The position numbers were made by a program, and so were the translations under genes. The notes beneath the pieces are model-generated. The model made no database searches and was not told where the DNA came from. It saw only the letters and a program-made list of their open reading frames with translations. 64,000 nucleotides of DNA, taken from Anaerolineae bacterium (GTDB taxonomy: Bacteria; Chloroflexota; Anaerolineae; CG2-30-64-16). Numbering within the stretch: the first letter of the stretch is position 1; every line of letters begins with the position of its first letter. This document shows positions 1 to 64,000 of the stretch, in pieces. The DNA lies in contig JAXGYZ010000002.1 in NCBI GenBank assembly GCA_040772005.1, positions 101,546 through 165,545 on the forward strand. The letters are read 5' to 3'.

Positions 1-20
1 CAGCGCCGCAGTCCGGGCCG

Positions 21-710
21 ATGGCCCATGCCAACGATGCCCCGCTGCTGACGGTCGTGCTGTTGGGGCTGTGCCTCGTCGCGGTCTTTACCAGCATGAC
101 GGGCCAGCAGATGACGAGCAAGCTGGTCGCCGTGCTCGGCGTGCTGACCGCAGCCAACGCCGTGCTGCGCGCGGTGCCCGGCCCCGCCGGGTTCAACGCC
201 ATCTTCGTGTTGCCGATCCTGACCGGTTACTGCTACGGCCCGACGTTCGGCTTCCTGTTGGGCGTGCTGTCCCTCCTGGTATCCGCGCTGATCGGCGGGG
301 GCGTGGGGCCGTGGTTGCCCTACCAAATGTTCGCGACAGGCTGGATGGGGCTGCTCTCCGGCTGGCTACCCCAACTGCCTGAGCATCGCCGGTGGGAGCC
401 GGTCATGCTGGCCGTCTGGGGGGGCGTCCTGGGGCTGATTTTCGGCGCCATCATGAACATCTGGTTCTGGCCCTTCCTGGCCGGCGGCGCAGCCGGTCCT
501 GCGCTGAGTGACCCGGCGAATACCACCTGGCAGCCCGGCATGGCGATCTGGGCGACCCTGCGCAACTACCTGGTCTTCTACGTGGCAACCTCGCTGTGGT
601 GGGACATTGCGCGGGCCGCGGGCAATGCCCTGCTCATCCTCCTGTTCGGCGGCTCGATTCTGCGGGTGCTGCGGCGCTTCCGCCGCCGTTTCCGGTTCGA
701 GGTCGTGTGA
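21..710 (+). CDS. polytopic membrane protein, possibly an ECF-transporter S-component-like substrate carrier (assignment uncertain)
   Basis: 229-aa ORF with about six hydrophobic helices and Gly/Trp-rich membrane segments; no soluble catalytic motifs. High-GC third-position codon usage consistent with the host. Confidence 0.4.
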   Translation: MAHANDAPLLTVVLLGLCLVAVFTSMTGQQMTSKLVAVLGVLTAANAVLRAVPGPAGFNAIFVLPILTGYCYGPTFGFLLGVLSLLVSALIGGGVGPWLPYQMFATGWMGLLSGWLPQLPEHRRWEPVMLAVWGGVLGLIFGAIMNIWFWPFLAGGAAGPALSDPANTTWQPGMAIWATLRNYLVFYVATSLWWDIARAAGNALLILLFGGSILRVLRRFRRRFRFEVV

Positions 711-716
711 ATTGAT

Positions 717-1460
717 ATGAAGACGATGACGATCAGCCTGACCAACGAGGGTGTGACCCTCACCGCCTACCTGCTCGATGCGTCGATGGCTATGCCCAAC
801 ATGCAAATCAGGCCTGCGGTATTGGTCTGTCCGGGCGGCGGCTATCGCAACTGCTCAGACCGGGAGGCTGAGCCGATTGCGATGGCATTTCTGGCCGAAG
901 GCTATCATGCGTTCGTGCTGCGGTATTCGCTGAACGAAAACGCAGTCTTCCCGCGGCCGCTCAACGACGCGGAGGAAGCATTGGCGCTCATCCGTGCCCA
1001 GGCGCGCGAATGGGCCGTGGACGGCGACAGGATTGTCGCAGTCGGCTTCTCAGCGGGCGGGCACCTGGCTGCGGCCCTGGGAACAATGGGACGCCTCCGC
1101 CCCAACGCACTGGTGCTCGGCTATCCGTGCATCCTGGAGGAGATTTCCGCCACCCTGCCGGTCCGTATCCCTTCGCTTGAGAAGCAGGTGGATGCGCAGA
1201 CCCCGCCGGCGTTCATCTTTGCCACGGCGAACGACGCGCGCGTGCCCGTCCGGCATGCGCTGGGCTTCGCATCCGCGCTGGATGCGGCGGAGATACCTTT
1301 CGAACTGCACATCTTTCAGGACGGAGTGCATGGGTTGGCGCTCGCCACGCCCGTTACGTCGAGCGGCAATCCCGCTCTGGTGAATCCCCACGTGGCGAAA
1401 TGGCTGGGGCTATGTACGGCGTGGCTGGACCGGGTGCTGCGCGGCGTGGACAGTGCATGA
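717..1460 (+). CDS. alpha/beta-hydrolase fold esterase or lipase
   Basis: LVCPGGGY oxyanion region and GFSAGG nucleophile elbow (GxSxG) are typical of carbohydrate-esterase and lipase alpha/beta hydrolases; His near the C-terminus. Confidence 0.65.
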   Translation: MKTMTISLTNEGVTLTAYLLDASMAMPNMQIRPAVLVCPGGGYRNCSDREAEPIAMAFLAEGYHAFVLRYSLNENAVFPRPLNDAEEALALIRAQAREWAVDGDRIVAVGFSAGGHLAAALGTMGRLRPNALVLGYPCILEEISATLPVRIPSLEKQVDAQTPPAFIFATANDARVPVRHALGFASALDAAEIPFELHIFQDGVHGLALATPVTSSGNPALVNPHVAKWLGLCTAWLDRVLRGVDSA

Positions 1461-1466
1461 AGGGCC

Positions 1467-1480
1467 ATGACCTGCGTCAT
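1467..1480. promoter_or_regulatory. 14-bp palindrome ATGACctgcGTCAT in the AOR promoter region (putative operator)
   Basis: Perfect ATGAC-N4-GTCAT inverted repeat about 80 bp upstream of the AOR start. The same half-sites and spacing recur twice in the cooS operon leader (46271-46284 and 46417-46430). Confidence 0.35.
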
Positions 1481-1559
1481 GGTCAGGAAGCTTGTTTCCC
1501 TCCATAATTATCTGGTAGACCGGCATCTCTTCGAAAATTCGTAGCATAAGGAGGCGTCA

Positions 1560-3740
1560 ATGTTGACTCCTGACACAGTCATTCAGCTCCGCCAGGCCCA
1601 CCGCGTCCTGGCCGAATACACCTACACTACCCCTAAGGTGAGCCACGGCTACGCGGGACAGACCCTCTACGTCGACCTCGCCACCGGCCACATCGAGTCA
1701 CGGCCCGTCACCGAGCAGATGAAGGACATCTTCGTCGGCGGCAAGGGCTTCGGGCTGTGGCGGCTCTGGCACGCGGTGTCGGGCACGACGAAGTGGAACG
1801 ACCCCGAGAACGAGCTGGTCATCGCCTCGGGCCCGCTGGCCGGCGCGATCCTCTATCCCGGCACGGGCAAGTCGCTCGTCGTCGGCATCTCCCCGCTCAC
1901 CAACATCGTGGTGGACAGCAACGTGGGCGGCTACTTTGCGCCGCTGCTCAAGATTGCCGGCTGGGACGCGCTGGAGGTGCAGGGCAAGGCCGGTGAGGAA
2001 GTGGTCATCGTCATCGACGGCGACGAAGGCCGTGTGACCATCGAGGCTGCGCCCGCCGAGGCCGTCAACACGCACATCCTGGCCGAGCAGATGCACGCGC
2101 TGTACGCGAAGAACGATGCCGACAAGCGCAACATCTCCGTGGTCTCCGCGGGCGCGGGCAGCGAGCACACGCGCATCGGCTGCCTGAACGTGAGCTGGTA
2201 CGACCCGAAGCGCGGCAAGGTGCGCGTCAAGCAGGCAGGCCGCGGCGGGCTGGGCACTGTCCTGCGCGACAAGAAGATCAAGGCCATCGTCGTGCGCAAG
2301 ACCGGTCTCAAGGCGGAGGCCAACGACCCGGTGGACATCAAGCGCATCCGCGCGGTCGGCCAGCGCATCAACCGGGAAATCGTGGAGCTGGACGATGAGC
2401 AGAACCGGATGCGGCGCGTCGGCACGGCGCACCTGGTCGAAATCATGGACGACTACGACCTGCTGCCCGTCCACAATTTCAAGTTCGGCGCACATCCTGA
2501 CACGCCGAAGATCGATTCGAAGGTGTGGGACGGTATCTTCACGCAGACGCACCCCGATTCGTGCATCTACGGCTGCACGATGGCCTGTTCGAAGGGGGTG
2601 GACGGCTATCGCGTCCGCACTGGGCCGTACGCCGGCGATGTGGTTACGGTAGACGGGCCGGAGTACGAAACGGTCGCGGGCTGCGGGTCCAACATCGGCA
2701 TCTTCAACCCGCCGGACATCATTGAACTGAACTTCTACTGCGACACCTACGGCATCGACAGCATCTCGTTCGGCACGCTGACGGCGTTCTGCATGGAGTG
2801 TTACGAGGCAGGCATCCTGAACCTGGAGCGGACCGGCGGCCTGGACCTGCGCTTCGGCAACGCCGATGCCGCGCTGGAACTGCTGCACCAGATGGCGCGT
2901 GGCGAGGGGTTCGGCCTGGTTGCCGGCATGGGTGTGCGCGCGATGAAGGCGTACTTTGCCGAGCACTTCGGCGCGGACCCGGCTTTCGTGCAGGACATCG
3001 GCATGGAAAACAAGGGGATGGAGTACTCCGAGTACATGACGAAGGAGAGCCTGGCGCAGCAGGGCGGCTACGGCATGACCAACAAGGGCGCGCAGCACGA
3101 CGAGGCCTGGCTCATTTTCATGGATATGGTGAACAACCAGATTCCCACGTTCGAGGACAAGGCCGAAGCGCTGCACTACTTCCCGATGTGGCGGACGTGG
3201 TTCGGGCTGAACGGGCTGTGCAAGCTCCCGTGGAACGATATCGAACCGGCGGACAACGCGCTGACGGACGAGCCGGCCAAGGTGCCTGAGCATGTGGCGA
3301 ACTATGTTGCACTGTTTTCCGGCACGACCGGCCGGGAAGTGACCAAAGAGGACCTGATCACGATGTCGGAGCGGGTCTACAACTTCCAGCGCGTGTTTAA
3401 CCTGAAGATGAGCGCCAGCGTGCCGGGCGCGGGCACCCGCGCACATGACGCAATCCCCTACCGTTCCGCCGGCCCGGTCACCGTCGAGGAGTACGAGAGC
3501 CGCGCCGAGCGTTACGACAAGCAGTTGCGGGAGAAGGCGGGCATCGATCCGACGGGCATGAGCACGCGGGAGAAGGTGGCCGCGCTGCGCAAGTATCGCG
3601 AGGCGCAGTACGAGGGGCTGATCGACGCGGTGTATGCGCGCCGCGGCTGGAACAGCCAGGGCATCCCGACCGTCGCGAAGCTGCGCGAGCTGGGGATCGA
3701 CTTCCCCGATGTGGTCGCGCTGGTGGAAGCGCACAGCTAG
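1560..3740 (+). CDS. aor: aldehyde:ferredoxin oxidoreductase family enzyme (tungstopterin, AOR/FOR/GAPOR superfamily)
   Basis: 726-aa ORF with an AOR N-terminal domain (GGKGFGLWRLW) and AOR catalytic-domain motifs (MTNKGAQHDEAW; Cys ligands for a 4Fe-4S cluster). GGAGG ribosome-binding site upstream of ATG 1560. Confidence 0.75.
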   Translation: MLTPDTVIQLRQAHRVLAEYTYTTPKVSHGYAGQTLYVDLATGHIESRPVTEQMKDIFVGGKGFGLWRLWHAVSGTTKWNDPENELVIASGPLAGAILYPGTGKSLVVGISPLTNIVVDSNVGGYFAPLLKIAGWDALEVQGKAGEEVVIVIDGDEGRVTIEAAPAEAVNTHILAEQMHALYAKNDADKRNISVVSAGAGSEHTRIGCLNVSWYDPKRGKVRVKQAGRGGLGTVLRDKKIKAIVVRKTGLKAEANDPVDIKRIRAVGQRINREIVELDDEQNRMRRVGTAHLVEIMDDYDLLPVHNFKFGAHPDTPKIDSKVWDGIFTQTHPDSCIYGCTMACSKGVDGYRVRTGPYAGDVVTVDGPEYETVAGCGSNIGIFNPPDIIELNFYCDTYGIDSISFGTLTAFCMECYEAGILNLERTGGLDLRFGNADAALELLHQMARGEGFGLVAGMGVRAMKAYFAEHFGADPAFVQDIGMENKGMEYSEYMTKESLAQQGGYGMTNKGAQHDEAWLIFMDMVNNQIPTFEDKAEALHYFPMWRTWFGLNGLCKLPWNDIEPADNALTDEPAKVPEHVANYVALFSGTTGREVTKEDLITMSERVYNFQRVFNLKMSASVPGAGTRAHDAIPYRSAGPVTVEEYESRAERYDKQLREKAGIDPTGMSTREKVAALRKYREAQYEGLIDAVYARRGWNSQGIPTVAKLRELGIDFPDVVALVEAHS

Positions 3741-3756
3741 AAGAGCGTAACGAGCC

Positions 3757-3790
3757 AGATGGGGGGACAGGCATTCAGTCCCCCCATTTT
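3757..3790 (+). terminator. rho-independent terminator downstream of AOR
   Basis: GGGGGGAC-aggcattca-GTCCCCCC hairpin followed by ATTTT immediately after the AOR stop codon. Confidence 0.55.
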
Positions 3791-3835
3791 CGCGCATGCT
3801 TCATTTGTCGAATCCTTGATGCAAGGTGTACAATT

Positions 3836-4117
3836 GTGCATACAGATGAGCTTCATTTTGAATGGGACGCTGAAAAGGCCCGAACAAACTGGCAAAAGCA
3901 TGGGGTAAGCTTCGGTCAGGCACAGGAAGTTTTTTCTGATAATCTGGCGGTGTTAATCGAGGACCCCTTTCCGTTGGAAGAGAGGTTTTCCCTGATAGGG
4001 CTCGACTCATTTGGGCGGGTCTTGGTGGTTGTCTTTTCGTGGCGCGAAAACAGGCTGCGCATTATTTCCGCGCGAAAAGCCACGAACAAGGAACGACGCC
4101 AATACGAGGGTGAGTGA
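3836..4117 (+). CDS. brnT: BrnT-family toxin (DUF497 ribonuclease toxin)
   Basis: 93-aa ORF with the BrnT/DUF497 signature (FEWDxxKAxxNxxKHGVSF ... RIISAR); GTG start; overlaps the downstream antitoxin by 4 nt. Confidence 0.75.
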   Translation: MHTDELHFEWDAEKARTNWQKHGVSFGQAQEVFSDNLAVLIEDPFPLEERFSLIGLDSFGRVLVVVFSWRENRLRIISARKATNKERRQYEGE

Positions 4118-4404
4118 TGCTAGAAGAATACGACTTCAGTAAAGGTAAGCGAGGCGCGATTATCCAACCGCCGGCGGGCAAGACCCGCATTACGATCCGC
4201 GTTGATGATGATATTTTGGATTGGTTCCGCGAGCAGGTAGATGCAGCAGAGGGCAGGAAGAGCTACCAGGCGATGATGAACCAGGCCTTGCGGGAGTACA
4301 TGCAGCGCCAGCGGGAGCCCCTTGAATCGATCCTGCGCCGCGTGGTCCGGGAAGAACTGGCTGCCTATAATGTCAGCAGCCAGGGCGAAGAGGATGGCGC
4401 ATGA
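4114..4404 (+). CDS. brnA: BrnA-family antitoxin
   Basis: 96-aa ORF with the BrnA pattern (EYDFSKGKRG ... ITIRVDDDILDWFR) directly after brnT with an ATGA overlap. Confidence 0.75.
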   Translation: MMLEEYDFSKGKRGAIIQPPAGKTRITIRVDDDILDWFREQVDAAEGRKSYQAMMNQALREYMQRQREPLESILRRVVREELAAYNVSSQGEEDGA

Positions 4405-4601
4405 TCCGCGTCAACAATCAGTATGACGTCGAATACCGGCCCGGCATGACCGTGCAGGACGTACTCACCGCGCTCAAGTTCAGCTTTCGCATGATCGTCG
4501 TCAAGATTGACGGCCAGGTCGTGCTGCGCAAGGACTTCGCCACCACCGAAGTGCCCGACGGGGCCGAAATGCAGGCCATCCACCTGATCAGCGGCGGCTA
4601 G
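4401..4601 (+). CDS. ThiS/MoaD-like sulfur-carrier protein
   Basis: 66-aa beta-grasp-sized ORF ending in the diglycine motif (LISGG-stop) characteristic of ThiS/MoaD. Start overlaps the brnA stop (ATGA). Confidence 0.55.
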   Translation: MIRVNNQYDVEYRPGMTVQDVLTALKFSFRMIVVKIDGQVVLRKDFATTEVPDGAEMQAIHLISGG

Positions 4602-4603
4602 AC

Positions 4604-5380
4604 TCAGCCTATCAGTCGTCCGATCCAGTCAAACACCCCCAGCAGCTGCGCGGCGGACGCCAGCACCACGACCACCACGAACCAACGCACCCACACCACG
4701 CCCTTGCGCACGGCGAAGCGGGTGCCCAGCCACGCGCCGATCATGTTGCCTGCGCCGCACACCAGCCCCGGCAGCCACTCGATCTTGGCATTGGCCCAGA
4801 ACACAGCCAGCGCGGCGATGGTCAGCACCAACACGATGAGAACCTTGACCGCGTTGGCTCGCACGACGTCATAGCCCGCGCCGAGCACCAGCGCCACGAG
4901 CAGGAAGATGCCCACGCCTGCCTGCAAGAAGCCGCCGTAGATGCCGATGGCGAAGAACGCTAACACCTGGAGCACCGACAGCCGCCGCGTACCGGGCTGG
5001 ACCCGCTCGATGAGCCAGCGCTCTGGCTTGACCAGCATCAGGATGAGCATCACCACCATGATGACCGCCAGTACGCGGCGAAACAACTCCTCGTTGATGT
5101 CCACCGCGATCTGCGCGCCGAGCACCGAGCCGACCGTCGTGGGAATGGCAAACAGAAGCGCACTGCGCGTGTCCAGCTTGCCCCGGCGGTGAAACTCGCG
5201 CGTGCCCACGATGTTCTGCAGCGTGACCCCGACGCGGTTGGTCGCATTGGCGACGTTGGCCGGCAATCCGATGAAGATCAACGCGGGCAGCGTGATGAGC
5301 GAGCCGTTGCCCGCCAGCATGTTGACGAACCCGGCCGCGATGCCCGCCAGCACGAGCAGCGGGTAAGCATACCATTCCAT
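4604..5380 (-). CDS. TauE/SafE-family anion (sulfite/sulfoacetate) exporter
   Basis: Internal ATG at 5380 gives a 258-aa polytopic protein with the duplicated 4-TM TauE/SafE architecture (GFVNMLAGNGSLITLP ... GGFLQAGVGIFL). The longer tool ORF starting at 5518 is an upstream over-extension. Confidence 0.65.
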   Translation of the reverse strand: MEWYAYPLLVLAGIAAGFVNMLAGNGSLITLPALIFIGLPANVANATNRVGVTLQNIVGTREFHRRGKLDTRSALLFAIPTTVGSVLGAQIAVDINEELFRRVLAVIMVVMLILMLVKPERWLIERVQPGTRRLSVLQVLAFFAIGIYGGFLQAGVGIFLLVALVLGAGYDVVRANAVKVLIVLVLTIAALAVFWANAKIEWLPGLVCGAGNMIGAWLGTRFAVRKGVVWVRWFVVVVVLASAAQLLGVFDWIGRLIG

Positions 5381-5426
5381 GATGGCTCCCGATGTGAGGA
5401 TTGTGTGGATTGTAACATGGGCAAAG

Positions 5427-5454
5427 AGTAACGAGTAATGAGTAACGAGTAAGT
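5427..5454. repeat. solo arm of the GAGTAAC heptamer palindrome family
   Basis: gagtaacgagtaatgagtaacgagtaag is identical to one arm of the long palindrome at 43464-43550; it is flanked by GATTGTG-type heptamers. Confidence 0.5.
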
Positions 5455-5475
5455 GCGGGAAATCCAAGTACAGGC

Positions 5476-5545
5476 GGAGTCGAGGCTTCAGCCGGTTGGG
5501 CTGGCTGTACACGCACACTCCCTAACCGGCTGAAGCCTCGACTCC
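5476..5545. repeat. perfect 22-bp-stem hairpin in the divergent tauE / radical-SAM intergenic region
   Basis: ggagtcgaggcttcagccggtt, a 26-nt loop, then aaccggctgaagcctcgactcc (exact reverse complement). Confidence 0.6.
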
Positions 5546-5608
5546 GATCCTGATGAAAGTGCTTCATTTGAACTTGCTGGGCCGACTGAGCAGCTGGCTG
5601 CCTGTGTT

Positions 5609-6754
5609 GTGAGTTCGGAGGCCCTCAATCTTCGGTCTGTGCGCTACATGCGTTATAATGGCCCCATGTCGATGCTTTCTCTTGCACCCAGGCTCCCCCT
5701 GTATTGGAGCTTTCGGCGCTTCGGTTGGCCGAAAATGTACCCCTTCTCCGTCGTCGTGAGCGTCAGCTTCCGCTGTAACTCCAAATGCCGCACCTGCGAT
5801 GTGTGGCGCAAGCCCAACGATGATATGTCAGTGGAGGAATGGGACAAGGTCTTTGCCAACCTGGGGCGCACGCCCTTCTATATCACTTTCACCGGCGGCG
5901 AGCCTTTCCTGCGTCGCGACCTGGACGAGATGGTCATCAGCGCGTACCGCCACTGCCGCCCGTCGGTCATCACGATTCCCACGAACGGCCTGTTGACCGA
6001 CCGCGTGGTCGAGCGCGTGCGGCGCATCTGCCGGGAATGCCCGGACAGCCAGATTGGTCTCAACCTGAGCCTCGACGGCATCGGGGAAGAACATGACGAC
6101 ATTCGCGGCGTGCCGGGCAACTGGGAACGCTCGATGGCGACGTGGAATGCGCTGAAGGAGCTGCAGAAAACGCAGCGCAATCTGATCCTGACCGTCCACA
6201 CGGTCGTCAGCCGGTTCAATCAGCACCGCTTTCAGGAAATTTATCACAACTTGCAGTTTCTTCAGCCGGACAGCTACATCACCGAAGTGGCCGAAGAGCG
6301 CGTGGAGCTGGATACCATCGGCTGGGGCATCACGCCGGAGCCGGATGCCTATGCACCCATTGCCGATTTCCTGAGCGCGCAGGCGCGAGCCCAGCCGGCC
6401 AAAGGGCTGGCGCGCATCACGCAGGCGTTCCGCGCGCAGTATTACCAGCTAGCCAAGCGGGTGCTCTACGAACGCACCCAGGTCATTGACTGTTATGCGG
6501 GCTGGGCCAGCGCACACATTGCGCCCAACGGCGACATCTGGAGCTGTTGCATCCGCGCCGAGCCGGTCGGCAGCCTGCGCGAGACGGGCTACGACCTCGC
6601 GCCCATCTGGTTCGGGGAACGCATGGCTGCGCTGCGCAAGTCCATCTACGACAAGGAATGTGCCTGCCCCATGGCGAACGCCAGCTATGCCAACATGCTG
6701 CTGCATCCGCCGACCGTGGCGAAGGTCGGGCTGGAAGTGTTGAAGCGGGATTGA
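5609..6754 (+). CDS. radical SAM enzyme with a C-terminal Cys-rich (SPASM/twitch-like) region
   Basis: CNSKCRTC = CX3CX2C radical-SAM cluster motif, a glycine-rich SAM site (FTGGEPFL) and C-terminal CC...CxC cysteines. The true start may be an internal ATG (5648 or 5666). Confidence 0.6.
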
Positions 6755-6759
6755 GCGCG

Positions 6760-7188
6760 ATGCCGTTTTATCCTGATCGCGAGACGCTCTATCGCGTCGT
6801 GCGCGCGCTGTTCGAGCGGGTGCTGGCGGAGCCGGAGGTGCTGGGGCAACTGGGGCAGCGGGGCCTCACCCTGCGCATCACGATCGACGATCCGTCTGCC
6901 GTCGTGCTGCTCGATACGCGCTGCCAGCCGCCGCGCTATGTGCTGGATGGCGACCGGTCTGCTCCGGTTGACATTACCGTGCGCGTCGGGGCCGACACGC
7001 TCCACGCCATCTGGCTGGACAACATGGGCCTGCGTGAGGCGTACGGTCGCGGCCTGATCCGCCTCGAAACCAACCCCCTCAAGGCCCTCGGCCACCTCAT
7101 GCGCCTGGCGGAAGTCTTCCGCTATCTCGAAAGCATCTACCCTGACGTGCTGCGCGCCGAAGGGCTGGTCGCTGAGGGAGAGAAGTAA
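6760..7188 (+). CDS. SCP2 (sterol carrier protein 2)-like lipid-binding domain protein
   Basis: 143-aa ORF from ATG 6760 (5 nt after the radical-SAM stop) with the SCP2-fold pattern (LTLRITIDDPSAVVLLD ... YGRGLIRLETNPLKAL). Confidence 0.55.
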   Translation: MPFYPDRETLYRVVRALFERVLAEPEVLGQLGQRGLTLRITIDDPSAVVLLDTRCQPPRYVLDGDRSAPVDITVRVGADTLHAIWLDNMGLREAYGRGLIRLETNPLKALGHLMRLAEVFRYLESIYPDVLRAEGLVAEGEK

Positions 7189-7189
7189 A

Positions 7190-8385
7190 TCACGGCAGTC
7201 CCGCGACGTACGCGGTGAACATCTCCCCCACTGACGTCATGGCCCCGCTCTGTGGATCAAACAGGCTCGGCGTGGGATAGAGCGTGTCCGAGTTGCTGTA
7301 CCAGCAGAACGCCTGCACCAGCCGGTTGTCATCCGCCGGGTAGCCCAGTTCAGCATCTGCAGCCGTGAGGAAGAAGTCGAAGGTGTCGGCCATGAACCCG
7401 GCGACCGCGTCGGGCGCGAAGCCGTAGCTCTCCGGCATGAGGATGCCGTACTCGGAGACGACGAGCGGCCGGTCGCGGAAGCCCCGTTCGGCCATCCAGC
7501 GACGGAAATCGAGGATCTGCCGGCGGAAGATGGTCATATCGGCATGGTCGTCGATGTCATACAGGATCCCCTCATCCTCTGCCATCCCCGGCGGAATGCC
7601 CACCCCCCAGGAATCACGCTCTTCGCGCAGGATGAAAGCGTGGACGTTCCACACATCCACCGGCATTGCCGTCCCGAACTGCGCCTGGTAAGCGGCGAGA
7701 ACGCGGTCGAGGTAGGCCAGGCGCAGCGGGGTCGGTTGGCTGACGCCGGCGATGGCGACCAGCGCGGTCGGGTCCGCCGCCTTGATGATCGGGTAGAGCC
7801 GGCCGTAGGTGGCCGCATACTGCTCCGGCGTCGCGTCGTCCTGCCATGCGACATCCGGCTCGTTGCCCATCAGCCAGAGCGAACCCGGGTTGGCACGCGC
7901 GGCCGCGGCCAGCGCGTCCTCATCCGGGCGGAAGGTGCTGCGGTTGAAGCGCACCATCTGGACGAACCGGCTGTCGCTGATCTCCGGCGGGTGAGGCTGT
8001 ACGCGCCAGTTGAGCCACCAGCCGGGCGCGCCGTCGCCCCATTCGTAGTCATCGATCAGGCCCGTGGCAAAGCCCAGGCCGATGCGACCGCGGGCCGGTC
8101 CACCGAACGGAAAAACGCTGCCGGCCGTGCCCTCTGGGATGGGCACCGGCGCGACACTGAGCGCGGCGTCCGGTGGGGCCTCAGCACCGATCGGCTCTGG
8201 CGTCGCCCCCGCGCGGAAGGCCGGCAGCGGCGTGGGCACCAGCGGTTCAGCAGTCGGCCGCGGCCGGAGCGGTGTAGGCCGGGCCGCGGCGCTCCCTGCG
8301 CCGTCGACCAGCCAGGCGGCAGCCAGCATCGCGACAAGCAGCAGCCCGCCGGCCAACGCGGCGCGGGTTGTTTGAGCAATCCTCA
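7190..8385 (-). CDS. secreted or membrane-anchored glycoside hydrolase (TIM-barrel retaining GH clan A-like)
   Basis: N-terminal hydrophobic helix after a TTG start at 8385 with GGAGAG ribosome-binding site, a Pro-rich linker, then the catalytic acid/base motif LWLMGNEPD and nucleophile motif LVVSEYG typical of GH5-like clan GH-A enzymes. Confidence 0.5.
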
Positions 8386-8399
8386 ATCCTATCTCTCCA

Positions 8400-10127
8400 T
8401 CAGTCCAGTTTGACCGTATACCCGCTGTCCTGGAGCAGCGCCAGCACGCGGGGCACGTTGGCCTCGGGGATGATGACGGCCTGCGCGGAGATGATCTCAC
8501 CGAGCAAGGGCGCAATCGCCGGGTCGGCGCGCAGACTGCCGAGCATACTGGCATCCGGCACGCGCAGCACCGCGCCGCGGGTGACGCGCAGCGCGCCGCC
8601 GAGCTGATCGTAGCGGCCAAGCGCGGCTGCAACCCTGGCCGGAACGGGCGCGCCGCCCGCGCGCTTCAGGAAGTCGAGCACGGCCTGGGCCTGGATGCCG
8701 GAAGCACGGGCTGCGGCCAGGCTGGCGCGCGTGATACGGTGGCGGGTGTGGGTGACGCTGCCCAGGGCGGGCCGCTCGTCCGCGCCGGCTGCCTCCGGCC
8801 CTGCGGCGACCAGCGGCTCGGTGATGCGGAGGAGGCGGAACCGGTCCAGCAGGGGGCATAACAGCGGCGCGCGCACCGTAAAATCGTCGCTCACGGCGAG
8901 ACGCACGGGCCGGGGCAGCTCCGCCGGGATGCCGCCCGCCAGCCACGCCTCGCCCCAGGCAGTGAGCCGGAAGGCCGTCGCCCCCTGCTCTGCTTCGTCC
9001 AGCGTGCCGCAGGCCACCGCTCCCAGCCAGTACAACGGCCCCGTCATCAGGAAGGCCAGCAGGCGGCCCTCGACCTGCTCCCACGCCTCGAAGCCGTTGA
9101 GGTACAGGCCGGTCTCGGCGTCCTTGAGATACCAGCCTGTGTAATTGCCATCGGGGCGCAGAAAGTCGGGGTCGGACGTCTTGAAGGCCGCGACCAGGTC
9201 TGTCAGCCGGTACCAGGCGGATGAGTCGAGCCGGGTGAGCGCTTCCAGCAGGGCGCGCCGCGGCAGCAGCGGGTCGTTGCGCCATTCGCCTTCGGGGCGC
9301 AGCGCAGGCACACGGCGCAGGTCGTTCCAGGTGATGCTGTCGCGCCAGGCGGCGAAGAGCTGCGTGACCTGCTCCCAGTGGGTCCCGCGCAGCCAGCGGC
9401 TGCTGGCCTGATGGTTGACGACCAGCCGCCCACGGTCGGCGGCCAGCCACCCGCAATCGGTCAGGAGGGCCAGCAGGAAGTCCAGCCGGACGGGATCGTC
9501 GCTCAACAGCCGCTGGCGAAGCTCGCGCGCGGCGCCCTCCGCCAGCGCGCCGGTGCGTTCGAGCGGGGCCGGCGCCGCGCGGAACATGGCGAGCACGGTG
9601 CAGGCATCCACTGCCAGGGTGTTGCGTGCGCGGTGGGCCTGGGCAGGCGCGGCGCTGGGCGTCAAGGCCGGGCCATGCGGCGTTGGCGCGGCCGCGGCCA
9701 GGCCCTCAGGGATGGGCAGGTCTTCGGGGATGTAGATGTATTCGAGCGGCCCCTCACCGAATTCAGCAAAGGCGCGGTAGATGAGTCCGCGATACCACAG
9801 TTCCTCTGCGGCGTTGGCCGGCGCACGCCACGTGGCTTCCCGCTCCAGCCGGCCCGGTCCGATGGGGCGGATTTCGCCGTGCAGCCGCGCGAACGCGGCC
9901 GCCTTCATGCGCCCGCCCGCAGACACGAGGCCATGCCATGCAGCCTGGGCTTCCGGCGTGCAGCCGGACATCGCAGCGCGCGTCGCGGCCGGGTCCGCCA
10001 GCGCGGCGGCCAGTTGGCCGGCCACGTCCGCGCGCACGTTGGATGCCAGGCTCACGTCGCGCAGTTCAGCGATGGCCCGCAGCAGGGCAAGCGGATGTTC
10101 ATTCAGGCTGACCAGGAGCGTGCGCAT
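8400..10127 (-). CDS. hypothetical protein with repeated XPB-N-terminal-like (helicase-associated, winged-helix) segments
   Basis: 575-aa Ala/Leu/Arg-rich soluble ORF. Segments such as ITRASLAAARASGIQAQAVLDFLKRAGGAPVP resemble the damage-recognition domain of XPB helicases. No enzymatic motif recognised. Confidence 0.35.
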   Translation of the reverse strand: MRTLLVSLNEHPLALLRAIAELRDVSLASNVRADVAGQLAAALADPAATRAAMSGCTPEAQAAWHGLVSAGGRMKAAAFARLHGEIRPIGPGRLEREATWRAPANAAEELWYRGLIYRAFAEFGEGPLEYIYIPEDLPIPEGLAAAAPTPHGPALTPSAAPAQAHRARNTLAVDACTVLAMFRAAPAPLERTGALAEGAARELRQRLLSDDPVRLDFLLALLTDCGWLAADRGRLVVNHQASSRWLRGTHWEQVTQLFAAWRDSITWNDLRRVPALRPEGEWRNDPLLPRRALLEALTRLDSSAWYRLTDLVAAFKTSDPDFLRPDGNYTGWYLKDAETGLYLNGFEAWEQVEGRLLAFLMTGPLYWLGAVACGTLDEAEQGATAFRLTAWGEAWLAGGIPAELPRPVRLAVSDDFTVRAPLLCPLLDRFRLLRITEPLVAAGPEAAGADERPALGSVTHTRHRITRASLAAARASGIQAQAVLDFLKRAGGAPVPARVAAALGRYDQLGGALRVTRGAVLRVPDASMLGSLRADPAIAPLLGEIISAQAVIIPEANVPRVLALLQDSGYTVKLD

Positions 10128-10219
10128 GGCAAGGATTATACCACTTGAAACAAACCTGACATACACTACGTTAAGTGAGTGTATAATGAGGATACGTTAC
10201 CGGAAGGAGTTGCTATTGC

Positions 10220-10579
10220 ATGGCGAAACAGACGGAGAACATCGGAGCGCGGGCAGGTGTGTTGAGCGAACTCGTGCGCAACGGCAAATTGGCGTGGAAG
10301 TTGTTCAAGGACCCGCGCGTCGCCTGGGCCTATAAGCTGATTATCCCGGGGATTGCCGGGTTGTATCTGTTTTTCCCGGCGGACCTGCTGCCGGACTTTT
10401 TCCCGCTGCTCGGTCAGTTGGACGACCTGGCAATCATTGCGTTGGCGGTCAAGTTGTTCATTGAGTTGGCGCCGAAGGACATCGTGAGTCAGTACCGCGA
10501 CGGCCAGCGCGCGGCTGGCTCCGCCGCCGGCGCCGACCAGGGGCATGTCGTGGATGGCGAGTATCGGGTCATGGACTGA
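10220..10579 (+). CDS. DUF1232 (YkvA-like) small membrane protein
   Basis: 119-aa ORF with the DUF1232 core (DPRVAWAYKLIIPGIAGLYLFFPADLLPDFFPLLGQLDDLAIIALAV). Confidence 0.6.
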   Translation: MAKQTENIGARAGVLSELVRNGKLAWKLFKDPRVAWAYKLIIPGIAGLYLFFPADLLPDFFPLLGQLDDLAIIALAVKLFIELAPKDIVSQYRDGQRAAGSAAGADQGHVVDGEYRVMD

Positions 10580-10580
10580 G

Positions 10581-10650
10581 GGAATTAGGAATTAGAAATT
10601 AGGAATTAAGAGTTGGGCATTCCCAATTTTCAATTCGTAATTCGCAATTC
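10581..10650. repeat. AT-rich palindrome of tandem GAATTAG-type heptamers (bidirectional terminator candidate); right arm overlaps the last codons of rimO
   Basis: ggaattaggaattagaaattaggaattaag / gaattgcgaattacgaattgaaaatt (reverse complement) form a long imperfect hairpin between the convergent DUF1232 and rimO genes. The right arm encodes the rimO C-terminus ELRITN. Confidence 0.55.
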
Positions 10651-12039
10651 ACCGAGCAGGTCGTACTCCAGCGCGCCGGAGATGCGCACCTGGGCCATCT
10701 GGCCGACGGGCAGCAGGCCCGGCACAACCACCAGCCCATCCACCTCCGGCGCATCGCGGTAGCTGCGCGCCAGCGACACCGGCTGGCGTCGCGCCCGCGC
10801 CTTCGCATGTCGCCCGCGCTTCTCAGCCACGACCAGCCCCGGCTGCGCGGCCATCTCCATCTCGCCCTGCGCCTCCACCAGCACTTCCAGTTGCCTGCCG
10901 ACCTGGGCCTGGTTGCGGATCAGCGAGATGCGCTGTTGGGCGGCCATCAATCGTGCATACCGCTCGCCCTTAACTTCCTCCGCCACCTGGTCCGGCATGT
11001 CGGCCGCGGGCGTGCCCGGCTCCGGGCTGAAGGTAAACACACCGACCTTGTCGAACTGGATGGCCTCCACAAAGTCGAGCAGGCCCTGGAACTCCGCTTC
11101 CGTCTCGCCGGGGAAACCCACGATGAACGTGCTGCGGAAGGCCATGTCGGGCATGGCCGCGCGCATCTGCGCGAACGTCGCGAGGAGCCGGTCCACGTTG
11201 CTGGGCCGGAACATGCGGCGCAGCGTGGCCGGATGGCCGTGTTGCAGCGGGATGTCCAGGTAATGACAGATGCGCGGGTCGCTCGCCATGACGTCGATCA
11301 GGCGCTGCGTGACGTGGCCCGGATACGCATACATGAGCCGCAGCCAGCGCACATCCGGCGCGCCGTGGAGGATGTCCCGGAGCAGGCCGGGCAGCGTGTC
11401 GGGCTGGCCCGCGTCGCGACCGTAATCCGTGGTGTCCTGTGCAATGAGGATCAGCTCGTGTGCGCCCGCGGCGGTCAGGTTGCGGGCCTCGGCGACGATG
11501 GCCTCCGGCGGGCGGCTGCGCAGCTTGCCCTTGAAGACCGGGATGGAGCAGAACGCGCAGGGTGCGTTGCAGCCGTCGCTGACCTTGAGATACGCGCTGC
11601 CGTTGACCACCGGCGGCCGCGGAGTCGCGTCGAGGAGCGGCTGTTCCGGGTCACCCAGCAGCGCGTAGCTGCCGAACGCGCGCTGCGCCTTGCCTCCCCG
11701 GAGCGCCTGGATGAACGGCACAATCTCCATCCAGCGCCGCGTGCCCAGCAGCCCGTCAACGCCCGGCACTTCCTGGGCGATGCGCGCGCCGTTGCGCTGG
11801 GCCATGCAGCCCGCGGCAATGAGCACCTGGCCCGGCCGCTTGCGGCCGGCGAGCTCGCGCAGGTTGGCGAGGGACTCGTCTTCGGCTGCGGCCAGGAAGC
11901 CGCACGTATTAACGATCAGGACATCGGCGTCGGTGGGCACGTTGGTGCCGTCATACCCTGCCCCGCCGAGCAGCATCGCCATGCCTTCGCTGTCAACCGT
12001 GTTCTTGGGACAGCCGAGCGTCATCAGGAAGTATCTCAT
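10630..12039 (-). CDS. rimO: ribosomal protein S12 methylthiotransferase RimO (radical-SAM MTTase with TRAM domain)
   Basis: MRYFLMTLGCPKNTVDSE N-terminal MTTase domain, a radical-SAM CxxxCxxC core (SDGCNAPCAFCSIP) and a C-terminal TRAM domain; 469 aa. Confidence 0.75.
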   Translation of the reverse strand: MRYFLMTLGCPKNTVDSEGMAMLLGGAGYDGTNVPTDADVLIVNTCGFLAAAEDESLANLRELAGRKRPGQVLIAAGCMAQRNGARIAQEVPGVDGLLGTRRWMEIVPFIQALRGGKAQRAFGSYALLGDPEQPLLDATPRPPVVNGSAYLKVSDGCNAPCAFCSIPVFKGKLRSRPPEAIVAEARNLTAAGAHELILIAQDTTDYGRDAGQPDTLPGLLRDILHGAPDVRWLRLMYAYPGHVTQRLIDVMASDPRICHYLDIPLQHGHPATLRRMFRPSNVDRLLATFAQMRAAMPDMAFRSTFIVGFPGETEAEFQGLLDFVEAIQFDKVGVFTFSPEPGTPAADMPDQVAEEVKGERYARLMAAQQRISLIRNQAQVGRQLEVLVEAQGEMEMAAQPGLVVAEKRGRHAKARARRQPVSLARSYRDAPEVDGLVVVPGLLPVGQMAQVRISGALEYDLLGELRITN

Positions 12040-12043
12040 AAGC

Positions 12044-12172
12044 TCTTTAAACCAACGGTTGCAGGTTGCATGTTACAGGTTCGCCGATCGCGTTTGGCTG
12101 ATCGCAATCGTATGTTAGCCTGTAGCCGACAACCTGCAACCTGTAACTTGTAAACCTTTAAACCTGTAACCG
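12044..12172. repeat. palindrome built from tandem GGTTGCA/GGTTACA heptamers
   Basis: Left arm ctttaaaccaacggttgcaggttgcatgttacaggtt and right arm aacctgcaacctgtaacttgtaaacctttaaacctgtaaccg are reverse complements. Located between the rimO start and the rodZ-like stop. Confidence 0.55.
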
Positions 12173-12173
12173 T

Positions 12174-13109
12174 TTAGCCGGCTGGCGTCGGCGTAACGGT
12201 GGTCTGGGGCGTGTCGGTCTGGCCGGAGGTCTCGGTGACGCCTTCCGGGTTGACGACCCAGGTGCGCTCGACGACCTGTCCCACGTTGCCCATGGTGCCC
12301 AGGTCTTCGCCGTTCAGGATGAGCGTGACCCCGCCGCCGTTGCCTGTGCGGATGGTAATCGAGTCCGCGGCCTCATAGACGCGCGAGGCGTTTGCATCGA
12401 GCGTGCCTTCCTCCGCGACCTCTCCGTCCACCAGGATACGCATCCATGCGCGCTGCGTAGTCACGACCTCTAACAAGAGCGCCGATACAAATTCAGGGGT
12501 GGCGGTCGGGCGCAGTGTCGGCGTCGCAGAAGCCTGCACTGTGGGCGTCGGCAGCGGCAGCAGGTCCGAGGTCGGCTCAGGCAGAGGCGCGGTCGGCGTC
12601 TCGGAGGGCTTCGGCGTGGCAGTGACAACCCACTGGGTCGCGGTGTTGGTGGGCGTGGCGCTGGCCGCGGGGCCAAACGCCGCCAGCGGATTCCAGCCCG
12701 GATTACGGTTCAACAGCCACCAGCCGCCCAGCGCTAGAAGCAAGACGAAGGCCAACGCAGCCACCCAGGGCAGCCAGCGTGACCCGGCCATCGGGTCCAC
12801 CAGCTCGACTTCCAGGGGCCGGTAATCAATCAGGCGCGGCTTGCCTGGCTCCGCGATCGCAATCTCCGGGTTGGTATCCCCGCTCTCTATGCTGTAGAGA
12901 TCGAGAACGCCCTCGACGTCCAGGCCGAGATACGCGGCATAGGTGCGCACGAACCCGCGCGCGACTGTGCCGCGCGGCAGGCTGGCATAATCACCATTTT
13001 CCAGGGCTTCGAGATATCTCTGGCGGATGCGCGTGACCGCTTCAACGTCGGCCAGGCTGAGTTGTTTCGCCGTGCGCGCCTCGTACAAAAGGCGCCCGAG
13101 CTCACTCAT
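12174..13109 (-). CDS. rodZ: RodZ-like cytoskeleton protein (XRE-type HTH, TM helix, Pro/Thr-rich linker, C-terminal DUF4115)
   Basis: Start at ATG 13109 (MSELGRLLYEARTAKQLSLADVEAVTRIR is an HTH_XRE motif), one TM segment, PT-rich linker, conserved C-terminal domain. Confidence 0.55.
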   Translation of the reverse strand: MSELGRLLYEARTAKQLSLADVEAVTRIRQRYLEALENGDYASLPRGTVARGFVRTYAAYLGLDVEGVLDLYSIESGDTNPEIAIAEPGKPRLIDYRPLEVELVDPMAGSRWLPWVAALAFVLLLALGGWWLLNRNPGWNPLAAFGPAASATPTNTATQWVVTATPKPSETPTAPLPEPTSDLLPLPTPTVQASATPTLRPTATPEFVSALLLEVVTTQRAWMRILVDGEVAEEGTLDANASRVYEAADSITIRTGNGGGVTLILNGEDLGTMGNVGQVVERTWVVNPEGVTETSGQTDTPQTTVTPTPAG

Positions 13110-13203
13110 ACGATGTTGTGTCCTGATACGTGATAGTAGACAGAACAAATATACCCGCGGCGGGGCGAAAAGTCAAAAACTATGCTTATCCGGCCCCCAT
13201 CTC

Positions 13204-13357
13204 TCAGGAATTCCAAATGTGGATTGCCAGGCATCCTGAGCGGAGGGTGTTGCGGAGCAACGCACGCAGTCGAAGGATAGCCACTGTGCAGGCGTGCTTC
13301 GACTACGCTCCGCTCCGCTCAGCATGCCTGCACCCTCGCGCACATCTGGAATTCCTG
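13204..13357 (+). mobile_element. MITE-like insertion with 17-bp terminal inverted repeats and a 9-bp flanking direct repeat
   Basis: TIR-left caggaattccaaatgtg (13204-13220) and TIR-right cacatctggaattcctg (13341-13357) are reverse complements with one mismatch. The direct repeat cccatctct sits immediately outside both ends (13195-13203 and 13359-13367). No ORF inside. Confidence 0.5.
13228..13330 (+). ncRNA. candidate structured RNA element, copy X (homologous to 51025-51165)
   Basis: Long P1 helix (CAGGCAUCCUGAGCGGAGG ... CUCCGCUCAGCAUGCCUG), inner hairpin GUGUUGC-GGAG-CAACGCAC, and a second helix GCAGUCGAAGG ... CUUCGACUAC. The helix-forming sequences are shared with copy Y while the enclosed hairpins differ. 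Confidence 0.4.
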
Positions 13358-13416
13358 CCCCATCTCTACTGCTTATTGCGCAAACATCCGCTTACGGGTA
13401 TCATGCGGGCAACCCT

Positions 13417-14109
13417 ATGCGCCGCAAAACTGTCCACCGCGCGCGTCGCGGCCTGCTGCTCATCATCGGCCTGGCGATCATTGCTTCGGTTTGGTCGGCG
13501 GAGCAGGTTGCGCGCGCCGGCTACGGGCCGGCATGGCTGCAATTCTTGTTCGCGGCCACCGGGCCTACGGGCGGCCTGCGCGTCGGGCTCGTCGCCGGCC
13601 ACCGGGGCAATGACTCCGGCACTGTCTGCCCGGATGGACTGACGGAGGTCGAGGTCAACACGCGCATCGCGGAACTGACCGCAGACCGGCTGCGCAGCCA
13701 GGGGATGCGCGTGGATGTGCTGGACGAACTGGATGCCCGGCTGTTCTTCTATCGCGCGGACGCTTTCGTCTCCATCCACACGGACTCCTGCCAGGCCAAT
13801 CTGAGCGGCTTCAAGGTTGCCCCGCCGGACGGCGGCAGCGCAGCCTCGCGGCGGCTGGCCGAGTGCCTGTGGGACGAGTACGAGGCTGCCAGTGGCCTGC
13901 CCCGCCATCCGACCACCATCACCCGGGATATGACCGAGTATCATGCCTTCCGCAAGCTGGCGCCCGGCACGCCCGCGGCCATCATCGAGCTGGGCTTCCT
14001 GGGCACGGATCGGGCGCTCCTGGTCGATGAGCCGGAGCGGCTGGCGGACGGCGTAGCCGCCGGCATCATCTGCTTTCTGACGCCGGCGATGGCGACCCAG
14101 GAGCCGTGA
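13417..14109 (+). CDS. N-acetylmuramoyl-L-alanine amidase (Amidase_3 family, cell-wall hydrolase)
   Basis: Signal/TM segment, then the zinc-amidase core GHRGNDSGTVCPDGLTEVEVN ... FVSIHTDS. Start taken at ATG 13417 (MRRKTVHRARRGLLLIIGLAI). Confidence 0.7.
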   Translation: MRRKTVHRARRGLLLIIGLAIIASVWSAEQVARAGYGPAWLQFLFAATGPTGGLRVGLVAGHRGNDSGTVCPDGLTEVEVNTRIAELTADRLRSQGMRVDVLDELDARLFFYRADAFVSIHTDSCQANLSGFKVAPPDGGSAASRRLAECLWDEYEAASGLPRHPTTITRDMTEYHAFRKLAPGTPAAIIELGFLGTDRALLVDEPERLADGVAAGIICFLTPAMATQEP

Positions 14110-15116
14110 TGAACCCCTATGAACGCATGACCGCGCGGCTGGCCGGCCAGCCGGTTGACCGCGTGCCCAACTTCAACATCTTCATGCAGTTTGCGAGCCA
14201 CCATATCGGGCAGCCGTTGAGCCGTTACTATCAGGACTACCGTGTGCTGTGCGACGCGAACTTCGCGGTGCAGGAGGCCTTCGACCTCGACATCCTGCAG
14301 GCCATCTCCGACCCGTACCGCGAGGCCGCGGACTTCGGCCTGCAGGTGGACTTTCCCGACGACAGCCTGCCGCTTGCCACGACGCCGCTGCTGCTCGACC
14401 CGGCGGACCTCGCCGCGCTGCGGCCCGTCGCACCGGAGGTCGGCCGGCGGATGAGCGACCGGCTCGCGGCCGTGCGCCTGTTCCGCGAGCGGGCCGGCGG
14501 CCGCGTGCCCATCATGGGCTGGGTGGAGGGCGCGCTGGCCGAGGCCGCGGACCTGCGGGGTGTCAGCGCGCTCCTGACGGACCTGGTCGACCGGCCCGCA
14601 TGGGTGGAGGAACTTGTGGAGTTCTGCGCCGAGGTCGGGGTGAGCTTCGCCCGCGCGCAGGTGGCCGCGGGCGCCGATATCATCGGGCTGGGTGACGCTA
14701 TTGCGTCACAGGTCTCCCCGCGCCTCTACCGGCAGTTCGCGCTCCCCTACGAGCAGCGCATCTTCGCGGCCGTCCACGAGATGGGCGCGCTGGCCCGCCT
14801 GCACATCTGCGGCAACACGACGCGCATCCTTGCAGACATGGCCGAGAGCGGCGCGGATATCATCGACGTGGACTGGATGGTGGATATGGGCCAGGCGGCG
14901 GAGGCGTTCGGCACGCGCGCGGCCGTCTGCGGCAACCAGGACCCGGTCGCGGTCATGCTCAACGGCACGCCCGCAGAGGTCGCCGCGCAGGTGCGCGCGT
15001 GCGTGATCGCGGGTGGCCCCCGCTGCTTCAGCGCCGCGGGGTGCGAGATACCCGACGAAACGCCGGTGGAGAATCTGCACGCACAGGTGCAGGTGCTGCG
15101 CGAGTGGGGTGTGTGA
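14106..15116 (+). CDS. uroporphyrinogen decarboxylase (URO-D / MtaA-like) family protein
   Basis: 336-aa URO-D fold signature (RVPNFNIFMQFASHHIG ... DIIGLGDAIASQVSP). ATGA start overlap with the amidase gene. Confidence 0.65.
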   Translation: MMNPYERMTARLAGQPVDRVPNFNIFMQFASHHIGQPLSRYYQDYRVLCDANFAVQEAFDLDILQAISDPYREAADFGLQVDFPDDSLPLATTPLLLDPADLAALRPVAPEVGRRMSDRLAAVRLFRERAGGRVPIMGWVEGALAEAADLRGVSALLTDLVDRPAWVEELVEFCAEVGVSFARAQVAAGADIIGLGDAIASQVSPRLYRQFALPYEQRIFAAVHEMGALARLHICGNTTRILADMAESGADIIDVDWMVDMGQAAEAFGTRAAVCGNQDPVAVMLNGTPAEVAAQVRACVIAGGPRCFSAAGCEIPDETPVENLHAQVQVLREWGV

Positions 15117-15128
15117 CCCTCTCCCCGC

Positions 15129-16679
15129 CTATTCCTCGAACATATACCTCAGCACCAACCCGTGAATCACCTGCTCCACGGGCGCGCGGTCATCAGTGAA
15201 GATGGGCGTGCCGGGGGGCGGCACGGCGGGCTGCGCCTGCGGCGCGGCGCGAGACGCGACTTCCAACAGCAGCGGATGCGTGAACGCGGGCAGGTTCGCG
15301 CGCAGGTCGCTCAACGTTGTGGACTGGTTCGTGCCGACGACGAGGGTGTTGCCCAGGCCGCTCGCGCCGCTCGGCTCGTCCATCACGTAGACGCTCGGAA
15401 AGACGCGCAGCATCGTCGCGGCGATGGCGTGCACGAGGCTGTAGTCATCGCTCGTGCGTCCGACGTTGACCGCGACCACGCCCTGCGGGTTCAGCCGGTC
15501 CCGCGCCAGTTGGAAGAACTCGACGGTCGTCAGGTGGAACGGGATGTACGGCGGGCGGTACGCATCCACCGCCACCACATCGTACCGCGCAGGCGCGTTG
15601 ACCAGGAAGCGCCTCCCATCCACCGCATAGGCATTGAGGTTGGGCTGGTCCATCGCAAACCAGGCGCGGCCCGTCGCGATGATTTCCGGGTCCAGCTCTG
15701 CGCCGTCGATGGGGATGGGGCCGTAAGCCTCGGTAAATAGCTGCGCCATCGTGCCCGCGGCCAACCCCACGATCGCGACGCGGCCCACCTGCTCCGGCCC
15801 GTAACCCGCCGGATTGAAGGCGGGCGCGAGCAGGAAATAGTCCCAGATGCCGTCGGCCAGCCCGCCCGCGGGCCGGTAGACCGAGTGGATGCCCTCGCCC
15901 TCGTTCAGCCGGAGCTGGCGCTCCACGCCGAGATCAAGCACCTGGATGTAGTTGAACGCCGACTCGGTCTCGAACACCAGGCCCTCCGCCGTCTTGATGG
16001 GGCCGGTGGGCCGGAAGCCCAGCCAGGCCACGACCGCGGCGGCCAGCGTCACCGCCAGCGCGTCGCGCCACTGCCGCGCGGCCAGCAGCCCCAGCAGCAC
16101 TACGGCCAGCAGCAGGAGCGCCAGCAGCGCGAACGTCGCCCGCGTCCCAACATTGGGGATGAGCAGGAGCACCGGCAGGAAGCTGCCCAGGATGCTGCCG
16201 CCGGTGGAGATGGCGTACAGGCGGCCCGCGGCTGCGCCGCTGCTGCGGATATCGCGCAGCGCGAGCCGCACCGCGAACGGGCTGACGCAGCCCAGCAGCG
16301 TGACAGGCACGGCAAAGAGGATCAGGATCGCCGCCATGCTGCCCGCCAGCAGCCCGGCGTCGAAATCGGCCAGCCCCCGGCCTGCCAGTTGGAGCACCGG
16401 CCGCGAGATGGCCGGTACGAGGCCCACGCCGAAGGCTGCGACTGCCACGAGCCGCAGCAGCGTCAGCAGCCGCGGTGAGCGGTCCGCGATTTTGCCGCCC
16501 GCCCAGTATCCCGCGGCAAGGCAGAACAGGATGAGGCCGATGACCGCCGCCCACACGATCTGCGAGTTGCCGAACCAGGGATCGAGCAGCCGCGAGGCGG
16601 ACAGCTCGACGCCCAGAGTGGTCAATCCGGCGGTAAACACCAGGAGGTAGAGATAAGCACGGCTTGCGGTTTGCGACAT
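15129..16679 (-). CDS. fused polytopic membrane domain / spermidine-synthase-like aminopropyltransferase
   Basis: Start ATG 16679 (MSQTASRAYLYLLVFTAGL). The N-terminal half has MFS-like TM helices; the C-terminal half carries the spermidine synthase fold motif (VAIVGLAAGTMAQ ... VVAVDAYRPPYIPFHLTT). Confidence 0.6.
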   Translation of the reverse strand: MSQTASRAYLYLLVFTAGLTTLGVELSASRLLDPWFGNSQIVWAAVIGLILFCLAAGYWAGGKIADRSPRLLTLLRLVAVAAFGVGLVPAISRPVLQLAGRGLADFDAGLLAGSMAAILILFAVPVTLLGCVSPFAVRLALRDIRSSGAAAGRLYAISTGGSILGSFLPVLLLIPNVGTRATFALLALLLLAVVLLGLLAARQWRDALAVTLAAAVVAWLGFRPTGPIKTAEGLVFETESAFNYIQVLDLGVERQLRLNEGEGIHSVYRPAGGLADGIWDYFLLAPAFNPAGYGPEQVGRVAIVGLAAGTMAQLFTEAYGPIPIDGAELDPEIIATGRAWFAMDQPNLNAYAVDGRRFLVNAPARYDVVAVDAYRPPYIPFHLTTVEFFQLARDRLNPQGVVAVNVGRTSDDYSLVHAIAATMLRVFPSVYVMDEPSGASGLGNTLVVGTNQSTTLSDLRANLPAFTHPLLLEVASRAAPQAQPAVPPPGTPIFTDDRAPVEQVIHGLVLRYMFEE

Positions 16680-16847
16680 GGGCCGATTATACTTGGTCGC
16701 GGCCCCGCGGGCCAAGCCGGGGCCAGAGATTGTCTGAAAAGCTGTGGAGTGGAGCGTCCTCAGACGCGGAACGGCCCCTGCGTCGGCGTGTCCGTCCGCA
16801 TTTGAGAATGCGGACTCCACCTGCATCATAGATGAAATCGGGATGCC

Positions 16848-17426
16848 ATGCGCGAAAAGATTGTGTTTCCATCGTATCTGGGCCAGGGCGTGCTGGCCGT
16901 CATGCTGCCGGTGGAAGTGACGGGGCAGATCGCGGGCTGGCGCGGCCGGTTCGACCCCTACCATCTCACCATTCCGCCGCACGTCACGGTGATGTACCCG
17001 CCATTTGTCAGCCGGTCAGAGTGGCAGATCGAGCGCGAGGCACTGGCGCGCCGGCTGGCTGGATTCCCCGCGTTCGATGTGATTCTGGCCCGGACGAGCG
17101 CATTTTTGGCCCCGCGCCACGTCCTCTGGCTGCATCCTGAGGATGGCGGTATGATTCGCCGGCTCGAAGCGACGGTGCGCGAGCACTTCGGCCTACCGCC
17201 CGCGCCGCCGCCCTACGAGTTCACGCCTCACGTCACCATCGGCTTCTTTGACGACGAAGCGGCACTCCGGCAGGCCGAGGCCGAGGTCATGGCCGCCCTG
17301 ACGCCTATTGTCTTCCGCGTGACAGAGGCCACCTATATGTTCGGCAAGGAAGATGGCACCTGGGACGTCGGCGATGTACTGCCGCTCGGCCAGGCCGGGC
17401 CGCAACCCGGTGAGGTGATGCCCTGA
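16848..17426 (+). CDS. 2H phosphoesterase superfamily protein (LigT / 2'-5' RNA ligase-like)
   Basis: Two H-x-T-x motifs (HLTIPPH and HVTIGFF) at the typical spacing of 2H enzymes; 192 aa. Confidence 0.6.
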   Translation: MREKIVFPSYLGQGVLAVMLPVEVTGQIAGWRGRFDPYHLTIPPHVTVMYPPFVSRSEWQIEREALARRLAGFPAFDVILARTSAFLAPRHVLWLHPEDGGMIRRLEATVREHFGLPPAPPPYEFTPHVTIGFFDDEAALRQAEAEVMAALTPIVFRVTEATYMFGKEDGTWDVGDVLPLGQAGPQPGEVMP

Positions 17427-17458
17427 CCCGCCGCAATGCCGGTCCCCCGACATGGCCG

Positions 17459-18163
17459 TTGGCCGCGCGGGTGCTCCTGCTGATCGTGCTGGCGGCGGCC
17501 CTGCTCGCGCCGCTGTTGCTGTGGTGGGACGAGATCCAACACATCTTTGCGACGCGCAGCCAGGTCATTGCAGAGATTCAGGCCGCCGGCGCCTGGGGAC
17601 CGGTCGTGCTCATCGCGCTGGCGATCGCGCAGACGGTCGTTGCGCCCATCCCCGGCCAGATGGTCAACTTCGTCGCCGGCTACATCTACGGTCTGGGCGC
17701 TGGGTTCGTCTATAGCTGGCTGGGGCTGTTCCTGGGCACAGCCATCGCGATGGGGCTCGCGCGCCGGGCGGGCCGCCCGGTGGTAGAGCGGCTGGTTAGC
17801 CGGGGGCTGCTGGACCGGCTCGACCGGCTTGCCCACGAGCGCAGCCTGGGCTTCTTCTTCCTGTTCTTCCTGATCCCCGGCCTCCCGGATGACCTGTTGT
17901 GCTTTGCCGCGGGGCTAACGCGCCTGCCCCTGCGCATCCTCCTGCCGATGGCGGCGCTGGCGCGCATCCCCGGCCTGTTGGGCGCCGTCTGGCTCGGCGC
18001 GGAGGCCGAGAGCCTGCCGTGGCAGGTGTGGGTGGCCTTCAGTGTGCTGGGATTGGTCGCCGCGCTGCTGGTTTGGCGCTACGGCGAGCGGGTGCAGGAG
18101 GTGCTGCTGCGGCTGGCAGGTTCGCAAAGAAACGATACCGGGAGGCACGATGACCCAGGCTGA
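17459..18163 (+). CDS. DedA/TVP38 (SNARE-associated) family membrane protein
   Basis: Polytopic protein with the DedA core (IAQTVVAPIPGQMVNFVAGYIYGLGAGF). Confidence 0.6.
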   Translation: MAARVLLLIVLAAALLAPLLLWWDEIQHIFATRSQVIAEIQAAGAWGPVVLIALAIAQTVVAPIPGQMVNFVAGYIYGLGAGFVYSWLGLFLGTAIAMGLARRAGRPVVERLVSRGLLDRLDRLAHERSLGFFFLFFLIPGLPDDLLCFAAGLTRLPLRILLPMAALARIPGLLGAVWLGAEAESLPWQVWVAFSVLGLVAALLVWRYGERVQEVLLRLAGSQRNDTGRHDDPG

Positions 18164-18524
18164 GCGCGCTGACCGGCAAGACGAGGCCCCTGCGAAGCCT
18201 ACCGTCCGACAGCCGGCCCACGACCGCACCTCGGACCGTGCATCAGACGACGATAGTTATTGTTGGGTCTGTGGCGGGCCGGTGAGCAAGCGTCACTGCA
18301 AGATCGTCTGCCTGCGGTGTGGATTTAGGGTGCGCTTCACGTTGGGGGCGCGGCCAGCGCGGATAAACGAATGCGCTGGCGCGCCACGAATACGCGAATC
18401 GTGTGCGCCGCGGCGGGATATTCGTGTATCCGTGCCCAGCGCCATTCGCGTATTCGCGATGGCCGCGTTCGCCCCCAGTATGAAACGCGCCCGTGGATTT
18501 ATGCGCGATTGTAGTGATCCCTGA
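18150..18524 (+). CDS. small zinc-ribbon protein (CxxC ... CxxC)
   Basis: ATG with GGAGG ribosome-binding site. CWVCGGP ... CKIVCLRCG forms a four-Cys ribbon. The C-terminal half runs through a lower-GC region containing a 15-bp inverted repeat (cgaatacgcgaatcg / cgattcgcgtattcg), so the real stop may be earlier. Confidence 0.3.
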   Translation: MTQAERADRQDEAPAKPTVRQPAHDRTSDRASDDDSYCWVCGGPVSKRHCKIVCLRCGFRVRFTLGARPARINECAGAPRIRESCAPRRDIRVSVPSAIRVFAMAAFAPSMKRARGFMRDCSDP

Positions 18525-18610
18525 TTAGTGATATAGTAAACACATCAAGACCTGACAGCAGACTACTGCCTGAATGAGCCGCAGCTACCGCACGTCACGA
18601 GGAGGTGCCG

Positions 18611-19126
18611 ATGGAGCTTTCCGAACTCATCCATGCTCGCCGGTCCGTCCGGGCATACCAGGACCGTCCGGTGGAAGCCGAAAAGGTCAAGACACTGCTC
18701 GAGTTGATCAACCGGGCGCCGTCCGCCGGCAACCTGCAGGCCTACGAAATCTACCAGGTTGCCGCACCGCGCATCCGGGCAGCCCTTGCCCACGCCGCGC
18801 ATCAGCCGTTCATCGCCCAGGCGCCCCTGATTCTCGTCTTCTTCGCCAACCCCGGCCGCTCGTCGCGCAAGTACGGCACGCGCGGCAAGGAGCTCTATGC
18901 GCTCCAGGATGCCACGATCGCGGCCACCTATGCGATGCTTGTGGCACAGGACCTCGGACTGAGCACGGTCTGGATCGGTGCGTTCAACGATGCAGATGTG
19001 ACCGCCGCGGTTTCGGCGCCGGCTGATTGGGTGCCGGTCGCCGTGCTGCCGATCGGCTATGCCGCGGAGATGCCTGACGCGTCCCCGCGCCGCGGCCTGA
19101 CCGAGCTGGTGCATCATCTGGACTGA
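18611..19126 (+). CDS. nitroreductase-family flavoprotein
   Basis: Nitroreductase fold N-terminus (LIHARRSVRAYQDRPV) and the conserved AxxAPSxxNxQ motif; ATG 18611 with GGAGG ribosome-binding site. Confidence 0.7.
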   Translation: MELSELIHARRSVRAYQDRPVEAEKVKTLLELINRAPSAGNLQAYEIYQVAAPRIRAALAHAAHQPFIAQAPLILVFFANPGRSSRKYGTRGKELYALQDATIAATYAMLVAQDLGLSTVWIGAFNDADVTAAVSAPADWVPVAVLPIGYAAEMPDASPRRGLTELVHHLD

Positions 19127-19315
19127 GCGCAGAGGGATTAAAACACGAACGCCGGGGTTGACTGGTGGCCCCGACGTTCGTGCGCAAAGGAGGAGGAAGA
19201 ATCTAGGCATAAAGTACCATACGTTCCAGTGACCGCCAGTGATTCTGCTTACGATTGGTTTGGGGCTAAAGACCGGCGGACACAAGACCCGCCCCAGCAA
19301 TTCTCCGATAGATCT

Positions 19316-20383
19316 TTATATCACTTCGATGCCCGTACCCTCCACGACCTCACCGATCACCCAGGCCCCTTGCTCTGCGCGTGCGCAATCGGCCAGGAAG
19401 TCATCCAATCGCGCCTCCGGCACGGCCAGCAGCAGGCCGCCCGACGTCTGTGCATCGTGCAGCAGCATCTCCTCCCAGTCTGCCAGGGGGATCTTGTACG
19501 CGACATGCGGGTTGTAGAACGCATGGTTATTGAGTGTGCCGCCGGGAAAGATGAACTGCTGCGCATACTCGGCCGCGCCCGGCAGCCACGGCAGAGCCAG
19601 GAACCGGATGCGCAGGCAGACGCCCGCAGCCTCGGCCATCTCAAGGGCATGCCCCACCAAGCCAAAGCCGGTGATGTCCGTCGCACCTCGAACGTCCGCG
19701 ACCCTGGCCGCGCGTGAGGCGGCGCGATTGAGCCGCATCATGCTCGTAATGGCTGCGTCAAGGTGCTCCTGTGCAGCCTGCCCGCGCTTGACCGCGGTTG
19801 TGATGGTGCCCGTGCCCAGCGGTTTCGTCAGCACCAGCCGGTCACCGGCCCGCGCGCCGCCCTTCGCAAAGATGCGGTCCGGATGGACGAGACCGGTCAC
19901 GGCTAGCCCGTATTTCGGCTCCTTATCCTGGATAGTGTGGCCGCCCGCGACGGCCGCGCCCGCGGAGCGCACGACGTCCGCGCCCCCGCGCAGGATGTCT
20001 GCCAGGAGGTCGGCGGGCAGGTCGGGCGGGAACGCGGCGATGTTCAGCGCAAACAGCACCTCCCCGCCCATCGCGTAGATGTCGCTCAGCGCGTTGGCAG
20101 CCGCAATCGCGCCGTACTCGTAGGGCGTATCCACGACCGGCGTGAAGAAATCAAGCGTCTGAATGAGCGCCTGCTCGTCATTGAGCCGGTACACCGCGGC
20201 GTCATCCGGCGCGCCCAGCCCGACCAACAAGTTCGGGAATTCGGCGGGCGGAAATAGATTGTCCAGTGAGCGCAAGACCTGCGCCAGCTGCTCAGGCGGC
20301 AGCTTGGACGCTCAGCCCGCGCACGAGCTGAGGCTCGTGAGTTTGATGATTTGTTCGCGTGTCAAGAGAGGCGGCTCCTTCAT
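19316..20383 (-). CDS. selD: selenide,water dikinase SelD, selenocysteine-containing (in-frame UGA read as Sec)
   Basis: The tool ORF (319 aa) lacks the SelD N-terminus. Extending upstream in frame through TGA (plus coordinates 20312-20314) gives MKEPPLLTREQIIKLTSLSSCAG-U-ASKLPPEQ. The TGA aligns with the catalytic Cys/Sec position of the SelD glycine-rich N-terminal motif. ATG 20383 is preceded by an AAGGAG ribosome-binding site. Confidence 0.7.
20276..20311 (-). promoter_or_regulatory. putative SECIS hairpin downstream of the selD UGA
   Basis: mRNA segment GCGUCCAAGCUGCCGCCUGAGCAGCUGGCG contains the stem AGCUGC/GCAGCU with a 7-nt loop starting about 8 nt after the UGA. Confidence 0.35.
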
Positions 20384-20581
20384 ATGGTTGGCACATCCGG
20401 ACGGGGGGCTCCACCCTGCATCCTTCGACTGGCGGCCTTTCGCCCCTTGCGTTGAGCCGTTCACCCGCTCAGGATGCGTCTTTCGTCCATCGTCCATCGT
20501 CGACCGTCATTATACCCGCGCACAGAGGCCGGGGCCAATCATGCTATAATGTCGCGTATCCCAGTATGAGGTGACAGATTC

Positions 20582-22084
20582 ATGGATGTCCTCTTGATGC
20601 ACCCCAACGATAATGTGCTGCAGGCAGTGGCGCCCCTGGCAGCCGGGCATGTCGTCCATGTGGCGGGACTGCCGTTGGCGCTCGCCGCGGCCATCCCGTC
20701 CGGTCACAAGGTCGCGCGGCGCGCCATTGCGGCGGGCGACCTCATCGTTAAGTACGGCCAGCCCATCGGCCGCGCCATCGCGGATATCGCGGCGGGCGAG
20801 CATGTCCATGTACACAACGTCGAGAGCCTGCGCGGCCGCGGCGACCTGCCCGCGGACCTCGTGCCCCTGGTGAAGGGCGATGCCTCGGTCAAGGCCAAAG
20901 CCACGTTCGAGGGCGAATTGCCCGTCACCTCGTTCATGGGCTATCGGCGCCGTGACGGCCGGGTGGGCGTGCGCAACTACGTCCTGGTGATGTCCACGGT
21001 GCAGTGCGCGAACGGCGCGGTCCGGCGCATCGGCCAGGCGCTGCCCGACGTGGTGGCGATCCCGCACATCTACGGGTGCAGCCAGCTCGGGGATGACCTG
21101 GCACAGACGCGGCGTACGCTGGAGGGCTTTGCGGACCATCCCAACGTGGCCGCCGTACTCCTGGTCAGCCTGGGCTGTGAGTCGCTGGCCTCGGTCGAGA
21201 TGGCCGAGCAGCTCAAGGCGCGCGGCGTCAACTGTGAACTCATCGGCGTGCAGGAGTCCGGTGGGACTGCGCAGACCATTGCTCGCGGCACGGCCATCGC
21301 GCGGGAGATGCTCGATGCGGCGGCCCGCGTGCCGCGCGAGCCGGTCAGCCTGGCGGAGCTGACGGTGGGAGTCGAATGCGGCGGTTCCGATGCCTGGTCG
21401 GGCGTGACGGCCAACCCGGCCCTCGGCGTGGCGAGCGATATGCTCGTGCAGGCCGGCGGCACGGTTATCCTGTCGGAGACGCCGGAATTCATCGGCGCGG
21501 AGCATCTGCTCGTCGCGCGCGCAGCTTCGCCGGAGGTCGGCGCGCAGATCGACGCGGCGGTAGCGCGCTGGGAGGGTGAGGCGCGGCGCATGGGTGTGGA
21601 TATGCGCGGCGCGCAGCCGACACCGGGTAACATCGCGGGTGGGCTGACGACCATCGAGGAGAAGTCGTTGGGCGCGATTCAGAAGGGCGGCAGCACGACC
21701 GTGCAGGAGTTCACCGGTTACTCGTGCCGTCCGACGCGGCGCGGGTTGGTGCTGATGGACACCCCCGGCAACGACCCGGAGTCGGTGACCGCGATGGTCG
21801 CGGGCGGCGCGCAGGTGGTCGTCTTCACGACCGGCCGCGGCTCACCCGCAGGCTGCCCCATCGCGCCCGTCATCAAGGTGGCGACGAATACCGAGATGGC
21901 CCGGCGGATGGCCGACGACATGGACATCGACGCAGGTACGGTCATCAGCGCGGGCGAGCCGCTCACCGGCGTAGGACAGCGCATCTTCCAGGAGATTGTG
22001 ACCGTCGCGAACGGCAAGCTGACCCGCGCGGAGGAATGGGGCAACGCGGAGTTCTCGATCAACCTGATCGGACCGCGCATGTAG
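20582..22084 (+). CDS. UxaA-family (altronate / galactarate) dehydratase
   Basis: N-terminal SAF domain plus C-terminal GD_AH_C domain motifs (GCESLAS ... LMDTPGNDPESVTAMVAGGAQVVVFTTGRGS); 500 aa. Confidence 0.65.
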   Translation: MDVLLMHPNDNVLQAVAPLAAGHVVHVAGLPLALAAAIPSGHKVARRAIAAGDLIVKYGQPIGRAIADIAAGEHVHVHNVESLRGRGDLPADLVPLVKGDASVKAKATFEGELPVTSFMGYRRRDGRVGVRNYVLVMSTVQCANGAVRRIGQALPDVVAIPHIYGCSQLGDDLAQTRRTLEGFADHPNVAAVLLVSLGCESLASVEMAEQLKARGVNCELIGVQESGGTAQTIARGTAIAREMLDAAARVPREPVSLAELTVGVECGGSDAWSGVTANPALGVASDMLVQAGGTVILSETPEFIGAEHLLVARAASPEVGAQIDAAVARWEGEARRMGVDMRGAQPTPGNIAGGLTTIEEKSLGAIQKGGSTTVQEFTGYSCRPTRRGLVLMDTPGNDPESVTAMVAGGAQVVVFTTGRGSPAGCPIAPVIKVATNTEMARRMADDMDIDAGTVISAGEPLTGVGQRIFQEIVTVANGKLTRAEEWGNAEFSINLIGPRM

Positions 22085-22128
22085 CGACTCTGCCACGCAT
22101 GGCATGAAGGGCATGTGGAGGCCCTCCT

Positions 22129-22881
22129 ATGCTCACATCCAGATACACACGAGGCCGTTGCACGACTGCGTGCGCCGTCCGCCGCGCGGTGATCGTCCTG
22201 CTGCTGGCCGCGGCGCTGCTCACTGCGTGCGTCCCTGTGCCGGCCGCCGAGCCGACAGCCGCACCGCCATCCGCCAGACAGGCGAGCGCGGCGCCCGAAA
22301 TCGTATCCGATTGCGACCTGACGCCCGTCGCGCAGCCGACCATGCCTGCGGAAATCCCCGGTTACGTGCAGCAGGACCCGGCCACCGGCCTGCACATGAC
22401 GGGTCGGCCCCAACTCATAGAGCTGGCAACTTACCGGCTTCAGGTCACGGGGCTGGTGGACCGCCCGCTGAGTCTCACCTATGACGAGCTGCGCTGCATG
22501 CCGAAGGTGGTGCAGGAGTGCAAGTTGGTGTGTCCGGGGTTCTTTCAGGACATCGCGACGTGGGGCGGCGTGCCGCTCAACTATGTGCTGGGCCTGGCAG
22601 GCGTCCAGCCGGACGCGCAGTACATCCTGATGGTCAGCGCGGACGGCTATTGGACCTCGCTGCCGCTGGGCGATGCGCTGGCGCAGGAGAACTTCCTGGC
22701 CTACGAGCAGACCGGCAAGCCGTTGCCCGTGTTGCACGGGTTCCCGGTGCGTGCGGTGCTGCCCCTCCAGCCCGGAGGCAAGTGGGTCAAGTGGTTGGTA
22801 GAAATCCAGGTGCTGGAGGCCGAGCCGCGGCTGGGTCCGGATCCTTCGCTCGTATTTCCGACTGCGGAGCCTGGAAGTTAA
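22129..22881 (+). CDS. molybdopterin-binding oxidoreductase-like lipoprotein (MsrP/YedY-type Oxidored_molyb domain)
   Basis: Lipoprotein signal (LLAAALLTAC), then the domain pattern LSLTYDELRCMPKVVQECKLVCPGFFQDIATWGGVPLNYVL ... GFPVRAVLPLQPGGKWVKWLVEIQV. Confidence 0.5.
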   Translation: MLTSRYTRGRCTTACAVRRAVIVLLLAAALLTACVPVPAAEPTAAPPSARQASAAPEIVSDCDLTPVAQPTMPAEIPGYVQQDPATGLHMTGRPQLIELATYRLQVTGLVDRPLSLTYDELRCMPKVVQECKLVCPGFFQDIATWGGVPLNYVLGLAGVQPDAQYILMVSADGYWTSLPLGDALAQENFLAYEQTGKPLPVLHGFPVRAVLPLQPGGKWVKWLVEIQVLEAEPRLGPDPSLVFPTAEPGS

Positions 22882-22934
22882 TCGCGCGGAGACGCAAAGA
22901 ACGCAAAGTCTATTTTAGATTATTGAATCCGGGA

Positions 22935-22978
22935 CAAAGAAAAGACCTTCGAGGCCGCGCCAGGCTATGCCTGACCTG
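22935..22978. terminator. bidirectional hairpin terminator between convergent genes
   Basis: aaaagaccttcgagg ... cctcgaaggtcttac is a 12-bp perfect stem flanked by A/T runs on both sides. Confidence 0.5.
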
Positions 22979-23033
22979 CGACCTCGAAGGTCTTACTTTC
23001 GGATTGCGCTATGGACGTCGGCTAGTAGTGGTT

Positions 23034-23648
23034 CTATTCGTGTCCGTTATAGGCCATAGCCGGCTGCCAGACTTCCCAGACCTTGCCGACGAGCTTGGGG
23101 CCCGGGGTCAGGGTGGTCCCGCCCGGCTGCCAGCCCGAGGGCATGACTTCGCCGGTGGCGCGGGTGTGCTGGAAGGCCTTGACCTGCCGGATCAGCTCGG
23201 ATACGCTGCGGCCAACGCTCGGCGTCAGCACCTCCATCCCCTGGATGATGCCATCCGGGTCGATGATGAAGCGCCCGCGGATGTCGACGCCTGCATCCTC
23301 GTCATAGACGCCATAGGCCTGTCCGATCTTGCCGCCGCCATCGGACAGCATCGGGAACGGAATACCTTCGGGCGTCATCTTCGCGAGTTCTTCTTCGTGC
23401 CAGATCTTGTGTACGAAGCGGCTATCGGTGCTCAACGAGAGGACTTGGACGTCGAGGGCCTGGAGTTCGGGGTATTTGACGGCAACTGCCGACAACTCAG
23501 TCGGTCAGACAAACGTGAAGTCGCCGGGGTAAAAGCAGACGACTACCCAATGGCCCTTGTAGTCCGACAGTTTGACATTCTGGAATCCGCCCTTGAAATA
23601 GGCCGCGGCCTCGAAATCCGGGGCGGGTTTACCGACACGTGCAAGCAT
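23034..23648 (-). CDS. 2-Cys peroxiredoxin (AhpC/Prx1 family) with selenocysteine at the peroxidatic position
   Basis: Two adjacent tool ORFs (23505-23765 and 23034-23495) are one gene split by an in-frame TGA at 23505-23507. The joined sequence reads GDFTFV-U-PTEL, the universal Prx motif FTFVCPTE with Cys replaced by UGA. The resolving-Cys region and the rest of the thioredoxin fold follow. Start taken at ATG 23648 ([14 protein letters not shown]). Confidence 0.65.
23481..23504 (-). promoter_or_regulatory. SECIS-like hairpin immediately 3' of the peroxiredoxin UGA
   Basis: UGA-CCGACUGAGUUGUCGG-CAGUUGCC: stem CCGAC/GUCGG with a 6-nt loop right after the UGA, plus a second small stem GGCAGUUGCC. 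Confidence 0.4.
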
Positions 23649-23919
23649 TTTGGGCGCCTCCTGTGTGGGGGTGACTGGCGCGGCCGTGGGAGCACTCTCG
23701 CTTGAGATGATCCCCTTTGCCGGCTTGACGCACGAGTCCTTCGGTTCGACCTGTGGTGTGGTCACTCATGGCCTCCTTTCGTGCGATGCGATAGAACCAC
23801 TGGTGACAGAATACACGAAAGTCGACAGTGTTACTATGATATCGCGCAGGTAATCGCAAACCGTTCGCAGCAGCAGGGATCGCCCGATAAATCGTTGTAG
23901 GCGCGGAAAGCCCGCGCCT

Positions 23920-24058
23920 AAACCGATTCCAGAGTGAATGCCCCGGTCAGAACTGAGACAGGATTGACAGGATTGACGGGATTACTCTTGTAAATCCTGT
24001 CAATCCTGTCCAGAATCGCCGCTGGTTTTCACATTGGACTGAGTATAGGTGGCGCGGG
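23920..24058 (+). repeat. about 139-bp structured repeat element, copy A (family of three in this window)
   Basis: aaaccgattccagagtga...gtcagaactgag, then (GACAGGATT)x3 ... (AATCCTGTC)x3 forming a 27-bp-stem hairpin, then cagaatcgcc-CTCTGG-ttttcacattggactgagtatag. More than 90% identical to 60454-60592 and to the reverse complement of 61874-62002. Confidence 0.7.
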
Positions 24059-24084
24059 CTGTGTCATTCCGGTCGGCGCCGGGG

Positions 24085-25137
24085 CTATGCAGGCGCGCCC
24101 GCCTTCGCCGGCAACGGCTCGGCCGCACCGACTGACCCGGCTGGGGGCGCCGGCTCGATGACCGGGCGGGGGTACAGCCCCAACTGCTTGACGATTTCGG
24201 GTACGGCGGCCGGCCAGTTGACGGCCATGATGTGCAGCCCGGCCACGCCTTCGATGCCGCGCACCTGCTCGGCAACTTCCAGGCAGATGTCCATGCCGGC
24301 CTTCTGCTGATCTTCTTTCGACAGGCCGGCCATGCGCGCCACGATGGCGTCCGGCACATCCATGCCCGCGACTTCCGTCTTCATGTACTCCGCTACGCGC
24401 ACCGACTTCATCGGCCCGACGCCTGCCAGGATAGCAACCTTTTCGTGTAACCCCAGGTCCACCACGCGGCGCATGAACTCGCGGAAGCGATCCACGTTGT
24501 AGATGAGCTGCGTCTGGATGAACTGAGCGCCCGCAACAACCTTCTTCGCCAGGCGCATGGGCCGGTAGTCGTAGGGCGGCGCAAACGGATTCTCGACTGC
24601 ACCGATGAAGATGTCGGGCGCAAACTTGGGAATCTGCTTGTTGTTTTCGAACACCCGATTGTTGCGCATCATGCGCGCGATGCGAATCAGGTTGATCGAG
24701 TCGATGTCGTAGACCGGCTTGCACTGCGGGTGATCGCCCCAGATGGGATGGTCGCCGCTCAGGAACAGCATCGTGTTGATGCCGAACACCGAGGCGCCGA
24801 GGATGTCGCCCTGGATGCCCAGCCGGTTGCGGTCGCGGCAGGTGAACTGCACGACCGGCTCCATGCCCGCCTGCTTGAGCATGATGCTCACGGCCAGGCT
24901 GGAGACGTGCACCATCGCGGACTGGTTATCGGTGACGTTGTACGCATCGCCGTAGCCGCGCAGGGTCTTGATCTCGCGCTGGATGGCTTCGAGGTTGGGG
25001 CCGACGGGCGGCGAGACCTCGACGCAGACGGCGAAGTGGCCGGCCTTCAGCACCTTCGCCAGGTTGCTGCTTGCGCCGGTCAATCCGGTCTGGATCACCT
25101 CGGCGGGCGCCGGAATGGGAGGGGTCGGTGCGTTCAT
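24085..25137 (-). CDS. metF: 5,10-methylenetetrahydrofolate reductase MetF
   Basis: Start ATG 25137 (MNAPTPP). MTHFR TIM-barrel motifs (FAVCVEVSPP ... RDRNRLGIQGDILGA ... FLSGDHP). The tool's 465-aa ORF is a 5' over-extension into the metV frame region. Confidence 0.75.
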   Translation of the reverse strand: MNAPTPPIPAPAEVIQTGLTGASSNLAKVLKAGHFAVCVEVSPPVGPNLEAIQREIKTLRGYGDAYNVTDNQSAMVHVSSLAVSIMLKQAGMEPVVQFTCRDRNRLGIQGDILGASVFGINTMLFLSGDHPIWGDHPQCKPVYDIDSINLIRIARMMRNNRVFENNKQIPKFAPDIFIGAVENPFAPPYDYRPMRLAKKVVAGAQFIQTQLIYNVDRFREFMRRVVDLGLHEKVAILAGVGPMKSVRVAEYMKTEVAGMDVPDAIVARMAGLSKEDQQKAGMDICLEVAEQVRGIEGVAGLHIMAVNWPAAVPEIVKQLGLYPRPVIEPAPPAGSVGAAEPLPAKAGAPA

Positions 25138-25661
25138 CGTGATGCCTCCTGCCCACCCTGGCCGTTGCGCTTCAGTGACTCGGTGGCGTAGCGCATCTTC
25201 GTATCGCTGCCGGTCGTGACCTGGTCGCGCCCCAGCGCAAACGTCACCCACGACGCCTGGCCCTTGAGCCGCCAGTCCACCGGCGGATTCAGGCGGTAGA
25301 TTTCCTGCGCGTAGGGCGTCTTCGCCGCGCGGCGGACTGCTGCCACCCAGACGCACTCCATCTCCGGCTTGACCTCGCAGTTGCCGTTCAGCCGCACACC
25401 GCCGCACGGGCCGTTGCGCAGGTTCTTCGGGCAGTTCATGGGACAGGTCATGCCCGAATAGTGCAGGACGCACTGGGCGCAATCCTGGCAGTTGAACAGC
25501 GCGCCCTTGATCAGCTCCTCCGGCAGCTTGACGATGCGCGAGGAGCGCTCCATGCCGACGCGCTCAAACAGCGGCCGCATCAGCAGAAGCACCTTTTCGG
25601 TCAGTTTCCAGGCCCATACCAGCGGCATGGGCCGGTCCTGGATATAGCTGCGTAATGACAT
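25134..25661 (-). CDS. metV: MTHFR C-terminal-domain zinc-ribbon protein (MetV-like small subunit)
   Basis: Cys-rich pattern (CQDCAQCVLHYSGMTCPMNCPKNLRNGPCGG) of the MetV partner found beside metF in acetogen-type Wood-Ljungdahl clusters; ATGA overlap with metF. Confidence 0.65.
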   Translation of the reverse strand: MSLRSYIQDRPMPLVWAWKLTEKVLLLMRPLFERVGMERSSRIVKLPEELIKGALFNCQDCAQCVLHYSGMTCPMNCPKNLRNGPCGGVRLNGNCEVKPEMECVWVAAVRRAAKTPYAQEIYRLNPPVDWRLKGQASWVTFALGRDQVTTGSDTKMRYATESLKRNGQGGQEASR

Positions 25662-25716
25662 CTATGTGGCTCCTCGGCTCTTGGGGCTAGAATCGCCCGG
25701 CGCAGTCGTCCGGCGA

Positions 25717-26604
25717 TTACGCGTCAATGTCATGTTGTAGTTTGAACCCGCGGACCGTGTTCTGCAAGAGCATGGCAATGGTCATCGGGCCTACGCCGCC
25801 GGGCACGGGTGTAATTGCGCCCGCCACCTCGAGGGCCTCACTGTAGCAGACATCGCCGACGAGCCGGAACCCGCTCTTCTTGGAAGGGTCCTCGATGCGG
25901 TTGATGCCCACATCGATGACCGCCGCGCCGGGCTTGATCCAGTCGCCGCGCACGAATTCGGGCCGGCCGATCGCGGCCACGACGATATCCGCGCGGCGCA
26001 CGATGTCCGGCAGGTTCTTGGTGCGGCTGTGGCAGATGGTCACGGTCGCGTCTGCGTTGTTCAGCAGCGCCGCAACCGGGATGCCGACGATGTTGCTGCG
26101 GCCCACGACGACCGCATCCGCGCCCGCAATGGTGATGCCGGAGCGGATAAGCAGCTCAATGCAACCGGCGGGGGTGCAAGGGATAAACTGCGGCACGCGG
26201 CCCTTCATCACCAACTGGCCGATGTTCATGGGATGGAACCCATCCACATCTTTGTTCAGGCTGATGAGGTCCAGCACGCTCTGTTCATTCAGTCCCTTCG
26301 GCAGCGGCAACTGGACGAGGATGCCGTTGATGACCGGGTCCGCGTTGAGCGCGCGCACCAGTTCCTCGACTTCCTGTTGGGTCGCCGTCGCCGGCAGGCG
26401 ATGGGTGACGGAACCCAAGCCTGCGGCCTCACACGCCTTGCCCTTGGAGCTGACGTAGGTCTGCGAGGCCGGGTTGTCGCCCACCAGCACCGCAGCCAGC
26501 GTCGGAACCGTGCCATATTGCTGCCTCAGCACGGCGACTTCATCCGCAGCTTCCTGGCGAACGGCCTCCGCGATCGCCTTCCCGTCGATAATCTTGGCTG
26601 TCAT
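25717..26604 (-). CDS. folD: bifunctional methylene-THF dehydrogenase / methenyl-THF cyclohydrolase FolD
   Basis: MTAKIIDGKAIA ... SQTYVSSKGKACEAAGL ... GRSNIVGIPVAALL; 295 aa, canonical FolD. Confidence 0.8.
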   Translation of the reverse strand: MTAKIIDGKAIAEAVRQEAADEVAVLRQQYGTVPTLAAVLVGDNPASQTYVSSKGKACEAAGLGSVTHRLPATATQQEVEELVRALNADPVINGILVQLPLPKGLNEQSVLDLISLNKDVDGFHPMNIGQLVMKGRVPQFIPCTPAGCIELLIRSGITIAGADAVVVGRSNIVGIPVAALLNNADATVTICHSRTKNLPDIVRRADIVVAAIGRPEFVRGDWIKPGAAVIDVGINRIEDPSKKSGFRLVGDVCYSEALEVAGAITPVPGGVGPMTIAMLLQNTVRGFKLQHDIDA

Positions 26605-26621
26605 GCAAGCTCCTTCTTCTG

Positions 26622-27593
26622 TTACACGCGCAGATACGAATCCGCGTAGATGACCTTGTTCAACAAAATCTGGACGGTCTTCCAGATGGCAACCTGCTCG
26701 GGGTCGGAGAAGTCCACCTGGTCCTGCGACAGTTCTTCCTGCGCGGCCACGGCATCGTGCAGGGCCAGCAGCAGGCGGCCGATGGCCGTGCTGTCATCCC
26801 GCTCCTCGACGATGCGGATGAACTCGTTCTGTTTGGCGTCCAGCGGGTCCGCGATCATCGTATCCAGGCCCGCACCCATCAACATGACGCAGTACACGCG
26901 GTTGATGAGCGGGCGCATCTCGTTGGGCACGGCGTTCGATACATTGCTGAGCCCGACCTGCACATCTGCGCCCGTCACCTTCAGGATGCGGACCGCCTCG
27001 ATGCACTCCGGCACGTATTGCTGGCAGCCGCTCACAGTCAACACCAGGGGGTCGATAATCAGGTTCTCCAGCGGCATGCCCACTTCTTCCCAGCGCGGGA
27101 TGAGCTCCTCCAACGCGATGTTGACCCGCTCCTCCGCGCTCACCGGGATCCCTTCGCTGCGCATGGTCAGGGCAATCAGCTTGGTGTTGTACTTGGCCGC
27201 GACCAGCGGCACATTCGCCAGGCGCTCCGGTTCCGCGGAGGTGGAGTTGATGATCGGCTGCTGCTTGACGACCTCGCACGCAGCCTCGATGGCGGCCAGG
27301 TTCGTGGTGTCCAGGCACAGCGGCACGTCCACCGCCTCTTGCACGGTCTGCACCAGCCAGGGCAGCAGCCGGACGCCGTTCTTCTTCTGGGGCCCGATGT
27401 TCAGGTCCACGGCCCAGGCGCCCGCTTCAACCTGGCGCCGCGCCGAATCTTGAAAGAACGTGCGGGCACGGGTCAGCAGCTCTTCGCGTTCCGAGTCTGT
27501 TAGGTCTTCTTTGTTCCAAGCATCGACTGCGTACCCCACCGCTTCCTTGACTCTGGGGGACAGGATATGGATATTCTCGCCGATGATACGCAT
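26622..27593 (-). CDS. acsE: methyltetrahydrofolate:corrinoid iron-sulfur protein methyltransferase AcsE (pterin-binding MeTr)
   Basis: ATG 27593 with GGAGGAAG ribosome-binding site (MRIIGENIHILSPRV). Pterin-binding TIM-barrel motifs (LCLDTTN ... INSTSAE). Confidence 0.75.
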   Translation of the reverse strand: MRIIGENIHILSPRVKEAVGYAVDAWNKEDLTDSEREELLTRARTFFQDSARRQVEAGAWAVDLNIGPQKKNGVRLLPWLVQTVQEAVDVPLCLDTTNLAAIEAACEVVKQQPIINSTSAEPERLANVPLVAAKYNTKLIALTMRSEGIPVSAEERVNIALEELIPRWEEVGMPLENLIIDPLVLTVSGCQQYVPECIEAVRILKVTGADVQVGLSNVSNAVPNEMRPLINRVYCVMLMGAGLDTMIADPLDAKQNEFIRIVEERDDSTAIGRLLLALHDAVAAQEELSQDQVDFSDPEQVAIWKTVQILLNKVIYADSYLRV

Positions 27594-27619
27594 GAAACTT
27601 CCTCCTCGGTGGATGTTGA

Positions 27620-28405
27620 CTAGGTGTACTGTAGTGCTTCCTTGGCTTCCTTGCGCACGACATACGCGCGGTCCCACGCAAAATGCTCATCTTCGCCCAA
27701 CAGATGGCGGCAAGTCTCAGCCAGGGCGCCGTACTCATCCTGGGTCAGGTGGCCGTATTTTGCGAGCTTGCCGAGGCTGCGGATAGCCTTCGCTCGAATT
27801 GCGGGGCTGGCATCCGCCAGGTTCGCCTGAAGCTGCTCGACGACGCTCTGGCGCAGCCCGGCGGGGAGCTGGCCGGCCGGGATGGACTCGACGAACTTGC
27901 CCAGCGCACGGGTCGCGCTGTCGCGCAGCTCGACCTCGGGCGAGGCTGCGGCTTCCAGGGCCACGGGCACCGCGTCGATGATCTTCGGGGATTTGACCTT
28001 GCCGAGCGCGTAGAGGATGAACGCGCGGCAGGCTGCCTCCGGGCACGTCTGGTGGTACTCCGCGACCAGCGGCGCAATGGCATCTGCTCCCATCCGCCCC
28101 AACACCTGTGCCACGGCCATCTGCGCTTTCACGTCGCCGGCTTCAAGGTTCTGAATCAAGGTCGGGATGGCCCACTTCCCGAAGCTGCCGATGAGCGCGA
28201 TGGCGTTCTCCAGCGCCGGAACGAGGTCGGGCCGGTCCAGTGGGTCGATATAGAACAGCGCGGAGACCATCTCGAGAAACCGGCTGCCTTCTTCCTCGGT
28301 CATGCGGTGCATGTGCGCCCGGATGGTCTCCAGTCCGCGCTCGACATCGTCGGCGTCGGCGCTGGCGAGCAGGTTGCCGATTGAGCGGTAGAGGTCCTCT
28401 TGCAT
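27620..28405 (-). CDS. HEAT-repeat (PBS-lyase-like) protein
   Basis: Repeated HEAT-like AxxALGxxG helices (VAQVLGRMGADAIAPL ... RAFILYALGKV ... AIRSLGKL). Start chosen at ATG 28405, which has an AAGGAGG ribosome-binding site. Confidence 0.5.
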   Translation of the reverse strand: MQEDLYRSIGNLLASADADDVERGLETIRAHMHRMTEEEGSRFLEMVSALFYIDPLDRPDLVPALENAIALIGSFGKWAIPTLIQNLEAGDVKAQMAVAQVLGRMGADAIAPLVAEYHQTCPEAACRAFILYALGKVKSPKIIDAVPVALEAAASPEVELRDSATRALGKFVESIPAGQLPAGLRQSVVEQLQANLADASPAIRAKAIRSLGKLAKYGHLTQDEYGALAETCRHLLGEDEHFAWDRAYVVRKEAKEALQYT

Positions 28406-28535
28406 GGCGTCCTCCTTGAGGATCAGGTTCATCTCACGCAAAGGCGCAAAGTGCGCCAAGAAACATTTGGATCCGACATGGCTTTGCGGACTTTGCGTCT
28501 CGGCGTGAGCCTCTCCACAGGCATTCAGTTGCAGG

Positions 28536-29567
28536 TCAGTAGCTCACGCGCAGGACTTTGGCGCCCCGAATCCGGCGTGCCTTGAGTTCCACCAGGGCCT
28601 GGTTGGCTGTCTCCAGCTCGTACTCCTGCACTTCCGGCAATATCGGCGTCTCGGCGGCCAGCGCCAGGAACTCGCTTACGTCCTGGCGTGTCACATTGGC
28701 AACGCTCTTGATTTCCCGCTCCAGCCACAGATGGGCCGGATAGTCGAGCCGCAGCAGCGCGTCACGGTCACGGTCTTCCTTGCGAATCGCGTTGATGACC
28801 AGCCGGCCGCCTGGCGCCAGGTTGCGCAGCGCTGCGACGACCGGTGTCCAGGCGGGCGTCGTGTCGATGATGGCGTCCAGCGGGACCGGGCTGGTGGCGT
28901 CAGTGTGGCCTGCCCAGGCCGCCCCCAGCTCCCGCGCGAAGGCCTGCTCTGTCTCCGTGCGCGAGAAAACGTACACCGGCATGTGCGGGTAGCGGTGGCG
29001 CACCATCTTCAACACCAGGTGCGCGGAGGCGCCGAACCCCGTCAGCCCGAGTGCCTGTCCATCGTGCAGCCCGGTCAGCCGCATGGAGCGGTAGCCGATG
29101 GCCCCGGCACAGAGCAGCGGTGCAGCCTGTGCATCGGTGAACACCTCCGGGATGCGGTAGGCAAACGCCTCCGGCACAACCATATACTCCGCATACCCGC
29201 CGTGTGCATCGCGGCCCGTCGCACGGAACTGCGGACACAGGTTCTCCTGCCCGCTGAGACACCAGGGGCACGCGCCGCACGCCGAGTAAATCCACGCGAC
29301 GCCGACCCGCTCGCCCAGGTTGAATGCGCTTGCGTCTGCACCGCGTGCCGCCACGCGGCCGACGACTTGATGGCCCAACACGATGGGCAACTGTGGCGGC
29401 GGCGTGCGGCCCTCGATTTCATCCAGCTCCGTATGACACACGCCGCAGGCGGTCACGCGGAGCAGAATCTCCCCTTCGCCCGGTTCCGGCACGGGCAGGT
29501 CCACGCGCTGCAACGGCTCCGGGTTGTCCGCGAGCTGCGTGATGGCGGGAAGGATCATCGCGCGCAT
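28536..29567 (-). CDS. zinc-dependent alcohol dehydrogenase family oxidoreductase
   Basis: Catalytic-Zn motif GVCHTELDEIEG, structural-Zn cysteines (CGACPWC ... C) and a Rossmann GxGxxG (GLTGFGASAHL). Confidence 0.7.
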   Translation of the reverse strand: MRAMILPAITQLADNPEPLQRVDLPVPEPGEGEILLRVTACGVCHTELDEIEGRTPPPQLPIVLGHQVVGRVAARGADASAFNLGERVGVAWIYSACGACPWCLSGQENLCPQFRATGRDAHGGYAEYMVVPEAFAYRIPEVFTDAQAAPLLCAGAIGYRSMRLTGLHDGQALGLTGFGASAHLVLKMVRHRYPHMPVYVFSRTETEQAFARELGAAWAGHTDATSPVPLDAIIDTTPAWTPVVAALRNLAPGGRLVINAIRKEDRDRDALLRLDYPAHLWLEREIKSVANVTRQDVSEFLALAAETPILPEVQEYELETANQALVELKARRIRGAKVLRVSY

Positions 29568-29587
29568 GGGGTGGTTCAGCCCTTGGC

Positions 29588-30334
29588 CTATCCCACCAAC
29601 TGCCGCGCGACCTCTGCGACGGCCCGGCTGATAAGCGCATCGTCCGGCAGTTCGACCAGCGCGCGGCCCTGGCTGTCATATTCTGCGATGAGCGGGTCAT
29701 AGGGCAGCGCGGCGAGCAGCGGCACGCCCATGCCCTCCGCCTTTGCCCGCAGCGCCGGCGTCAGCTCTCCCTGCACCCGGTTGATAATCAGATGGGTGTT
29801 GCGGACCCGCACCTCCAGGTCCTTGCTCAGCCCGACCATCGCCTCTGCCGCGACCATGCCGCGCATGCTGGCGTCGCTGACGAGAATCAGGTGGTCGACA
29901 TCGCGCGTCGTGCGGCGGCTCAGGTGCTCCATGCCCGCCTCGTTGTCCATCACCACCCAGTCATAGCCGCGGTTGATGCCATCCATGATATTGCGCAGCA
30001 TGTGGTTCGCCGCGCAATAGCAGCCCTGGCCTTCGGGGCGGCCCATGGCCAGCAGGTCGAAGTCGTCGCCTTCCTCGACAGCCATGCGCACCGCGTAGCT
30101 CAGGAAGTCCTGGCGCGTCTGGCCGGGCGTCACCCCCGTGCGCGCCTCCTCGCGGATGTCGCCGATGGTCTGCGTCAGGTGCATGCCGAGCACGAGATGC
30201 AGGTTGCTCGACGGGTCAGCGTCAATTGCCAGAATCTTGCCGCCCTTGTGGGCCACCAGATAGCGGACCAGCAGGCCGCAGAACGTGGTCTTGCCCGTTC
30301 CGCCCTTGCCGGCGACCGCGATGGTCATCGTCAT
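29588..30334 (-). CDS. cooC: CO dehydrogenase nickel-insertion ATPase CooC (AcsF-type)
   Basis: Deviant Walker A (AVAGKGGTGKTT) and the CxC metal site (GCYCAAN) of CooC/MinD-family maturation ATPases. Confidence 0.75.
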   Translation of the reverse strand: MTMTIAVAGKGGTGKTTFCGLLVRYLVAHKGGKILAIDADPSSNLHLVLGMHLTQTIGDIREEARTGVTPGQTRQDFLSYAVRMAVEEGDDFDLLAMGRPEGQGCYCAANHMLRNIMDGINRGYDWVVMDNEAGMEHLSRRTTRDVDHLILVSDASMRGMVAAEAMVGLSKDLEVRVRNTHLIINRVQGELTPALRAKAEGMGVPLLAALPYDPLIAEYDSQGRALVELPDDALISRAVAEVARQLVG

Positions 30335-30915
30335 CAGAACAGTTCTCCCGGTCGTCTAAGATAGTTCACCAACACAACCATGTCGAGCGTCTCGCCCTCA
30401 GCCGTCATAAAGAGGTCCTTCCAGACAAACTGGCGCTCGAAGCCCAATCGCTCGAAGGCGTGGATGACCTGGGGCCGACTCTCGACGACCTCCGCAATGA
30501 CCTGATGGAGGCCCAGCTTACGGGCGATTTCGAGCTGGCCGCGAACCATGGCCGACCCGATGCCGCGACGGCGAAATTCGCGCGCCAGGAAGATGCGCGT
30601 CTCCGCGATGTGCCGCGTGAAGCCGCTGCCCAGGTGGAGCGTCGAATTGCCGACGATGCGCTCACCGACGAGCGCCACCAGTGGGAAGACGCGCGTGTAA
30701 TCCGGTTTTTCCGCCCAGCTTGCCACCAGCTCCATATTGGTGATGTTGCTGCGGAAGACCTGGGTCTCTTCGGGCGGCAGGTTGGCGAATAGAGCCACCA
30801 GCGCGTCACGATCTTTGGTAACCAAGGGCCGGAGCAGGACGCGCAGCCCATCAGGCAGCGTAACGAGGTGGCGGTAGTTCGTAAGTTGGTCTGCTGACTC
30901 CACAACCGTGGCCAT
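30334..30915 (-). CDS. GNAT-family N-acetyltransferase
   Basis: ATG 30915 with AGGAGG ribosome-binding site. Acetyl-CoA binding motif (REFRRRGIGSAMV). The upstream part of the tool ORF overlaps the RACo gene and is non-coding. Confidence 0.6.
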   Translation of the reverse strand: MATVVESADQLTNYRHLVTLPDGLRVLLRPLVTKDRDALVALFANLPPEETQVFRSNITNMELVASWAEKPDYTRVFPLVALVGERIVGNSTLHLGSGFTRHIAETRIFLAREFRRRGIGSAMVRGQLEIARKLGLHQVIAEVVESRPQVIHAFERLGFERQFVWKDLFMTAEGETLDMVVLVNYLRRPGELF

Positions 30916-30994
30916 GCGATTCCTCCTACTGGCAAGCGCTGAAGGGGGCGACGGGGTATCCAACCCCTGATATTCTACCATCCTTTGCCCTTCT

Positions 30995-33022
30995 TCAGCC
31001 CGGCAAAACGGCCTGTACGGATGGGAATTGCGATGCATCCGTATGCGGCAGGAACAGCGCGGAGGTGAATGCGTCGTAGAAGCTGTTATCCGCCGAAAGT
31101 TCAAGATATGTCATCGTCTGCGCGACCTCGGACAGATGTGCGCGCACGTCTCGGCGCAGCAGCGCCATGTACGCCCCGCGAATCGAAGTGTTACCGAGGA
31201 AGCGGAAGCGATCCCAGGGGGAGGCGCTGCCGGGCGGCGCAGGCAGGTCGGGCAGCAGGCCGATCTGGACGGCCTTTTCGACGTTGATGTACTGGCCGAA
31301 GGAGCCGCCGATGAGCATTTGTGAGACATCGGCCAGGTCTACGCCGACGCTCTGCGCCATGACGGTGAATCCGGCGTAGATGGCGGCCTTGGCGCGCATG
31401 AGGTTGTCGATGTCGATCTTGCTGATGGCGATGTCGCGGCCATGCGCGGTCTCGCGGCCCCACGCAACGACATATTCAGGCCCATGCTCGCCCTCACGGA
31501 TGCGCGGGGAGCGGCCCACCTGGAGATTGCCGGCCTTGTCCACGACGCCGGTCACAAACATCTCGGCCAGCAGCCCCAGCAGCCCGGAACCGCAGATGCC
31601 CCTGGGTTTCTCGCCCTCGCGACCGATGACACGGTAGTCCGGCTCCAGCGTGTCGTTGTTGATCCAGACTTCTTCGATCGCGCCCGCGGTGGCGCGCATG
31701 CCGTATTCGACGCCGCCGCCCTCGAAGGCGGGACCTGCGGAACAGGCGCACGTGACGAGCCAGTCGGCATTGCCCAGCACGGTCTCGCCGTTGGTGCCCA
31801 CGTCGATGAACAGCGTCAACTCGGCGGCCTCATCCATGCGCGTGCTCAGCACGCCCGCGCTGATGTCCGCGCCTACATAGCTGGCCACGCCGGGCAGACA
31901 ATCGACCAGCGCCTGCGGGTGCGCCGCCAGCCCCAACTCCGCGGCGGTCAGCGCCGGCACATGGTTGACGGCCGGGATGAAGGGCGCAAGACGAATCTGG
32001 TCGGGCGGGATGCTCAACAGCAGGTGCATCATCGTGGGATTGCCGGCGATGGTGAGCTTGAAGACCTCATCCGGCCGCGCGTTGACTTGCTTGCAGGCAG
32101 CCGCCAGGAGCCGGTTGATTGTGCCGGTCACCAGACCTTGCAGCTCTTCCAGGTTTTCCGGCTTGCGCGCATAGATGATGCGCGAGATGACGTCCTCCCC
32201 GCGCGCAATCTGGCCGTTGTAGTCGCTGGCCTGGGCCACGACCTCGCCGCTCTCCAGGTCCACAAGCCAGACGGTCACGGTGGTCGTGCCGATGTCGACG
32301 GCCGCGCCGAAGTTGCGGTCGGATTGGTCGCCGGGCAGCAGGGCCAGCACCTGCGGCGGGCCGTCCGGCTGATCCCACGTATCGAGCGCCACGACGGCGG
32401 TGACTTCCCACGGTTCATATGGCGTGGAGACAATGCCCTCCTCGCCTGAACCGTTGGTCGGCGGAGGCGCGACAGCCGTATCATCCGTGGCTGCGATCTC
32501 GCCGCGCAGGATGCCGCCCATGCTGCGCAGGACGGCCAGGCTGGTGCGCGGCGCGGCCAGGCCGAGGCGGGTCAGCTCGCGCGTGACGCGCGACCAGTCA
32601 TCGGTCTGGTCCGCGTAGTCGGGAGGTGCCAGGCGCAGGAAATAGCGCCGGATAGGTTGGTGGCGGTCAGGATCGTATTCGAAGGGTACTTCGATGCGCG
32701 CCGCGGCCTTCTGCGTGGTGAGGCGGCGTTCGATGGCCTCCTGCGGCGGGATGGTGACCCAGGCGTCGCCCTCGATGACCGTCTGGCAGGCAAGCGCATA
32801 GCCCGCCGCGACATCCTCGTCGGAGAGGCGCATGGTGGAACGGCGGCGGACTACGGAACGGCTGTCGTCTACGATGACCGCACAGCGGCCACAGCGTCCC
32901 TGCCCGCCGCAGGGCTGGTTGATGTCGAACCCGGCCTTGCGCGCCGCTTCGCCCAGCGTCGTGCCGCCGGGCATTTCGACGGCCACGCCGCCGGGTTCAA
33001 AGTAAATGGTGTAGTTAGCCAT
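30995..33022 (-). CDS. corrinoid activation/regeneration protein (RACo; 2Fe-2S ferredoxin domain plus ASKHA ATPase)
   Basis: Start ATG 33022 (MANYTIYFEPGG). N-terminal plant-type ferredoxin cysteines (CGGQGRCGRCAV ... C) and a C-terminal ASKHA fold (DIGTTTV ... IDVGTNGE). Confidence 0.7.
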   Translation of the reverse strand: MANYTIYFEPGGVAVEMPGGTTLGEAARKAGFDINQPCGGQGRCGRCAVIVDDSRSVVRRRSTMRLSDEDVAAGYALACQTVIEGDAWVTIPPQEAIERRLTTQKAAARIEVPFEYDPDRHQPIRRYFLRLAPPDYADQTDDWSRVTRELTRLGLAAPRTSLAVLRSMGGILRGEIAATDDTAVAPPPTNGSGEEGIVSTPYEPWEVTAVVALDTWDQPDGPPQVLALLPGDQSDRNFGAAVDIGTTTVTVWLVDLESGEVVAQASDYNGQIARGEDVISRIIYARKPENLEELQGLVTGTINRLLAAACKQVNARPDEVFKLTIAGNPTMMHLLLSIPPDQIRLAPFIPAVNHVPALTAAELGLAAHPQALVDCLPGVASYVGADISAGVLSTRMDEAAELTLFIDVGTNGETVLGNADWLVTCACSAGPAFEGGGVEYGMRATAGAIEEVWINNDTLEPDYRVIGREGEKPRGICGSGLLGLLAEMFVTGVVDKAGNLQVGRSPRIREGEHGPEYVVAWGRETAHGRDIAISKIDIDNLMRAKAAIYAGFTVMAQSVGVDLADVSQMLIGGSFGQYINVEKAVQIGLLPDLPAPPGSASPWDRFRFLGNTSIRGAYMALLRRDVRAHLSEVAQTMTYLELSADNSFYDAFTSALFLPHTDASQFPSVQAVLPG

Positions 33023-33025
33023 GAC

Positions 33026-33118
33026 GATTTCGATTGAAGATTGAAGATTGAAGATTACCGATTGAAGCATTTGTTCGAAAGCCGCAAATCTTCAGTCCGC
33101 AATCTTCAATCTGTAATC
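33026..33118. repeat. palindrome of tandem GATTGAA heptamers
   Basis: gatttcgattgaagattgaagattgaagattaccgattgaag / gattacagattgaagattgcggactgaagattt (reverse complement of the right arm). Lies between the RACo start and the nfnB stop. Confidence 0.55.
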
Positions 33119-33123
33119 CAACG

Positions 33124-34602
33124 TTATCCGATATCCCACATCGCCGGGTCGCTCAGGAACTCGTGCATGTCCGCCGCGGCCCGCTTGCCTGCGCCCATTG
33201 CGCTGATGACCGTCGCCGCGCCCGTAACGACATCGCCGCCCGCCCAGACGCCGGGCTTGTTGGTGCGGCCCGTCTCCGGGTCAGCGACCACCGTGCCGTG
33301 CCGCGTGCGTTCCAGGCCCTTTGCATCCGTGAAGACGATGGGGTTGGGGCTGGTGCCCAGGGCGAAGATGACGGTGTCGACCGGCATGTCGAACTCGGAG
33401 CCGTCGATCGGCACCGGCGAGCGCCGTCCCGATGCATCCGGCTCGCCCAGCTCCATGCGGATGCAGCGCATGGCCCGCGCGTTGCCCTGCTCGTCGCCCA
33501 GGATGGCGATCGGGTTGGTCAGGAAGTCGAAGATGACGCCTTCCTCCTCCGCATGGTGGAACTCCTCCTCACGAGCCGGCACTTCCGCGCGCGAGCGGCG
33601 GTAGACGACATGCACCTCCCCGCGCGCGCTGTGGCCGTTCCCGCCGGCCAGCCGCTGCCGCTCCGCCTGGAGCGTCTGCAGGCGCAGCGCGCTGCGCGCG
33701 GCGTCCATTGCCACGTTGCCCGCGCCGATGACGGCCACATGCTTGCCGACCTTGACGGGCGTGTCGTATTCGGGGAAGCGGTAGCCCTTCATCAGGTTGA
33801 CGCGCGTCAGGAACTCGTTGGCCGACATGACGCCGTTCAGGTTGATGCCGGGGATGCGCATGAAGCTCGGCAGGCCCGCGCCGGTGCCCATGAACACGGC
33901 ATCGTATTCTTCGAGCAGCTCGTCGATCGTGTAGGTGTTGCCGATGACGTGGTCGGTGCGCAGCTCGATGCCCAGGTAATCCACGGCCTTCTTCAGCTCG
34001 GCCTGGATGATGCTCTTGGGCAGGCGGAACTCCGGGATGCCATAAATGAGCACGCCGCCGGGCAGGTGCAGCGATTCGAAGATGGTCACCTTGTGGCCCA
34101 GCTTCGCCAGGTCCATCGCGCACGTCAGGCCCGCAGGACCGGAGCCAACGACGGCGACCTTGCGGCCGGTGGGCGGCGCGGGCACGGGTGGATGGCTGTT
34201 CTCGCGGATGCTGTAGTCGCCCACGAACCGCTCCAGCCGGCCGATGGCGACCGGCTGGCCCTTCTTTGCCAGGATGCAGTACGCCTCGCACTGCGATTCC
34301 TGCGGGCAGACGCGGCCACAGATGGCGGGCAGGTTGTTCTTCTGCTGCATCGCGGCCACTGCGCCCTCGAAGTCGCCCTCGCGCAGCGCCTTGATGAACT
34401 GCGGGATGGTCACGCCGACCGGACAGCCTTCCACACAATGCGGCTTGGCGCACTGCAGGCAGCGTTCGGCTTCCAGCCGCGCCAGCTCCCAGGTCAGGCC
34501 GAGCGCCACTTCCTCGAAGTTGCCGGCGCGCACTTCCGGTTCCTGCGTCGGCATGTCCTGCCGCTTGATCTGCATCCGCTCGCGATTAGTTAGCTCTGCC
34601 AT
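33124..34602 (-). CDS. nfnB: NfnB-like NADPH-dependent glutamate-synthase-small-subunit-type oxidoreductase (Fd:NADP oxidoreductase beta subunit)
   Basis: Start ATG 34602 (MAELTNRERM). Two 4Fe-4S motifs (CLQCAKPHCVEGCP and CGRVCPQESQCEAYC) plus FAD and NADPH Rossmann motifs (VAVVGSGPAGL; VAVIGAGNVAMD). Confidence 0.65.
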   Translation of the reverse strand: MAELTNRERMQIKRQDMPTQEPEVRAGNFEEVALGLTWELARLEAERCLQCAKPHCVEGCPVGVTIPQFIKALREGDFEGAVAAMQQKNNLPAICGRVCPQESQCEAYCILAKKGQPVAIGRLERFVGDYSIRENSHPPVPAPPTGRKVAVVGSGPAGLTCAMDLAKLGHKVTIFESLHLPGGVLIYGIPEFRLPKSIIQAELKKAVDYLGIELRTDHVIGNTYTIDELLEEYDAVFMGTGAGLPSFMRIPGINLNGVMSANEFLTRVNLMKGYRFPEYDTPVKVGKHVAVIGAGNVAMDAARSALRLQTLQAERQRLAGGNGHSARGEVHVVYRRSRAEVPAREEEFHHAEEEGVIFDFLTNPIAILGDEQGNARAMRCIRMELGEPDASGRRSPVPIDGSEFDMPVDTVIFALGTSPNPIVFTDAKGLERTRHGTVVADPETGRTNKPGVWAGGDVVTGAATVISAMGAGKRAAADMHEFLSDPAMWDIG

Positions 34603-34603
34603 C

Positions 34604-35500
34604 TTAGTTCTCCCCGGATGCAGCCAGTTCGCGCGCTGCAACATCCAGATTGCACTCACTGCCGTCCGCGTGCTCATGGTGCTGCCAGTGCTCGACGGCG
34701 AGCTGTTCTTCGGCCTTGTAGAACTGGATGCGTGAGAGCAGGTTGTTCCAGTCCACCTTATGGCCGTCGAACTCCGGGCCGTCCACGCAGACGAATTTCG
34801 CGCCGTCGGTCATCGCGACGCGGCAGCCGCCGCACATGCCCGTGCCGTCGATCATAATCGTGTTCAGGCTGACGATGGTCGGTACGTCGAACGGCGCGGT
34901 GGTGGCCGAGACAAACTTCATCATGATCGTCGGCCCAATGGCCCACACCTTCTTGACCTCATCGCCGCGCACTGTAAGAATCTCCTTGAGCGGCTCGGTG
35001 ACGAGCGCCTTGCGGCCATAGGACCCGTCGTCGGTGCAGACGATCAGCTCATCCGAGACGGCCCGCATCTTGTCTTCCCAGAACAGCAAGCTCTGGTTGC
35101 GCGCACCCATGATGGTGATAACGTGATTGCCGGCGGCCTTCAGGTCCCGTGCAATGGGATACATAGGCGCGATGCCGACGCCGCCCGCCACGCAGATGAT
35201 GGTTCCATAGGGTTCGATTTCAGTCGGGTGGCCGAGCGGCCCCGCGACCGAATAGAACCCATCACCGACGTTGAGCTCGCCCATCTGCTGCGTGGACTTG
35301 CCGACTTCCTGGAAGATGAGCGTGATCGTCCCGACCGCGCGGTCATGGTCGGCGATGGTCAGCGGGATGCGCTCGCCCTGCTCATCCACGATGACGATCA
35401 CGAATTGGCCGGCGCGCGCCTTGCGTGCCACGTGCGGGGCCTCCACGACCATCAGCTTCGTGACATCGCTGAGCACCTGTTTTTCGAGGATCTTGTACAT
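34604..35500 (-). CDS. nfnA: NfnA-like ferredoxin-NADP reductase subunit (PyrK/SudB-type FAD and 2Fe-2S protein)
   Basis: ATG with GAGAGG ribosome-binding site (MYKILEKQVL). FAD-binding barrel and the C-terminal 2Fe-2S cysteines (MCGGCRV ... C). Confidence 0.65.
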   Translation of the reverse strand: MYKILEKQVLSDVTKLMVVEAPHVARKARAGQFVIVIVDEQGERIPLTIADHDRAVGTITLIFQEVGKSTQQMGELNVGDGFYSVAGPLGHPTEIEPYGTIICVAGGVGIAPMYPIARDLKAAGNHVITIMGARNQSLLFWEDKMRAVSDELIVCTDDGSYGRKALVTEPLKEILTVRGDEVKKVWAIGPTIMMKFVSATTAPFDVPTIVSLNTIMIDGTGMCGGCRVAMTDGAKFVCVDGPEFDGHKVDWNNLLSRIQFYKAEEQLAVEHWQHHEHADGSECNLDVAARELAASGEN

Positions 35501-35632
35501 TTTGCCTCTCAATATAACGGGAGACGCCCGGATCAGCGTCTGCCGTAAGCGGTAAGACACCAGTCCTTAGCGTACTCCTGTTGATGCTCAAAAGGAATGA
35601 TTAGCGTCAGGATATCAAGCTCGAATGCGCGG

Positions 35633-36043
35633 CTAACTGGCTTGTACAAAACCGGCCATTTGGAAATGCCTGTCGAATGTGAAGGCATCCGTGATTTCAC
35701 GCTGGCGCATGACTGCAAAGCTCATGGCATCTGCCAGGCTCAATTCCTGGTCTTTGAACTGGCGCAGGATTCTCGCTGCGAGCAGGTCGCTGTCGGGATC
35801 GGCATAAATCATCTGTAGACGATGGGTCTGACGGATGGATTCCAGAAACCGGATGGCGGGGTCAAAGCCGCTGACACGCCGGATGGCAATATGCGCCTCT
35901 GCGATGACCAGATTCGTGGTTACCAGTTCCCACCGTTCGCTCACCAACCGTTTGTAGATCGGTGTCGCAACCGAGTGAAACTGATCTCGCTGGCTGACCA
36001 CCGCAATCCAGGCGCTCGCGTCTACGAAGACTTCTCGCGCCAT
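35633..36043 (-). CDS. vapC: PIN-domain ribonuclease toxin VapC
   Basis: VFVDASAWIA (first PIN acidic residue) ... LVTTNLVIAEA ... TDAFTFDRHF (PIN catalytic D/E residues); 136 aa. Confidence 0.75.
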   Translation of the reverse strand: MAREVFVDASAWIAVVSQRDQFHSVATPIYKRLVSERWELVTTNLVIAEAHIAIRRVSGFDPAIRFLESIRQTHRLQMIYADPDSDLLAARILRQFKDQELSLADAMSFAVMRQREITDAFTFDRHFQMAGFVQAS

Positions 36044-36300
36044 TCCCTGCTTTCCTCTCGGATAGCTTGCACGATGTACTCGTCGTGTTTCTCGGCCAGG
36101 TCAGGGGGCGCGTTCTCCACAATGCCGATGATATTCCAAAGGGGGTCTTCCTCCAGCGGCACTTCGCTCAGGATATGATTGACGCCCTGGCGAATCAACT
36201 CGCCCATCGAGACCCCGCGCCGCTCCGCCAGCGCGCGCAGCGCGCGCAGTTGCTCTGGCTCCAGGTAGACCTGAATCGGCTTTTTATTGATAACCACCAT
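36022..36300 (-). CDS. vapB: ribbon-helix-helix antitoxin VapB (CopG/Arc family)
   Basis: 92-aa ORF overlapping the vapC start by 22 nt. RHH motif (IQVYLEPEQLRALRALAERRGVSMGELIRQG); GGAGG ribosome-binding site. Confidence 0.65.
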   Translation of the reverse strand: MVVINKKPIQVYLEPEQLRALRALAERRGVSMGELIRQGVNHILSEVPLEEDPLWNIIGIVENAPPDLAEKHDEYIVQAIREESREWREKSS

Positions 36301-36380
36301 GGTATTAACCTCCGGTGATATAGGTCATTCTACATCACTTTTGGGTGTCTTGCAAAGGTGGTCCGGCGACTGAAGGCACG

Positions 36381-36447
36381 GGCCACCGAGTTGCGTAGCA
36401 ACCCGGTGGCCACAACCTTCAACCTGTAACCTTTAGACCTGCAAACG
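36381..36447. repeat. 8-bp-stem hairpin plus a solo arm of the GGTTRCA heptamer palindrome family
   Basis: ggccaccg-agttgcgtagcaacc-cggtggcc followed by aaccttcaacctgtaacctttagacctgcaaacg, which resembles the right arms at 12131-12172 and 53041-53079. Confidence 0.4.
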
Positions 36448-36452
36448 CGTCC

Positions 36453-37823
36453 CTACCACGCCGTCTTCAGGAACCGCGGCAGGTCCACGGCCTCGCGCGG
36501 GCCGACCTTGATTTGCCAGTCGGGCAGCTCTTCTTCCAGCTCGCCCATCAGCACCGCCACGTGACCGGGGATGACGACCTTGCGGTGCGAGACTTTCTCG
36601 GCAATGCCGGTCGTCTTGACGGTCTTGGCGATCTTTTCCGCGTCGAACTTGCCGGCCGCCCAGGCCGTCAGCACGCTCATGCCCTCTGCATCCGCCACCA
36701 GCAGCCACGCGGGCTGCCCGCTCGACTCCATCTCGTTGGCGACGGCGAAGTAGGTGATGGAGAAGTTCGTGGTGACGAGCACCGGCGCATCCGCCGTCGG
36801 CTTGTTGATGGGGTAGACGCCCGGCTCCACCTGGATGGGCTTCTGCGGGTCGGTGAACAGGTTCGCGCGCAGCACGAGCAGCGGATAGACCTCAGCGGGT
36901 TCGAAGCGGCTGAGGACGACGAAGCCCGCGTACTTGGCAATCTGCTGGCCGGCCAGGAGCATCTCCATGTCCGCGTCAGCCTGCCCCAGGTAGGGGAAGG
37001 CGATGGTCGGGTAGCCGAGCGGGCGGAAGTTCTTCTTCAGCGCGAGCCGGCGGACCTGCGTCAGGGCGGTCAGTGAACCGGCGAAGCTGCGCGCAGCCGG
37101 GTCCAGCACCAGGTCCTCGACGCCCGCCGCGCCCAGTTTTTCGGTCAGCTCGGCCAGACCGGCCAAGGTGTCTGCCCGGACGACGAGCGGGGCCTTCGCG
37201 GACTTGGCGAGCTGCGCCATGGCTTCCCAGTTGTCCGCGGTGGCTGCACAGAGCAACGGCGTGATGCCGCCGGTCTGTGCCAACCCCTCGGCCATGATCG
37301 CCGGGTCCTCGGTCACAAGGATAAGCGGAACCATGGCGGCGCTGGCCGCGGCCACGGCCGCGCCGAACTGCGCGGCATTGCCGGAGGCAGCCTCCACAGC
37401 CACGCCATCCAACCGGAGAGCCAGGCCGACGTAATCGACCTTGTAGTCCGCAACGGCCTGCACCTGGCGCTGGATTTCGTCGGCGGGCAGGGTGTCTGCC
37501 ATGCGTACGAAGATGCCTGCCGGGTTGTAGAACGTCTTCTCATGGCGGAACAGCACGGTCTCATTGCCGGCCTTGCTGTTGCGCCCGTCTGCCGCCAGGG
37601 TGATGAGGCGGATGGGCGGTTGCGCGGCTGCGGAGAGCTTGGCCTTCGATTCCTCGCTGATGTACTTGCACGAGGACAGGTCAGCCTGCTTGGCGGCCAG
37701 TTTCATGGCAAAGGCAAGACAGGTCGGATAGCCGCATTCTTTACAGTTGCCGTGTGCTTTCTCCGCCGGGTCCTTGCTGCTGCCGGGGAGCAGCTTGTAG
37801 ATTTCAAGACCACTCAGGGCCAT
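36453..37823 (-). CDS. acsC: corrinoid iron-sulfur protein large subunit AcsC (CdhE/gamma)
   Basis: N-terminal 4Fe-4S motif (CKECGYPTCLAFAMKLA ... C), a TIM-barrel and a C-terminal corrinoid-binding domain; 456 aa. Confidence 0.75.
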   Translation of the reverse strand: MALSGLEIYKLLPGSSKDPAEKAHGNCKECGYPTCLAFAMKLAAKQADLSSCKYISEESKAKLSAAAQPPIRLITLAADGRNSKAGNETVLFRHEKTFYNPAGIFVRMADTLPADEIQRQVQAVADYKVDYVGLALRLDGVAVEAASGNAAQFGAAVAAASAAMVPLILVTEDPAIMAEGLAQTGGITPLLCAATADNWEAMAQLAKSAKAPLVVRADTLAGLAELTEKLGAAGVEDLVLDPAARSFAGSLTALTQVRRLALKKNFRPLGYPTIAFPYLGQADADMEMLLAGQQIAKYAGFVVLSRFEPAEVYPLLVLRANLFTDPQKPIQVEPGVYPINKPTADAPVLVTTNFSITYFAVANEMESSGQPAWLLVADAEGMSVLTAWAAGKFDAEKIAKTVKTTGIAEKVSHRKVVIPGHVAVLMGELEEELPDWQIKVGPREAVDLPRFLKTAW

Positions 37824-37835
37824 GGATGTACCTCC

Positions 37836-38807
37836 CTATGCTTGCTGCAGCTCTGCAATCATGTGCTTGATGCGCCGCACCGTCTCGGGATGGCGGAGCA
37901 CGACGATATCTGCGGCCGACTCGACCAGCGCGGCGGCGGTCATCGTTTCCCAGTTGAGTGCGCGCGTCGCCCACTCACCCCAGGCCGCCGGCACGCCTTC
38001 TGCCGCACGGGCTTCCTTGGTGCGCCAGGCCTCTTCGCCAGGGGTGACCATCATCGGCTGCTGGGTCATCGCGTCGCCCTGGAGCGCGGCCAGCCGCAGA
38101 CGTTCCATGACGCTGTAGCCGTACTCGATGCCGTAGCCGAGCGCGCCGGTCGTCGGGTCGGTGATGATCCGCTCCATGGGCATGCCCATGTCGTGAATCA
38201 GAATGGTCAACTGCTTGGACAGGTTCACATCCATCGGCGTCTTGGCAGTGACGAGATGGCCGTTGGCCAGTGCGGCCGCGACGATCGTGCGGTAGTTCTT
38301 GTCCTCGCAGGCGCCGAGCAGCAGGCGCTCGCCCGCGCCCTCTTCCGCGACCGCGACCAGGATCTCGTTGTCGAGTTCGGCCTGGCCCGGGCCCAGCACG
38401 ATGAGCGGCAGGCCGGTTGCTTTGAGCACGGCCTTGAGGACCGCGCGGGCCTTCGCGCCGGTTATCCGCGCGCCGGTTTCATCGACGGTCGCGAAGCGGA
38501 GCGCGACGAGGTCAGCGCCGGCGGCCTCTGCGGCCTGCGCCCAGGCTGCCGGGTCATCGAGCACCGCGCCCCATGCGCCTGTCAGCGGCTCCGGCCATTC
38601 GTCGCCGGGGTTGCGATTCCACACCTCGACCGCCACGCAGGGCGGATGCGGAGCCTTCGCTTCGAAGCTCAGGAATGGGAGCGTCGCCTGGCCGCCCAGG
38701 GTCAGGCTGTGGTGGCGCGTGCCCCCTTCTGCGGCGGTCGCGCCCAACACGACGGGGCGAACCGTGCCCGCCCACTTTTCGACGGGGAGTTCGACGGTTA
38801 CGGGCAT
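37836..38807 (-). CDS. acsD: corrinoid iron-sulfur protein small subunit AcsD (CdhD/delta)
   Basis: 323-aa pterin-binding-like TIM barrel lacking pterin residues, as is typical of AcsD. Immediately downstream of acsC in the same operon. Confidence 0.7.
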   Translation of the reverse strand: MPVTVELPVEKWAGTVRPVVLGATAAEGGTRHHSLTLGGQATLPFLSFEAKAPHPPCVAVEVWNRNPGDEWPEPLTGAWGAVLDDPAAWAQAAEAAGADLVALRFATVDETGARITGAKARAVLKAVLKATGLPLIVLGPGQAELDNEILVAVAEEGAGERLLLGACEDKNYRTIVAAALANGHLVTAKTPMDVNLSKQLTILIHDMGMPMERIITDPTTGALGYGIEYGYSVMERLRLAALQGDAMTQQPMMVTPGEEAWRTKEARAAEGVPAAWGEWATRALNWETMTAAALVESAADIVVLRHPETVRRIKHMIAELQQA

Positions 38808-38846
38808 GAGGAATACCTCCTTGTTTGTGCTATCACGGTGGGTTGG

Positions 38847-39662
38847 TTACCAGTAACGTTCGACGTGAATCTGGCCGGGCTGGCGCTTGCTGTGTTCGAT
38901 GAAGCCATCCTGGCCGAGCGTTTCGATTGCGCTGTCAATCATCGCCGGGCTGCCGCACAGAAAAACGTGGGTGTTGTCGGGCGCCGGTGCGAACCCCCAG
39001 GCCTTTGCGATGATGCCGCTGTGCCAGAGGTCCTGTACATAGCCCGTCGCGCCCTGCCAGGGCACCGGCTCGTTCTGCGGCCGGCTGATGACCGGGCTGT
39101 AGAGCAGGTTCTTGCACAGGTGCTGGAGCGTCAGCAGCTCCGAGCGGTAGCCCAGGTCCCAGGAGTGGCGTGCGCCGTGCAGCACGGCGAAGCGCCGCGT
39201 GCCGCCGCAAACCAGGTGCGTCGTCAACATGCTCATGTACGGGGCCAGGCCGGTGCCGGTCGCAATCAACACCACGTTCTGCTCCTCGGGCACCTGGTCC
39301 AGCGTGAACATGCCGGTGATGCGCGGCGAGAGCCACAGTCGGTCCCCGATGTTGAGCGCAAATAACCGTGGAGTCAGTGCGCCGGATGTGACGAGCGCGA
39401 TATAGAACTCTATATACTCGCGCGTCAGGGATGACGACGCAATCGAGTAGGCCCGGCGGATGACTTTGCCGGGGTCCGACGGCGGCTCTTCCGGCTCAGA
39501 CATGGCGCCGCGCGGGGCTGAGCCCGGCAGGCCCAGCACCGCAAACTGGCCGGGTGCGAAATCGGGCAGCTGCCACCCGTCCGGCACGACCCGCAGGACG
39601 ATCAGCCAGGGCGATATCTCGGTGCGCAGGGCCACGACGGCGTTCAGGGTCGGTTCAGGCAC
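38847..39662 (-). CDS. ferredoxin-NADP reductase-type FAD/NAD(P)-binding oxidoreductase
   Basis: FNR-family motifs RRAYSIAS (FAD), LIATGTGLAPYMS (NADP) and a C-terminal aromatic residue; 271 aa. Confidence 0.6.
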   Translation of the reverse strand: MPEPTLNAVVALRTEISPWLIVLRVVPDGWQLPDFAPGQFAVLGLPGSAPRGAMSEPEEPPSDPGKVIRRAYSIASSSLTREYIEFYIALVTSGALTPRLFALNIGDRLWLSPRITGMFTLDQVPEEQNVVLIATGTGLAPYMSMLTTHLVCGGTRRFAVLHGARHSWDLGYRSELLTLQHLCKNLLYSPVISRPQNEPVPWQGATGYVQDLWHSGIIAKAWGFAPAPDNTHVFLCGSPAMIDSAIETLGQDGFIEHSKRQPGQIHVERYW

Positions 39663-39720
39663 ACTGATACTCCTTCGTATTCTGTCAATCGACCCATTAT
39701 ACCGCCGTCCATGGCCGTTG

Positions 39721-40212
39721 TTAAGCGGTTCGATTAGGCGGCAGGTTGTAACGCTGCCGGAATAAATCCATCGGTGACGGCCGCGCCGCGTGCATTCCCT
39801 GGTCGCGGATATATTCCGGCCCGGCCAGCGCCTTGACCACGTCGCGCAGATTCAGGACTGAGGCAGGCCACATCTTGCCGCCCGCGTGGTGCATGAAGAA
39901 AAGGTGGTCGACGCCGAGATCGGCCATCAACTGCACGGTCGCAGCCAGCGGAATGTCTGCCGGCGCTTCCGGGATGTCCTCGTCCATGACATCCGCGGCG
40001 ACCAGCTCGCCGGCCCGGTCGCCCGTAGTATAAACCAGCGCCAGCATCCGCTCGTTGAGCCACCCGCGCGCGTCGCCGTCCTCATCCATCACGACGGTCG
40101 CGGTCCAGCCCTGCTCGACCATCTGCCGGGCAAGTTGAATGACTTTGTCATCCGACTTGCACGTGGGCACGCCGATGCGCATCACGTCGCGGACGAGAAG
40201 CGGTTCAGTCAT
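39721..40212 (-). CDS. CBS-domain pair protein
   Basis: Start ATG 40212 (MTEPLLVRDVMRIGVPT). Two CBS repeats (VRDVM ... and LVAADVM ...). Confidence 0.6.
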   Translation of the reverse strand: MTEPLLVRDVMRIGVPTCKSDDKVIQLARQMVEQGWTATVVMDEDGDARGWLNERMLALVYTTGDRAGELVAADVMDEDIPEAPADIPLAATVQLMADLGVDHLFFMHHAGGKMWPASVLNLRDVVKALAGPEYIRDQGMHAARPSPMDLFRQRYNLPPNRTA

Positions 40213-40576
40213 CGCCTTCGCTCTCGGCGTTGTACTCGGCCTGCTCCTCTGCCACGGCCAGCGCATCCGCCTCCACAGCAGACGGTGCGGCCGGGTGGAT
40301 CGCGAGGCGCAGGCCCAGGCTCCGCAGCAGCGCGGTCAGGCTGGAGAGCTGAGGGTTGCCGTTGGGCGACAACATGCGATACAGGTTCTCACGATTGAGC
40401 TGGGCCTCGCGTGCCAGTTGGCTCACACCCCGGGCTTCGGCCACGTCGCGCAATGCTAACAGGAAGACCTCCTGGTCTCCGTCCTCCAGTGCTGCATTGA
40501 GATAACCGAGAGCATACTCTGGATCGGCAAGCCGCTTCAGCAACCCGCTCTTGTATTCAACCGCCGGCTCTCTCAT
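40205..40576 (-). CDS. addiction-module antidote protein (HigA-like HTH, TIGR02684 type)
   Basis: REPAVEYKSGLLKRLADPEYALGYLNAALEDGD ... LALRDVAEARGVSQLAREAQLNRENLYRML is the characteristic antidote HTH. The start ATG overlaps the upstream killer-gene stop (TGATG). Confidence 0.6.
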   Translation of the reverse strand: MREPAVEYKSGLLKRLADPEYALGYLNAALEDGDQEVFLLALRDVAEARGVSQLAREAQLNRENLYRMLSPNGNPQLSSLTALLRSLGLRLAIHPAAPSAVEADALAVAEEQAEYNAESEGDD

Positions 40577-40577
40577 C

Positions 40578-41035
40578 ACAGTCCTCCGCAGAAGTCCGCC
40601 CAGTAAAGCTGCGCCAGCTCGATATCATCCCTTTGTGAGTCTTTGTCGCCGCCACAGAGCAGTACAACAACTCGATCACCATGTCGGGCGAAGTAGATGC
40701 GGTAGCCGGGGGGCGCGTTTCATACTGGGGGCGAATTCGTAGCGCACTTACGCTGCGGCGTGGGCACGGACAATATCCCGCCCTCGCATCACCGAGATTC
40801 GTGGCCGCAGACGCATTCGTTTATCCGCGCTGCCAACGTGACATCGATGCGATAGGCGGGCCTCTAGTCGATCCTCAGTTCACTGACTCCTCCTAATAAT
40901 CGCAGTCACTGAACGTGCAAGTCTGGCGCGAATCCGCACAGCAGCTTCCATATCCCGTAGTTTGGCAACCCATTGCCTGAACGGGTTCCTACCTTCTTCA
41001 GTTGAATAATCAACAATGATGATGGTTTCTGCCAC
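40578..41035 (-). pseudogene. disrupted addiction-module killer (RelE/HigB-like) gene: frameshifted and with an internal insertion
   Basis: N-terminal fragment (GTG 41035: ...IVDYSTEEGRNPFRQWVAKLRDMEAAVRIRARLARS) in one frame; GVSELRID in a second frame ending in TAG; about 150 nt of unrelated GC-rich sequence; then the C-terminal fragment (PPGYRIYFARHGDRVVVLLCGGDKDSQRDDIELAQLYWADF) in a third frame ending at the coupled TGATG. The N-terminal part is AT-rich, unlike the host. Confidence 0.45.
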
Positions 41036-41079
41036 GAGTGTAGTATAAAAGCTACAGATTGTAAAGTCGCGACGATCAA

Positions 41080-41139
41080 CCGCGGAAGACACGGAGCACA
41101 CAGAATGATAATTTTCCGCGTGCTCCGTGTCTTCCGCGG
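41080..41139. terminator. 20-bp perfect palindrome with an AT-rich loop 3' of acsB (terminator candidate; related to 53980-54049)
   Basis: ccgcggaagacacggagcac, a 20-nt loop (acagaatgataattttccgc), then gtgctccgtgtcttccgcgg. The right arm and loop resemble the palindrome at 53980-54049 (ttccgcgtg.tccg.gt; gatgat.ttt). Confidence 0.5.
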
Positions 41140-41148
41140 TTCACATCG

Positions 41149-43437
41149 TTAGAACATCGGCTCCATCATCAGCGACGGGTGGCCGGTCGCTTCGAGGTGC
41201 GCGAGCAGGCCGTCCACGTCGGTGCAGATGGTCTCATCGGCAATCTTGCTCAACAGGTCGGGGTCGCCCTCGCGCTCGCACACGGCCTGGAGTTCCGCGG
41301 CCATCGTCTGCTTGAGCACGCTGGACATCCACACGACGCGGCTGAAGCCGCCGTCTGCGGAGATGAACTTCGGGCTGGTCAGGTAGTACTTGCCGACGCC
41401 CATTACGCCTGGCGTCTGCAACCCGCCGCCGGCCATGCCGGCCAGGGTCGAAAACGTCATGCCCGCGGGCGTCATGCTCGTGTCCTCGCGGGAGACGACC
41501 ATCACGCCGTTCGCCTCCGGGATGAGCATGACGATGCACTCGAAGCAGCCGCACGCAGTCATGGGTGCGTTCATGATCGAGTACATCGCGACTTCCTGCA
41601 CCGTGCCGTTCGACTTCTGCTGTGCGATTTCGTTCAGGCCCGCGTAGATACCCTTCTCGCGGTCGATCATCATGCCCTTACGGATGGGCTGATTCGGGCC
41701 GGTCGGGTTAATCTGGTAGGAGGCCGCGCAGTCCAGGTAGTTGTATGCGCCGCACAGGCCGAGACGCTGCGGGCTGACCAGGCACAGGTGGGTCGGCGCA
41801 AACGACTGGCAGAGCGTGCAGGTGTAGAACTCCTCCACTGACTCGTCGGTCATATCCGCGAGGCGGTTGTTGCGATAATCGTAGGCATCACGGGCCTTTT
41901 GCAGCCATGTGGCGTGCAGCGTCGGGTCCGTGATGATTTTGACCTGCACCTTGTCCACGATAGCGCCGAAGTCGGCCATCAGGCGGGCATGCACGATGTC
42001 ACCGAAGTGCTTGAGCGAGAACCCCTTGTCCGCCGCGGCCTTGCTGATGCGAATCCAGGTGATATCGCGCTGGCCGATGTGCTGGATGCCGCTCGCGCCG
42101 TTGACGAAGTAGTGAATCTGGCGTTCGAGCACCGGCTCGAAGTCCCGCTGCATCTTGCGGCCCGCAACCTCGACCAGGATGCCCATGTCCATCGAGCCTG
42201 CTTCCGGCACGTCTGCGAAGTCCGGCCCGATGACCTCAATCTTGCCGTCCTCCACCTGGTCCATGTCGACCATGCGCAGATATTCGAAGGCCCGGCTGTA
42301 CTTGCCGCCGAATTCGACGCGCATGTCCTTCTTGCGGACGACCTCACCCTCGAACGCGGAGCCGTAGGGCACCGGGATCGGGACCTCGGTCAGCTTGATC
42401 TTGACGCCGCGCGTCTCGATGCACTTCTGGACCAGCTTCTCTGCGCGTTCCAGGTCATCCTTGCCTTCGATTTCGTTGAAGGGCATGGAGATGACGTGCT
42501 CATAGGTCGTCACGCCGGTGGGCAGGATCTGGGGGATGCGCGTGTCTGCGATGACCGGAAAGCCGTAGTTGATGGCGCCCGCGGCTGCCGCGTACTTCAG
42601 GTCGTCGACCTCGCCCAGCGCCAGCACAAACGCAAAGACGCGCTGCCGGTTGTATTGCAGGATGTCCTTCGCCTGCCCGCCCTTCATGCCGCCGAAGGTC
42701 AGCGCGGAACGGGTCGCGAACCCGATGGGATAGATGGCGGAGAGTGTGTCCAGGCCAAACGGCACGATGTAGGTGTCGTAGCCCATCTCCACGCCCTCTT
42801 CCTGCAACTGGTGGATGACCGAGCGGCCGTTGACGTTGCCGCAGAGGAAGATCAGGATGTTGCGTTTCTGCAGCTCACGCACGATCTTGACCGCGACCTC
42901 GTTGCTCTTGGCGCAGCCGACAATCGCGGCGAAGCCGGGCATACGCCCGTCGACCAACTGGATGCCCCAGGCGCGGAGCTGAACGTCGTCGATCGGACCG
43001 TTCAACCGTCCGTTGCCGTCAGAGCCGCCGGAGGTCCCGCCATCCGGGCTGGTGAAGCTGCCGCCGGTCCCGTGGAAGCCTTCCAGGCGACCCGGTTCCT
43101 CGCCATAGACGAAGCGGATGGCCTCGATGATCTCCGCGGCCAGCAGCGTGGACATGCCGGAGTCCAGCGTCTCGCCGAGGTAGGGTGTCCAGCACTGGAC
43201 CGTCGGGACGGGATGCAGCAACTCCTTTGCATGCTCCAGCACCGGCGTCAGCTCGCCCAGCTTGGTGATCTCGCGACCGGTCATGCCGAAGATGGTCGGC
43301 AGGTAGTAAGCAGTATTGGGGAAGGCGACAGGGCAGTCAGCGCCCTTCTCCTGCAAGGCTTTGCTGAGGAGCTCGTCGGCCTCTTGCACAATCAGGTTGG
43401 CGCCGCGGATGGCGCGAGTAGCGATGTATCGCGACAT
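41149..43437 (-). CDS. acsB: acetyl-CoA synthase catalytic subunit AcsB (CODH/ACS beta; A-cluster)
   Basis: 762 aa with near-diagnostic ACS segments: AFPNTAYYLPTI, IEVIGPDF, FYTCTLCQSFAPTHLCLVSPQRLGLCGA, MTACGCFECIVMLIPEANGVMVV (A-cluster Cys-Gly-Cys), MTFSTLAGMAGGGLQTPG. Confidence 0.85.
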   Translation of the reverse strand: MSRYIATRAIRGANLIVQEADELLSKALQEKGADCPVAFPNTAYYLPTIFGMTGREITKLGELTPVLEHAKELLHPVPTVQCWTPYLGETLDSGMSTLLAAEIIEAIRFVYGEEPGRLEGFHGTGGSFTSPDGGTSGGSDGNGRLNGPIDDVQLRAWGIQLVDGRMPGFAAIVGCAKSNEVAVKIVRELQKRNILIFLCGNVNGRSVIHQLQEEGVEMGYDTYIVPFGLDTLSAIYPIGFATRSALTFGGMKGGQAKDILQYNRQRVFAFVLALGEVDDLKYAAAAGAINYGFPVIADTRIPQILPTGVTTYEHVISMPFNEIEGKDDLERAEKLVQKCIETRGVKIKLTEVPIPVPYGSAFEGEVVRKKDMRVEFGGKYSRAFEYLRMVDMDQVEDGKIEVIGPDFADVPEAGSMDMGILVEVAGRKMQRDFEPVLERQIHYFVNGASGIQHIGQRDITWIRISKAAADKGFSLKHFGDIVHARLMADFGAIVDKVQVKIITDPTLHATWLQKARDAYDYRNNRLADMTDESVEEFYTCTLCQSFAPTHLCLVSPQRLGLCGAYNYLDCAASYQINPTGPNQPIRKGMMIDREKGIYAGLNEIAQQKSNGTVQEVAMYSIMNAPMTACGCFECIVMLIPEANGVMVVSREDTSMTPAGMTFSTLAGMAGGGLQTPGVMGVGKYYLTSPKFISADGGFSRVVWMSSVLKQTMAAELQAVCEREGDPDLLSKIADETICTDVDGLLAHLEATGHPSLMMEPMF

Positions 43438-43463
43438 GGTTAGTTCCTCCGTGAACCGGAATG

Positions 43464-43550
43464 AGAGACGAGTAACGAGTAACGAGTAAGGAGAAATGAG
43501 TAAGCGTCACTTCTTACTCGTTACTCATTACTCGTTACTGATTTCTCATC
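43464..43550. repeat. long palindrome of tandem GAGTAAC heptamers between acsB and cooS
   Basis: gagagacgagtaacgagtaacgagtaaggagaaatgagtaag, loop cgtcac, then ttcttactcgttactcattactcgttactgatttctcatc. The right arm reaches the cooS stop codon. Confidence 0.6.
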
Positions 43551-45540
43551 ACCCGTAAATCTCTGCCATCTGCTCTTCGACCGGCAGTTCGCTGTATGAC
43601 TCCATCGCCGCATCCCCGGATGCGCCAAAGCGGGCCGGATCGTAGGCAGGCAGCTTCAGCGCCGCGCGCTTCTTGTCGATGTGCTCGAGTGTCTTCTGGA
43701 CGATGTCTCCGGCCTCGATAACGAACTCCAGCTTGCCGCCGTAGCGGTCTTCCCACTCACTTAACAGGATGTCGGAAACCGCATCGGAGAACTCAACCGG
43801 GTTGCGCACGCCCATGATGACGTACGCGCCAGAGCCGACACAGTAAGTGGCGATGGATAAAGCTTTCTCGCTCATCCATTCGGGTGCCAGGCCGACCGCC
43901 GGGATATCGCTGATGTCGTCGCCCAGGCCGCCCTCGGTCGCCATCTGGCTCAACACAGTGAGGATGCGGCTGTTATCCACGCAGGAACCGAGGTGCAGGA
44001 CCGGCGGGATGCCGATCGCTTCGCAGACCTCGCGCAGGCCGGGGCCGACCTTTTCCGGATCGAGGCCCGCAGAGCCCTTCATATAGCCATACTTGCCGGC
44101 TGCAATCGCGCCGCACCCCGTGCTCACCACCAGAACATCATTCTTCAGCAGTTCGGTGACCACATCCATGTGGACCTGGTCGTGGGTGAAGGCGGGGTTG
44201 TTGCAACCGACATTCGCCGCCACGCCGCGGATGCGCCCGCTGGCGATGGCGTCGTTGAGCGGCCGGAAGGAGGCCCGATAGTTGCCGCCCTGCATGTAGG
44301 CCAGATACTCATGGCTGAAGCCCGGCACCATTTGTTCGGACATGCCATGGGGGATGTGCGTCTCGGCGGCCCGGTTGGCATAGTTGTCGATTGCGCGGCG
44401 CACGATATTCTTGGCGATGTCCATCGCGTGATGCTCGTCGAACTCGATGTGTGTGGCGCCGGTAATCTTGACTTTGGGGCTGGTGGTGATGATTTCGGTG
44501 TGGAAGTGCTCGGCAACGCCCACCAGGGATTGCATGATGCACTGCACATCCACCACCATTGCCTCGACCGCGCCGGTCAGGATGGCGAGTTCCTGCGTCA
44601 GGAAGTTGCCGGCGGAAGGAATGCCCTGGCGCATCATGACCTCATTGGCCGTGCAGCAGATGCCCGCCAGGTTGATGCCGTCCGCGCCCTTGCTCTTGGC
44701 ATACTCGATCAGATCGGGGTCCTGAACGGCCGTGACGATCATCTCAGAGAGCGTGGGTTCGTGGCCGTGGACGATGATGTTGACCTGCTTCTCTTCCAGG
44801 CAGCCGAGATTGACTCCGCCAACCTTCGGGCTGGGGGTGCCGAAGAGGATGTCGGAGATGTCGGTGGCCCACATCGAGCCGCCCCAGCCGTCGGATAGGG
44901 CCGTGCGCACAGCGGCGCTCAAGATGTGGCTGGCATCCTGGTCGTCGCCAATGTGCGTGCGATGCAAGATCTCCACCACTTCGCGGTCGATGCCCCGCGG
45001 CACCACACCCTGGTCGCGCCAGAGCTTCTGGCGCTTGGGCGGTGCGGTATTGATGTAACTGAGCGTCCCGCGCTGTTGCCCGAATTCGCTGATGGCTTTG
45101 TTGGCCACGTCCAGCGCGACCTCTATGACAGTCTTGCCTTTCGTGGGGATGCCATGTTTGGCCGCGACGGCATACAGCTTGGCCTCATCGCGAATCTGGT
45201 AACCCTGGGCCTCGCCGGTCGCCACTGCATGGAGGGTAAACGCCAGGTCACGGCCATGGTCGGAGTGAGCCGCCGCGCCAGCCGCAATCGCCCGCGCCAG
45301 ATTGCGGGCCGCGATGGTTTCCAGCGTCGCACCGCAGATGCCGACTTGCCCTTCTTTGGTGATGCGGCAGGGCCCCATATAGCAATTTTTGCAGCAGACG
45401 CCCGATTGCCCGCTGCCCACGGTGCAGGGCTTATGGTCTGCCGCCCGGCTAAATGAGGTCGAGATGCCCATCAGTTCGGCAACGTCCAGCACGTAGCATG
45501 CGGCTGGATCGATGCTGGGCGTGATTTTCTGTTTTGCCAT
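43549..45540 (-). CDS. cooS: anaerobic carbon-monoxide dehydrogenase catalytic subunit CooS/AcsA (Ni-Fe C-cluster)
   Basis: Start ATG 45540 with GAGGAG ribosome-binding site (MAKQKITPSIDPA). D/B-cluster N-terminal cysteines (CTVGSGQSGVCCKNCYMGPCRI), C-cluster ligands (HGHEP; GICCTANE; GCNNP; HLGSCVDN); 663 aa. Confidence 0.8.
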   Translation of the reverse strand: MAKQKITPSIDPAACYVLDVAELMGISTSFSRAADHKPCTVGSGQSGVCCKNCYMGPCRITKEGQVGICGATLETIAARNLARAIAAGAAAHSDHGRDLAFTLHAVATGEAQGYQIRDEAKLYAVAAKHGIPTKGKTVIEVALDVANKAISEFGQQRGTLSYINTAPPKRQKLWRDQGVVPRGIDREVVEILHRTHIGDDQDASHILSAAVRTALSDGWGGSMWATDISDILFGTPSPKVGGVNLGCLEEKQVNIIVHGHEPTLSEMIVTAVQDPDLIEYAKSKGADGINLAGICCTANEVMMRQGIPSAGNFLTQELAILTGAVEAMVVDVQCIMQSLVGVAEHFHTEIITTSPKVKITGATHIEFDEHHAMDIAKNIVRRAIDNYANRAAETHIPHGMSEQMVPGFSHEYLAYMQGGNYRASFRPLNDAIASGRIRGVAANVGCNNPAFTHDQVHMDVVTELLKNDVLVVSTGCGAIAAGKYGYMKGSAGLDPEKVGPGLREVCEAIGIPPVLHLGSCVDNSRILTVLSQMATEGGLGDDISDIPAVGLAPEWMSEKALSIATYCVGSGAYVIMGVRNPVEFSDAVSDILLSEWEDRYGGKLEFVIEAGDIVQKTLEHIDKKRAALKLPAYDPARFGASGDAAMESYSELPVEEQMAEIYG

Positions 45541-45554
45541 GAGATGTATCTCCT

Positions 45555-45881
45555 CTACTTCTTGGCATCCCGCAGGTCGGTGCGGGTCTGGCGTAGGCCG
45601 AGGCGATCCCATGCGGGATCTTTGCGGCCATCCTGTACGGGAACGGGTTGCGTCATGACGCTCGCGCCGTCGGTGGCAACGGGGTAGCCGGCCTCATCCA
45701 GCATGGCCATAATGGCGCCCGGCGTGACCAGCGCCGGGTCGTAAGATACGATGACCATGCGGAAGGCGGAGCTGGCAAGAACATCCTGCACACCGGTCAA
45801 CTGCGACAGGGCTTCCCGCACCTTCAGCGTGTGATGATCGGCCCAGAGATTGGGCACGCCGAACTGGATTTTCTCCATGGG
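45555..45881 (-). CDS. conserved hypothetical small protein co-operonic with cooS
   Basis: 108-aa ORF with a GAAGGAGG ribosome-binding site 10 nt upstream of ATG 45881; it ends 14 nt before the cooS start. No recognisable motif. Confidence 0.4.
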   Translation of the reverse strand, partial: PMEKIQFGVPNLWADHHTLKVREALSQLTGVQDVLASSAFRMVIVSYDPALVTPGAIMAMLDEAGYPVATDGASVMTQPVPVQDGRKDPAWDRLGLRQTRTDLRDAKK

Positions 45882-45899
45882 TGGCTGACCTCCTTCAAG

Positions 45900-46184
45900 G
45901 GGGCTGTTCAAAGGCTTTTTCGGCTCCAGGCGGGGACCTGCTGTGGCGTTGGCTTTTTCAGCGTAGAGCAGGTCCGCGATTTCGCGCCGGTGTTCGATAT
46001 AGATTTCGCAGAAGTCGCAGGTGACAGAGAGGGGTGCGCAGCAACAGGAACTCCCCGCGCATTCTTCCCAGCAGGTTTGTGTTCCCGCATAGATGGCGCA
46101 ATCGGCGCACGCCACCACCCAGCCGTTCTTGCCGGATGCGTGCCTGGCCTGAAGTTCACGCCGGATTTCCCAACATCTGCGCAT
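45900..46184 (-). CDS. cysteine-rich small protein (11 Cys; possible metal or Fe-S binding) leading the cooS operon
   Basis: ACADCAIYAGTQTCWEECAGSSCCCAPLSVTCDFCEIY; weak ribosome-binding site. First gene after the leader and terminator downstream of the ANTAR regulator. Confidence 0.4.
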
Positions 46185-46270
46185 GTCTGTCTCACCACCT
46201 GCGGATGGCTCTCGCCGCCGTGCGTATAAGCTGATATCGTGTAGTTTTGCACGATGTGGTCGGTTTGGCT

Positions 46271-46284
46271 ATGACGTTCGTCAT
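46271..46284. promoter_or_regulatory. ATGACgttcGTCAT palindrome in the cooS-operon leader (putative operator; extended form ggctATGACgttcGTCATagcc)
   Basis: Perfect ATGAC-N4-GTCAT with the same half-sites and spacing as 1467-1480 and 46417-46430. Confidence 0.35.
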
Positions 46285-46288
46285 AGCC

Positions 46289-46326
46289 AAACACAAAAGC
46301 CTGCCCCGCGCAGAAGCGGAGCAGGC
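46289..46326 (-). terminator. intrinsic terminator (or ANTAR-controlled attenuator) in the leader between the ANTAR regulator gene and the cooS operon
   Basis: On the minus-strand RNA: GCCUGCUCCGC-uucugc-GCGGGGCAGGC followed by UUUUGUGUUU. Confidence 0.45.
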
Positions 46327-46416
46327 TTTCATCACCTGGGAAGGTTGCAAACCATCGTCAGTCTGCAAGATATGACACAATGGTCAATAGCTTACGTTAC
46401 ACTTATCGCGCGCAAT

Positions 46417-46430
46417 ATGACGCGCGTCAT
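46417..46430. promoter_or_regulatory. ATGACgcgcGTCAT palindrome in the cooS-operon leader (putative operator)
   Basis: Third perfect ATGAC-N4-GTCAT site, 146 bp from the second. Confidence 0.35.
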
Positions 46431-46480
46431 GTACGAATTAGAAGGTATTTTCACAAAACGCCCTGGCATGGAGCGCAGGC

Positions 46481-47059
46481 CTACAGGAGTTGGTCTGCTG
46501 TCACCAGGGCCTGGGCGACCTCGGAGAGCCTGCGGTTAGTGTCCTGGCTCTGCTTCTGCAGCCGGCGAAAGGCTTCCTCTTCAGTCAGGTCCAGGCGCCG
46601 CATGAGGATGCCCTTGGCGCGCTCGATTAGCTTGCGGGCTTCAAGGGCCTCGCGCAGGTCTGCCACTTCCTGGTGCAGCGCCTTGAATTCGCGGAAGCGC
46701 GCCAGCGCAAGGGCAATCGCAGGCAGCAGGTCTTCCTCGGCCACCGGCTTCATCAGATAGGCGGAGATATTGGCCTGGGCCGCGCGCTCGACCAACTGGG
46801 TTTCGTTGTATGCGGTCAGGAGGATGATCGGGATGGGCCGCGTGCGGGTGATGCGCTCGGCCGCCTCGATGCCGTCCATGACCGGCATCTTGATGTCCAT
46901 GATGGCCAGGTCCGGTTCGGTGGCTGCGGCGAGCGTGACCGCATCCGCTCCGGTGGAGGCTTCGGCCACGACGTGATGTCCCAGCGCGTTGAGCTGCACC
47001 CGCAAGCTTAGCAGGCGGATGCTCTCATCGTCGGCAATGAGGATGCGCAGCGGGTCCAC
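46481..47059 (-). CDS. response regulator with ANTAR RNA-binding output domain (AmiR/NasT-type antiterminator)
   Basis: REC domain (ILIADDE ... D54-equivalent in AIMDIKMP ... K) followed by an ANTAR helix bundle (LEARKLIERAKGILMRRLDLTEEEAFRRLQKQSQDTNRRL). Confidence 0.75.
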   Translation of the reverse strand: MDPLRILIADDESIRLLSLRVQLNALGHHVVAEASTGADAVTLAAATEPDLAIMDIKMPVMDGIEAAERITRTRPIPIILLTAYNETQLVERAAQANISAYLMKPVAEEDLLPAIALALARFREFKALHQEVADLREALEARKLIERAKGILMRRLDLTEEEAFRRLQKQSQDTNRRLSEVAQALVTADQLL

Positions 47060-47068
47060 GACACCTCG

Positions 47069-48250
47069 TTATTTATAGAATATCAGTTGCGCCTCGCTGC
47101 CGCCCTGCGGCAGATTGTGCAGGCGCAGCGTGCCGGCGAGATCCTTCTCGGCGAGGGTGCGGGCGATGCGCAGACCCAGCCCGCGTGCGCGTTCGATGTC
47201 GAAGTCAGGCGGCAGCCCGCGACCGTTGTCGCGCACCACCACCGTGACCTGGGGACCTTCCTGCGCGAGGTCGATGCGCAACTGCCCGCCGCGCGCGCTG
47301 AGGCTGAACGCGTGCTCCAGCGCGTTGGCAATCAGCTCATTCATCACCAGTGCAAAGGCCGTGGCCTGCTTCGAAGGCAGATAAATCGCCTCGCCGGTCA
47401 CTTCGGCCTGCACCGGGCGGTCGGGGCGCACCAGGTGACGCAGCGAGATATCGCATACTTGCCGCGCCAGTTCGGTGATATCGGTCAGCCGCACCTGGTC
47501 CGCGGACAGCAGTTCGTGGACGGCCGCGATGCTCTTGATGCGCGTCACGCTGTCGCGCAGGCTGCGTCGCGCGGCTGGGCTGGGGCTGGAGGACATCTCC
47601 AGGCTGAGCAGGTCTGCGACCGTTTGCAGGTTGTTCTTGATGCGGTGGTGCATCTCCTGCACCAGCGTCGCCAGGGCTTCGGCGCGCCGCGCTTCCTCCC
47701 GCAGCCGCATGTTGTCGACCGCCGTGCCAATCTGTGTGGCAATCGAGCGGAGGAGGGCCATGTCGGTATCGGAGAAGGTGACGAGCCGCCGCGCTGCAAT
47801 GTGCAAGACGCCGAGGGGCTGCTCTTTGGCGTGCAGCGGGACGACCGCGCACGCGTGCGCGCCATGACACCGGCAGCCCTCGCGCACGATGCGCGCATCG
47901 TTGACGACGTCGGCTGCCTGCAGTTCTTCCCCGCGCAGCAGCGCCTGGCCGCACAGGCACTCACCGGGCGTGATCGTCGTTTCGGCAGGGTCGAACAGGG
48001 AGAGGTCGCCTTCGGCTGCGGCCAGGGCAAGCTGGCCGGTCAGACGATCCAACAGGTAGATTTTGCCGCTGTCGAGGGCCAGGACGGCGAGGGTTTCTTG
48101 CAGCGCCTCAGAGAGCGCGGCTTGTTCGTTCAGCGCCCGGTTCATCGCCGCGGAGACAGCATAGAGCGCGGCCAACTCCTGCACGCGCCGCTGTTCTTCG
48201 GGAGCTTGCCATGATAGGGACACGGGCTGTGGGGAGGCAGGAGGATCCAT
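47069..48250 (-). CDS. GAF-domain sensor histidine kinase (HisKA_2/HWE-like H-box HHRIKNNLQ)
   Basis: Two GAF-like regions, an H-box VQEMHHRIKNNLQTV and a C-terminal HATPase_c (VVVRDNGRGLP ... GLGLRIARTLA). Confidence 0.65.
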   Translation of the reverse strand: MDPPASPQPVSLSWQAPEEQRRVQELAALYAVSAAMNRALNEQAALSEALQETLAVLALDSGKIYLLDRLTGQLALAAAEGDLSLFDPAETTITPGECLCGQALLRGEELQAADVVNDARIVREGCRCHGAHACAVVPLHAKEQPLGVLHIAARRLVTFSDTDMALLRSIATQIGTAVDNMRLREEARRAEALATLVQEMHHRIKNNLQTVADLLSLEMSSSPSPAARRSLRDSVTRIKSIAAVHELLSADQVRLTDITELARQVCDISLRHLVRPDRPVQAEVTGEAIYLPSKQATAFALVMNELIANALEHAFSLSARGGQLRIDLAQEGPQVTVVVRDNGRGLPPDFDIERARGLGLRIARTLAEKDLAGTLRLHNLPQGGSEAQLIFYK

Positions 48251-48346
48251 CGCAGTTGGTAGCTATGGCCGCTTCCGGATATGAGGCGTACGGTGCAACA
48301 GCGCGTCTGCGGGGCTGTTCACACCGCACGCCTCACTTGGCCCGGA

Positions 48347-48535
48347 TCAGGAGACTTTTTCGTCCGTGGGCTTGTCCGCCGGCTTTTCGGGCGCCGTTTC
48401 GTCCCTGGACGCCTGGCGGAATTCACGGATGCTCTTACCGATCGCGCCGCCGATTTCCGGCAGCCGGCCCACGCCGAACACGATGAGCACAATGACCAGG
48501 AGGATGACCCACTCCCAACCACCTAGGTTGAACAT
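48347..48535 (-). CDS. tatA: twin-arginine translocase subunit TatA/E
   Basis: 62-aa ORF with an N-terminal TM helix and the TatA hinge motif (GGWEWVILLVIVLIVFG ... GRLPEIGGAIGKSIREFRQA). Confidence 0.7.
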   Translation of the reverse strand: MFNLGGWEWVILLVIVLIVFGVGRLPEIGGAIGKSIREFRQASRDETAPEKPADKPTDEKVS

Positions 48536-48584
48536 TGAACACTCCTTGACAGTATTGGTACTGCGCCTGCCAGAACGTCAGGCG

Positions 48585-50213
48585 TCATGAATTGTCAGAT
48601 TCAGGCGCCGGCGCACGTCGTGCGCGCCGGGCACGTTTCGGTAACGTTCGTTTGCCATGCGCCGCCCGGCTGGCGAACAACATCTGCCGCGCCAGCGCCA
48701 GATCGAGCCCGGTGCCGATCAGGCGCCGCAGAAAGATGGATTCCTCCGCGGGCTGCGTCTGTACATCGTGGGCCGCAGCCTGGGCCACTGCTGCTGCCTC
48801 AACATCTCCCGCCAGGAGCAGCCAGCGCGCCATCTTCTGCAGGCTCTTAGCATACCTTGCTTTTAGCTCGGGGCCAAACTGCGTGCGCGCGATATTGGTG
48901 ATCCGCTCCGCGCGCGCCGCCGGCCCGTCAATCTGGCCGGGAGACAGCTCGGCCAGGGACCAGGGCCAGGTCGCGAAGGCCGGATGGTCCAGCAGCCCGG
49001 CGATAGCGGCGTGATCCGGCGCCGGCTCGATCTCCGATACACCGGTGTCTGTCGCGTCGAGGTCGGCTCCCCGTGGCAGCGGTTCAGCCAGCCAGATGAG
49101 CGGGTTGAACAGGCGGTATTCGACCGGCGGCAGCGTGCCCTGGGCCCAGTGTAGCGCCAGGGCCTCCCGGATGAGCTGACGCCCCACCGGCAATGCGACT
49201 TCGAGCAACAGTAGGTTGCCGTCCGCCAGCTTGACACGGTGCAGGGTCCCGCTGTCCGCGGCGGGCGGGATTTCGAGCAAGTCCGTATGCTGCCCCGGCG
49301 CAACGAAGCCCAGTCCGCTCGTCGCATCGGTAACGACCGAGAGAGATACCCCCGGCGCAGCATCTGCGGCCTGGCCGACGAACCAGACGAGCTGCGTGCC
49401 CGCGGCTTCGACCGGCGACACCAGCACCCGCCAGGTGTGACCCGGCGCGTGCCACGGTGCAGGGTCAGGCTCCGGCTCGGCGCGGCCCGTCCCGATGCTC
49501 ATCTGTACTTTGCGCCGCCCCCGCTCGGCCAGGACGGCAAGCAGCGGCGGCAGGGTGGCGGCCAGGCTGGTCAAGGCCTGGGCAGCCGCCACCGACCGGA
49601 TGCGGCTCAACTGGTCCAGTGCGCCGCGCGCCAGTGCGGGATCGTGCTCCTGGGCGAACATGCGGAGGAGGGCGATCATCTGCCAGCCGTTGCCGCTGCC
49701 GGGGATGGCCTTGAGCAGGAGGTGCGGCACATCGGGCGGCTGCTGGGCAAGCTGGGCCAGGTATTCCAGAAGCGCGACCGGCTCCTGCTGCATGGCCCGC
49801 ATGAGTTCCTGCAATGACTGATGGGCCACCTGATCCGGGTCGCCCGCGCCGGCCGCGACCAGGTCATCGACCGGCTCAGCGAGAAAGCGATCGAGGAGGA
49901 TGACGGCGCTGATGCGCACCCGATCGACATCCGTGTGGGGCCGCGCCCCTGCACCGCCGGCCGCGCCGCGCAGCGCGGCCACCAGTTGTTCACGGGGCAG
50001 GTGCAAAGCCACCAGGCCCAGCCGGCCGCGCACGAGCGGATCATCAGTGTCCAGCAGGGACAGGAGAAACGTCAGTGCCGTGTGCCCGTGTGCCGCAATC
50101 GTGGCTGCCTGCTGTTCCTGCTCGGCCGGGTCTGTCATCGCCAGCAGGCGTGCAAATTCGGCTTCCAGCGTCCGGCGCTCCATCAGCCCGGTGAGCACTT
50201 TCGATTCCGCAGT
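48585..50213 (-). CDS. hypothetical Ala/Leu-rich protein (possible HEAT/ARM-like scaffold)
   Basis: Roughly 540-aa ORF with host-like codon usage and no recognisable catalytic motif. Start uncertain (ATG 50213, MTAESKVL). Confidence 0.35.
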   Translation of the reverse strand, partial: TAESKVLTGLMERRTLEAEFARLLAMTDPAEQEQQAATIAAHGHTALTFLLSLLDTDDPLVRGRLGLVALHLPREQLVAALRGAAGGAGARPHTDVDRVRISAVILLDRFLAEPVDDLVAAGAGDPDQVAHQSLQELMRAMQQEPVALLEYLAQLAQQPPDVPHLLLKAIPGSGNGWQMIALLRMFAQEHDPALARGALDQLSRIRSVAAAQALTSLAATLPPLLAVLAERGRRKVQMSIGTGRAEPEPDPAPWHAPGHTWRVLVSPVEAAGTQLVWFVGQAADAAPGVSLSVVTDATSGLGFVAPGQHTDLLEIPPAADSGTLHRVKLADGNLLLLEVALPVGRQLIREALALHWAQGTLPPVEYRLFNPLIWLAEPLPRGADLDATDTGVSEIEPAPDHAAIAGLLDHPAFATWPWSLAELSPGQIDGPAARAERITNIARTQFGPELKARYAKSLQKMARWLLLAGDVEAAAVAQAAAHDVQTQPAEESIFLRRLIGTGLDLALARQMLFASRAAHGKRTLPKRARRARRAPAPESDNS

Positions 50214-50314
50214 CATAAACCCCATTATATCACACGGCACGCATTTGTCACACTGGCCGCGACCGGCGTATACTGTTCATGCACGCACATTGCTGACACA
50301 TCGAGAGGTTCACC

Positions 50315-50977
50315 ATGAAGGCCCCTAACCGCGTGGCGCCGTGGCTGGGCTATATTGGGCTTTCGCTTGTCTGGCTGATCATCCTGGCTGCGGTTGTCTC
50401 GCTGGGCCGCAGACCGGCAACGAAGCCGATCGAGATCCTGCCACCTCCCACACTGACACTCACCCCCGTTCCGTCACCCACGCCGACCCCCGGCCTGCTG
50501 CACGTCGATGTGGCCGGCGCAGTGCGGCGTCCGGCTGTCTATCAACTCGCGCCGGGCAGCCTGGTTGCCGATGCGATTGCGGCTGCGGGCGGGCCCGCTG
50601 AGGACGCGGACCTGGACCGCATCAATAAGGCCGTGCCCCTGGATGACCATATGCAGGTCTATGTGCCGCGGCGCGCCGCTCCCGGTGCAACCGTCGCGCC
50701 GGGCGGTGCAGAGGAACCCCCGCCTGTCTCGACCGCGCCGCTCCGCATGATGGGCGGCGTCGCCTCCCCTGCCACACCCTCCGCCGATTCACCTGGGCTG
50801 ATCAACCTGAACACTGCATCGCTGGCCGAGCTGGACAGCCTGCCGGGCATCGGTGAGGTCACCGCGCAGAAGATTGTGGCCGGCCGGCCCTATGCCAGCG
50901 TCGAGGACCTGCTGCGCGTGGACGGCATCGGGGAGGCCAAGCTCGCCACGCTGCGCCCCCTGGTCACGGTGGAATAA
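50315..50977 (+). CDS. comEA: ComEA-family DNA-binding competence protein (SLBB domain plus tandem helix-hairpin-helix)
   Basis: N-terminal TM segment, SLBB region (LLHVDVAGAVRRPAVYQLAPGSLVADAIAAAGG) and a C-terminal HhH pair (LINLNTASLAELDSLPGIGEVTAQKIV ... VDGIGEAKLATL). Confidence 0.65.
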   Translation: MKAPNRVAPWLGYIGLSLVWLIILAAVVSLGRRPATKPIEILPPPTLTLTPVPSPTPTPGLLHVDVAGAVRRPAVYQLAPGSLVADAIAAAGGPAEDADLDRINKAVPLDDHMQVYVPRRAAPGATVAPGGAEEPPPVSTAPLRMMGGVASPATPSADSPGLINLNTASLAELDSLPGIGEVTAQKIVAGRPYASVEDLLRVDGIGEAKLATLRPLVTVE

Positions 50978-51024
50978 ACGACGGTCCTTCACCGGAGGAT
51001 GTGTCCTGCTCTCCGGACACCGGG

Positions 51025-51165
51025 CATCCTGAGCGGAGGCCCGCCATAGGCGGGGCGCAGTCGAAGGGTGCGGCCATTTTGCGACCGCTCCGCCCCTTCG
51101 ACTACGTGCGTTGCTGTGCCAGGCGTAGCCTGGCCCTAACGCCCTCCGCTCAGGGTGCTCCGCTC
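51025..51165 (+). ncRNA. candidate structured RNA element, copy Y (homologous to 13228-13330), in the 5' leader of the ABC-transporter substrate-binding-protein gene
   Basis: Shares with copy X the P1 strands (GGGCAUCCUGAGCGGAGG ... CCCUCCGCUCAGGGUGC) and the GCAGUCGAAGG ... CCUUCGACUACG helix, while the enclosed hairpins differ in sequence (CCCGCC-AUA-GGCGGGG; GCCAGGC-GUA-GCCUGGC). Confidence 0.4.
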
Positions 51166-51264
51166 GTTTCTGCCCAGGTGAAGATTCGCTCCCGCCGAAA
51201 TCCCTTTTGACGATGACCGTTAACGGCGGTACAATTCACCTGCGAAACGAACAGGAGGTGAAGC

Positions 51265-52971
51265 ATGAGAAAAGGTCTGCCATTCGTTGCTTTGCTGGTT
51301 CTGGTCAGCCTGGTCATGTCCGCGTGTATGCCGTTGGCGCCGGTGCCGACGCCGGTGGCTGCCGAACCGACGCCGGTCGCGGAGCCGACCGTAGCTGCGG
51401 AGCCGACCATCGCGGCGGAGCCGGCGCCAGCGGCGGAACCCACCGCAGCCGCCGAACCTGCCGCGCCGGAACCTGAGGCGCCTGTGGACGCGGCCAAGAC
51501 GCTGCGCCTGCCGGATCTCGGCGGCCAGGCCGTGCGGGCGGTGACGGAGAATGCGTATCCGCCGTTGAACTTTGTGGACCCGGTGACGGGGGAAGCGGTG
51601 GGGTGGGAATACGAGGCGGTGAACGAGATCTGCCGGCGGCTGAACTGTGCGGTGGCGTGGAGCACGGTGTCGTGGGACGCCATGATCCAGGCGGTGCAGG
51701 ACGGGCAGTTCGACGTGGGGATGGACGGCATCACGATCACGGCGGAGCGGGCGACGCAGGTGGCCTTCTCGGCGCCGTACCTGGTGTCGCAGCAGTACAT
51801 GCTGGTGCGGGCGGACGAGACGCGCTTCACGGATGCGGCGACGTTTGCGGCGGACGAGGGGCTGCTGATCGGGTCGCAGGCGGGGACGACGAACTTCTAC
51901 GTGGCCGTGTACGAGGTGCTGGACGGGGACGAGCAGAACCCGCGCATCAAGCTGTTCGAGACGTTCGGGGCGGCGGTGCAGGCGCTCTTGGCGGGGGATG
52001 TGGACCTGGTGCTGATGGATGCGGCGTCGTCGCGCGGCTACATCGGGGCCAACCCGGACCGGCTCAAGCTCGTCGGTGAGCCGCTCGGCACGGAGGAGTT
52101 CGGCTTCATCTTCACCCCCGGTTCCGCGTTGGTGGAACCCTTCAATGCGGCCCTCGCGCAGATGCGCGCAGACGGCTATCTCGACTACCTGAACAACAAA
52201 TGGTTCTTCCTGACCGACCCGAACGCCCAGGACCAGTATGACCAGTTGCCCGACTTGCAGGGTCAGCCGGTGCGGGCGGTGACGGAGAATGCGTATCCGC
52301 CGTTGAACTTTGTGGACCCGGTGACGGGGGAAGCGGTGGGGTGGGAATACGAGGCGGTGAACGAGATCTGCCGGCGGCTGAACTGTGCGGTGGCGTGGAG
52401 CACGGTGTCGTGGGACGCCATGATCCAGGCGGTGCAGGACGGGCAGTTCGACGTGGGGATGGACGGCATCACGATCACGGCGGAGCGGGCGACGCAGGTG
52501 GCCTTCTCGACGCCGTACCTGGTGTCGCAGCAGTACATGCTGGTGCGGGCGGACGAGACGCGCTTCACGGATGCGGCGACGTTTGCGGCGGACGAGGGGC
52601 TGCTGATCGGGTCGCAGGCGGGGACGACGAACTTCTACGTGGCCGTGTACGAGGTGCTGGACGGGGACGAGCAGAACCCGCGCATCAAGCTGTTCGAGAC
52701 GTTCGGGGCGGCGGTGCAGGCGCTCTTGGCGGGGGATGTGGACCTGGTGCTGATGGATGCGGCGTCGTCGCGCGGCTACATCGGGGCCAACCCGGACCGG
52801 CTCAAGCTCGTCGGTGAGCCGCTCGGCACGGAGGAGTTCGGCTTCATCTTCACCCCGAACTCGCCCCTGGTCGAGCCTTTCAACGCGGCCTTGGCGACGA
52901 TGAAGGCCGATGGGTTCATCGACCACCTGAACACGCGCTGGTTCTTCATGTACGATCCGGCCGCGGAATAG
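51265..52971 (+). CDS. polar-amino-acid ABC transporter substrate-binding lipoprotein with an internal tandem duplication giving two type-3 SBP domains
   Basis: Lipobox (LVMSAC) and an (AEPTxA)n low-complexity linker. Two consecutive roughly 246-aa SBP_bac_3 domains whose core nucleotide sequences (51532-52118 and 52270-52856) are identical except for one substitution (Ala/Thr in FSxPYLV). Confidence 0.7.
51532..52856 (+). repeat. 738-bp-period direct tandem duplication inside the SBP gene (587-bp cores more than 99.8% identical)
   Basis: 51532-52118 matches 52270-52856 base for base apart from one substitution; the flanking roughly 150 bp of each copy are clearly diverged. Confidence 0.8.
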
Positions 52972-53079
52972 GTTGCAAGTTGGCGGGTTGCAGGTTGCAG
53001 GTTACGGGCCGCAGGACCTTGCACGATTCTGTGCTCTCATCCTGTAACTTGCAACTTGCAACGTCAGAACTTGTAACGG
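52971..53079. repeat. palindrome of tandem GGTTGCA/GGTTACA heptamers between the SBP and permease genes
   Basis: ggttgcaagttggcgggttgcaggttgcaggttacggg ... cctgtaacttgcaacttgcaacgtcagaacttgtaacgg (the arms are reverse complements with a few mismatches). Confidence 0.55.
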
Positions 53080-53080
53080 T

Positions 53081-53956
53081 TTGCCCACTGCCATGATATC
53101 CGGCTTTCGCACCGCCCCGCGCGAATCGCGCCTCATGCCCGTCACCAACTGGCTGGCGCGGCTGCCCTATTGGCTGCTGGCCGCGCTGCTGCTGGCGCTG
53201 GTCTTCCTCTTCGTGATGTTGAGTCGGGCCGATTACCGCGTGATCCTCAGCGCAGCGGCCAAGGGCATTGGCACGACGGTGTATGTGACCCTCATCGCAT
53301 ACCTGCTGGCCATGCTGGCGGGGCTGCTGATCGGGTTGATGCGCGTATCGAAGAACCGGCTGGCACGCGAGGTCTCATCGTTCTACGTCGAAATCGTGCG
53401 CGGCGTCCCCATGCTGGTCATCCTGTATTATATCGCCTTCGTGGGCGCGCCTGCGCTCGCAGCCGCACTGAGCTGGGCCGGCTCGACGCTGGTCGCGCTC
53501 ACCGGGTTGCCGGGCATCTTCGGACCCCTCGCCGGCATCCAGACGCGCGACCTGGATTTCACGTTCCGCGCGATCCTGGCGCTGACGCTGGGCTACAGCG
53601 CGTTCGTGGCCGAAATCTTCCGGGCGGGCATCGAGTCGATCGGCCGGGGACAGATGGAGGCGGCGCGCTCGGTGGGGATGAGCTACGGTCAGGCGATGCG
53701 TTATGTCATTCTGCCCCAGGCCGTGCGCAACGTCCTGCCGCCGCTGGGCAATGATTTCATCGCAATGCTGAAGGATTCGTCGCTCGTCTCCGTGCTGGGC
53801 GTGCAGGACATCACGCAGATCGGCAAGGTCTACTCCTCCAGCACCTTCCGCTTCTTTGAGACCTACAATGTCGTCGCGTTCCTCTACCTGATTATGACCG
53901 TGGGACTGGCGCTGCTCGTCCGCTGGCTCGAACGCCGGATGCCGGGGCGGGCCTGA
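53081..53956 (+). CDS. polar-amino-acid ABC transporter permease (HisM/GlnP-type)
   Basis: EAA-loop region typical of type-I importer permeases ([29 protein letters not shown]). The start may be the internal ATG at 53093. Confidence 0.7.
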
Positions 53957-53979
53957 GAGCTAGCGCGGGCGGCAAATAC

Positions 53980-54049
53980 AACCACGCAATACGCGGACCA
54001 CGCGGAAAGATGATTTTTGTCTTCCGCGTGGTCCGCGTATTGCGTGGTT
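53980..54049. terminator. 28-bp perfect palindrome with an AT-rich loop between convergent genes (bidirectional terminator candidate)
   Basis: aaccacgcaatacgcggaccacgcggaa, loop agatgatttttgtc, then ttccgcgtggtccgcgtattgcgtggtt (exact reverse complement). Confidence 0.55.
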
Positions 54050-54053
54050 ATGC

Positions 54054-55868
54054 TTATAGCCACGTGCGCAATTGTGCGGTGGAACTCAAGGCCAGGTCTG
54101 CGTCCTCAAAGTCGCTCTCCGCGCCGAACCCGCACAACACCCCCACGGCCAGCGCACCGGCCAGCTTGGCCGCCTGCGTGACCGGCCTCGTATCAGCCAC
54201 CACGACGCACTGGTTCACCGGGATGCCCAACCGGTTGGCAGCCACCACCACCGCGGGCTGCGGGGGCCGTGTCCGCCGCTGGTCCTCGCGCGTGACAATT
54301 GCGCTGAACAACCCGCTCAACCCGCAGCGCGCCAGGAACGCGGCCACATCCTCCCGGCCGCGCGCAGTCACGATGCCCAGCCGGTAACTGCGCGCCAGGA
54401 TGCGCAGGGCATCGGGCGTGCCTGGCGTCACCGCAAAACTGGCGCGCAGTCGCGTGCCTGTGAAACGCCGCAAGGCCGGCTCCCATTGCTTTACGTAGGC
54501 CTCCAATTTGAGGTGGAACAGCAGGCTCAGGAAGCGGTTGACCCACCGCTCGCCGGCCATCATGCCCCGCCGCGCCAGCCGCCGGCGCTGCGGTTCGGAC
54601 AGGAAGTTCGACAGGAAGGCCAACCGGTGCGCCAATTCGCGTTCGCGCTCGTGGTCGATTTCCAGCAGCGTGCCGTCCAGGTCGAAGAGGATGCCGCGCA
54701 CCGGCGTCTGCTGCACGAGCGCAGGCCACTGCGCCGCGCGATTGCGCGTCGGGATCTCCGGCGGGAACGGCTCCATATCGAACAGCTTGCGGAAGATGTA
54801 ACCGATCAGCACGCGCAAGGCGGCTATCGTCGGCGCAGCCAGCAGAATGCCCAGCACGCCGCCCAGCTCGTTGCCCGCCAGCACGCCCAGGATAATCACC
54901 GCAGGATGCAGCCGCACGCGGCGCCCGACGATACGCGGCAGCAGATAGAGGTTTTCGACCTGCTGGATGGCGATATAGACGCCCATCACCAGGATGGCGA
55001 ACCAAAGACTCGGGATGGGCAGCCAGGTGGACCCGAGGAAGAGGGCAATCGCGACGCCGGGAATGGCCGCGAGGAATGGCCCGATTGCGGGCACGAACTC
55101 CATCAGGCCGGAGATCAGCCCCAGCACCGGCGCGTTGCGGACGCCCAGGATGGTCATGGCCAGCCAGACGACAATCCCGACGATGAAGCCGAGGATCAAC
55201 TGGCCGCGCACGAACGCGTCCCAGATATGGCACAGCTCGCGCCACAGCCGGCCCAATTCGGGCCGCCAGGGCGCCGGTACCTGCTCCGCAACGGCTTTGC
55301 CGATGACCGGCCCGTCACGGACGATATAGAAGGCCACGACGAGGATCAGGAAGGCCCAGAAAACGCCGTTGATGGCCCCGCGGACGACGCCGGCCGCGCC
55401 CGTTGCCACCGAGCCCAGGATGCTTTGCAGGCTTACGATGTTCGTGAACTCCGGGCCGATCAGCCCACGCAGCCATTCGTTGATCGGCTCGTAATAAGGC
55501 CCCAGGTCGATGCTCCACGACGGTGTAATCGTGATCGGCTTGGGGGTGGCCTCCAACAGTTCCTGGACGATGTTGACCAGGGTGTTGCCGAAGGCGGTCA
55601 GGGCGTTGACGAGCCAGGGTGTGATCGTCGCCGGCACGGTCAGCAGCAGGAGGACCACGATCAGCTCGGTGATGAAGACGACCGGTGTGCGGGGCCAGCC
55701 GCTGTTGCGAATGAAACGGTCAACCGGCAGCGACACGAGATACGCCAGCAGCAGCGTCAGGATGACAGGCGCGAGAATCACGCTCGTCCTGGTCAGCAGC
55801 CAGACTGCGGCAACGAGGACCAAGATGATGACGAGTTGCTTGAAGAAGGGATTCCAGCGCGTATTCAT
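54054..55868 (-). CDS. AI-2E (PerM/UPF0118) family transporter fused to a C-terminal HAD-superfamily hydrolase domain
   Basis: Start ATG 55868 (MNTRWNPFF). Eight-TM AI-2E core, then HAD motif I (ILFDLDGTLL) and later HAD motifs (GIVTARGRED ... VVVADT). Confidence 0.6.
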   Translation of the reverse strand: MNTRWNPFFKQLVIILVLVAAVWLLTRTSVILAPVILTLLLAYLVSLPVDRFIRNSGWPRTPVVFITELIVVLLLLTVPATITPWLVNALTAFGNTLVNIVQELLEATPKPITITPSWSIDLGPYYEPINEWLRGLIGPEFTNIVSLQSILGSVATGAAGVVRGAINGVFWAFLILVVAFYIVRDGPVIGKAVAEQVPAPWRPELGRLWRELCHIWDAFVRGQLILGFIVGIVVWLAMTILGVRNAPVLGLISGLMEFVPAIGPFLAAIPGVAIALFLGSTWLPIPSLWFAILVMGVYIAIQQVENLYLLPRIVGRRVRLHPAVIILGVLAGNELGGVLGILLAAPTIAALRVLIGYIFRKLFDMEPFPPEIPTRNRAAQWPALVQQTPVRGILFDLDGTLLEIDHERERELAHRLAFLSNFLSEPQRRRLARRGMMAGERWVNRFLSLLFHLKLEAYVKQWEPALRRFTGTRLRASFAVTPGTPDALRILARSYRLGIVTARGREDVAAFLARCGLSGLFSAIVTREDQRRTRPPQPAVVVAANRLGIPVNQCVVVADTRPVTQAAKLAGALAVGVLCGFGAESDFEDADLALSSTAQLRTWL

Positions 55869-56018
55869 CGGTATTGGCTCCGCCCGAAGTCCCATCTTAC
55901 CATATCTGGCCGCGCGTATTCAAAGAAATCGGTGACGGCTATTAAAGACCAGACCGCCGTGACAAGCATGTGTTGTCACGGCGGTCCCGAAGCAGTGCTA
56001 CAGCGCGACCGACCGTCA

Positions 56019-56642
56019 CTAGCGCAGCAAGCCGACCTCGTCCAGGGGCCAATAGCGCACCAGCGCGCGCCCGATGATCTGATCCAGCGACACCGGGCCG
56101 AACGTGCGCGAGTCCCGGCTGGCCGACCGGTTGTCGCCCATCACGAACACGGTCAGCGGCGGCACGACCCATGAACGGCCCCCGCCGAGCGTATCCTGGT
56201 CGAGGTACGGCTCGTCGAGCGGCACGCCGTCGATGAACACGCGGCCATCTGCGACAGTCACGCGCTCACCGGGGAGGCCCACGACGCGTTTAATAAGCAG
56301 CTCCGGGCTGCCGCCAGGGTCATGGAGCACCACGACATCCCCGCGCCGCGGCCCGTGGAAGTGATAGGACAGCTTCTCGATGACGAGCCGCTCGTTCGTG
56401 TGCAGGTTGGGCTCCATGCTCTGGCCGTAGACGCGTGTGGCCTGGGCCAGGAATACATGGATGAGCAGCGCAATGATGATAGCGGGCACGATTGTGCCCA
56501 TCACATCGCGCAGCATCGCTTTGAACCAGCCGTCGCCTGCCGGGCGGGCCGGCCCAGGGGCCGGTCCGTCCACGACAGGGGCAGTGGTCGTCGCCGCCTC
56601 CGGAGCGTTGGGCTCCGGCGCTTGAGACGTCGCTTGATCCAT
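56019..56642 (-). CDS. lepB: signal peptidase I (LepB)
   Basis: Catalytic Ser box (IPSGSMEPNL-like: GQSMEPNL), Lys box (RGDVVV) and the C-terminal GDNRSASRDSR motif. Confidence 0.7.
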   Translation of the reverse strand: MDQATSQAPEPNAPEAATTTAPVVDGPAPGPARPAGDGWFKAMLRDVMGTIVPAIIIALLIHVFLAQATRVYGQSMEPNLHTNERLVIEKLSYHFHGPRRGDVVVLHDPGGSPELLIKRVVGLPGERVTVADGRVFIDGVPLDEPYLDQDTLGGGRSWVVPPLTVFVMGDNRSASRDSRTFGPVSLDQIIGRALVRYWPLDEVGLLR

Positions 56643-56665
56643 TGCCTTTTCCCGAAAGTCAGGTT

Positions 56666-58900
56666 TTACCGCCGCGGTCTGCCGCGATCCCCGCTCCGGT
56701 CGTTGAACCGGCTGCCGCCGCGGTCGCCGCCGCTGCGTGGGCCGCGATCGCCGCTCGGCCGGCCGCCGCTGGAGCCGCGGTCACGCTCGCGCGCTTCTTC
56801 GACGCTCCAGCCTTCCATGACTGCCTGGCGGCTCAACCGGATCTTGCCGGACGGATCGATGTCCGTCACCATCACCGTGATTTCGTCGCCCAACTGCACG
56901 ACTTCCTCGACGCTCGGCACGCGGTAGTCGGCCAACTGGGAGATGTGCACCATACCGTCCTGGCCGGGCGCGATCTCGACGAACGCGCCGTAGGACTCGA
57001 TGCGCACGACCTTGCCCGTGTAGATGCGGCCGAGCTTGATTTCCTCGGTCATCTTCTCGATCTCGGTCAGGGCCTGCTCGGCACCGATGCCCTCGGCACC
57101 GGAGACGAACACGGAGCCGTCATCCTCGATGTCGATCTTGACGCCGTACTGCTCCTGCAGGCTGCGAATCATTTTGCCGCCGGGGCCGATGACCTTGCCG
57201 ATCTTCTCCGGATCGATGTGGGTCGTCAGGATGCGCGGGGCATGGACGGACAGGCTGCGGCGCGCCTCAGGCAGCACGGCCAGCATCTTGTCCAGGATGA
57301 ACAGGCGGCCCTGGAGCGCCTGGGCCAGCGCCTCTTCGAGAATCTGGAAGGTCAGGCCGTGGATCTTGATGTCCATCTGCAGCGCGGTAATGCCGTGCGC
57401 CGTGCCCGCCACCTTGAAGTCCATGTCGCCGAGGTGGTCCTCGATGCCCTGGATGTCGCTCAGGATGGCGTAGCGCAGGCTTGCGCTGGTTACGTCACCA
57501 TCCGTCACAAGGCCCATCGCGATGCCGGCGACCGGCGCCTTGATCGGCACGCCCGCATCCATGAGCGCCAGCGTGCTGCCGCAGACGGAGGCCATCGAGG
57601 TCGAGCCGTTGGAGGACAGCGCCTCAGACACGAGCCGCAGCGTGTACGGGAAGGATTCCTGCGCCGGGATCATCGGTTCGAGCGCGCGTTCGGCCAGCGC
57701 GCCGTGGCCGATTTCGCGGCGCCGCGGGCCGCGGTTGGGCGCCACTTCGCCCGTCGAGAAGGGCGGGAAGTTGTAGTGGTGCATGTAGCGCTTGGATTCT
57801 TCGGGGCTGAGCGTGTCCAGCGATTGCGCATCGCCCGGCGTGCCGAGCGTCGCCACGGTCAGGACCTGGGTTTCGCCGCGGGTGAACAGGCCGCTGCCAT
57901 GCACGCGCGGGAGGACCCCCACCTCGACCGTGATGGGCCGGATTTCCGTGTATGCGCGCTCGTCCGGGCGCACCTTGTCGCCGAGGATGCGGTCGCGCAC
58001 GACCTTCTTCTCGATGCTGTCGAACGCCGATGCCAGTGCCTTCGGGTCGTAGGTCTCGCCCAGCGCGGCGACCAGTTCGGTGTGCAGCGCCTTCATCGCG
58101 GCGGACTGCGCCTGCTTGGCGAGCGGCTGCGAGAAGATGTCGCGCATGCGGCTGCCGATCCAGGTCGAGACCGCTTCCTCGACGACCGGGTCGCTGGCGA
58201 ACGCGGTGTACTCGAACTTGGGCTTGCCGATTTCGGCGCGCATGCGGTTCTGCAGCTCGATGATCGGCTGCATGGCCTCATGGCCCAGCCGCAGCGCCTC
58301 GAGCATCATGTCCTCGGGCAGCTCGTCTGCGCCCGCTTCGACCATCAGGATGGCATCGGCGGTGCCGGCCATGCGCAGGTCGAGCGTGCTCGCGGCCATC
58401 TGCGGGACGGTCGGGTTGATGATGAACTCGCCATCCACAAAGCCTACGCGCACTGCGCCGATGGGCCCGTCCCACGGGATATCGGAGATGGTGACCGCGG
58501 CGCTGGCCGCGATGATGCCGAGGATGTCCAGGTGGAGCTCAGGATCGCGGGCCATCGCGGTGACGATGACCTGCACCTCATTGCGCATGTCCTTCGGGAA
58601 GAGCGGGCGCAACGGACGGTCGATCAGCCGGGAAACCAGGATGGCCTGGTCGCTGGGGCGGCCTTCGCGGCGCATGAAGCTGCCAGGGATGCGGCCCGCG
58701 GCGTAGAGGCGTTCCTCGAAGTCCACGCTGAGCGGGAAGAAGTCGATGCCCTCGCGGGGCGCTGCACCACACACCGTGCCCAGCACGAGCGAGTCGCCGG
58801 AGCGCACCGTGACGGCGCCCCCGGCCAGCTTCGCCAGGCTGCCGCTCTCGATGATAATCTCGCGGCCGCCGACGGTGACGCTGTAAGAATGTTTCTGCAT
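56666..58900 (-). CDS. pnp: polyribonucleotide nucleotidyltransferase (PNPase), with a C-terminal Arg/Gly-rich tail
   Basis: Two RNase PH domains, KH and S1 domains (canonical motifs FPPFSTGE; [11 protein letters not shown]). C-terminal [24 protein letters not shown] tail. Confidence 0.9.
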
Positions 58901-59149
58901 GTTAACCCTTTACCTCTCTGTGATATTGTGCCGGAGAGGTTCAGGGACTGGGGAGTGCTGTCGAAGTCGTTGCTGCGGAGCTTACGCGCTACGCGCCGGC
59001 GTGTAAGCTCCGCAGGAGCGACGCCCTCGACCCCACTCCCCAATTCCTGCGCCTCTCAACGGCGGTGCCCTCACTTTGTTCGAGTCTATGCGCTGTAGCT
59101 TCGCTACAGCCTGTAGAACCAGAGCTCAGTTAAGGCTTGACACTAAATG

Positions 59150-59186
59150 CCAAACGAGTAGATACGACAGATCGTATCTACTCGTC
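59150..59186 (-). terminator. rpsO terminator / pnp-leader attenuator hairpin
   Basis: cgagtagatacga-cagat-cgtatctactcg (12-13-bp stem) followed on the minus strand by UUUGGCAUUU. The pnp leader also contains the hairpin ctgtagc-ttcg-ctacag at 59094-59110 and a long imperfect inverted repeat at 58950-59045. Confidence 0.5.
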
Positions 59187-59231
59187 CATAGTACGGCTTA
59201 CGATGTGCGCTTATGCGATGCAATCTGAGCG

Positions 59232-59501
59232 TTATTTCCGCAAGCCCAGCCGCACAATCAGTTCCTTGTAGCGATCGGGGTCCTTTGCGCTGAGGTACGC
59301 CAGATGGCGGCGGCGCTGGCCGACCAGCTTGAGCAAGCCGCGGCGAGAAGATTGATCCTGCTTGTGCGTCTTCAGATGATCAATCAGCGAGTTGATGCGA
59401 GTCGTGAGAATCGCAACCTGCACCTCAGGCGACCCCGTATCACTGTCGTGTACGTGGTATTCCTGAATGATGGCATCCTTTTCGTTCTTCGACAGAGCCA
59501 T
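59232..59501 (-). CDS. rpsO: 30S ribosomal protein S15
   Basis: [15 protein letters not shown] ... [17 protein letters not shown] ... [29 protein letters not shown]; 89 aa from ATG 59501. Confidence 0.85.
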
Positions 59502-59642
59502 GGAACACACTCCTTAATGGATGTGACCGAGACACCGCTGGAATACCGAGGCGCATGTCCCAGTCGGGCATTACGGGTTGGAGTATATCACGGGAGACGG
59601 AATGGAGCAAGTTAGGGCTGCGCTTCTGCCGCAGGGCCGGTT

Positions 59643-60452
59643 TCAGAGCCGGGCATAGCGGTCGAAGCCGCCCTCGCTGGCAATGGTCTGGCCGGTAATC
59701 CAGCGCGCGTGGTCGCTGTGGAGGAACTGTACGAGCCGCGCCGCGTCATCCGGCAGCCCCCAGCGGCCGGCGGGGAACAGCCGTGTGACCTCGTCGTAGA
59801 CCGGGCCGGTCAGGTAGCCGGTGTCCGTGGGCCCCGGATTAATACAGTTCACCCGGATCTGCCGGGGCGCCAGCGCCGCGGCGGCCTGGCTGCACAACCC
59901 CCGGATGGCTTCCTTCGACACGGCATACGCAATCTCCGAGATCATCGGCCCGAGATACTGCCCGCTGGTGAACAGGGTGATGGCCCCGCCCGCCGCGGCG
60001 ATCTGCCCGGCAAAGGCCTGGATCATCAGCATGGCCGCGCGCACGTTGACAGCCAGGTGCGCATCGATGTGTTCGGCGGTCCAATCACCCAGCGGCGCAT
60101 GGGTGGAATAGGCGTGGTTGAGCACCAGGCCGTCCAGGCTGCCCAACCGGGCAGCGGCTTCGGCCACCACCCGCGCGGGTGCGTCGGGCTGTGCCAGGTC
60201 GGAAGGCGTCAGTGCGACGACCGTCAGCCCCGCCGCCGCCAGCTCCGCAACGAAGTCGTGCGTCCAGTCCTGTGCCGCATCGGGGTACTGCAATGCGGCA
60301 TCGTAGTCTGCATGGCCGTGGACCGCAACCGCTGCCCCGGCCGCTGCGCAGCGCCGGGCGATGGCCGCACCGATGCCCAGCGACCGGCTCACACCGGTGA
60401 CGAGGATGTGCCGGCCCTGCAACGACAGGGAAGTATTCGTATCGTGTTCCAC
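59643..60452 (-). CDS. short-chain dehydrogenase/reductase (SDR) family oxidoreductase
   Basis: TGVSRSLGIGAAIA (TGxxxGIG cofactor motif) and the Ser-Tyr-Lys catalytic triad region (YAVSKEA). Confidence 0.7.
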   Translation of the reverse strand: MEHDTNTSLSLQGRHILVTGVSRSLGIGAAIARRCAAAGAAVAVHGHADYDAALQYPDAAQDWTHDFVAELAAAGLTVVALTPSDLAQPDAPARVVAEAAARLGSLDGLVLNHAYSTHAPLGDWTAEHIDAHLAVNVRAAMLMIQAFAGQIAAAGGAITLFTSGQYLGPMISEIAYAVSKEAIRGLCSQAAAALAPRQIRVNCINPGPTDTGYLTGPVYDEVTRLFPAGRWGLPDDAARLVQFLHSDHARWITGQTIASEGGFDRYARL

Positions 60453-60453
60453 T

Positions 60454-60592
60454 AAACCGACTCCAGAGTGAGTACCGCAGTCAGAACTGAGACAGGATTA
60501 ACAGGATTGACGGGATTACTCCTGTAAATCCTGTCAATCCTGTCCAGAATCGCCTCTGGTTTTCACATTGGACTGAGTATAGAACGTTGCCA
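60454..60592 (+). repeat. about 139-bp structured repeat element, copy B (direct orientation), 15 nt 3' of the rlmD-like gene
   Basis: More than 90% identical to 23920-24058, including the (GACAGGATT)3/(AATCCTGTC)3 hairpin and the CCAGAG ... CTCTGG-TTTT outer stem. Confidence 0.7.
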
Positions 60593-60606
60593 TTCTTAAA
60601 CGATTT

Positions 60607-61860
60607 CTAGACCCGTTCGATTTTGACGACGCACTCGACGTGAAATGTCTGCGGGAACAGGTCCACCGGCTGCACCTCGACGATGCGATAGCCGGCCGCG
60701 TGCAGATGCTCGACATCGCGGGCCAGGCTGGCCGGGTCACACGAGATGTAGACCATGCGCCGCGGGCCGAGCGCAGCGAGGTCGCGCAGCACCGCCGGCC
60801 CGGCCCCCGCGCGCGGCGGGTCCAGGATCACCAGGTCGGCGCGCTGCCCCCCGGCCAGCAGTGCGGGCAGCACCTCTTCGACCGCGCCCTCGTGGAGGCT
60901 GGCGTTGAGCAGCTTACCTGCATTGAAGGCGAAATCCTCGCATGCGGAGGGAGATCCCTCGATGCCGATGACCTCTGCCACTTGCCCGGCCAGCGCCAGC
61001 GCAAACAGGCCCGCGCCGCAGTATGCATCCAGCAGGATGTCGCCCGGCTGCGGGTCCGCGTAGGCGGTCACGATATCTACGAGCGCGGCCGCCGCGGCCG
61101 TGTTGACCTGGAAGAAGCTCTCCGCGGAGACGCGATAGTGCCGCCCGTTGACTTCTTCCGTGATGAACGGCTCGCCAATCAGCGGGCGCAGGCCGGCCGG
61201 CGTCTTGAGCGCGCAGGCCGCGGGCAGGTCCAGCTCCAGTTCCAGCGCCTCATCGCCCGCAGTCTCGAACAGGATCAGCGCATCGCCGGTGTTCAGCCCC
61301 GCGCGCAGGCTCACGCCCGTCAGTGCGGGTTCAGCCAGGTCGAGCGCCGCGTGCAGCTCGTCCAGCCGGTCTGCCAGGAGCAGGCAGCGGTCCACCGCGA
61401 TGAGGTCGTGCGAGGCCGTGCGGCGGAAGCTCAACCGGCCCTCTGCATCCAGCGCGAACTGCGCATGGTTACGGTAGCCGTAGTCGAGGAAACGACTCTC
61501 GTCGGCAGGGTCGGCCATCACTACGATGTCCGCCACCGGCGGGTCGGCGAGGCGACCCAGGCGGCGGAGCTGGTCGGTGACGATGGCCTGCTTGAGCTCG
61601 GCCTGGCGCTCGTACCGGATGTGCTGCCACTGGCAGCCGCCACACTGGCCGGGGCCGAAATAGGGGCAGGGCGGCTCGATGCGGTCGGGGCTGGCCGCCA
61701 GCACTTCGACCAGGCGGCCGCGCGCCCAACGCTCCTTCTCCTCGACGACCTCGACGCGCACGCGCTCGCCGGGGACAGTGTAGGGGACAAACACGGCCTT
61801 GCCCTGGTGGCGGCCGATGCCTTCGCCGCCGTGCGCCATCGCGTCAATCAAAATGTCCAC
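60607..61860 (-). CDS. rlmD: TRAM-domain RNA (uracil-5)-methyltransferase, RlmD/RumA family
   Basis: N-terminal TRAM domain, a 4Fe-4S cysteine cluster (CPYFGPGQCGGCQWQH) and a SAM-MTase core (LLDAYCGAGLFAL ... ILDPPRAG) with the catalytic Cys near the C-terminus (VYISCDP). Confidence 0.7.
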   Translation of the reverse strand: MDILIDAMAHGGEGIGRHQGKAVFVPYTVPGERVRVEVVEEKERWARGRLVEVLAASPDRIEPPCPYFGPGQCGGCQWQHIRYERQAELKQAIVTDQLRRLGRLADPPVADIVVMADPADESRFLDYGYRNHAQFALDAEGRLSFRRTASHDLIAVDRCLLLADRLDELHAALDLAEPALTGVSLRAGLNTGDALILFETAGDEALELELDLPAACALKTPAGLRPLIGEPFITEEVNGRHYRVSAESFFQVNTAAAAALVDIVTAYADPQPGDILLDAYCGAGLFALALAGQVAEVIGIEGSPSACEDFAFNAGKLLNASLHEGAVEEVLPALLAGGQRADLVILDPPRAGAGPAVLRDLAALGPRRMVYISCDPASLARDVEHLHAAGYRIVEVQPVDLFPQTFHVECVVKIERV

Positions 61861-61873
61861 GTTATTGGGCCCT

Positions 61874-62002
61874 CTATACTCAGTCCAATGTGAAAACCAG
61901 AGACGATTCTGGACAGGATTGACAGGATTTACAGGAGTAATCCCGTCAATCCTGTCAATCCTGTCTCAGTTCTGACCGCGGTACTCACTCTGGAATCGGT
62001 TT
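61874..62002 (-). repeat. about 139-bp structured repeat element, copy C (inverted orientation), 14 nt 5' of the rlmD-like gene
   Basis: The reverse complement matches copies A and B. Together with copy B it brackets the rlmD-like gene as an inverted pair. Confidence 0.7.
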
Positions 62003-62004
62003 TC

Positions 62005-64000
62005 TCATGCGTTGCGCGGTCGCGTCAGGAAGGCCACGGCCCGCCCTTCGTCGCCGCTCATCACCAGTTCCAGCACGCGGCCGCCGGTGGTTGCGGGTAC
62101 GTCAATGACCTTCACGAATTCCGCGAATCCGGCATCCCTGGGCAGCAGCGCGGGCAGCGCGTTCACCGCAGTCTCGAAGAACTTGTGGTTGAATGGGTTG
62201 CCTGGATCGCCGGGGAAGATTGCCAGCGGGTAGATGCGGGCCTCGACGAGGTCCTGGAAAAAGTGCGTGCCATATGACAGGGCGGGCCGGTTGCGGCCCT
62301 GGCTCCAACTGATTTCGACCAGGGCGCGTGTGTTGTAGAAATCGGCATAGCCCACCTTCAGCCCCAGGTCCGGGCTGGAACTGCCCCATCGCCCCGGCCC
62401 CATCATGATGAAGGTCTGCCCTTCGAGCCGCTGGTTCAACCGGCTCATCAGCCGGCCCAGCTCCAGCTTCTGGCTCGGTGAGGCGCGGTTATACTGCTCC
62501 GGGGCCACGTAGATGATGTTGGTGATATTCTCGACGCGGCCGGTGGGCACGAGCTTCTCCGTTCCGAAGATGATATCCGCCTCCGGCAGGCGGTCGGGAA
62601 AGTGGATTTGCTCCGTGTCGACCTCACCAGCATAGGGGCGACACTGCAAGAGGTGGAGGGTCACGCCGGGTCGCGGATACTCAGAACCGATTTCTGCCGT
62701 GAACTCGATATCCACCGGGCGGTTGTAACTGACTTCGAGCGCCTTCAGCACATTGCGCAGGTGCGTCGCAAAGGCAGTTTGCTTCAGCAGCCCGTCCAGC
62801 GTGATGACGAGCGAACGGCTGTCCAGCCCGGCCGTCATGGCGACCAGCGGGCCGATGAAGTCGTCCTTGTATTGCGATGCCAGCAAGCGCAGGGTCGGAT
62901 AATCCGCGGCCAGCACCTCGCTCACGGGCCGGGTGACGAGCTGGTTCTCCTTCAGGTCGATGACATCCATGTAGTATTGCGAGTAGTGCTTGACCTCGCG
63001 CGCGCCGGCCTCCGGCCGCAGCGTGGGATGGCTGAGGGCCACCATGCGCGGATAGTCTTCCCCGACGCGCTCCACCGCGCGCGTGCCCAGCCCCACGACC
63101 AGCCGCGTGAAGCCCTCTTCGCGGCGCAGCTTGGGGCTCCACACGAACGGGTTCCGGCTGTAGGCGACCCCGGCGACTGGCGGGAAATACATATCCCGGT
63201 AGCGGCTGCCCTGCACCACCTGGATGAGCACTGCCATGCGCTCGTCGTAATCCAGGACATTGTGCTGCTTGCGATAGAGCAGCACATGGGGATTGTAGAT
63301 GCTGGCATACACCCGGCGGATGGCGTTACAGAGCTCCTCCAGGTTCTCCTCGGGTGTACCCTGGTTCGGGCAGAACACGCTTTCGTACATGCCGGCAAAC
63401 GAAACGTCGAAGTTATCTTCGAGCAGGCTGGAGGAACGGACGATCAAGGGCTGACCGTGAACCGCATCCAGCAGGTCGCGGAAGTCATCCAGGGTGCTGC
63501 TGGGGAAGCGGCCGCGAGCATAGGCCTCTTGCAACACAGGATATTCGCGCTCGATCTGGTCGAGCGGCTTGTACTTCTGGTTGAGATAGTTCGTCAGTTC
63601 GTTGAGCTCCATGAAGTCATAGCTCACGTCTGCGCCGACGAAGTAGGTTTCGGGGATCACAAACCGGATTTGCTCGCACGTTTCGCAGAAGCGATCCAGG
63701 CTGGCTTGCAGGATCTTCCACGCCAGCACGAGGCCCGCAGCCTTACCGCCGATCTTGCCCCGGCCTGCACGGTGATTGCGAATCCACTTCAGGTCCTCGA
63801 AAGTGAGGTACTCCTTCGCTACCCGCACAAACCCCAGTTCATCGCTGATGAGTGCCTTGATCAGGACGACCTTCGTCTCCTGCATGTGGTGGTGGACCTG
63901 GGCCAGTTCTTCCGGCGGCAGCGCGGCGAAGCCCTCCATCTGCTGGAAGAGGACTTCCATGGAGGCCATTTCCGGGTTGAAGCTGAGCACCTGCTCGGCA
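62005..64000 (-). CDS. PEP-utilising enzyme family protein (pyruvate phosphate/water dikinase-like), possibly 5'-truncated by the window edge
   Basis: ATP-grasp/PEP-synthase-like N-terminal motifs (GGKAAGLVLAWKIL). The reading frame remains open to the window end, so the true start may lie beyond 64000. Confidence 0.55.
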   Translation of the reverse strand, partial: AEQVLSFNPEMASMEVLFQQMEGFAALPPEELAQVHHHMQETKVVLIKALISDELGFVRVAKEYLTFEDLKWIRNHRAGRGKIGGKAAGLVLAWKILQASLDRFCETCEQIRFVIPETYFVGADVSYDFMELNELTNYLNQKYKPLDQIEREYPVLQEAYARGRFPSSTLDDFRDLLDAVHGQPLIVRSSSLLEDNFDVSFAGMYESVFCPNQGTPEENLEELCNAIRRVYASIYNPHVLLYRKQHNVLDYDERMAVLIQVVQGSRYRDMYFPPVAGVAYSRNPFVWSPKLRREEGFTRLVVGLGTRAVERVGEDYPRMVALSHPTLRPEAGAREVKHYSQYYMDVIDLKENQLVTRPVSEVLAADYPTLRLLASQYKDDFIGPLVAMTAGLDSRSLVITLDGLLKQTAFATHLRNVLKALEVSYNRPVDIEFTAEIGSEYPRPGVTLHLLQCRPYAGEVDTEQIHFPDRLPEADIIFGTEKLVPTGRVENITNIIYVAPEQYNRASPSQKLELGRLMSRLNQRLEGQTFIMMGPGRWGSSSPDLGLKVGYADFYNTRALVEISWSQGRNRPALSYGTHFFQDLVEARIYPLAIFPGDPGNPFNHKFFETAVNALPALLPRDAGFAEFVKVIDVPATTGGRVLELVMSGDEGRAVAFLTRPRNA

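Follow-up and report, generated by a model that had tools for sequence, protein, structure and literature searches.

A small, probably mobile hairpin repeat of the MITE kind between co-directional genes of an Anaerolineae bacterium

Introduction

Among the small intergenic repeats of bacteria, the Correia (NEMIS) elements can donate expression signals and undergo RNase III processing, and the loops of REP palindromes are themselves targets of insertion sequences (IS). MITEs are defined as small (<500 bp) and non-coding (PMC10969869), and the general features of the bacterial ones have been described (PMC2229807, PMC10969869). Members of the IS630 family insert into TA and duplicate it; some junctions are aberrant, having AA/TT or, on one of the two sides, just an A (PMC2170065). 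A preference of IS630 for TA within CTAG is reported (Tenzen & Ohtsubo 1991). The Chloroflexi are never mentioned in a 2024 review of prokaryotic MITEs. Here we analyse a repeat whose copies probably make up a family of mobile elements of the bacterial MITE kind, small, non-coding and non-autonomous, in the class Anaerolineae (Chloroflexota), and we compare its copies, fold, insertion sites and junctions with those of described systems.

Results

The window, by which we mean the whole stretch of 64,000 nucleotides analysed, holds three copies of the repeat at the places and on the strands given in a preliminary description: copy A (23919-24048) and copy B (60453-60582) on the plus strand, and copy C (61874-62003) on the minus strand. 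Their pairwise identity, put earlier at >90%, is 93.7-96.9%, with 4-8 positions differing between copies, and the shared unit is 129-130 bp long instead of the 139 bp first proposed. It is non-coding, too short for a gene and AT-rich relative to its host, each copy amounting to about 125 bp of DNA at 46-47% GC (vs 65% for the window). Matches in the window to both 20-nt ends and to the 18-nt core are confined to the three copy sites, with none expected from dinucleotide shuffles, and Rfam gave no match at gathering score across the whole window. Two further copies, L072 and L106, with 93-97.5% identity and unrelated flanks, are found in the Anaerolineae MAG R69_164 (DAOUGK01), and the three window copies and these two do not cluster by genome. 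The family as found comprises these five distinct copies plus the two that a relative, L249 (GCA_040770385.1), carries where the window has B and C, a small number that counts against a MITE. An origin of the repeats in the assembly itself, which the preliminary description had named as a possible refutation, has nothing in its favour beyond their being repeats, and we give it a negligible probability: a collapsed or duplicated contig end is excluded by the differences between copies and by their unique flanks, colinear with relatives, and the second, independent assembly of L249 carries the same insertions at B and C.

Every copy is an almost end-to-end imperfect palindrome. The core hairpin (23957-24010 in copy A, 60491-60544 in copy B and 61912-61965 in copy C) is built from three direct 9-mers of the GACAGGATT type (GACAGGATT, G/AACAGGATT and GACGGGATT), a loop and a reverse-complement side in which one degenerate unit (ACTCYTGTA) is followed by two perfect ones (AATCCTGTC twice). 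Of the three tandem units and three reverse complements reported earlier, the direct ones are all present and one of the inverted ones is degenerate; the stem, given as 27 bp, consists of 18 perfect base pairs and six more pairs around a 4-nt loop, and the CCAGAG/CTCTGG outer clamp corresponds to an alternative pairing, the minimum-free-energy fold pairing the element nearly end to end (50 pairs in the five-copy consensus; -62.6 and -55.3 kcal/mol in forward and reverse orientation; z about -7.6). The terminal 20 nt, CTAAACCGATTCCAGAGTGA and, as reverse complement, CTATACTCAGTCCAATGTGA, match at 13 of 20 positions, and terminal inverted repeats are thereby present. Other intergenic spacers in the window contain long hairpins unrelated to the element, with units such as GAGTAAC, GATTGAA and CAACCTG. 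The five-copy alignment holds no compensatory changes among copies and no covariation, and so gives no sign of selection on the RNA fold; the lack of compensatory changes also weighs against the MITE reading. Given that a single 9-mer is repeated three times directly and two to three times in inversion, and that the same 9-mer pairs recur in hairpin arrangement in many phyla, the core could instead be an iteron- or Fur-box-like array of sites for a DNA-binding protein (F-F-F-x-R-R-R). We regard this as very improbable, as a 9-bp period does not keep the sites on one helix face, no candidate protein is known, the other hairpins of the window are built from unrelated units, and composition-matched control 18-mers are equally frequent in viral contigs.

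The genes flanking all copies are co-directional and on the minus strand, and the neighbourhoods are those first described. Copy A, which reads TA-AACCG...CTGAGTA-TA-G and is antisense to the minus-strand transcription unit around it, lies between metF and a peroxiredoxin gene with an in-frame TGA. Copies B and C lie on either side of a TRAM/U5-methyltransferase (rlmD-like) gene: copy B, antisense to transcription, is 24 nt past its stop (60607) and abuts the GTG start codon of an SDR gene (60452-60450), and copy C, in sense orientation, lies between the TGA stop of a PPDK_N-like gene (62007-62005) and the methyltransferase start (61860), 12-14 nt 5' of the latter. The inverted pair, tightly bracketing a single gene, had been likened to a MITE or composite cassette; in a composite transposon, B and C would be the two ends and the rlmD-like gene the cargo. 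However, the order PPDK_N - TRAM methyltransferase - SDR - S15 is kept in every relative, from 99% to 83% protein identity and independently of element presence, and the methyltransferase gene is 98.0% identical in nucleotides to its orthologue, neither more nor less diverged than its neighbours. Since every relative without the elements has the gene in its usual place beside its usual neighbours, a cassette is hardly credible, and the conserved order and equal divergence indicate two separate insertions, B and C, beside a resident gene.

Comparison with the relatives L122/L124/L250-257, to which the window is 96.3-98% identical, shows alignments that break precisely at the elements. Site A is empty in all the relatives recovered for it (L142, 95% nucleotide identity; L134-138, about 91-92%; and L139-141), and site B is empty in L122-127, L250-252, L255-257, L128, L130 and L131. 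At site C, L122-type strains (98% nucleotide identity) carry an unrelated 45-nt hairpin instead, L129 and L131 have spacers of 14-25 nt, and L130 and L253 have other inserts; in each of three lineages the hairpin inserted there is a different, unrelated one. In L249 sites B and C are both filled. The spacers of the relatives do not resemble the element significantly (p = 0.16-1.0). The element has thus been added to short spacers within minus-strand gene arrays, filled in some conspecific strains and empty in others. Empty-site polymorphism, the check named beforehand in the preliminary description, was found at all three sites, and together with the copies in unrelated contexts of another genome it supports the proposal of a MITE-like repeat family.

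At two of the sites the element has become entangled with expression signals of its host. Copy A splits one stem arm of the metF terminator, AGCCCGCGCC (23909-23918), from its partner, GGCGCGGGCT (24051-24060); the two arms pair around the copy in a 201-nt fold of -90.8 kcal/mol, and in relatives, which have no element there, the same terminator stem closes a loop of 6-9 nt, and a T-run is present. The predicted 201-nt fold places copy A within the hairpin loop of the host metF terminator. In copy B, a GGAG on the minus strand (60461-60464), 8 nt upstream of the GTG start, is the sole Shine-Dalgarno-like sequence left for the SDR gene, the ancestral SDR spacer with AGGGAG/CAGGGG being missing from the window. 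In the five-copy alignment, copy B alone has the T-to-C change at 60461 by which GGAA becomes GGAG, and the L249 copy at site B likewise reads GACTCC. Judged from its position and sequence, copy B now supplies the putative ribosome-binding site of the downstream SDR gene. In consensus scans of 59500-62300 and 23400-24400, no terminator-like site (loop of 3-8 nt required, stem pairs counted up to 20) was found in or next to any copy and no canonical promoter was detected at the copies. The element tail, UUUUCACA, has just four U, predicted to be paired within the outer stem, and with no scan match there is no support for the view that, read in the direction of copy C, the element is a strong intrinsic terminator.

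These signals bear on whether the element is a functional RNA or regulatory module, an intercistronic hairpin kept for termination or attenuation, or for protection or processing of operon mRNA, as in proposals for REP/BIME and SPRITE. Both orientations give a very stable fold, the copies always lie between co-directional genes, right after stops or before starts, copy A extends a terminator stem, copy B gives its GGAG to the next gene, and other spacers of the window also hold long hairpins. We nonetheless find this improbable: conspecific strains lack the element at the same sites, it occurs in both orientations, the scans detected no canonical terminator or promoter at the copies, and neither an Rfam match nor covariation was obtained. 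Such a role would also leave the dispersal unexplained, and it is compatible with a MITE as a secondary effect.

TA stands on both sides of A, B and L072, L106 has TA/TG, and copy C has AA/TA with the left TA missing; the flank C-TA...TA-G is complete in three of the five copies and partial in the other two. The window has 15 occurrences of CTAG where 208 are expected, a 14-fold depletion. From these flanking bases, TA and mostly C-TA...TA-G, we tentatively suggest that an IS630/Tc1-mariner-type transposase may have been at work, an assignment that we hold as possible. The window and the plasmid, viral and metagenome searches yielded neither a transposase nor any full-length IS whose ends match, a result that counts against the MITE reading. 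So do the empty alleles B and C, which read AAACCG-CCG-TAGAG and AAACCG-GGGTTC-TAGAGG: they already hold the left-terminal AAACCG of the element and the right-flank TAG, with 3-6 nt replaced, and cannot be reduced to a single TA, so that simple TA duplication fails to reproduce them. The missing left TA of copy C is a further point against a MITE, as are the empty site A loops of L142 (TACCGA) and L135 (CTGAG..GT), each of which partially matches one element end. On the side of a MITE, the targets themselves are structured: the empty alleles B and C have dyad symmetry (GAAAC(C)G...CGTTTC and GAGAAACC.GGTTTCTC), copy L072 lies at the centre of a 287-bp segment that is bounded by inverted repeats and missing in the relative L258, and insertions fall at or beside the centre of pre-existing dyads, be it the loop of a terminator, small palindromes or a further insert that is itself palindromic.

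These features could also result from spread without a transposase, where replication stalls at a hairpin and a microhomology-mediated template switch leads to an element copy and back, or, in a variant, from allelic replacement via homologous recombination between strains. Every site with an informative empty allele is indeed a hairpin or palindrome, the 6-nt AAACCG is common to the empty alleles and the element left end exactly at the B and C junctions, TAG(A) is common on the right side of both, and site A offers the match TA..CCGA. As the window has AAACCG no more often than expected (18 times vs about 21), its coincidence with the junctions is unlikely to be due to chance; moreover, the 3-6 nt target bases at B and C are replaced and not duplicated, and site C has received its different inserts in separate lineages. 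Against this stand four of the five copies, whose symmetric C-TA...TA-G termini are what one would expect from a transposon that duplicates TA, and the end inverted repeat, which includes AAAC/GTAT bases and by which AAACCG is argued to belong to the element. The pattern also comes from three sites only, and to our knowledge there is no precedent for such a route yielding a family dispersed over two genomes. We consider this origin unlikely.

Discussion

A dispersed, insertion-polymorphic, AT-rich element belongs with the repeats of the bacterial MITE, ERIC, Correia or RUP kind, and the size, terminal inverted repeats, dispersed copies, filled and empty sites, AT-richness and stable stem-loop found here are those of a MITE. 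A transposase supplied in trans would move such an element, which after insertion would be transcribed together with its neighbours, whichever its orientation, into a hairpin of -55 to -63 kcal/mol. A hairpin that received the element in its loop would only grow longer, for which reason such sites would be tolerated. The hairpin may alter mRNA processing or stability, and at site B the SDR gene would have taken over an element end as its ribosome-binding site.

As a family the repeat is new, elements of this kind being known, and its core of GACAGGATT repeats resembles intergenic hairpins of many phyla. Hairpins with tandem NNCAGGATT arms were seen in Chloroflexota, Acidobacteriota (Blastocatellia), Verrucomicrobiota, Planctomycetota, Bacteroidota and several other phyla, as well as in a MAG labelled Heliobacteriaceae; they have a conserved GACAGGATT-GACAGGATT stem base, and their interiors and outer flanks vary per copy yet stay complementary. 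That the element is a local, mobilised member of this wider and apparently undescribed class, or that its insertion into loops was guided by left-end identity with AAACCG and not by TA-duplicating transposition, we regard, the two taken jointly, as doubtful. If the wider class is real, it would imply a shared mechanism that generates or recognises hairpins. The family would add a recently mobile MITE-like repeat to the Anaerolineae, a rarely cultured class, with natural examples of a terminator loop as a safe landing site, of an element end turned into the putative ribosome-binding site of a housekeeping gene and of a single intercistronic spacer (site C) with a different hairpin insert per lineage. 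Such repeats break short-read assemblies and can be used as strain markers; only the junction pattern and the cross-phylum hairpin core might reach beyond the ordinary.

Compared with described families, the element shares with REP/BIME, which are served by RAYT transposases and have proposed roles in mRNA stability and termination, the character of an intergenic palindrome. REPs are described in PMC3733652 as 20-40 bp long, GC-rich and present in hundreds of copies with a GTAG or CGTC tag; identity with REP/BIME was rejected for this AT-rich element of 130 bp with neither tag at either end. As in YPAL/RU-2 of Yersinia, the targets span or adjoin dyad symmetry and mobility was probably recent, as it was for YPAL (PMC2229807), whereas YPAL is 168 bp long, not AT-rich and without terminal TA, and makes duplications of 3-26 bp. 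RUP of Streptococcus pneumoniae (about 107 bp) is comparable in its TA target, if the TA flanks seen here mark one, in its habit of landing in other repeats and in a proposed in-trans IS630-family transposase, but its ends match a known IS (IS630-Spn1), while here no parent IS was found and two junctions misfit TA duplication. The Correia/NEMIS elements of Neisseria (107-155 bp) likewise have inverted ends and terminal TA and lie near genes as co-transcribed hairpins (PMC2229807); they differ in their defined 24-26 bp terminal repeats and IHF site, no such motifs being found in the present element, which is palindromic throughout and in which no promoter-like site was found. Finally, although the enterobacterial ERIC/IRU elements (RU-1; 127 bp) have no sequence similarity to this repeat, which has a Chloroflexota host and a centre of tandem 9-mers, they resemble it in size, in their long imperfect palindrome and terminal TA, in their transcribed intergenic position in or near operons in either orientation, and in being filled or empty among strains (PMC2229807).

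Structure and Gene Context of the Element

Read and aligned at its three places in the window, the palindromic element is 129-130 bp long, with copies A (23919-24048, + strand) and B (60453-60582, + strand) oriented antisense to transcription and copy C (61874-62003, - strand) oriented sense, at pairwise identities of 93.7-96.9%. Repeat detection in the window pairs these copies likewise, over 134 nt at 94% and over 130 nt at 97%. Neither the 18-mer of the core nor either of the 20-nt ends recurs elsewhere in the window, and shuffles predict no occurrence. The element has the ends AACCGATTCCAGAGTGA ... TCACATTGGACTGAGTA, flanked by TA on both sides in three of the five aligned copies, and its core consists of three direct 9-mers, in order GACAGGATT, G/AACAGGATT and GACGGGATT, followed by a short loop region, ACTCYTGTA, which is a degenerate inverted unit, and then by two perfect inverted units. 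Folded single-stranded, it is base-paired over nearly its whole length, at -62.6 kcal/mol in the forward and -55.3 kcal/mol in the reverse orientation (z about -7.6), with 50 base pairs in the five-copy consensus fold, and its GC content is 46-47% vs 65% for the window. The preliminary description of a structured repeat is thereby borne out in substance, while its length of 139 bp, its 27-bp stem and its outer clamp were approximations of a 129-130-bp element folding nearly end to end. Its reading as a strong terminator does not stand, as consensus scans found neither promoter-like nor terminator-like sites in or beside any copy. A search of the entire window against Rfam returned no match.

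According to Pfam assignment, the neighbouring genes are all on the minus strand. A PPDK_N-like gene (62005-63990) is followed by copy C, an rlmD-like TRAM/U5 RNA methyltransferase gene (TRAM gene, 60607-61860), copy B and a short-chain dehydrogenase gene (SDR, 59643-60452); at the other locus, a MetV/MetF gene with its end at 24085 is followed by copy A and a peroxiredoxin gene. The best protein matches of the window proteins carry Chloroflexi or Anaerolineae names.

Filled and Empty Sites in Related Genomes

Orthologous loci at graded distances were recovered through homologues of the TRAM and MetF proteins and through exact matches to ribosomal protein S15; exact look-up of the window TRAM and MetF proteins in the protein collection gave no record, the source assembly being apparently absent from it. 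Synteny is kept at all orthologous loci recovered. The proposal that the inverted B/C pair forms a cassette fails; the pair did not bring in the methyltransferase gene. The loci of one group of close relatives (L122-127, L250-252 and L255-257) have flanking genes 96.3-98% identical to the window, and their alignments end exactly at the borders of copies B and C; in their place these strains carry an unrelated 45-nt hairpin at site C, which in L122 has no repeat in the window, and a 47-nt spacer at site B. A further assembly, L249 (GCA_040770385.1, JAXGJG010000066.1), aligns colinearly with 9.8 kb of the window at 97.7% and is filled at both B and C, with copies 99.2% identical to B and 97.7% to C. 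Gene calls in L249 are broken into many short ORFs, suggesting that a strain very closely related to the window source was assembled from long reads with many frameshifts. L142 (95% nucleotide identity), L134-138 and L139-141 lack the element at site A, and no copies were found in the roughly 130 kb of sequence from relatives L122-L142. The proposed comparison with related genomes thus yields an empty counterpart for each of the three sites, and therefore the element is genuinely polymorphic by insertion or deletion among strains of one species; an assembly artefact is ruled out by filled and empty alleles in colinear relatives, L249 included.

In more distant relatives the spacers are 14-25 nt long. 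An origin of these and the other relatives' spacers by decay of the element was rejected by local alignment against shuffles (p = 0.16-1.0). Site C of L130 contains a different, GC-rich hairpin repeat (L130 5886-5971), also present at window 16738-16820 with 87% identity, and site C of L253 an insert of 184 nt that is different again, so that the inserts in this PPDK_N-TRAM spacer differ among at least four lineages (the window, the L122 group, L130 and L253). A repeat-like similarity of 76% over about 150 nt was also seen between intergenic window positions 13205-13357 and the SDR-S15 spacer of a 92% relative (L128 2188-2331).

Landing Sites and Junctions

In relatives, site A is a plain terminator, AGCCCGCGC followed by a loop of 6-9 nt, GCGCGGGCT and TTTT. 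Copy A occupies the loop of this terminator, and in the fold the host stem closes over it (-90.8 kcal/mol). The empty allele of site B in L122 contains a small dyad, GAAAC(C)G...CGTTTC, and that of site C contains a palindrome, GAGAAACC.GGTTTCTC, in L253 and duplicated in L122; at both sites the insertion point is the loop or centre of the dyad. Bacterial MITEs are described in PMC2229807 and in a 2024 MITE review as landing in or beside dyad symmetry and as nesting in one another.

Several observations favour mobilisation in trans by a TA-duplicating transposase of the IS630/Tc1-mariner type. The arrangement C-TA[AACCG...CTGAGTA]TA-G is found in three of the five copies, the other two differing at one junction, and at sites A and C relatives share the G that follows the right TA, which assigns this G to the flank. 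A preference of IS630 for the TA within CTAG is stated in the title of Tenzen & Ohtsubo 1991, and CTAG is 14-fold depleted in the window, where base composition predicts 208 occurrences and 15 are observed; the depletion of CTAA and TTAG there is 4- to 7-fold. ISY100, as reported in PMC2170065, inserts in vitro into TA and duplicates it, occasionally leaving A only on one side, or AA/TT, and such aberrant junctions would accommodate copy C. No parent IS was found in the window, plasmids, viral contigs or metagenome contigs.

The junctions at sites B and C count against a simple TA-duplication model. The empty alleles read AAACCG-CCG-TAGAG (site B) and AAACCG-GGGTTC-TAGAGG (site C), and the filled ones AAACCG-[ACTCC/ATTCC...GAGTA]-TAGA; both empty alleles already hold the left-terminal hexamer of the element and the right TAG, and the filled state differs by a replacement of 3-6 nt, not a duplication. 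At 18 occurrences vs about 21 expected, AAACCG is no common hexamer in the window, and the junction match is therefore unlikely to be due to chance. At site A the loops also resemble the element, TACCGA in L142 its left end and CTGAG..GT in L135 its right end. This pattern, on which any reading draws from three sites, could reflect a choice of target guided by similarity to the element end, copying into stalled hairpins by way of microhomology, or a loss of the element that was imprecise and left terminal bases behind. Insertion of the IS200/IS605 type, 3' of a fixed target, was dropped as the junctions are not seamless, and an integron attC origin was dropped on account of ill-fitting ends and of the housekeeping, syntenic nature of the genes.

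Inferred Consequences for Neighbouring Genes

Copy B directly adjoins the GTG start codon of SDR, and the ancestral spacer of site B, with AGGGAG/CAGGGG, is absent from the window. The sole Shine-Dalgarno-like sequence for SDR is a GGAG within the end of copy B, 8 nt upstream of the start, which exists because of a T-to-C change at 60461, unique to copy B among the five aligned copies; the orthologous site-B copy of L249 likewise reads GACTCC. From this arrangement we infer that the element end would serve as the ribosome-binding site for SDR. The GAGGG of the TRAM gene is left intact by copy C, and copy A lengthens the metF terminator hairpin, retaining the stem and the short T-run.

The peroxiredoxin gene next to copy A has an in-frame TGA at its catalytic position (23502-23504, - strand; ...DFTFV-TGA-PTEL...) and gene calling splits it into two AhpC-TSA fragments in all relatives too; because this split recurs, the TGA would fit selenocysteine rather than a pseudogene.

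Distribution of the Element and of Its Core

A search of the genome collection with the core 18-mer AATCCTGTCAATCCTGTC gave at least 119 loci, and the whole element is present in just two among the matches listed, both in the Anaerolineae MAG R69_164 (DAOUGK01). These copies are 93-97.5% identical to those of the window, have unrelated flanks, and show together with them no clustering by genome. Metagenome contigs gave only two chance matches, without the element, to the family-specific 20-mer GTCAATCCTGTCCAGAATCG; viral contigs gave none to the right end of the element, and plasmids (distant blastn) merely a weak partial core match on a Spirosoma plasmid, nothing useful. One of the R69_164 copies, L072, is found near the middle of a 287-bp segment (L072 7556-7842) bounded by 18-nt inverted repeats, CAGGGTCATTCAGTTCTC, with CCGCGCC on both sides, which looks like one repeat inserted into another. 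It was rejected as a fourth empty site, as the 93%-identical relative L258 lacks the entire 287-bp segment and not the element alone.

The other loci with the core 18-mer, at least 117, belong to many phyla and carry arrays of NNCAGGAT(T/G) units, often as long hairpins. The frequency of the 18-mer alone proves nothing, because shuffled, composition-matched tandem 9-mer controls are about as common or commoner in viral contigs (31, 10 and 52 matches vs 13 for the real 18-mer). An inverted double unit within 200 nt accompanies 41 of 119 loci among the matches listed vs none of 93 for the three controls, in a cross-collection comparison of bacterial genome loci with viral-contig controls where the real motif gives 3 of 13 in viral contigs. 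The hairpin arrangement is hence the only distinctive property of the 18-mer; at about a third to half of the loci among the matches listed, a long hairpin has the 18-mer as its base. The GACAGGATT-GACAGGATT base of the 35 clearest hairpins is invariant because of how these were selected, and the interior and outer flanks vary between copies with complementarity kept, as in several copies from CAZLYK01, a MAG labelled Heliobacteriaceae that provides at least 13 loci among the matches listed, and in Blastocatellia. A crude tally of gene orientation around these hairpins gives 22 convergent, 29 co-directional and 9 divergent cases.

Literature searches for the 9-mer and 18-mer returned primer matches only, and no paper describing cross-phylum tandem-unit hairpins was found. 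CsrA-type CAGGAUG sites were dropped as an explanation, the motifs being buried in the stem and the matches extending to an archaeon and to phyla in which CsrA is not expected; Pho-box-like CTGTCA repeats were dropped for their period of 9 bp, not 11, and tandem TTGACA -35 boxes as no promoter-like site was found at the copies. The cross-phylum hairpin core is a side observation.

Other intergenic AT-rich hairpins or arrays in the window have arms of tandem short units (GAGTAAC; GATTGAA; CAACCTG/GTTGCAG) unrelated in sequence to the element (43444-43552, 33029-33121, 5407-5453, 12129-12163, 36412-36446 and 52975-53078), the first of which fills the gap from the stop of one minus-strand gene to the Shine-Dalgarno sequence and start of the next. 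Two intergenic GC-rich hairpins, alike in style, are perfect or near-perfect, with 28-nt arms (53980-54049 and 41078-41141; AACCACGC.../AACCGCGG...). A 300-nt direct repeat (51523-51822 and 52261-52560), 99% identical and 738 nt apart within one long ORF (51265-52971), is an internal duplication of about 246 codons.

Relation to Known Repeats

Leads toward something less ordinary come solely from the junction pattern and from the cross-phylum hairpin core. Overall, the element is a palindromic repeat of MITE-like character, real and recently polymorphic, which represents a new family of a known kind.

What the first reader, a model, noticed from the sequence alone, without database searches (positions are those of the whole stretch)
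24085..46184. Wood-Ljungdahl gene cluster interrupted by toxin-antitoxin modules
A roughly 21-kb block on the minus strand encodes, in order: cooS/acsA, acsB, acsD, acsC, nfnAB, RACo, cooC, acsE, folD, metV and metF. It also carries an FNR-like reductase, a Zn-ADH, a GNAT and a HEAT-repeat protein. The gene set is embedded with three addiction-type modules. A complete vapBC pair lies between acsC and nfnA. A HigA-like antidote with a decayed RelE-like killer, plus a CBS protein, splits acsB from acsD. A BrnTA pair lies beside the separate AOR gene.

Having cooS directly coupled to acsB together with metF/metV is the acetogen-type arrangement rather than the reduced Dehalococcoidia-type arrangement. 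Formate dehydrogenase and fhs are absent from the window. TA cassettes inside a core catabolic operon are unusual and could stabilise the locus or indicate horizontal assembly.
Basis: partly seen in the sequence, partly recalled or inferred. Interest (0 to 1): 0.6.

Follow-up and report, generated by a model that had tools for sequence, protein, structure and literature searches.

The report
Acetyl-CoA pathway genes carrying toxin-antitoxin inserts
A bacterium of the class Anaerolineae carries a real, intact gene cluster for the carbon monoxide/acetyl-CoA (Wood-Ljungdahl) pathway, and small toxin-antitoxin gene pairs have settled in the gaps between its genes, a curiosity that recurs in its relatives.

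Summary
Window 24085-46184 (minus strand) encodes cooS, acsB, acsD, acsC, nfnAB, RACo, cooC, acsE, folD and metVF. It also encodes CBS, FNR-like, GNAT, Zn-ADH and HEAT proteins.

An intact vapBC pair lies between acsC and nfnA. A HigA-type antitoxin with a decayed toxin gene lies between acsB and the CBS gene. A BrnTA pair lies next to AOR.

The source is an Anaerolineae bacterium. About 20 related loci keep the same gene order, but the toxin-antitoxin (TA) modules are patchy. Other relatives carry different TA families at the same or other junctions. The modules are therefore later, repeated insertions into hairpin-bounded spacers. They are not part of the pathway and they do not indicate horizontal assembly of the cluster. 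I could not test whether the cluster attracts more TA modules than the rest of the genome.

- A conserved 110-nt leader with two hairpins competing with a terminator lies upstream of the first gene. It is often next to an ANTAR two-component system and is absent from Rfam.
- A conserved Cys-rich/HMA-like gene lies before cooS.

Overall: a known pathway and known TA families in a modestly unusual arrangement.

The parts
47069..48250 (-). Sensor histidine kinase with GAF, HisKA_2 and HATPase domains, upstream of the cluster
   Evidence: Pfam. It is syntenic with the cluster in L002, L003, L005, L017 and L019 and in 8 metagenome contigs.
46481..47059 (-). Response regulator with an ANTAR RNA-binding output domain
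   Evidence: Response_reg E 5.5e-26 and ANTAR E 1.8e-23. It is adjacent to the leader in 6 of 13 genome sequences and in 13 of 32 metagenome contigs.
46277..46385 (-). Conserved non-coding leader. It has a P1 hairpin, then a second small hairpin whose 3' arm is shared with an intrinsic terminator that ends in a U tract
   Evidence: Alignments A2-A4 and covariance model R1. There is one copy per locus in 13 genome sequences (E 1e-8 to 1e-31), always upstream of the first gene. 96% of cells pair and 7 pairs show compensatory change, with 0 of 500 shuffles reaching this. There is no Rfam match.
45555..46184 (-). First gene of the block: a Cys-rich N-terminal half plus an HMA-like C-terminal half with WADHH in place of CxxC
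   Evidence: Weak HMA match and PDB copper-ATPase metal-binding domains at E 5e-10. The Cys residues and WADHH are conserved in 35 orthologues. Both halves have dN/dS of 0.13-0.37 where it could be estimated. It always lies between the leader and cooS.
43549..45540 (-). cooS/acsA, anaerobic CO dehydrogenase catalytic subunit
   Evidence: Prismane E 6e-160. TIGR01702 587 bits against a cut-off of 478.
43451..43552 (.). Long hairpin between cooS and acsB, whose arms are heptamer tandem repeats
   Evidence: A hairpin is predicted at this position in most relatives, but its sequence is not conserved.
41149..43437 (-). acsB, acetyl-CoA synthase
   Evidence: NF040764 957 bits against a cut-off of 800. 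The CGCFEC and Fe-S cysteine motifs are visible in the translation.
41078..41141 (.). 28-bp-arm hairpin directly after the acsB stop codon
   Evidence: It is identical in L002; other relatives have different hairpins at the same place.
40576..41035 (-). higB-like (Gp49/HI1419-type) toxin pseudogene, with a conserved promoter/operator region TTTACA-17-TACACT and TGTAG-N8-CTACA
   Evidence: Three-frame translation. The reconstructed protein matches PF05973 at 28.6 bits. Alignment A1 shows intact orthologues in L002, L017 and L004, and in the window a frameshift, a TAG stop and an inserted segment. Promoter-like site.
40205..40576 (-). higA-like antitoxin (dnstrm_HI1420 family), now without a working toxin
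   Evidence: PF21716 E 4.5e-19. TIGR02684 69 bits against a cut-off of 53.7. dN/dS 0.10-0.18. Its stop codon overlaps the CBS start (ATGACTGA).
39721..40212 (-). CBS-domain protein, conserved in the clade
   Evidence: Pfam CBS. It is present between acsB and the FNR-like gene in relatives without any TA module.
38847..39662 (-). FNR-like ferredoxin-NADP reductase-type flavoprotein, preceded by a promoter-like site TTAACA-17-TATAAT
   Evidence: NAD_binding_1, PRK10926 partial match, promoter-like site.
37836..38807 (-). acsD, corrinoid iron-sulfur protein small subunit
   Evidence: CdhD. NF003376 354 bits against a cut-off of 280.
36453..37823 (-). acsC, corrinoid iron-sulfur protein large subunit
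   Evidence: CdhD and FeS domains. NF003195 548 bits against a cut-off of 306.
36327..36421 (-). Hairpin after acsC (36371-36421), followed by a promoter-like TTGCAA-17-TAGAAT and a GGAGG ribosome-binding site for vapB
36022..36300 (-). vapB, ribbon-helix-helix antitoxin
   Evidence: RHH_1 and Antitox_RHH. It overlaps vapC by 22 nt. dN/dS 0.18-0.23.
35633..36043 (-). vapC, PIN-domain toxin
   Evidence: PIN E 3.8e-14. The best PDB match is M. tuberculosis VapC20 at E 9e-12, with D8, E49, D105 and D124 kept. dN/dS 0.22-0.26.
34604..35500 (-). nfnA-like FAD/NAD-binding subunit
   Evidence: NF004862 410 bits against a cut-off of 220.
33124..34677 (-). nfnB-like (GltD-type) subunit; the start codon is uncertain
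   Evidence: Fer4_20 and Pyr_redox_2. TIGR01316 590 bits against a cut-off of 472.
30995..33070 (-). RACo/AcsV, reductive activase of the corrinoid protein
   Evidence: Fer2, RACo linker, middle and C-terminal domains. NF040756 587 bits, below its cut-off of 800.
30334..31104 (-). GNAT acetyltransferase; the start codon is uncertain
   Evidence: Acetyltransf_1. Conserved in part of the clade.
29588..30334 (-). cooC/acsF-type nickel-insertion ATPase
   Evidence: CbiA. The best PDB match is CooC1 3kje at E 1e-17. P-loop and CYC motif are present.
28536..29567 (-). Zinc-type alcohol dehydrogenase
   Evidence: ADH_N. TIGR02822 290 bits against a cut-off of 283.5.
27620..28459 (-). HEAT-repeat protein
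   Evidence: HEAT_2 and HEAT. Conserved at 57-61% identity in the clade.
26622..27677 (-). acsE, methyltetrahydrofolate:corrinoid methyltransferase; the start codon is uncertain
   Evidence: Pterin_bind. NF005719 and NF040758 match but below their cut-offs.
25717..26604 (-). folD
   Evidence: THF_DHG_CYH domains. NF010785 401 bits against a cut-off of 396.
25134..25661 (-). metV
   Evidence: DUF5981/MTHFR C-terminal domain, E 7e-26.
24085..25137 (-). metF; the start is refined to the ATG that overlaps the metV stop codon
   Evidence: MTHFR E 4e-37 and translation.
3836..4404 (+). BrnT (3836-4117) and BrnA (4114-4404), lying between AOR (1560-3740) and a ThiS-like gene (4401-4601)
   Evidence: BrnT_toxin E 6e-28, BrnA_antitoxin E 1e-11 and ThiS E 2e-7. 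AFOR domains.

Best explanation
This is a chromosomal, intact bacterial CODH/ACS (Wood-Ljungdahl) gene cluster of an Anaerolineae bacterium.

Its order is: leader, Cys-rich/HMA-like gene, cooS, acsB, CBS, FNR-like, acsD, acsC, nfnAB, RACo, GNAT, cooC, Zn-ADH, HEAT, acsE, folD, metV, metF. This order is inherited vertically within a clade.

The cluster is probably not one seamless operon. Strong hairpins follow several stop codons and divide it into segments.

Type II TA modules are later, lineage-specific insertions into these spacers. They sit just downstream of the hairpins, point the same way as the cluster and bring their own promoter-like sites, so they do not disrupt the pathway genes.
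- vapBC is intact and under purifying selection. It most likely still works as an ordinary, autonomous addiction or defence module, with a VapC20-like RNase as toxin.
- The higBA module has lost its toxin in this genome only. Its antitoxin, operator and promoter persist, and the antitoxin is translationally coupled to the CBS gene.

Shown: gene identities, synteny, patchy TA distribution, toxin decay and selection.

Inferred: the selfish origin of the modules, their harmlessness to expression, and the segmental transcription.
For: Identities.

Source and vertical descent: the 55 best AcsC matches are Chloroflexota. The gene order is conserved in about 20 loci at 73% AcsC identity or more.

TA distribution is patchy:
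- vapBC occurs only in the window, L001, L002 and L017, at 74-79% amino-acid identity while the flanking genes are 95-99% identical.
- A divergent vapBC occurs in L012, and BrnT occurs at the same junction in L010.
- higBA occurs in the window, L002, L017 and L004.
- L016 has a 5-kb TA array at acsB|CBS.
- L054 has HigBA at cooC|ADH.
- L005 has DUF4258/DUF2283 before the leader.

Spacers without an insert are about 25-250 nt, against about 940-950 nt here.

Selection: TA genes have dN/dS of 0.10-0.26, against 0.03-0.13 for the pathway and accessory genes in the closest pairs (L001, L002). Their dS is about twice as high. GC and GC3 are lower in the TA segments.

Hairpins follow cooS, acsB and acsC in the window and in nearly all relatives examined, with unrelated sequences. 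Promoter-like sites precede vapB, the higB remnant and the FNR-like gene.

The same arrangement appears in independent assemblies (L001, L002, L017), which rules out misassembly.
Against: - There is no transcript data, so the operon segmentation, read-through and promoter activity are all inferred.
- There are no target-site duplications or other insertion scars around the cassettes, and no closely related empty site to align. The insertion mechanism is therefore unknown.
- I could not compare TA density in the cluster with the genome-wide density. In the window it is 2 modules in 22 kb against 1 in 42 kb, which is not significant. So neither 'hotspot' nor 'no preference' is established.
- Purifying selection on the orphaned higA and its coupling to the CBS gene hint at some retained function that a purely selfish model does not require.
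Confidence: 0.75

Rival explanations
1. The TA modules have been co-opted by the cluster. In this reading the orphaned HigA acts as a local transcription factor on its conserved operator and drives or represses CBS and the downstream genes. The vapBC promoter feeds nfnAB, or the modules act as addiction elements that protect the 22-kb locus from deletion.
For: - higA is kept under purifying selection (dN/dS 0.10-0.18) although higB is dead.
- The operator-like palindrome TGTAG-N8-CTACA and the promoter-like site are invariant in all four carriers.
- The higA stop codon overlaps the CBS start.
- All the modules point the same way as the cluster.
- TA modules recur at the same junctions in relatives.
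Against: - About ten relatives run the same cluster with no TA module at these junctions, so the modules are dispensable.
- The families differ from genome to genome, which fits opportunistic insertion better than a conserved function.
- The dN/dS values are averaged over lineages in which the toxin is still intact.
Confidence: 0.17
2. The TA modules mark seams where the cluster was assembled by horizontal transfer of sub-blocks.
For: The TA segments have lower GC and GC3 than their neighbours. They sit at block boundaries: acsAB | acsDC | nfnAB-RACo.
Against: - The same block order exists without TA modules in many relatives.
- Identities of all blocks to L001, L002 and L017 are congruent at 90-99%.
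- The nearest AcsC relatives are all Chloroflexota.
- The flanking genes are housekeeping genes such as PNPase, S15 and RodZ.
Confidence: 0.06
3. The TA genes are mis-called ORFs or assembly chimeras.
For: The genome has 65% GC and produces many spurious ORFs.
Against: - The family matches are significant and exceed the curated cut-offs.
- The pairs have the canonical overlapping TA architecture.
- The genes are under purifying selection.
- The same modules are found in independent assemblies.
Confidence: 0.02

Closest known systems
Bacterial acs (CODH/ACS) gene clusters of acetogens such as Moorella thermoacetica (gene order recalled from memory)
   Same: The enzyme set is the same: cooS/acsA, acsB, acsC, acsD, acsE, RACo, and cooC/acsF. 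The methyl-branch genes folD and metVF are nearby.
   Different: - The order here is cooS-acsB-...-acsD-acsC-...-acsE.
- Extra conserved genes are present: CBS, FNR-like, NfnAB, GNAT, Zn-ADH, HEAT and a Cys-rich/HMA-like first gene.
- fhs and fdh are not in the window.
- TA modules sit in the spacers.
- The host is an Anaerolineae bacterium of unknown physiology.
Reduced Wood-Ljungdahl clusters of Dehalococcoidia (loci L050-L052 here; the literature on Dehalococcoides is recalled from memory)
   Same: The acsB-acsD-acsC-cooC-acsE core is shared, and both belong to the phylum Chloroflexota.
   Different: Those loci show no cooS in the 0.3-1.6 kb held upstream of acsB, and no nfnAB or RACo block in the stretch seen. 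Here cooS is directly upstream of acsB, and metVF and folD are linked.
VapBC type II toxin-antitoxin systems, closest solved member M. tuberculosis VapC20 (PDB 5wzf)
   Same: A PIN toxin with all four acidic residues and an overlapping upstream RHH antitoxin gene.
   Different: The PDB alignment is distant (48.6 bits, E 9e-12). The RNA target is unknown. The module sits between two metabolic genes of one cluster.
HI1419/HI1420-type (Gp49-like HigB / HigA-like) addiction modules
   Same: The order is toxin first, antitoxin second. The antitoxin passes TIGR02684 and the toxin remnant matches PF05973.
   Different: The toxin is a pseudogene in this genome. The antitoxin is translationally coupled to a CBS-domain gene.
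ANTAR antitermination leaders (EutV/eut, NasR, AmiR; PMC3369931, PMC8934654), and PdtaS/PdtaR-type GAF kinase plus REC-ANTAR pairs (recalled from memory)
   Same: Two small tandem hairpins with similar loops, the second sharing sequence with a terminator stem. A REC-ANTAR regulator and its kinase are encoded directly upstream in many genomes. G at loop position 4 is invariant.
   Different: The loops read G-A-Y-G rather than A-x-x-G, and the second loop has 7 nt. The regulator gene is not adjacent in roughly half of the loci. The regulated genes are CODH/ACS genes, which none of the ANTAR papers consulted here lists among known targets.

Membership tests
Bacterial CODH/ACS (Wood-Ljungdahl carbonyl branch) cluster | A Ni-CODH catalytic subunit CooS/AcsA that is not a hybrid-cluster protein | tested here: met
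   TIGR01702 587 bits against a cut-off of 478; TIGR01703 (HCP) only 26 bits.
Bacterial CODH/ACS (Wood-Ljungdahl carbonyl branch) cluster | Acetyl-CoA synthase AcsB with the A-cluster cysteine motifs | tested here: met
   NF040764 957 bits against a cut-off of 800. CGCFEC and CTLCQSF...C...C are seen in the translation.
Bacterial CODH/ACS (Wood-Ljungdahl carbonyl branch) cluster | Corrinoid iron-sulfur protein AcsC and AcsD, methyltransferase AcsE, activase RACo and maturation ATPase CooC | tested here: met
   AcsC and AcsD pass the NCBIfam cut-offs. RACo has all four Pfam domains. The best PDB match of CooC is CooC1 and it has the CXC motif. AcsE matches Pterin_bind and NF040758 but below the NCBIfam cut-off.
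Complete Wood-Ljungdahl pathway (methyl branch) | fdh, fhs, folD and metF are all present | tested here: inconclusive
   folD and metVF are present. No ORF in the 64-kb window matches FTHFS or a molybdopterin FDH. The rest of the genome was not available.
NfnAB (NADH-dependent ferredoxin:NADP oxidoreductase) | A paired small FAD/NAD subunit and a GltD-like subunit | tested here: met
   NF004862 410 bits against a cut-off of 220; TIGR01316 590 bits against 472. Enzyme activity cannot be tested here.
VapBC type II TA | A PIN toxin with four conserved acidic residues, preceded by an overlapping antitoxin gene | tested here: met
   PIN E 3.8e-14 and RHH_1 E 1.2e-7. D8, E49, D105 and D124 align with VapC20. 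The two genes overlap by 22 nt.
VapBC type II TA | Toxin-mediated growth arrest that the antitoxin neutralises | not testable with these tools
   This needs expression assays.
HigBA-like (HI1419/HI1420) TA | An intact toxin gene upstream of the antitoxin | tested here: not met
   The toxin is broken by a frameshift, a TAG stop and inserted sequence. It is intact in L002, L017 and L004. The antitoxin itself passes TIGR02684.
BrnTA type II TA | BrnT and BrnA domains in adjacent, overlapping genes | tested here: met
   PF04365 97 bits and PF14384 45 bits, both above their cut-offs.
ANTAR dual-hexaloop antiterminator RNA | Two tandem small hairpins, the second mutually exclusive with an intrinsic terminator | tested here: met
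   In A3, P1 and P2 are 100% paired. In A4, P1 plus the terminator are 96% paired, with 7 compensatory pairs. The P2 3' arm GCCUG is also the terminator 5' arm, and a U tract follows.
ANTAR dual-hexaloop antiterminator RNA | Hexanucleotide loops with A at position 1 and G at position 4 (PMC3369931) | tested here: not met
   The P1 loop is G-A-Y-G-N-N and forms a hexaloop only if a U-G pair closes it. The P2 loop is G-R-Y-G-A-A-M, 7 nt. G4 is kept but A1 is not.
ANTAR dual-hexaloop antiterminator RNA | Binding by, and dependence on, an ANTAR protein | not testable with these tools
   Only gene adjacency is available: 6 of 13 genome sequences and 13 of 32 metagenome contigs.
Integron cassette or transposon insertion (as origin of the TA modules) | Flanking attC-like sites or target-site duplications | tested here: not met
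   No direct repeats flank any of the three modules. The adjacent hairpins are also present in loci without an insert.

The most novel reading that the evidence does not exclude
The CODH/ACS locus of this Anaerolineae clade would be a regulated, modular unit with three undescribed features:
1. A conserved leader attenuator of ANTAR-like design with non-canonical G-A-Y-G loops. It would put acetyl-CoA pathway genes under a GAF-kinase/REC-ANTAR two-component system.
2. A dedicated Cys-rich/HMA-like (WADHH) protein before cooS, acting as a metal chaperone for CODH/ACS.
3. Hairpin-bounded spacers that act as recurrent landing sites for diverse TA cassettes. At least one of these (the orphaned HigA with its operator) would have been domesticated as a local regulator.
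Probability: 0.3. Interest if true: 0.6.

Novelty: new variant of a known kind. Interest (0 to 1): 0.4.

Why it matters
The pathway and the TA families are textbook, so the finding as written is mostly a correct annotation. Its value lies in three things the comparison exposed.

1. It gives a clean natural series showing how TA modules colonise a core metabolic locus without breaking it. The same cluster occurs with no TA module, with different TA modules at the same junction, with a TA array, and with a toxin caught decaying while its antitoxin stays.
2. The conserved leader is a concrete, testable candidate for post-initiation control of CODH/ACS genes in Chloroflexota. Regulation of this pathway outside model acetogens and methanogens is poorly known.
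3. The conserved Cys-rich/HMA-like gene before cooS is a candidate maturation factor. Public gene calls mostly truncate it to 107-109 aa, and where a source names it, it is called 'CopZ'.

Tried and rejected
- Exact look-ups of AcsC and of the 107-aa HMA-like protein found no source contig.
- Rfam gave nothing at the gathering thresholds for the whole window. At E up to 5 over 23000-48500 it gave only spurious miRNA-like hits on the intergenic hairpins.
- I considered that the leader is a canonical ANTAR site. The loops do not fit the A1/G4 rule.
- I considered that the leader terminator merely ends the upstream ANTAR operon. This is rejected because the element keeps its place and orientation before the first cluster gene in loci where the upstream genes are unrelated or divergent.
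- I looked for extra copies of the leader inside the cluster, as in eut operons. There are none.
- I looked for insertion scars or direct repeats around the TA modules. There are none.
- I considered integron-like attC hairpins. The hairpins are also present where no cassette is inserted.
- TA enrichment in the cluster against the rest of the window is 2 modules in 22 kb against 1 in 42 kb. The numbers are too small, and no whole genome was available.
- Literature searches for TA modules inside Wood-Ljungdahl clusters or metabolic operons returned nothing specific.
- Some dN/dS rows are artefacts of mis-registered coordinates and were ignored: GNAT; RACo and cooS against L002; nfnA against L001 and L017.

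Full report
**Checking the observation**

The window has about 65% GC, so ORF lists are noisy. I chose genes by length and third-position GC and tested them against Pfam and NCBIfam.

- cooS 43549-45540: TIGR01702 587 bits against a cut-off of 478.
- acsB 41149-43437: NF040764 957 bits against 800, with the CGCFEC motif.
- acsD 37836-38807 and acsC 36453-37823.
- nfnA and nfnB 33124-35500.
- RACo 30995-33070.
- cooC 29588-30334: the best solved relative is CooC1 (3kje), and it has a P-loop and a CYC motif.
- acsE 26622-27677, folD 25717-26604 and metV 25134-25661.
- metF: I place its start at 25137, where the ATG overlaps the metV stop codon.

The accessory genes (FNR-like, CBS, GNAT, Zn-ADH, HEAT) are also confirmed.

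No predicted ORF anywhere in the window matches formyl-THF synthetase or a molybdopterin formate dehydrogenase. The flanks hold housekeeping genes such as PNPase, S15, RodZ and signal peptidase. The cluster is therefore chromosomal and not on an obvious island.

**The toxin-antitoxin (TA) modules are real**

- vapB (36022-36300, RHH) overlaps vapC (35633-36043, PIN, E 4e-14) by 22 nt. The closest solved relative of VapC is M. tuberculosis VapC20, and the four acidic PIN residues are kept.
- Between acsB and the CBS gene lies a HigA-type antitoxin, 40205-40576 (TIGR02684 69 bits against 53.7).
- The 460 nt upstream of higA are the wreck of a Gp49/HI1419-type toxin. The N-terminal part is in one frame and the rest in another. 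There is an in-frame TAG and about 95 extra bases, including a degenerate duplicate of the GVSELRID-GPGYRI segment. The stitched protein matches PF05973. The orthologous genes in L002, L017 and L004 are intact (alignment A1).
- The higA stop codon overlaps the start of the CBS gene.
- BrnT and BrnA (3836-4404) lie between the AOR gene and a ThiS-like gene.

**Source organism and synteny**

A scan of species-representative genomes with AcsC returned 80 loci. The best 55 are Chloroflexota, mostly Anaerolineae, at up to 96% identity.

A tblastn synteny table shows the order cooS-acsB-CBS-FNR-acsD-acsC-nfnA-nfnB-RACo-(GNAT)-cooC-(ADH)-HEAT-acsE-folD. This order is conserved in about 20 loci with AcsC identity of 73% or more. 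More distant Anaerolineae have a leaner cluster.

Three Dehalococcoidia loci show acsB-acsD-acsC-cooC(-acsE), with no cooS hit in the 0.3-1.6 kb held upstream of acsB.

**The TA modules are not part of the conserved order**

- vapBC occurs at acsC|nfnA only in the window, L001, L002 and L017. There it is 74-79% identical while the neighbouring genes are 95-99% identical.
- L012 has a vapBC of only 53-58% identity at the same junction. L006 has a vapB-like fragment there, and L010 has a BrnT there.
- higBA occurs at acsB|CBS in the window, L002, L017 and L004.
- L016 has a 5-kb array at that junction holding BrnTA, a PIN toxin, ParE/Phd, an HTH protein and TumE. It also has an MNT-type nucleotidyltransferase between the CBS and FNR-like genes.
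- L054 has HigB/HigA between cooC and the ADH gene.
- L005 has DUF4258/DUF2283 just upstream of the cluster.
- About ten loci have no TA module at all, with spacers of about 25-250 nt where the window has about 940-950 nt.

Pairwise dN/dS is 0.10-0.26 for the TA genes. It is 0.03-0.13 for the pathway and accessory genes in the closest pairs (L001, L002). The TA genes have roughly double the dS and lower GC3. The modules are therefore functional or recently functional genes with a separate history.

I found no flanking direct repeats, so the insertion mechanism is open.

**Where the modules sit**

Inverted-repeat searches and folding of the 110 nt after the stop codons show a strong hairpin directly after cooS, acsB and acsC. 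This holds in the window and in nearly all relatives examined. The sequences are unrelated between genomes, and the arms are often made of short tandem repeats.

Both cluster-internal TA modules start just downstream of such a hairpin. Both carry a promoter-like site:
- TTGCAA-17-TAGAAT before vapB.
- TTTACA-17-TACACT, with a conserved TGTAG-N8-CTACA palindrome, before the higB remnant.

A third strong promoter-like site (TTAACA-17-TATAAT) precedes the FNR-like gene.

My reading, which is an inference, is that the block is a chain of segments separated by hairpins. Co-oriented cassettes can land in these spacers at little cost.

The other spacers are not alignable between genomes. The spacer upstream of the first gene, by contrast, is strongly conserved (alignments A2, A3). 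Its parts, in order:
- A 7-bp hairpin P1 with the loop G-A-Y-G-N-N.
- A 9-12 nt linker.
- The sequence CAGGU-GAYGAAM-GCCUG (P2).
- A terminator whose 5' arm reuses GCCUG, followed by a U tract.

A covariance model built from seven sequences found exactly one copy in each of 13 genome sequences (the window and 12 related loci). It is always in front of the first gene and never elsewhere in the cluster. On the 13-sequence alignment, 96% of cells pair and seven pairs show compensatory changes, with 0 of 500 shuffles reaching this. That alignment was fitted to the model, which favours the structure.

An exact-pattern scan of metagenome contigs found 32 more copies. In all 30 contigs with coding sequence downstream, the copy lies directly upstream of the same first gene, which is followed by cooS wherever the contig extends far enough.

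A REC-ANTAR response regulator and a GAF/HisKA_2 kinase are encoded immediately upstream in the window. They are also upstream in five of the twelve related genome loci and in 13 of the metagenome contigs. In the other loci, unrelated genes lie upstream.

The design is that of ANTAR antiterminators: two small hairpins, the second competing with the terminator (PMC3369931, PMC8934654). The loops keep G at position 4 but lack the canonical A at position 1, and P2 has a 7-nt loop. I therefore call it ANTAR-like and do not file it as a member.

Rfam has no match. A palindrome ATGAC-N4-GTCAT lies about 41 nt upstream of the likely transcription start, and a second copy follows the terminator. These could be protein operators; I did not test this.

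**The first gene**

ORF 45555-46184 has two halves:
- A Cys-rich N-terminal half with conserved CW, CxxC, CCC and TCDFC.
- An HMA-like C-terminal half in which the CxxC metal site is replaced by an invariant WADHH.

Both halves are under purifying selection. Public gene calls mostly start at the internal Met and give a 107-109 aa protein. Where a source names it, it is called 'copper chaperone CopZ'. Distant Anaerolineae keep only the HMA-like half before cooS. A role as a metal chaperone for CODH/ACS is a reasonable guess but is untested.

**Verdict**

It is wrong or unsupported on horizontal assembly. It overstates how unusual the TA modules are for this lineage, where they are frequent, diverse and dispensable.

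The most likely mechanism is opportunistic insertion of autonomous type II modules into hairpin-bounded spacers of a vertically inherited cluster. One module is now decaying. A minority reading is that the orphaned HigA or the TA promoters have been co-opted.

Whether the locus is a true hotspot needs whole-genome counts that I could not make.

Noticed in passing
window 23034-23765 (-): A peroxiredoxin gene has an in-frame TGA at 23505-23507, exactly at the peroxidatic cysteine ([13 protein letters not shown]). A small hairpin (CCGACugaguuGUCGG) follows immediately. It is a candidate selenocysteine peroxiredoxin, lying just downstream of metF.
   Followed up: partly
window 19316-20383 (-): A SelD-like selenophosphate synthetase (AIRS domains) has an in-frame TGA in SLSSCAG-U-ASKL. 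From memory, this is the position of the catalytic Cys/Sec. It supports selenocysteine use by this organism.
   Followed up: partly
window 43451-43552, 33029-33121, 28433-28509, 23957-24010, 60491-60544, 61912-61965, 53980-54049, 5475-5546: Intergenic hairpins whose arms are short tandem repeats, with units such as ACGAGTA, GATTGAA and GACAGGATT. Some form dispersed families: the GACAGGATT type occurs three times in the window, and the 5475-5546 type recurs after acsC in L001. Relatives have a hairpin at the same gene ends but with unrelated sequence, so turnover is fast. They lack U tracts. I did not look further into their origin or role.
   Followed up: partly
L016 3-2945 (PHCA01000067, Chloroflexi bacterium HGW-Chloroflexi-1): The AcsB of this relative carries an intein (Intein_splicing 36.3 bits, Hint 24 bits). 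It is inserted just before the CGCFEC A-cluster motif.
   Followed up: partly
L096 4366-6280, L109 8380-10174, L110 1206-3208, L083 3929-4914, L107 882-2222, L082 13-494: In metagenome contigs the gap between the ANTAR gene and the leader is another landing site. It holds DUF4258/DUF2283 pairs, BrnTA, an HNH-like gene with a partner, and what look like DUF433/DUF5615 pairs. The last two were recognised by eye only. L081 holds what looks like a decayed fusion of two of these.
   Followed up: partly
window 46415-46430 and 46268-46283 (-): Two copies of the palindrome ATGAC-N4-GTCAT. One is centred about 41 nt upstream of the likely transcription start of the cluster; the other follows the leader terminator. 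The first is conserved in L002, L003, L017 and L019, which suggests a DNA-binding regulator in addition to the RNA element.
   Followed up: no
window 45555-46184 (-): Public gene calls for this ORF mostly begin at the internal Met103 and miss a conserved Cys-rich N-terminal half that is under purifying selection.
   Followed up: yes
L026 5444-5806, L029 425-751, L037 3544-3870, L045 14551-14835: More distant Anaerolineae have small nucleotidyltransferase-like (MNT-type) ORFs between cooS and acsB, or between RACo and cooC. They were detected only by weak phmmer matches of 28-38 bits.
   Followed up: no

Follow-up and report, generated by a model that had tools for sequence, protein, structure and literature searches.

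The 296-nt gap upstream of the CO dehydrogenase/acetyl-CoA synthase (CODH/ACS) operon in the window (the whole 64,000-nucleotide stretch of Anaerolineae DNA analysed here) holds a hairpin and U-tract that are very probably a real and conserved attenuator. It is somewhat probable that the gap as a whole is the regulatory region of this operon, acting at both initiation and elongation, and an ANTAR protein, most likely the PdtaR-type response regulator encoded immediately upstream, is the operator that sequence comparison modestly favours.

Consistent with the preliminary description, which had placed two-component genes co-directional with a cooS-acsB operon and a leader of about 300 bp between them, all of these genes lie on the minus strand at the positions it gave, and a Cys-rich/HMA-like gene, cooS, acsB and about 20 kb of Wood-Ljungdahl genes follow 3' of the gap. 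The regulator does precede the CODH/ACS operon; the first gene 3' of the leader, however, is a Cys-rich/HMA-like ORF and not cooS. The genes are as follows.

47069-48250, minus strand: sensor histidine kinase, 393 aa, with GAF, HisKA_2 and HATPase_c domains (Pfam)
46481-47059, minus strand: response regulator, 192 aa, GTG start, with Response_reg (REC) and ANTAR domains (Pfam)
46199-46191, minus strand: Shine-Dalgarno sequence of the 209-aa ORF, GGUGGUGAG
45555-46184, minus strand: Cys-rich/HMA-like ORF, 209 aa, first gene of the operon
43549-45612, minus strand: CooS/AcsA Ni-CO dehydrogenase (cooS), 687 aa (Pfam Prismane, E 5.9e-160)
41149-43437, minus strand: AcsB acetyl-CoA synthase (acsB), 762 aa (Pfam)
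to about 25717, minus strand: rest of the co-directional cluster, encoding a CBS protein, AcsD, AcsC, RACo, CooC, AcsE and FolD (Pfam)

The leader contains two small hairpins, P1 and P2, followed by an intrinsic terminator in the form of a GC-rich stem-loop and a U-tract on the transcribed strand with a promoter upstream. The GC-rich hairpin and U-tract had been noted before at 46289-46326, and they are indeed present on the minus strand, conserved and covarying.

46346-46367, minus strand: hairpin P1, UGCAGACU-GACGAU-GGUUUGCA (fold and covariation)
46339-46345, minus strand: linker ACCUUCC from P1 to P2, 7 nt (7-10 nt in relatives, from alignments)
46322-46338, minus strand: hairpin P2, CAGGU-GAUGAAA-GCCUG, 5 bp, -5.6 kcal/mol (fold)
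46289-46326, minus strand: intrinsic terminator, with an 11-bp GC-rich stem, a 6-nt loop and a U-tract
46326-46316, minus strand: terminator 5' arm, GCCUGCUCCGC
46315-46310, minus strand: terminator loop, 6 nt
46309-46299, minus strand: terminator 3' arm, GCGGGGCAGGC
46298-46289, minus strand: terminator tail (U-tract), UUUUGUGUUU

The attenuator lies directly ahead of the CODH/ACS operon in about 50 related Anaerolineae loci, and the terminator hairpin with its U-tract was found again at this place in 47 further distinct sequences. Among the loci retrieved by sequence pattern, 49 passed a filter for P1 pairing and a T-tract, and all of those with enough downstream DNA carry the Cys-rich gene, cooS and acsB 3' of the motif. 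The attenuator is also present in loci retrieved by protein (L001, L003, L005-7, L210 and L214), with a diverged version in L010. Pairing has been maintained in both P1 and the terminator: 98.7% of cells are paired across the outer 8 bp of the terminator, with changes on both sides at four of the eight pairs, and the P1 helix (9-14/21-26) is 98.3% paired, with A-U to G-C double changes at two pairs. Covariation in both elements exceeds that in shuffles and slid controls, and for the terminator none of 500 shuffles equalled the observed value on any of five measures. The leader also folds more stably than its shuffles (z = -4.9 for 316 nt), as does the 79-nt core from P1 through the U-tract (z = -6.2).

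The 3' arm of P2 (46326-46322) consists of the first five bases of the terminator 5' arm, and the two structures are mutually exclusive, with the terminator far the more stable (-41.7 kcal/mol for the 79-nt core with the terminator formed, -5.6 kcal/mol for P2 alone); the same holds in L010. By these computed energetics termination is the default outcome. The 5' arm and loop of P2 are dispensable for termination, yet essentially invariant, being identical in the protein-retrieved window, L001, L003, L005, L210 and L214. P2 was fixed by the search pattern in the pattern-retrieved loci, so that its variation is informative only from L010, where the hairpin reads GAGGU-GAUGAGC-GCCUU with a double change from C-G to G.U.

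The hairpins recall the targets of ANTAR proteins, which have been defined as two tandem stem-loops with hexanucleotide loops bearing A1 and G4, the second overlapping a terminator (PMC3369931). Both stems here have at least 3 bp (7-8 bp in P1, 5 bp in P2), the 7-nt linker falls within the 5-12 nt reported for eut leaders (PMC3369931) and the 2-25 nt of later surveys, and P2 overlaps the terminator. The P1 loop is a hexaloop (G-A-Y-G-N-N) with a U.G closing pair and G4 at 46356, and the P2 loop is a heptaloop (G-R-Y-G-A-N-N) with G4 at 46330; in most relatives the latter reads GGUGAAC, and a G1-C7 pair would shorten it to 5 nt. G4 is present in both loops and invariant in the protein-retrieved window, L001, L003, L005, L010, L210 and L214, unlike in the pattern-retrieved loci, where it was fixed by the search pattern. 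Position 1 is G in both loops of every sequence, including those retrieved by protein. The dual-hexaloop motif that the preliminary description had proposed to look for was thus recovered as two stem-loops, the second overlapping the terminator 5' arm, whereas A1 is replaced by G and the P2 loop has 7 nt. G4 is the single base contacted specifically in the EutV-RNA structure (PMC8934654), and the conservation of A1 given for published actinobacterial sets is only more than 50% (PMC8164766).

Rfam 15 gave only noise, both for the whole window at the gathering threshold and for the region 45900-46700 at E values up to 10; cold-seep-1, for example, scored 21.5 bits where its gathering score is 125.8. 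A covariance model of P1 and P2 built from 44 leaders (R1) gave 57.6 bits at the window's P1 as the sole strong match within the 64 kb. R1 also matches L210 and L214 and only the P2 half of L010; the rest of the window and 80 PdtaR-type loci of other phyla yielded no credible match, and R1 is too clade-specific to define a regulon. A generic G1/G4 dual-hairpin descriptor proved non-specific, with 14 matches in the window against 6.1 +/- 2.6 in shuffles.

The regulator combines REC, a C-terminal ANTAR domain and a phospho-accepting Asp, as in PdtaR-type proteins, and its alignments identify it as a PdtaR/EutV homologue. Its closest solved relatives are Rv1626/PdtaR (1S8N, E 1.5e-46) and then EutV (6WSH, E 1e-36); 'DLAIMDIKMP' aligns with 'DLVIMDVKMP' of Rv1626, which includes the phosphorylated D65. 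The equivalents of EutV R142, E160 and Y164 are R, E and F, so the residues that contact G4 are retained. An exact-sequence look-up returned no record for the window regulator. Its kinase has the domains of a cytoplasmic GAF sensor with a HisKA_2/HWE-type core (GAF_2, HisKA_2, HATPase_c). A PAS domain is absent from the window kinase and present in the L010 and L214 lineages, in L010 as an extra domain N-terminal to the GAF domain. Among solved structures the GAF domain best matches the free methionine-R-sulfoxide reductase fRMsr (3MMH, E 3e-4), with Ta0848 and YebR next; four Cys (CLCG...GC...AC) are conserved throughout the CODH-linked clade, and relatives carry the source names PdtaS or 'putative methionine-R-sulfoxide reductase with GAF domain'. 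A Cys-rich GAF domain akin to methionine-sulfoxide reductase suggests that thiol or redox state may be what is sensed.

Seven of the lineages sampled by protein have the regulator upstream of the leader, as do about 22 of the 39 pattern-retrieved loci that are informative on this point; several loci have nothing but inserted toxin-antitoxin or HNH genes between the two. In L010 the regulator (74% identical) and the leader are kept together ahead of an operon that starts with a Cys-rich-AlaDH/PNT fusion and fhs. About 17 of the 39 loci with at least about 1 kb of upstream sequence (range about 1-7 kb) carry the attenuator without a nearby regulator, which indicates that it tracks CODH and not the regulator. 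Sampling by regulator and kinase protein found the two-component locus without an adjoining CODH operon or attenuator in about half of the lineages. The gene order of this locus is recR-ybaB-dnaX, a HEAT-repeat gene, TatA, kinase and regulator, with unrelated genes 3' in L208/L209, L211, L212, L213 and the P0170 contig. What comes 3' of this HEAT-TatA-kinase-regulator locus in lineages other than the window's, where the regulator is about 82% identical, is fumarase, a PLP enzyme, a MalT-like gene or moeA. No attenuator was found 3' of the regulator where fumarase or the PLP enzyme comes next (L208, L212). Two-component locus and leader are each found apart, and their adjacency is therefore frequent but not obligatory.

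Such a distribution would also be expected if the attenuator were real but had a different operator, either another RNA-binding protein or a small ligand binding a compact riboswitch of a new kind, while the two-component pair was a conserved housekeeping locus whose place next to the CODH operon in some Anaerolineae was simply inherited from an ancestral gene order. We consider this possible but doubtful. The constant order of the two-component locus ahead of unrelated genes, the lack of an attenuator at those of these loci for which DNA was available and the leaders without a nearby regulator are all in keeping with it, as are the loops without canonical A1, a P2 loop that is not a hexaloop, and a regulator whose identity to many Anaerolineae proteins is 80-95% in lineages with and without a neighbouring CODH operon. 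However, two apical G-R-Y-G loops on simple hairpins are typical of a site for a dimeric protein and not of a ligand pocket, and no known riboswitch or other RNA family matches. Moreover, the adjacency of regulator and leader persists in L010, where the first genes differ, and across insertions of mobile genes, and the operon encodes no further RNA-binding regulator.

Upstream of the attenuator, between the regulator gene and P1, the operon appears to have an activator-type promoter of its own and not to be fed from the regulator's transcript. The promoter elements of the gap are given below, with a weak hairpin that precedes them.

46452-46479, minus strand: weak hairpin and UUUUGUG just 3' of the regulator stop codon (sequence reading and fold)
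46417-46430, no strand: palindrome 1, ATGACGCGCGTCAT, core TGAC-N4-GTCA (conserved site)
46389-46394, minus strand: upstream -10 box TAAGCT (TGGCATACT in most relatives)
46271-46284, no strand: palindrome 2, ATGACGAACGTCAT, extended as TTTGGCTATGACGAACGTCATAGCCAAA over 46291-46264
46243-46251, minus strand: downstream extended -10 box, TGCAAAACT, beyond the terminator

The upstream promoter lacks a -35 box and would start near 46382, which puts the centre of palindrome 1 at 41.5 bp upstream of the start. Between the 12-bp TGAY-N4-RTCA core and the -10 hexamer lie 23 nt in 44 leaders, most of which have TGn (extended -10) ahead of the hexamer. Class II CRP/FNR-type promoters are marked by an inverted repeat with a TGA-N6-TCA core centred close to -41.5, little or no -35 box and fixed spacing of the -10 box, all of which are seen here. 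Five loci without the palindrome (L109, L116, L121, L140 and L197) have TTGACA-N18-TATGAT or TAAGAT at the equivalent place, and L010 has TTGACA-17-TATATT. Palindrome 2 repeats the core and the 23-nt spacing to a second -10 box and is confined to a subclade (window, L001, L003, L005, L107, L132, L142, L143, L160, L173, L179 and L195); the hexamers at +23 from it are AAAACT, AAAAAT or CAAACT, with TGn ahead in 10 of 11. An inverted repeat, ATCGTG (46255-46250) and CACGAT (46241-46236), flanks the downstream -10 box, from which transcription is predicted to start near 46236.

The two palindromes noted earlier in the leader are real and conserved, but as DNA sites of the form TGAY-N4-RTCA and not as elements of the RNA leader. 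Their interpretation as RNA hairpins was rejected, given that the half-site sequence is kept despite C.A mismatches that break pairing (L001, L005) and that the -41.5 geometry is fixed. As judged from sequence they mark two activator-dependent promoters and are putative operator or activator sites. A tblastn search with E. coli CRP found no CRP-like gene in the window or at any of the related CODH loci.

Control at initiation alone, through the palindromes and an FNR/CRP-like activator, with the hairpins serving as a constitutive or leaky terminator that insulates the operon against read-through from the regulator gene, would account for the strong conservation of the palindromes at -41.5 with extended -10 boxes and for the second promoter after the terminator in the window's subclade, as expected of a mere insulator. 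Most relatives, however, have their sole promoter upstream of the terminator, with the ribosome-binding site and start codon coming within about 15-25 nt of it, and an unregulated strong terminator in that position would silence the operon. Neither the invariance of the P2 5' arm and loop, neither of which is of use to the terminator, nor the compensatory changes that maintain P1 would be expected of an insulator, and we find this explanation improbable. That the hairpin and U-tract are a plain terminator of the kinase/regulator operon in a gap otherwise of spacer, as their shared strand and a distance of about 155 nt from the regulator stop codon might suggest, is very improbable and is contradicted by the conserved promoter between that stop codon and P1 and by the comparative data, in which the element lies ahead of CODH with no regulator in the 2.5-7 kb upstream (L096, L154, L179, L180, L190 and L197) and does not follow the regulator at loci that lack CODH. 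The weak hairpin at 46452-46479 is a possible terminator of the two-component operon, and it is not conserved in L003 or L005.

We thus posit attenuation in series with activator-dependent initiation. A dimeric activator bound at TGAY-N4-RTCA, centred at -41.5 in class II CRP/FNR-type geometry, would drive the promoter that lacks a -35 box, and a second copy of this promoter module would operate downstream of the terminator in the window's subclade, where part of transcription may consequently escape attenuation. The upstream transcript would run for about 15-20 nt, form P1 and by default proceed to the strong terminator just ahead of the first gene. Read-through would need a factor that stabilises the weak P2, whose 3' arm is the terminator 5' arm; the likeliest candidate for this role is the phosphorylated, dimeric PdtaR-type ANTAR regulator, which would read G4 of the two look-alike G-R-Y-G loops. 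The signal-dependent ANTAR antitermination put forward in the preliminary description is supported by the dual-hairpin topology, G4, the contact residues and covariation, and departs from expectation in A1, the 7-nt P2 loop and an adjacency that is only partial.

The closest parallel is EutW/EutV and the E. faecalis eutP/eutG/eutS/eutA leaders (PMC3369931, PMC8934654), where a kinase and REC-ANTAR pair likewise acts on two short hairpins with a short linker, G4 and the second hairpin on the terminator 5' arm. The present system differs in having G1 instead of A1, a 7-nt P2 loop, a Cys-rich GAF kinase as sensor and a Ni-CODH/ACS operon as target in place of ethanolamine/nitrogen genes, with one attenuator per operon coupled to a putative activator-dependent promoter. 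PdtaS/PdtaR (Rv3220c/Rv1626) of M. tuberculosis, which has been linked to redox physiology (bioRxiv 10.1101/660928), shares a cytoplasmic, GAF-containing kinase of HisKA_2 type, and PdtaS and PdtaR are the source labels of the Anaerolineae proteins, PdtaR being also the regulator's closest solved relative. Mycobacterial PdtaR acts mainly by translational repression at ribosome-binding sites that are not adjacent to pdtaR, whereas the element here is a terminator-overlapping attenuator adjoining the regulator gene, and the window kinase has no PAS domain. In the NasR/nasF and AmiR/amiE leaders an intrinsic terminator is likewise preceded by a hairpin whose loop is of the A1/G4 type, and the protein blocks termination, but NasR and AmiR have no REC domain and are not two-component regulators; their signal is sensed directly or via a partner, and they control nitrogen and amide genes.

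CO-responsive, cooS-containing coo operons are controlled by CooA or RcoM, each acting as a dimeric activator that binds DNA at a palindrome or repeat close to the promoter; these systems are not known to have a leader attenuator. CooA belongs to the CRP/FNR family, and its site, TGTCA-N6-CGACA, is unlike TGAY-N4-RTCA. To our knowledge, little has been described of the regulation of bifunctional CODH/ACS, and the known cases involve either DNA-binding factors that control monofunctional CODH or redox repressors of general scope. No paper linking ANTAR proteins with Ni-CODH/ACS was found in the literature searched.

More tentatively, a thiol/redox system of PdtaS/PdtaR type, with a kinase GAF domain derived from free methionine-R-sulfoxide reductase, might gate the oxygen-sensitive CODH/ACS via a non-canonical ANTAR element in series with an FNR-like promoter. 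If so, the Wood-Ljungdahl pathway would be under a two-signal AND gate, and the rule for ANTAR recognition would widen to G4 alone, with G1/G4 loops of which one is a hexaloop and one a heptaloop. The element offers a natural way to test the suggestion from the EutV-RNA structure that G4 alone is enough for recognition by ANTAR proteins. A compact attenuator of 47 nt plus terminator, with an adjoining candidate operator protein and a candidate redox-type sensor, also provides a model in which control of carbon fixation after initiation can be tested. Anaerolineae are abundant in digesters and sediments, and the promoter and attenuator coordinates should be useful for annotating or heterologously expressing such operons.

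The first gene of the operon encodes an N-terminal Cys-rich module with 11 Cys within residues 4-58 (CWEIR...CDFCEIY) and an HMA-like domain at the C-terminus. Its full length is conserved among relatives, and similar proteins of about 210 aa, named CopZ by JGI, form 42 protein clusters.

Pfam annotation confirmed the kinase, regulator and CODH/ACS gene calls of the preliminary description, all on the minus strand, and its hairpin coordinates were also right. The operon genes were correctly named, but the first of them is an ORF of 209 aa and not cooS:

48585-50240, minus: HEAT-repeat gene, upstream of the kinase and regulator (Pfam annotation)
48347-48535, minus: TatA gene, upstream of the kinase and regulator (Pfam annotation)
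47069-48250, minus: GAF/HisKA_2/HATPase_c kinase (Pfam)
46481-47059, minus: REC-ANTAR regulator, GTG start (Pfam)
45555-46184, minus: 209-aa ORF, first after a 296-nt gap, its N-terminal half Cys-rich and its C-terminal half weakly HMA-like
43549-45612, minus: CooS
41149-43437, minus: AcsB
25717-46184, minus: co-directional cluster behind the attenuator, ending at ~25717

Past AcsB the cluster continues with a CBS protein, an NAD-binding protein, AcsD, AcsC, two flavoprotein/Fe-S subunits and RACo, followed by a GNAT acetyltransferase, CooC, an ADH-like gene, a HEAT-repeat gene, AcsE and FolD. With CooS, AcsB, AcsD, AcsC, RACo, CooC, AcsE and FolD, the cluster holds a nearly complete set for the carbonyl branch and methyl transfer; no formate-THF ligase is among the annotated ORFs of 25717-46184. 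The 209-aa ORF is often cut to 107-109 aa by some gene callers, and we consider it real as evidenced by its full-length alignment in relatives and 42 homologous clusters of ~210 aa. It opens with a Cys-rich module of ~60-100 aa (MRRCWEIR...CADC...CWEEC...CCCAP...CDFCEIY; 11 Cys in residues 4-58) that has no Pfam match and is always positioned directly 3' of the attenuator. This module is fused to the HMA-like domain in the window and to an AlaDH/PNT-like enzyme in the related locus L010 (6783-8193), where a gene of its own (111 aa) encodes the HMA-like domain. An addiction-module gene of the HI1420-downstream antidote type (40205-40579, minus) lies between acsB and the CBS gene, and gene calling divides cooS into two or three ORFs in several MAGs (L005-L007, 9533-11523; L210, 7761-8795; L214, 11001-12987), the split falling at the same place in the three separate assemblies L005-L007.

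Starting from Anaerolineae MAG proteins 80-95% identical to the regulator, we obtained loci L001, L003 and L005-L007, all with the gene order of the window (HEAT-repeat gene, TatA, kinase, regulator, gap, small ORF, CooS, AcsB). Alignment of their gaps revealed a conserved block consisting of a hairpin, P1 (GCAGRCU-GAYGNN-GGYYUGC), a linker of 7-10 nt, and CAGGU-GRYGANN-GCCUG continuous with a GC-rich stem-loop and U-tract. A pattern made from this block retrieved at least 120 stretches from metagenomes, at least 49 of which satisfy a filter on P1 pairing and the T-tract; all of these with enough downstream sequence carry the small ORF, CooS and AcsB 3' of the motif. Across 48 distinct sequences, 98.3% of cells are paired in the P1 helix (9-14/21-26), with A-U to G-C double changes at two pairs, and 98.7% in the terminator's outer 8 bp, with double changes at four pairs. 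The terminator values were reached by 0 of 500 shuffles, and slid controls were only 41-50% paired. In folding, the weak second hairpin P2, whose 3' arm is the 5' arm of the terminator, yields -5.6 kcal/mol alone versus -41.7 kcal/mol (z = -6.2) for the 79-nt core, which spans P1 to the U-tract, in its terminator state, indicating that termination is the default and that read-through requires something holding P2.

A TGAY-N4-RTCA repeat (commonly AACATGACCTGCGTCATTG) occurs upstream of P1 in 44 leaders among the matches listed, 23 nt separating the end of its 12-bp core from a -10-like hexamer (CATACT, GATACT, TAAGCT or CATATT) that is usually directly preceded by TGn; none of these 44 has a -35 box. 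This spacing puts the repeat's centre at -41.5, as in class II CRP/FNR-type activation. A tblastn search with E. coli CRP as query found no CRP-family gene in the window or any related CODH locus. Five loci without the repeat have TTGACA-N18-TATGAT/TAAGAT at the corresponding place and L010 has a perfect TTGACA-17-TATATT, which places a promoter 3' of the regulator gene and 5' of P1 and thus makes the terminator an attenuator within the 5' leader of the CODH operon. The same promoter rules out that the hairpin is the end of the regulator's transcript. The attenuator and promoter architecture is well supported, and we are highly confident that the hairpin and U-tract are a conserved attenuator. 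The promoter elements of the window are:

46430-46417: upstream palindrome site
46394-46389, minus: upstream promoter -10 box, inferred start near 46382
46284-46271: second palindrome, core as in the first
46251-46243, minus: extended -10 of a downstream module, TGCAAAACT, 23 nt from the second palindrome

Both palindromes, which the preliminary description had listed with the hairpin as features of the transcribed leader, are present; their half-sites are kept in sequence where RNA pairing is broken (C.A in L001 and L005), indicating that they are DNA sites. The second, together with its -10 (46236-46291; TGGCAAACT or TGCAAAAAT at the -10 position in relatives), looks like the promoter module repeated beyond the terminator. 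Confined to about a dozen loci that form a subclade, this copy would bypass attenuation. An inverted repeat, ATCGTG-N8-CACGAT, brackets its -10 and covaries in L003. In most relatives, AAGGUG and a GTG start codon come within ~15-25 nt downstream of the U-tract.

ANTAR elements have been defined as two hairpins of at least 3 bp with hexaloops carrying A1 and G4, separated by 5-12 nt, the second overlapping a terminator (PMC3369931). Examined for the dual hexaloop that had been proposed, the leader has two hairpins of at least 3 bp, a 7-10 nt linker, overlap of P2 with the terminator, and G4 in both loops (G46356 in P1, G46330 in P2), but loop position 1 is G in all sequences and the P2 loop has 7 nt. 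In the EutV-RNA crystal structure the flipped G4 makes the only base-specific contact, and that work takes one hexaloop as the redefined minimal motif (PMC8934654). In actinobacterial surveys, little more than half of the predicted targets conserve A1 and G4 (PMC8164766). The closest solved relatives of the regulator are Rv1626/PdtaR (E 1.5e-46) and EutV (E 1e-36), and it has R/E/F at the G4-contacting EutV positions R142/E160/Y164. The two loops share a G-R-Y-G core, and the P2 5' arm and loop, which have no role in termination, are invariant in the pattern-independent loci (window, L001, L003, L005, L210, L214), the sole change in L010 being a pair-preserving C-G to G.U. This combination marks a binder that is sequence-specific and probably dimeric. 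We class the element as an ANTAR-style attenuator. New are the operon targeted (Ni-CODH/ACS, Wood-Ljungdahl), the occurrence in Anaerolineae of the phylum Chloroflexota, the loop variant (G1, hexaloop plus heptaloop) and the coupling to an FNR-like class II promoter. We found no paper linking ANTAR to Ni-CODH/ACS or the Wood-Ljungdahl pathway in the searched literature, where ANTAR and CODH are mentioned together only for aerobic Mo-CODH genes in a NasT microarray.

As to what operates the attenuator, we lean towards the adjacent PdtaR-type ANTAR regulator. The main rival, which we consider possible but doubtful, posits another operator and a gene neighbourhood that is inherited synteny. Recurrent adjacency favours the link to the regulator: of 39 informative loci retrieved by the pattern among the matches listed, about 22 have the regulator upstream of the leader, several with only inserted toxin-antitoxin or HNH genes between, as do seven protein-sampled lineages including L214, which has a PIN/PhdYeFM insertion. 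L010 also retains regulator (74% identical; kinase with an extra PAS domain) and leader (diverged but homologous), although its operon starts differently, with a Cys-rich module-AlaDH/PNT fusion, formate-THF ligase, DUF166 and an HMA-like ORF before CooS. Favouring the rival, recR-ybaB-dnaX, the HEAT-repeat gene, TatA, kinase and regulator form a conserved locus with unrelated genes downstream in other lineages, namely class I fumarase (L208/L209, L211), a PLP enzyme (L212), a MalT-like gene (P0170 contig) and moeA (L213). No attenuator was found where sequence was examined in these loci or in L008, and about 17 leaders among the matches listed have no regulator in ~1-7 kb of upstream sequence; the attenuator thus goes with the CODH operon. 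The two-component genes form a widely conserved locus, adjoining this operon in roughly half of lineages, and adjacency alone is evidence of only moderate weight for the regulator link. Partial adjacency is compatible with control by a multi-target regulator, as in mycobacteria, where the gene for PdtaR does not neighbour its targets (bioRxiv 10.1101/660928). In L008, an Anaerolineales genome with a 78% identical regulator, a DUF3800-III RNA (Rfam RF02962, 107 bits; 5656-5763, plus) with its own promoter follows the regulator in place of the CODH leader.

The closest matches of the kinase GAF domain are free methionine-R-sulfoxide reductases (3MMH, E 3e-4; Ta0848; YebR), and JGI names relatives PdtaS or 'putative methionine-R-sulfoxide reductase with GAF domain'. 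Its CLCG aligns with GVCG and its EGC with the IAC of 3MMH, part of the enzymes' HIAC motif; Cys are kept at positions aligned to the VCG and HIAC motifs (GAF residues about 95-135). Four Cys are conserved in GAF kinases of the clade, including L008 without adjacent CODH, and are absent from aligned Gaiellaceae (L022) and Verrucomicrobia (L036) kinases. The domain may sense thiol, redox or methionine sulfoxide; its resemblance and conserved Cys tentatively suggest a thiol or redox signal, which would suit an oxygen-sensitive pathway.

Small genes of addiction-module or mobile type (PIN/PhdYeFM, HNH-like and DUF5615-like) lie between regulator and CODH promoter in relatives (L092, L157, L207, L214). 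Runs of a short GACGAAGGACGAA-type repeat, often followed by an inverse copy, fill intergenic DNA in several Anaerolineae genomes (L009, 6580-6720; 3' of the terminator in L100, L116, L121, L140, L153, L156 and L207) and may be a REP-like element.
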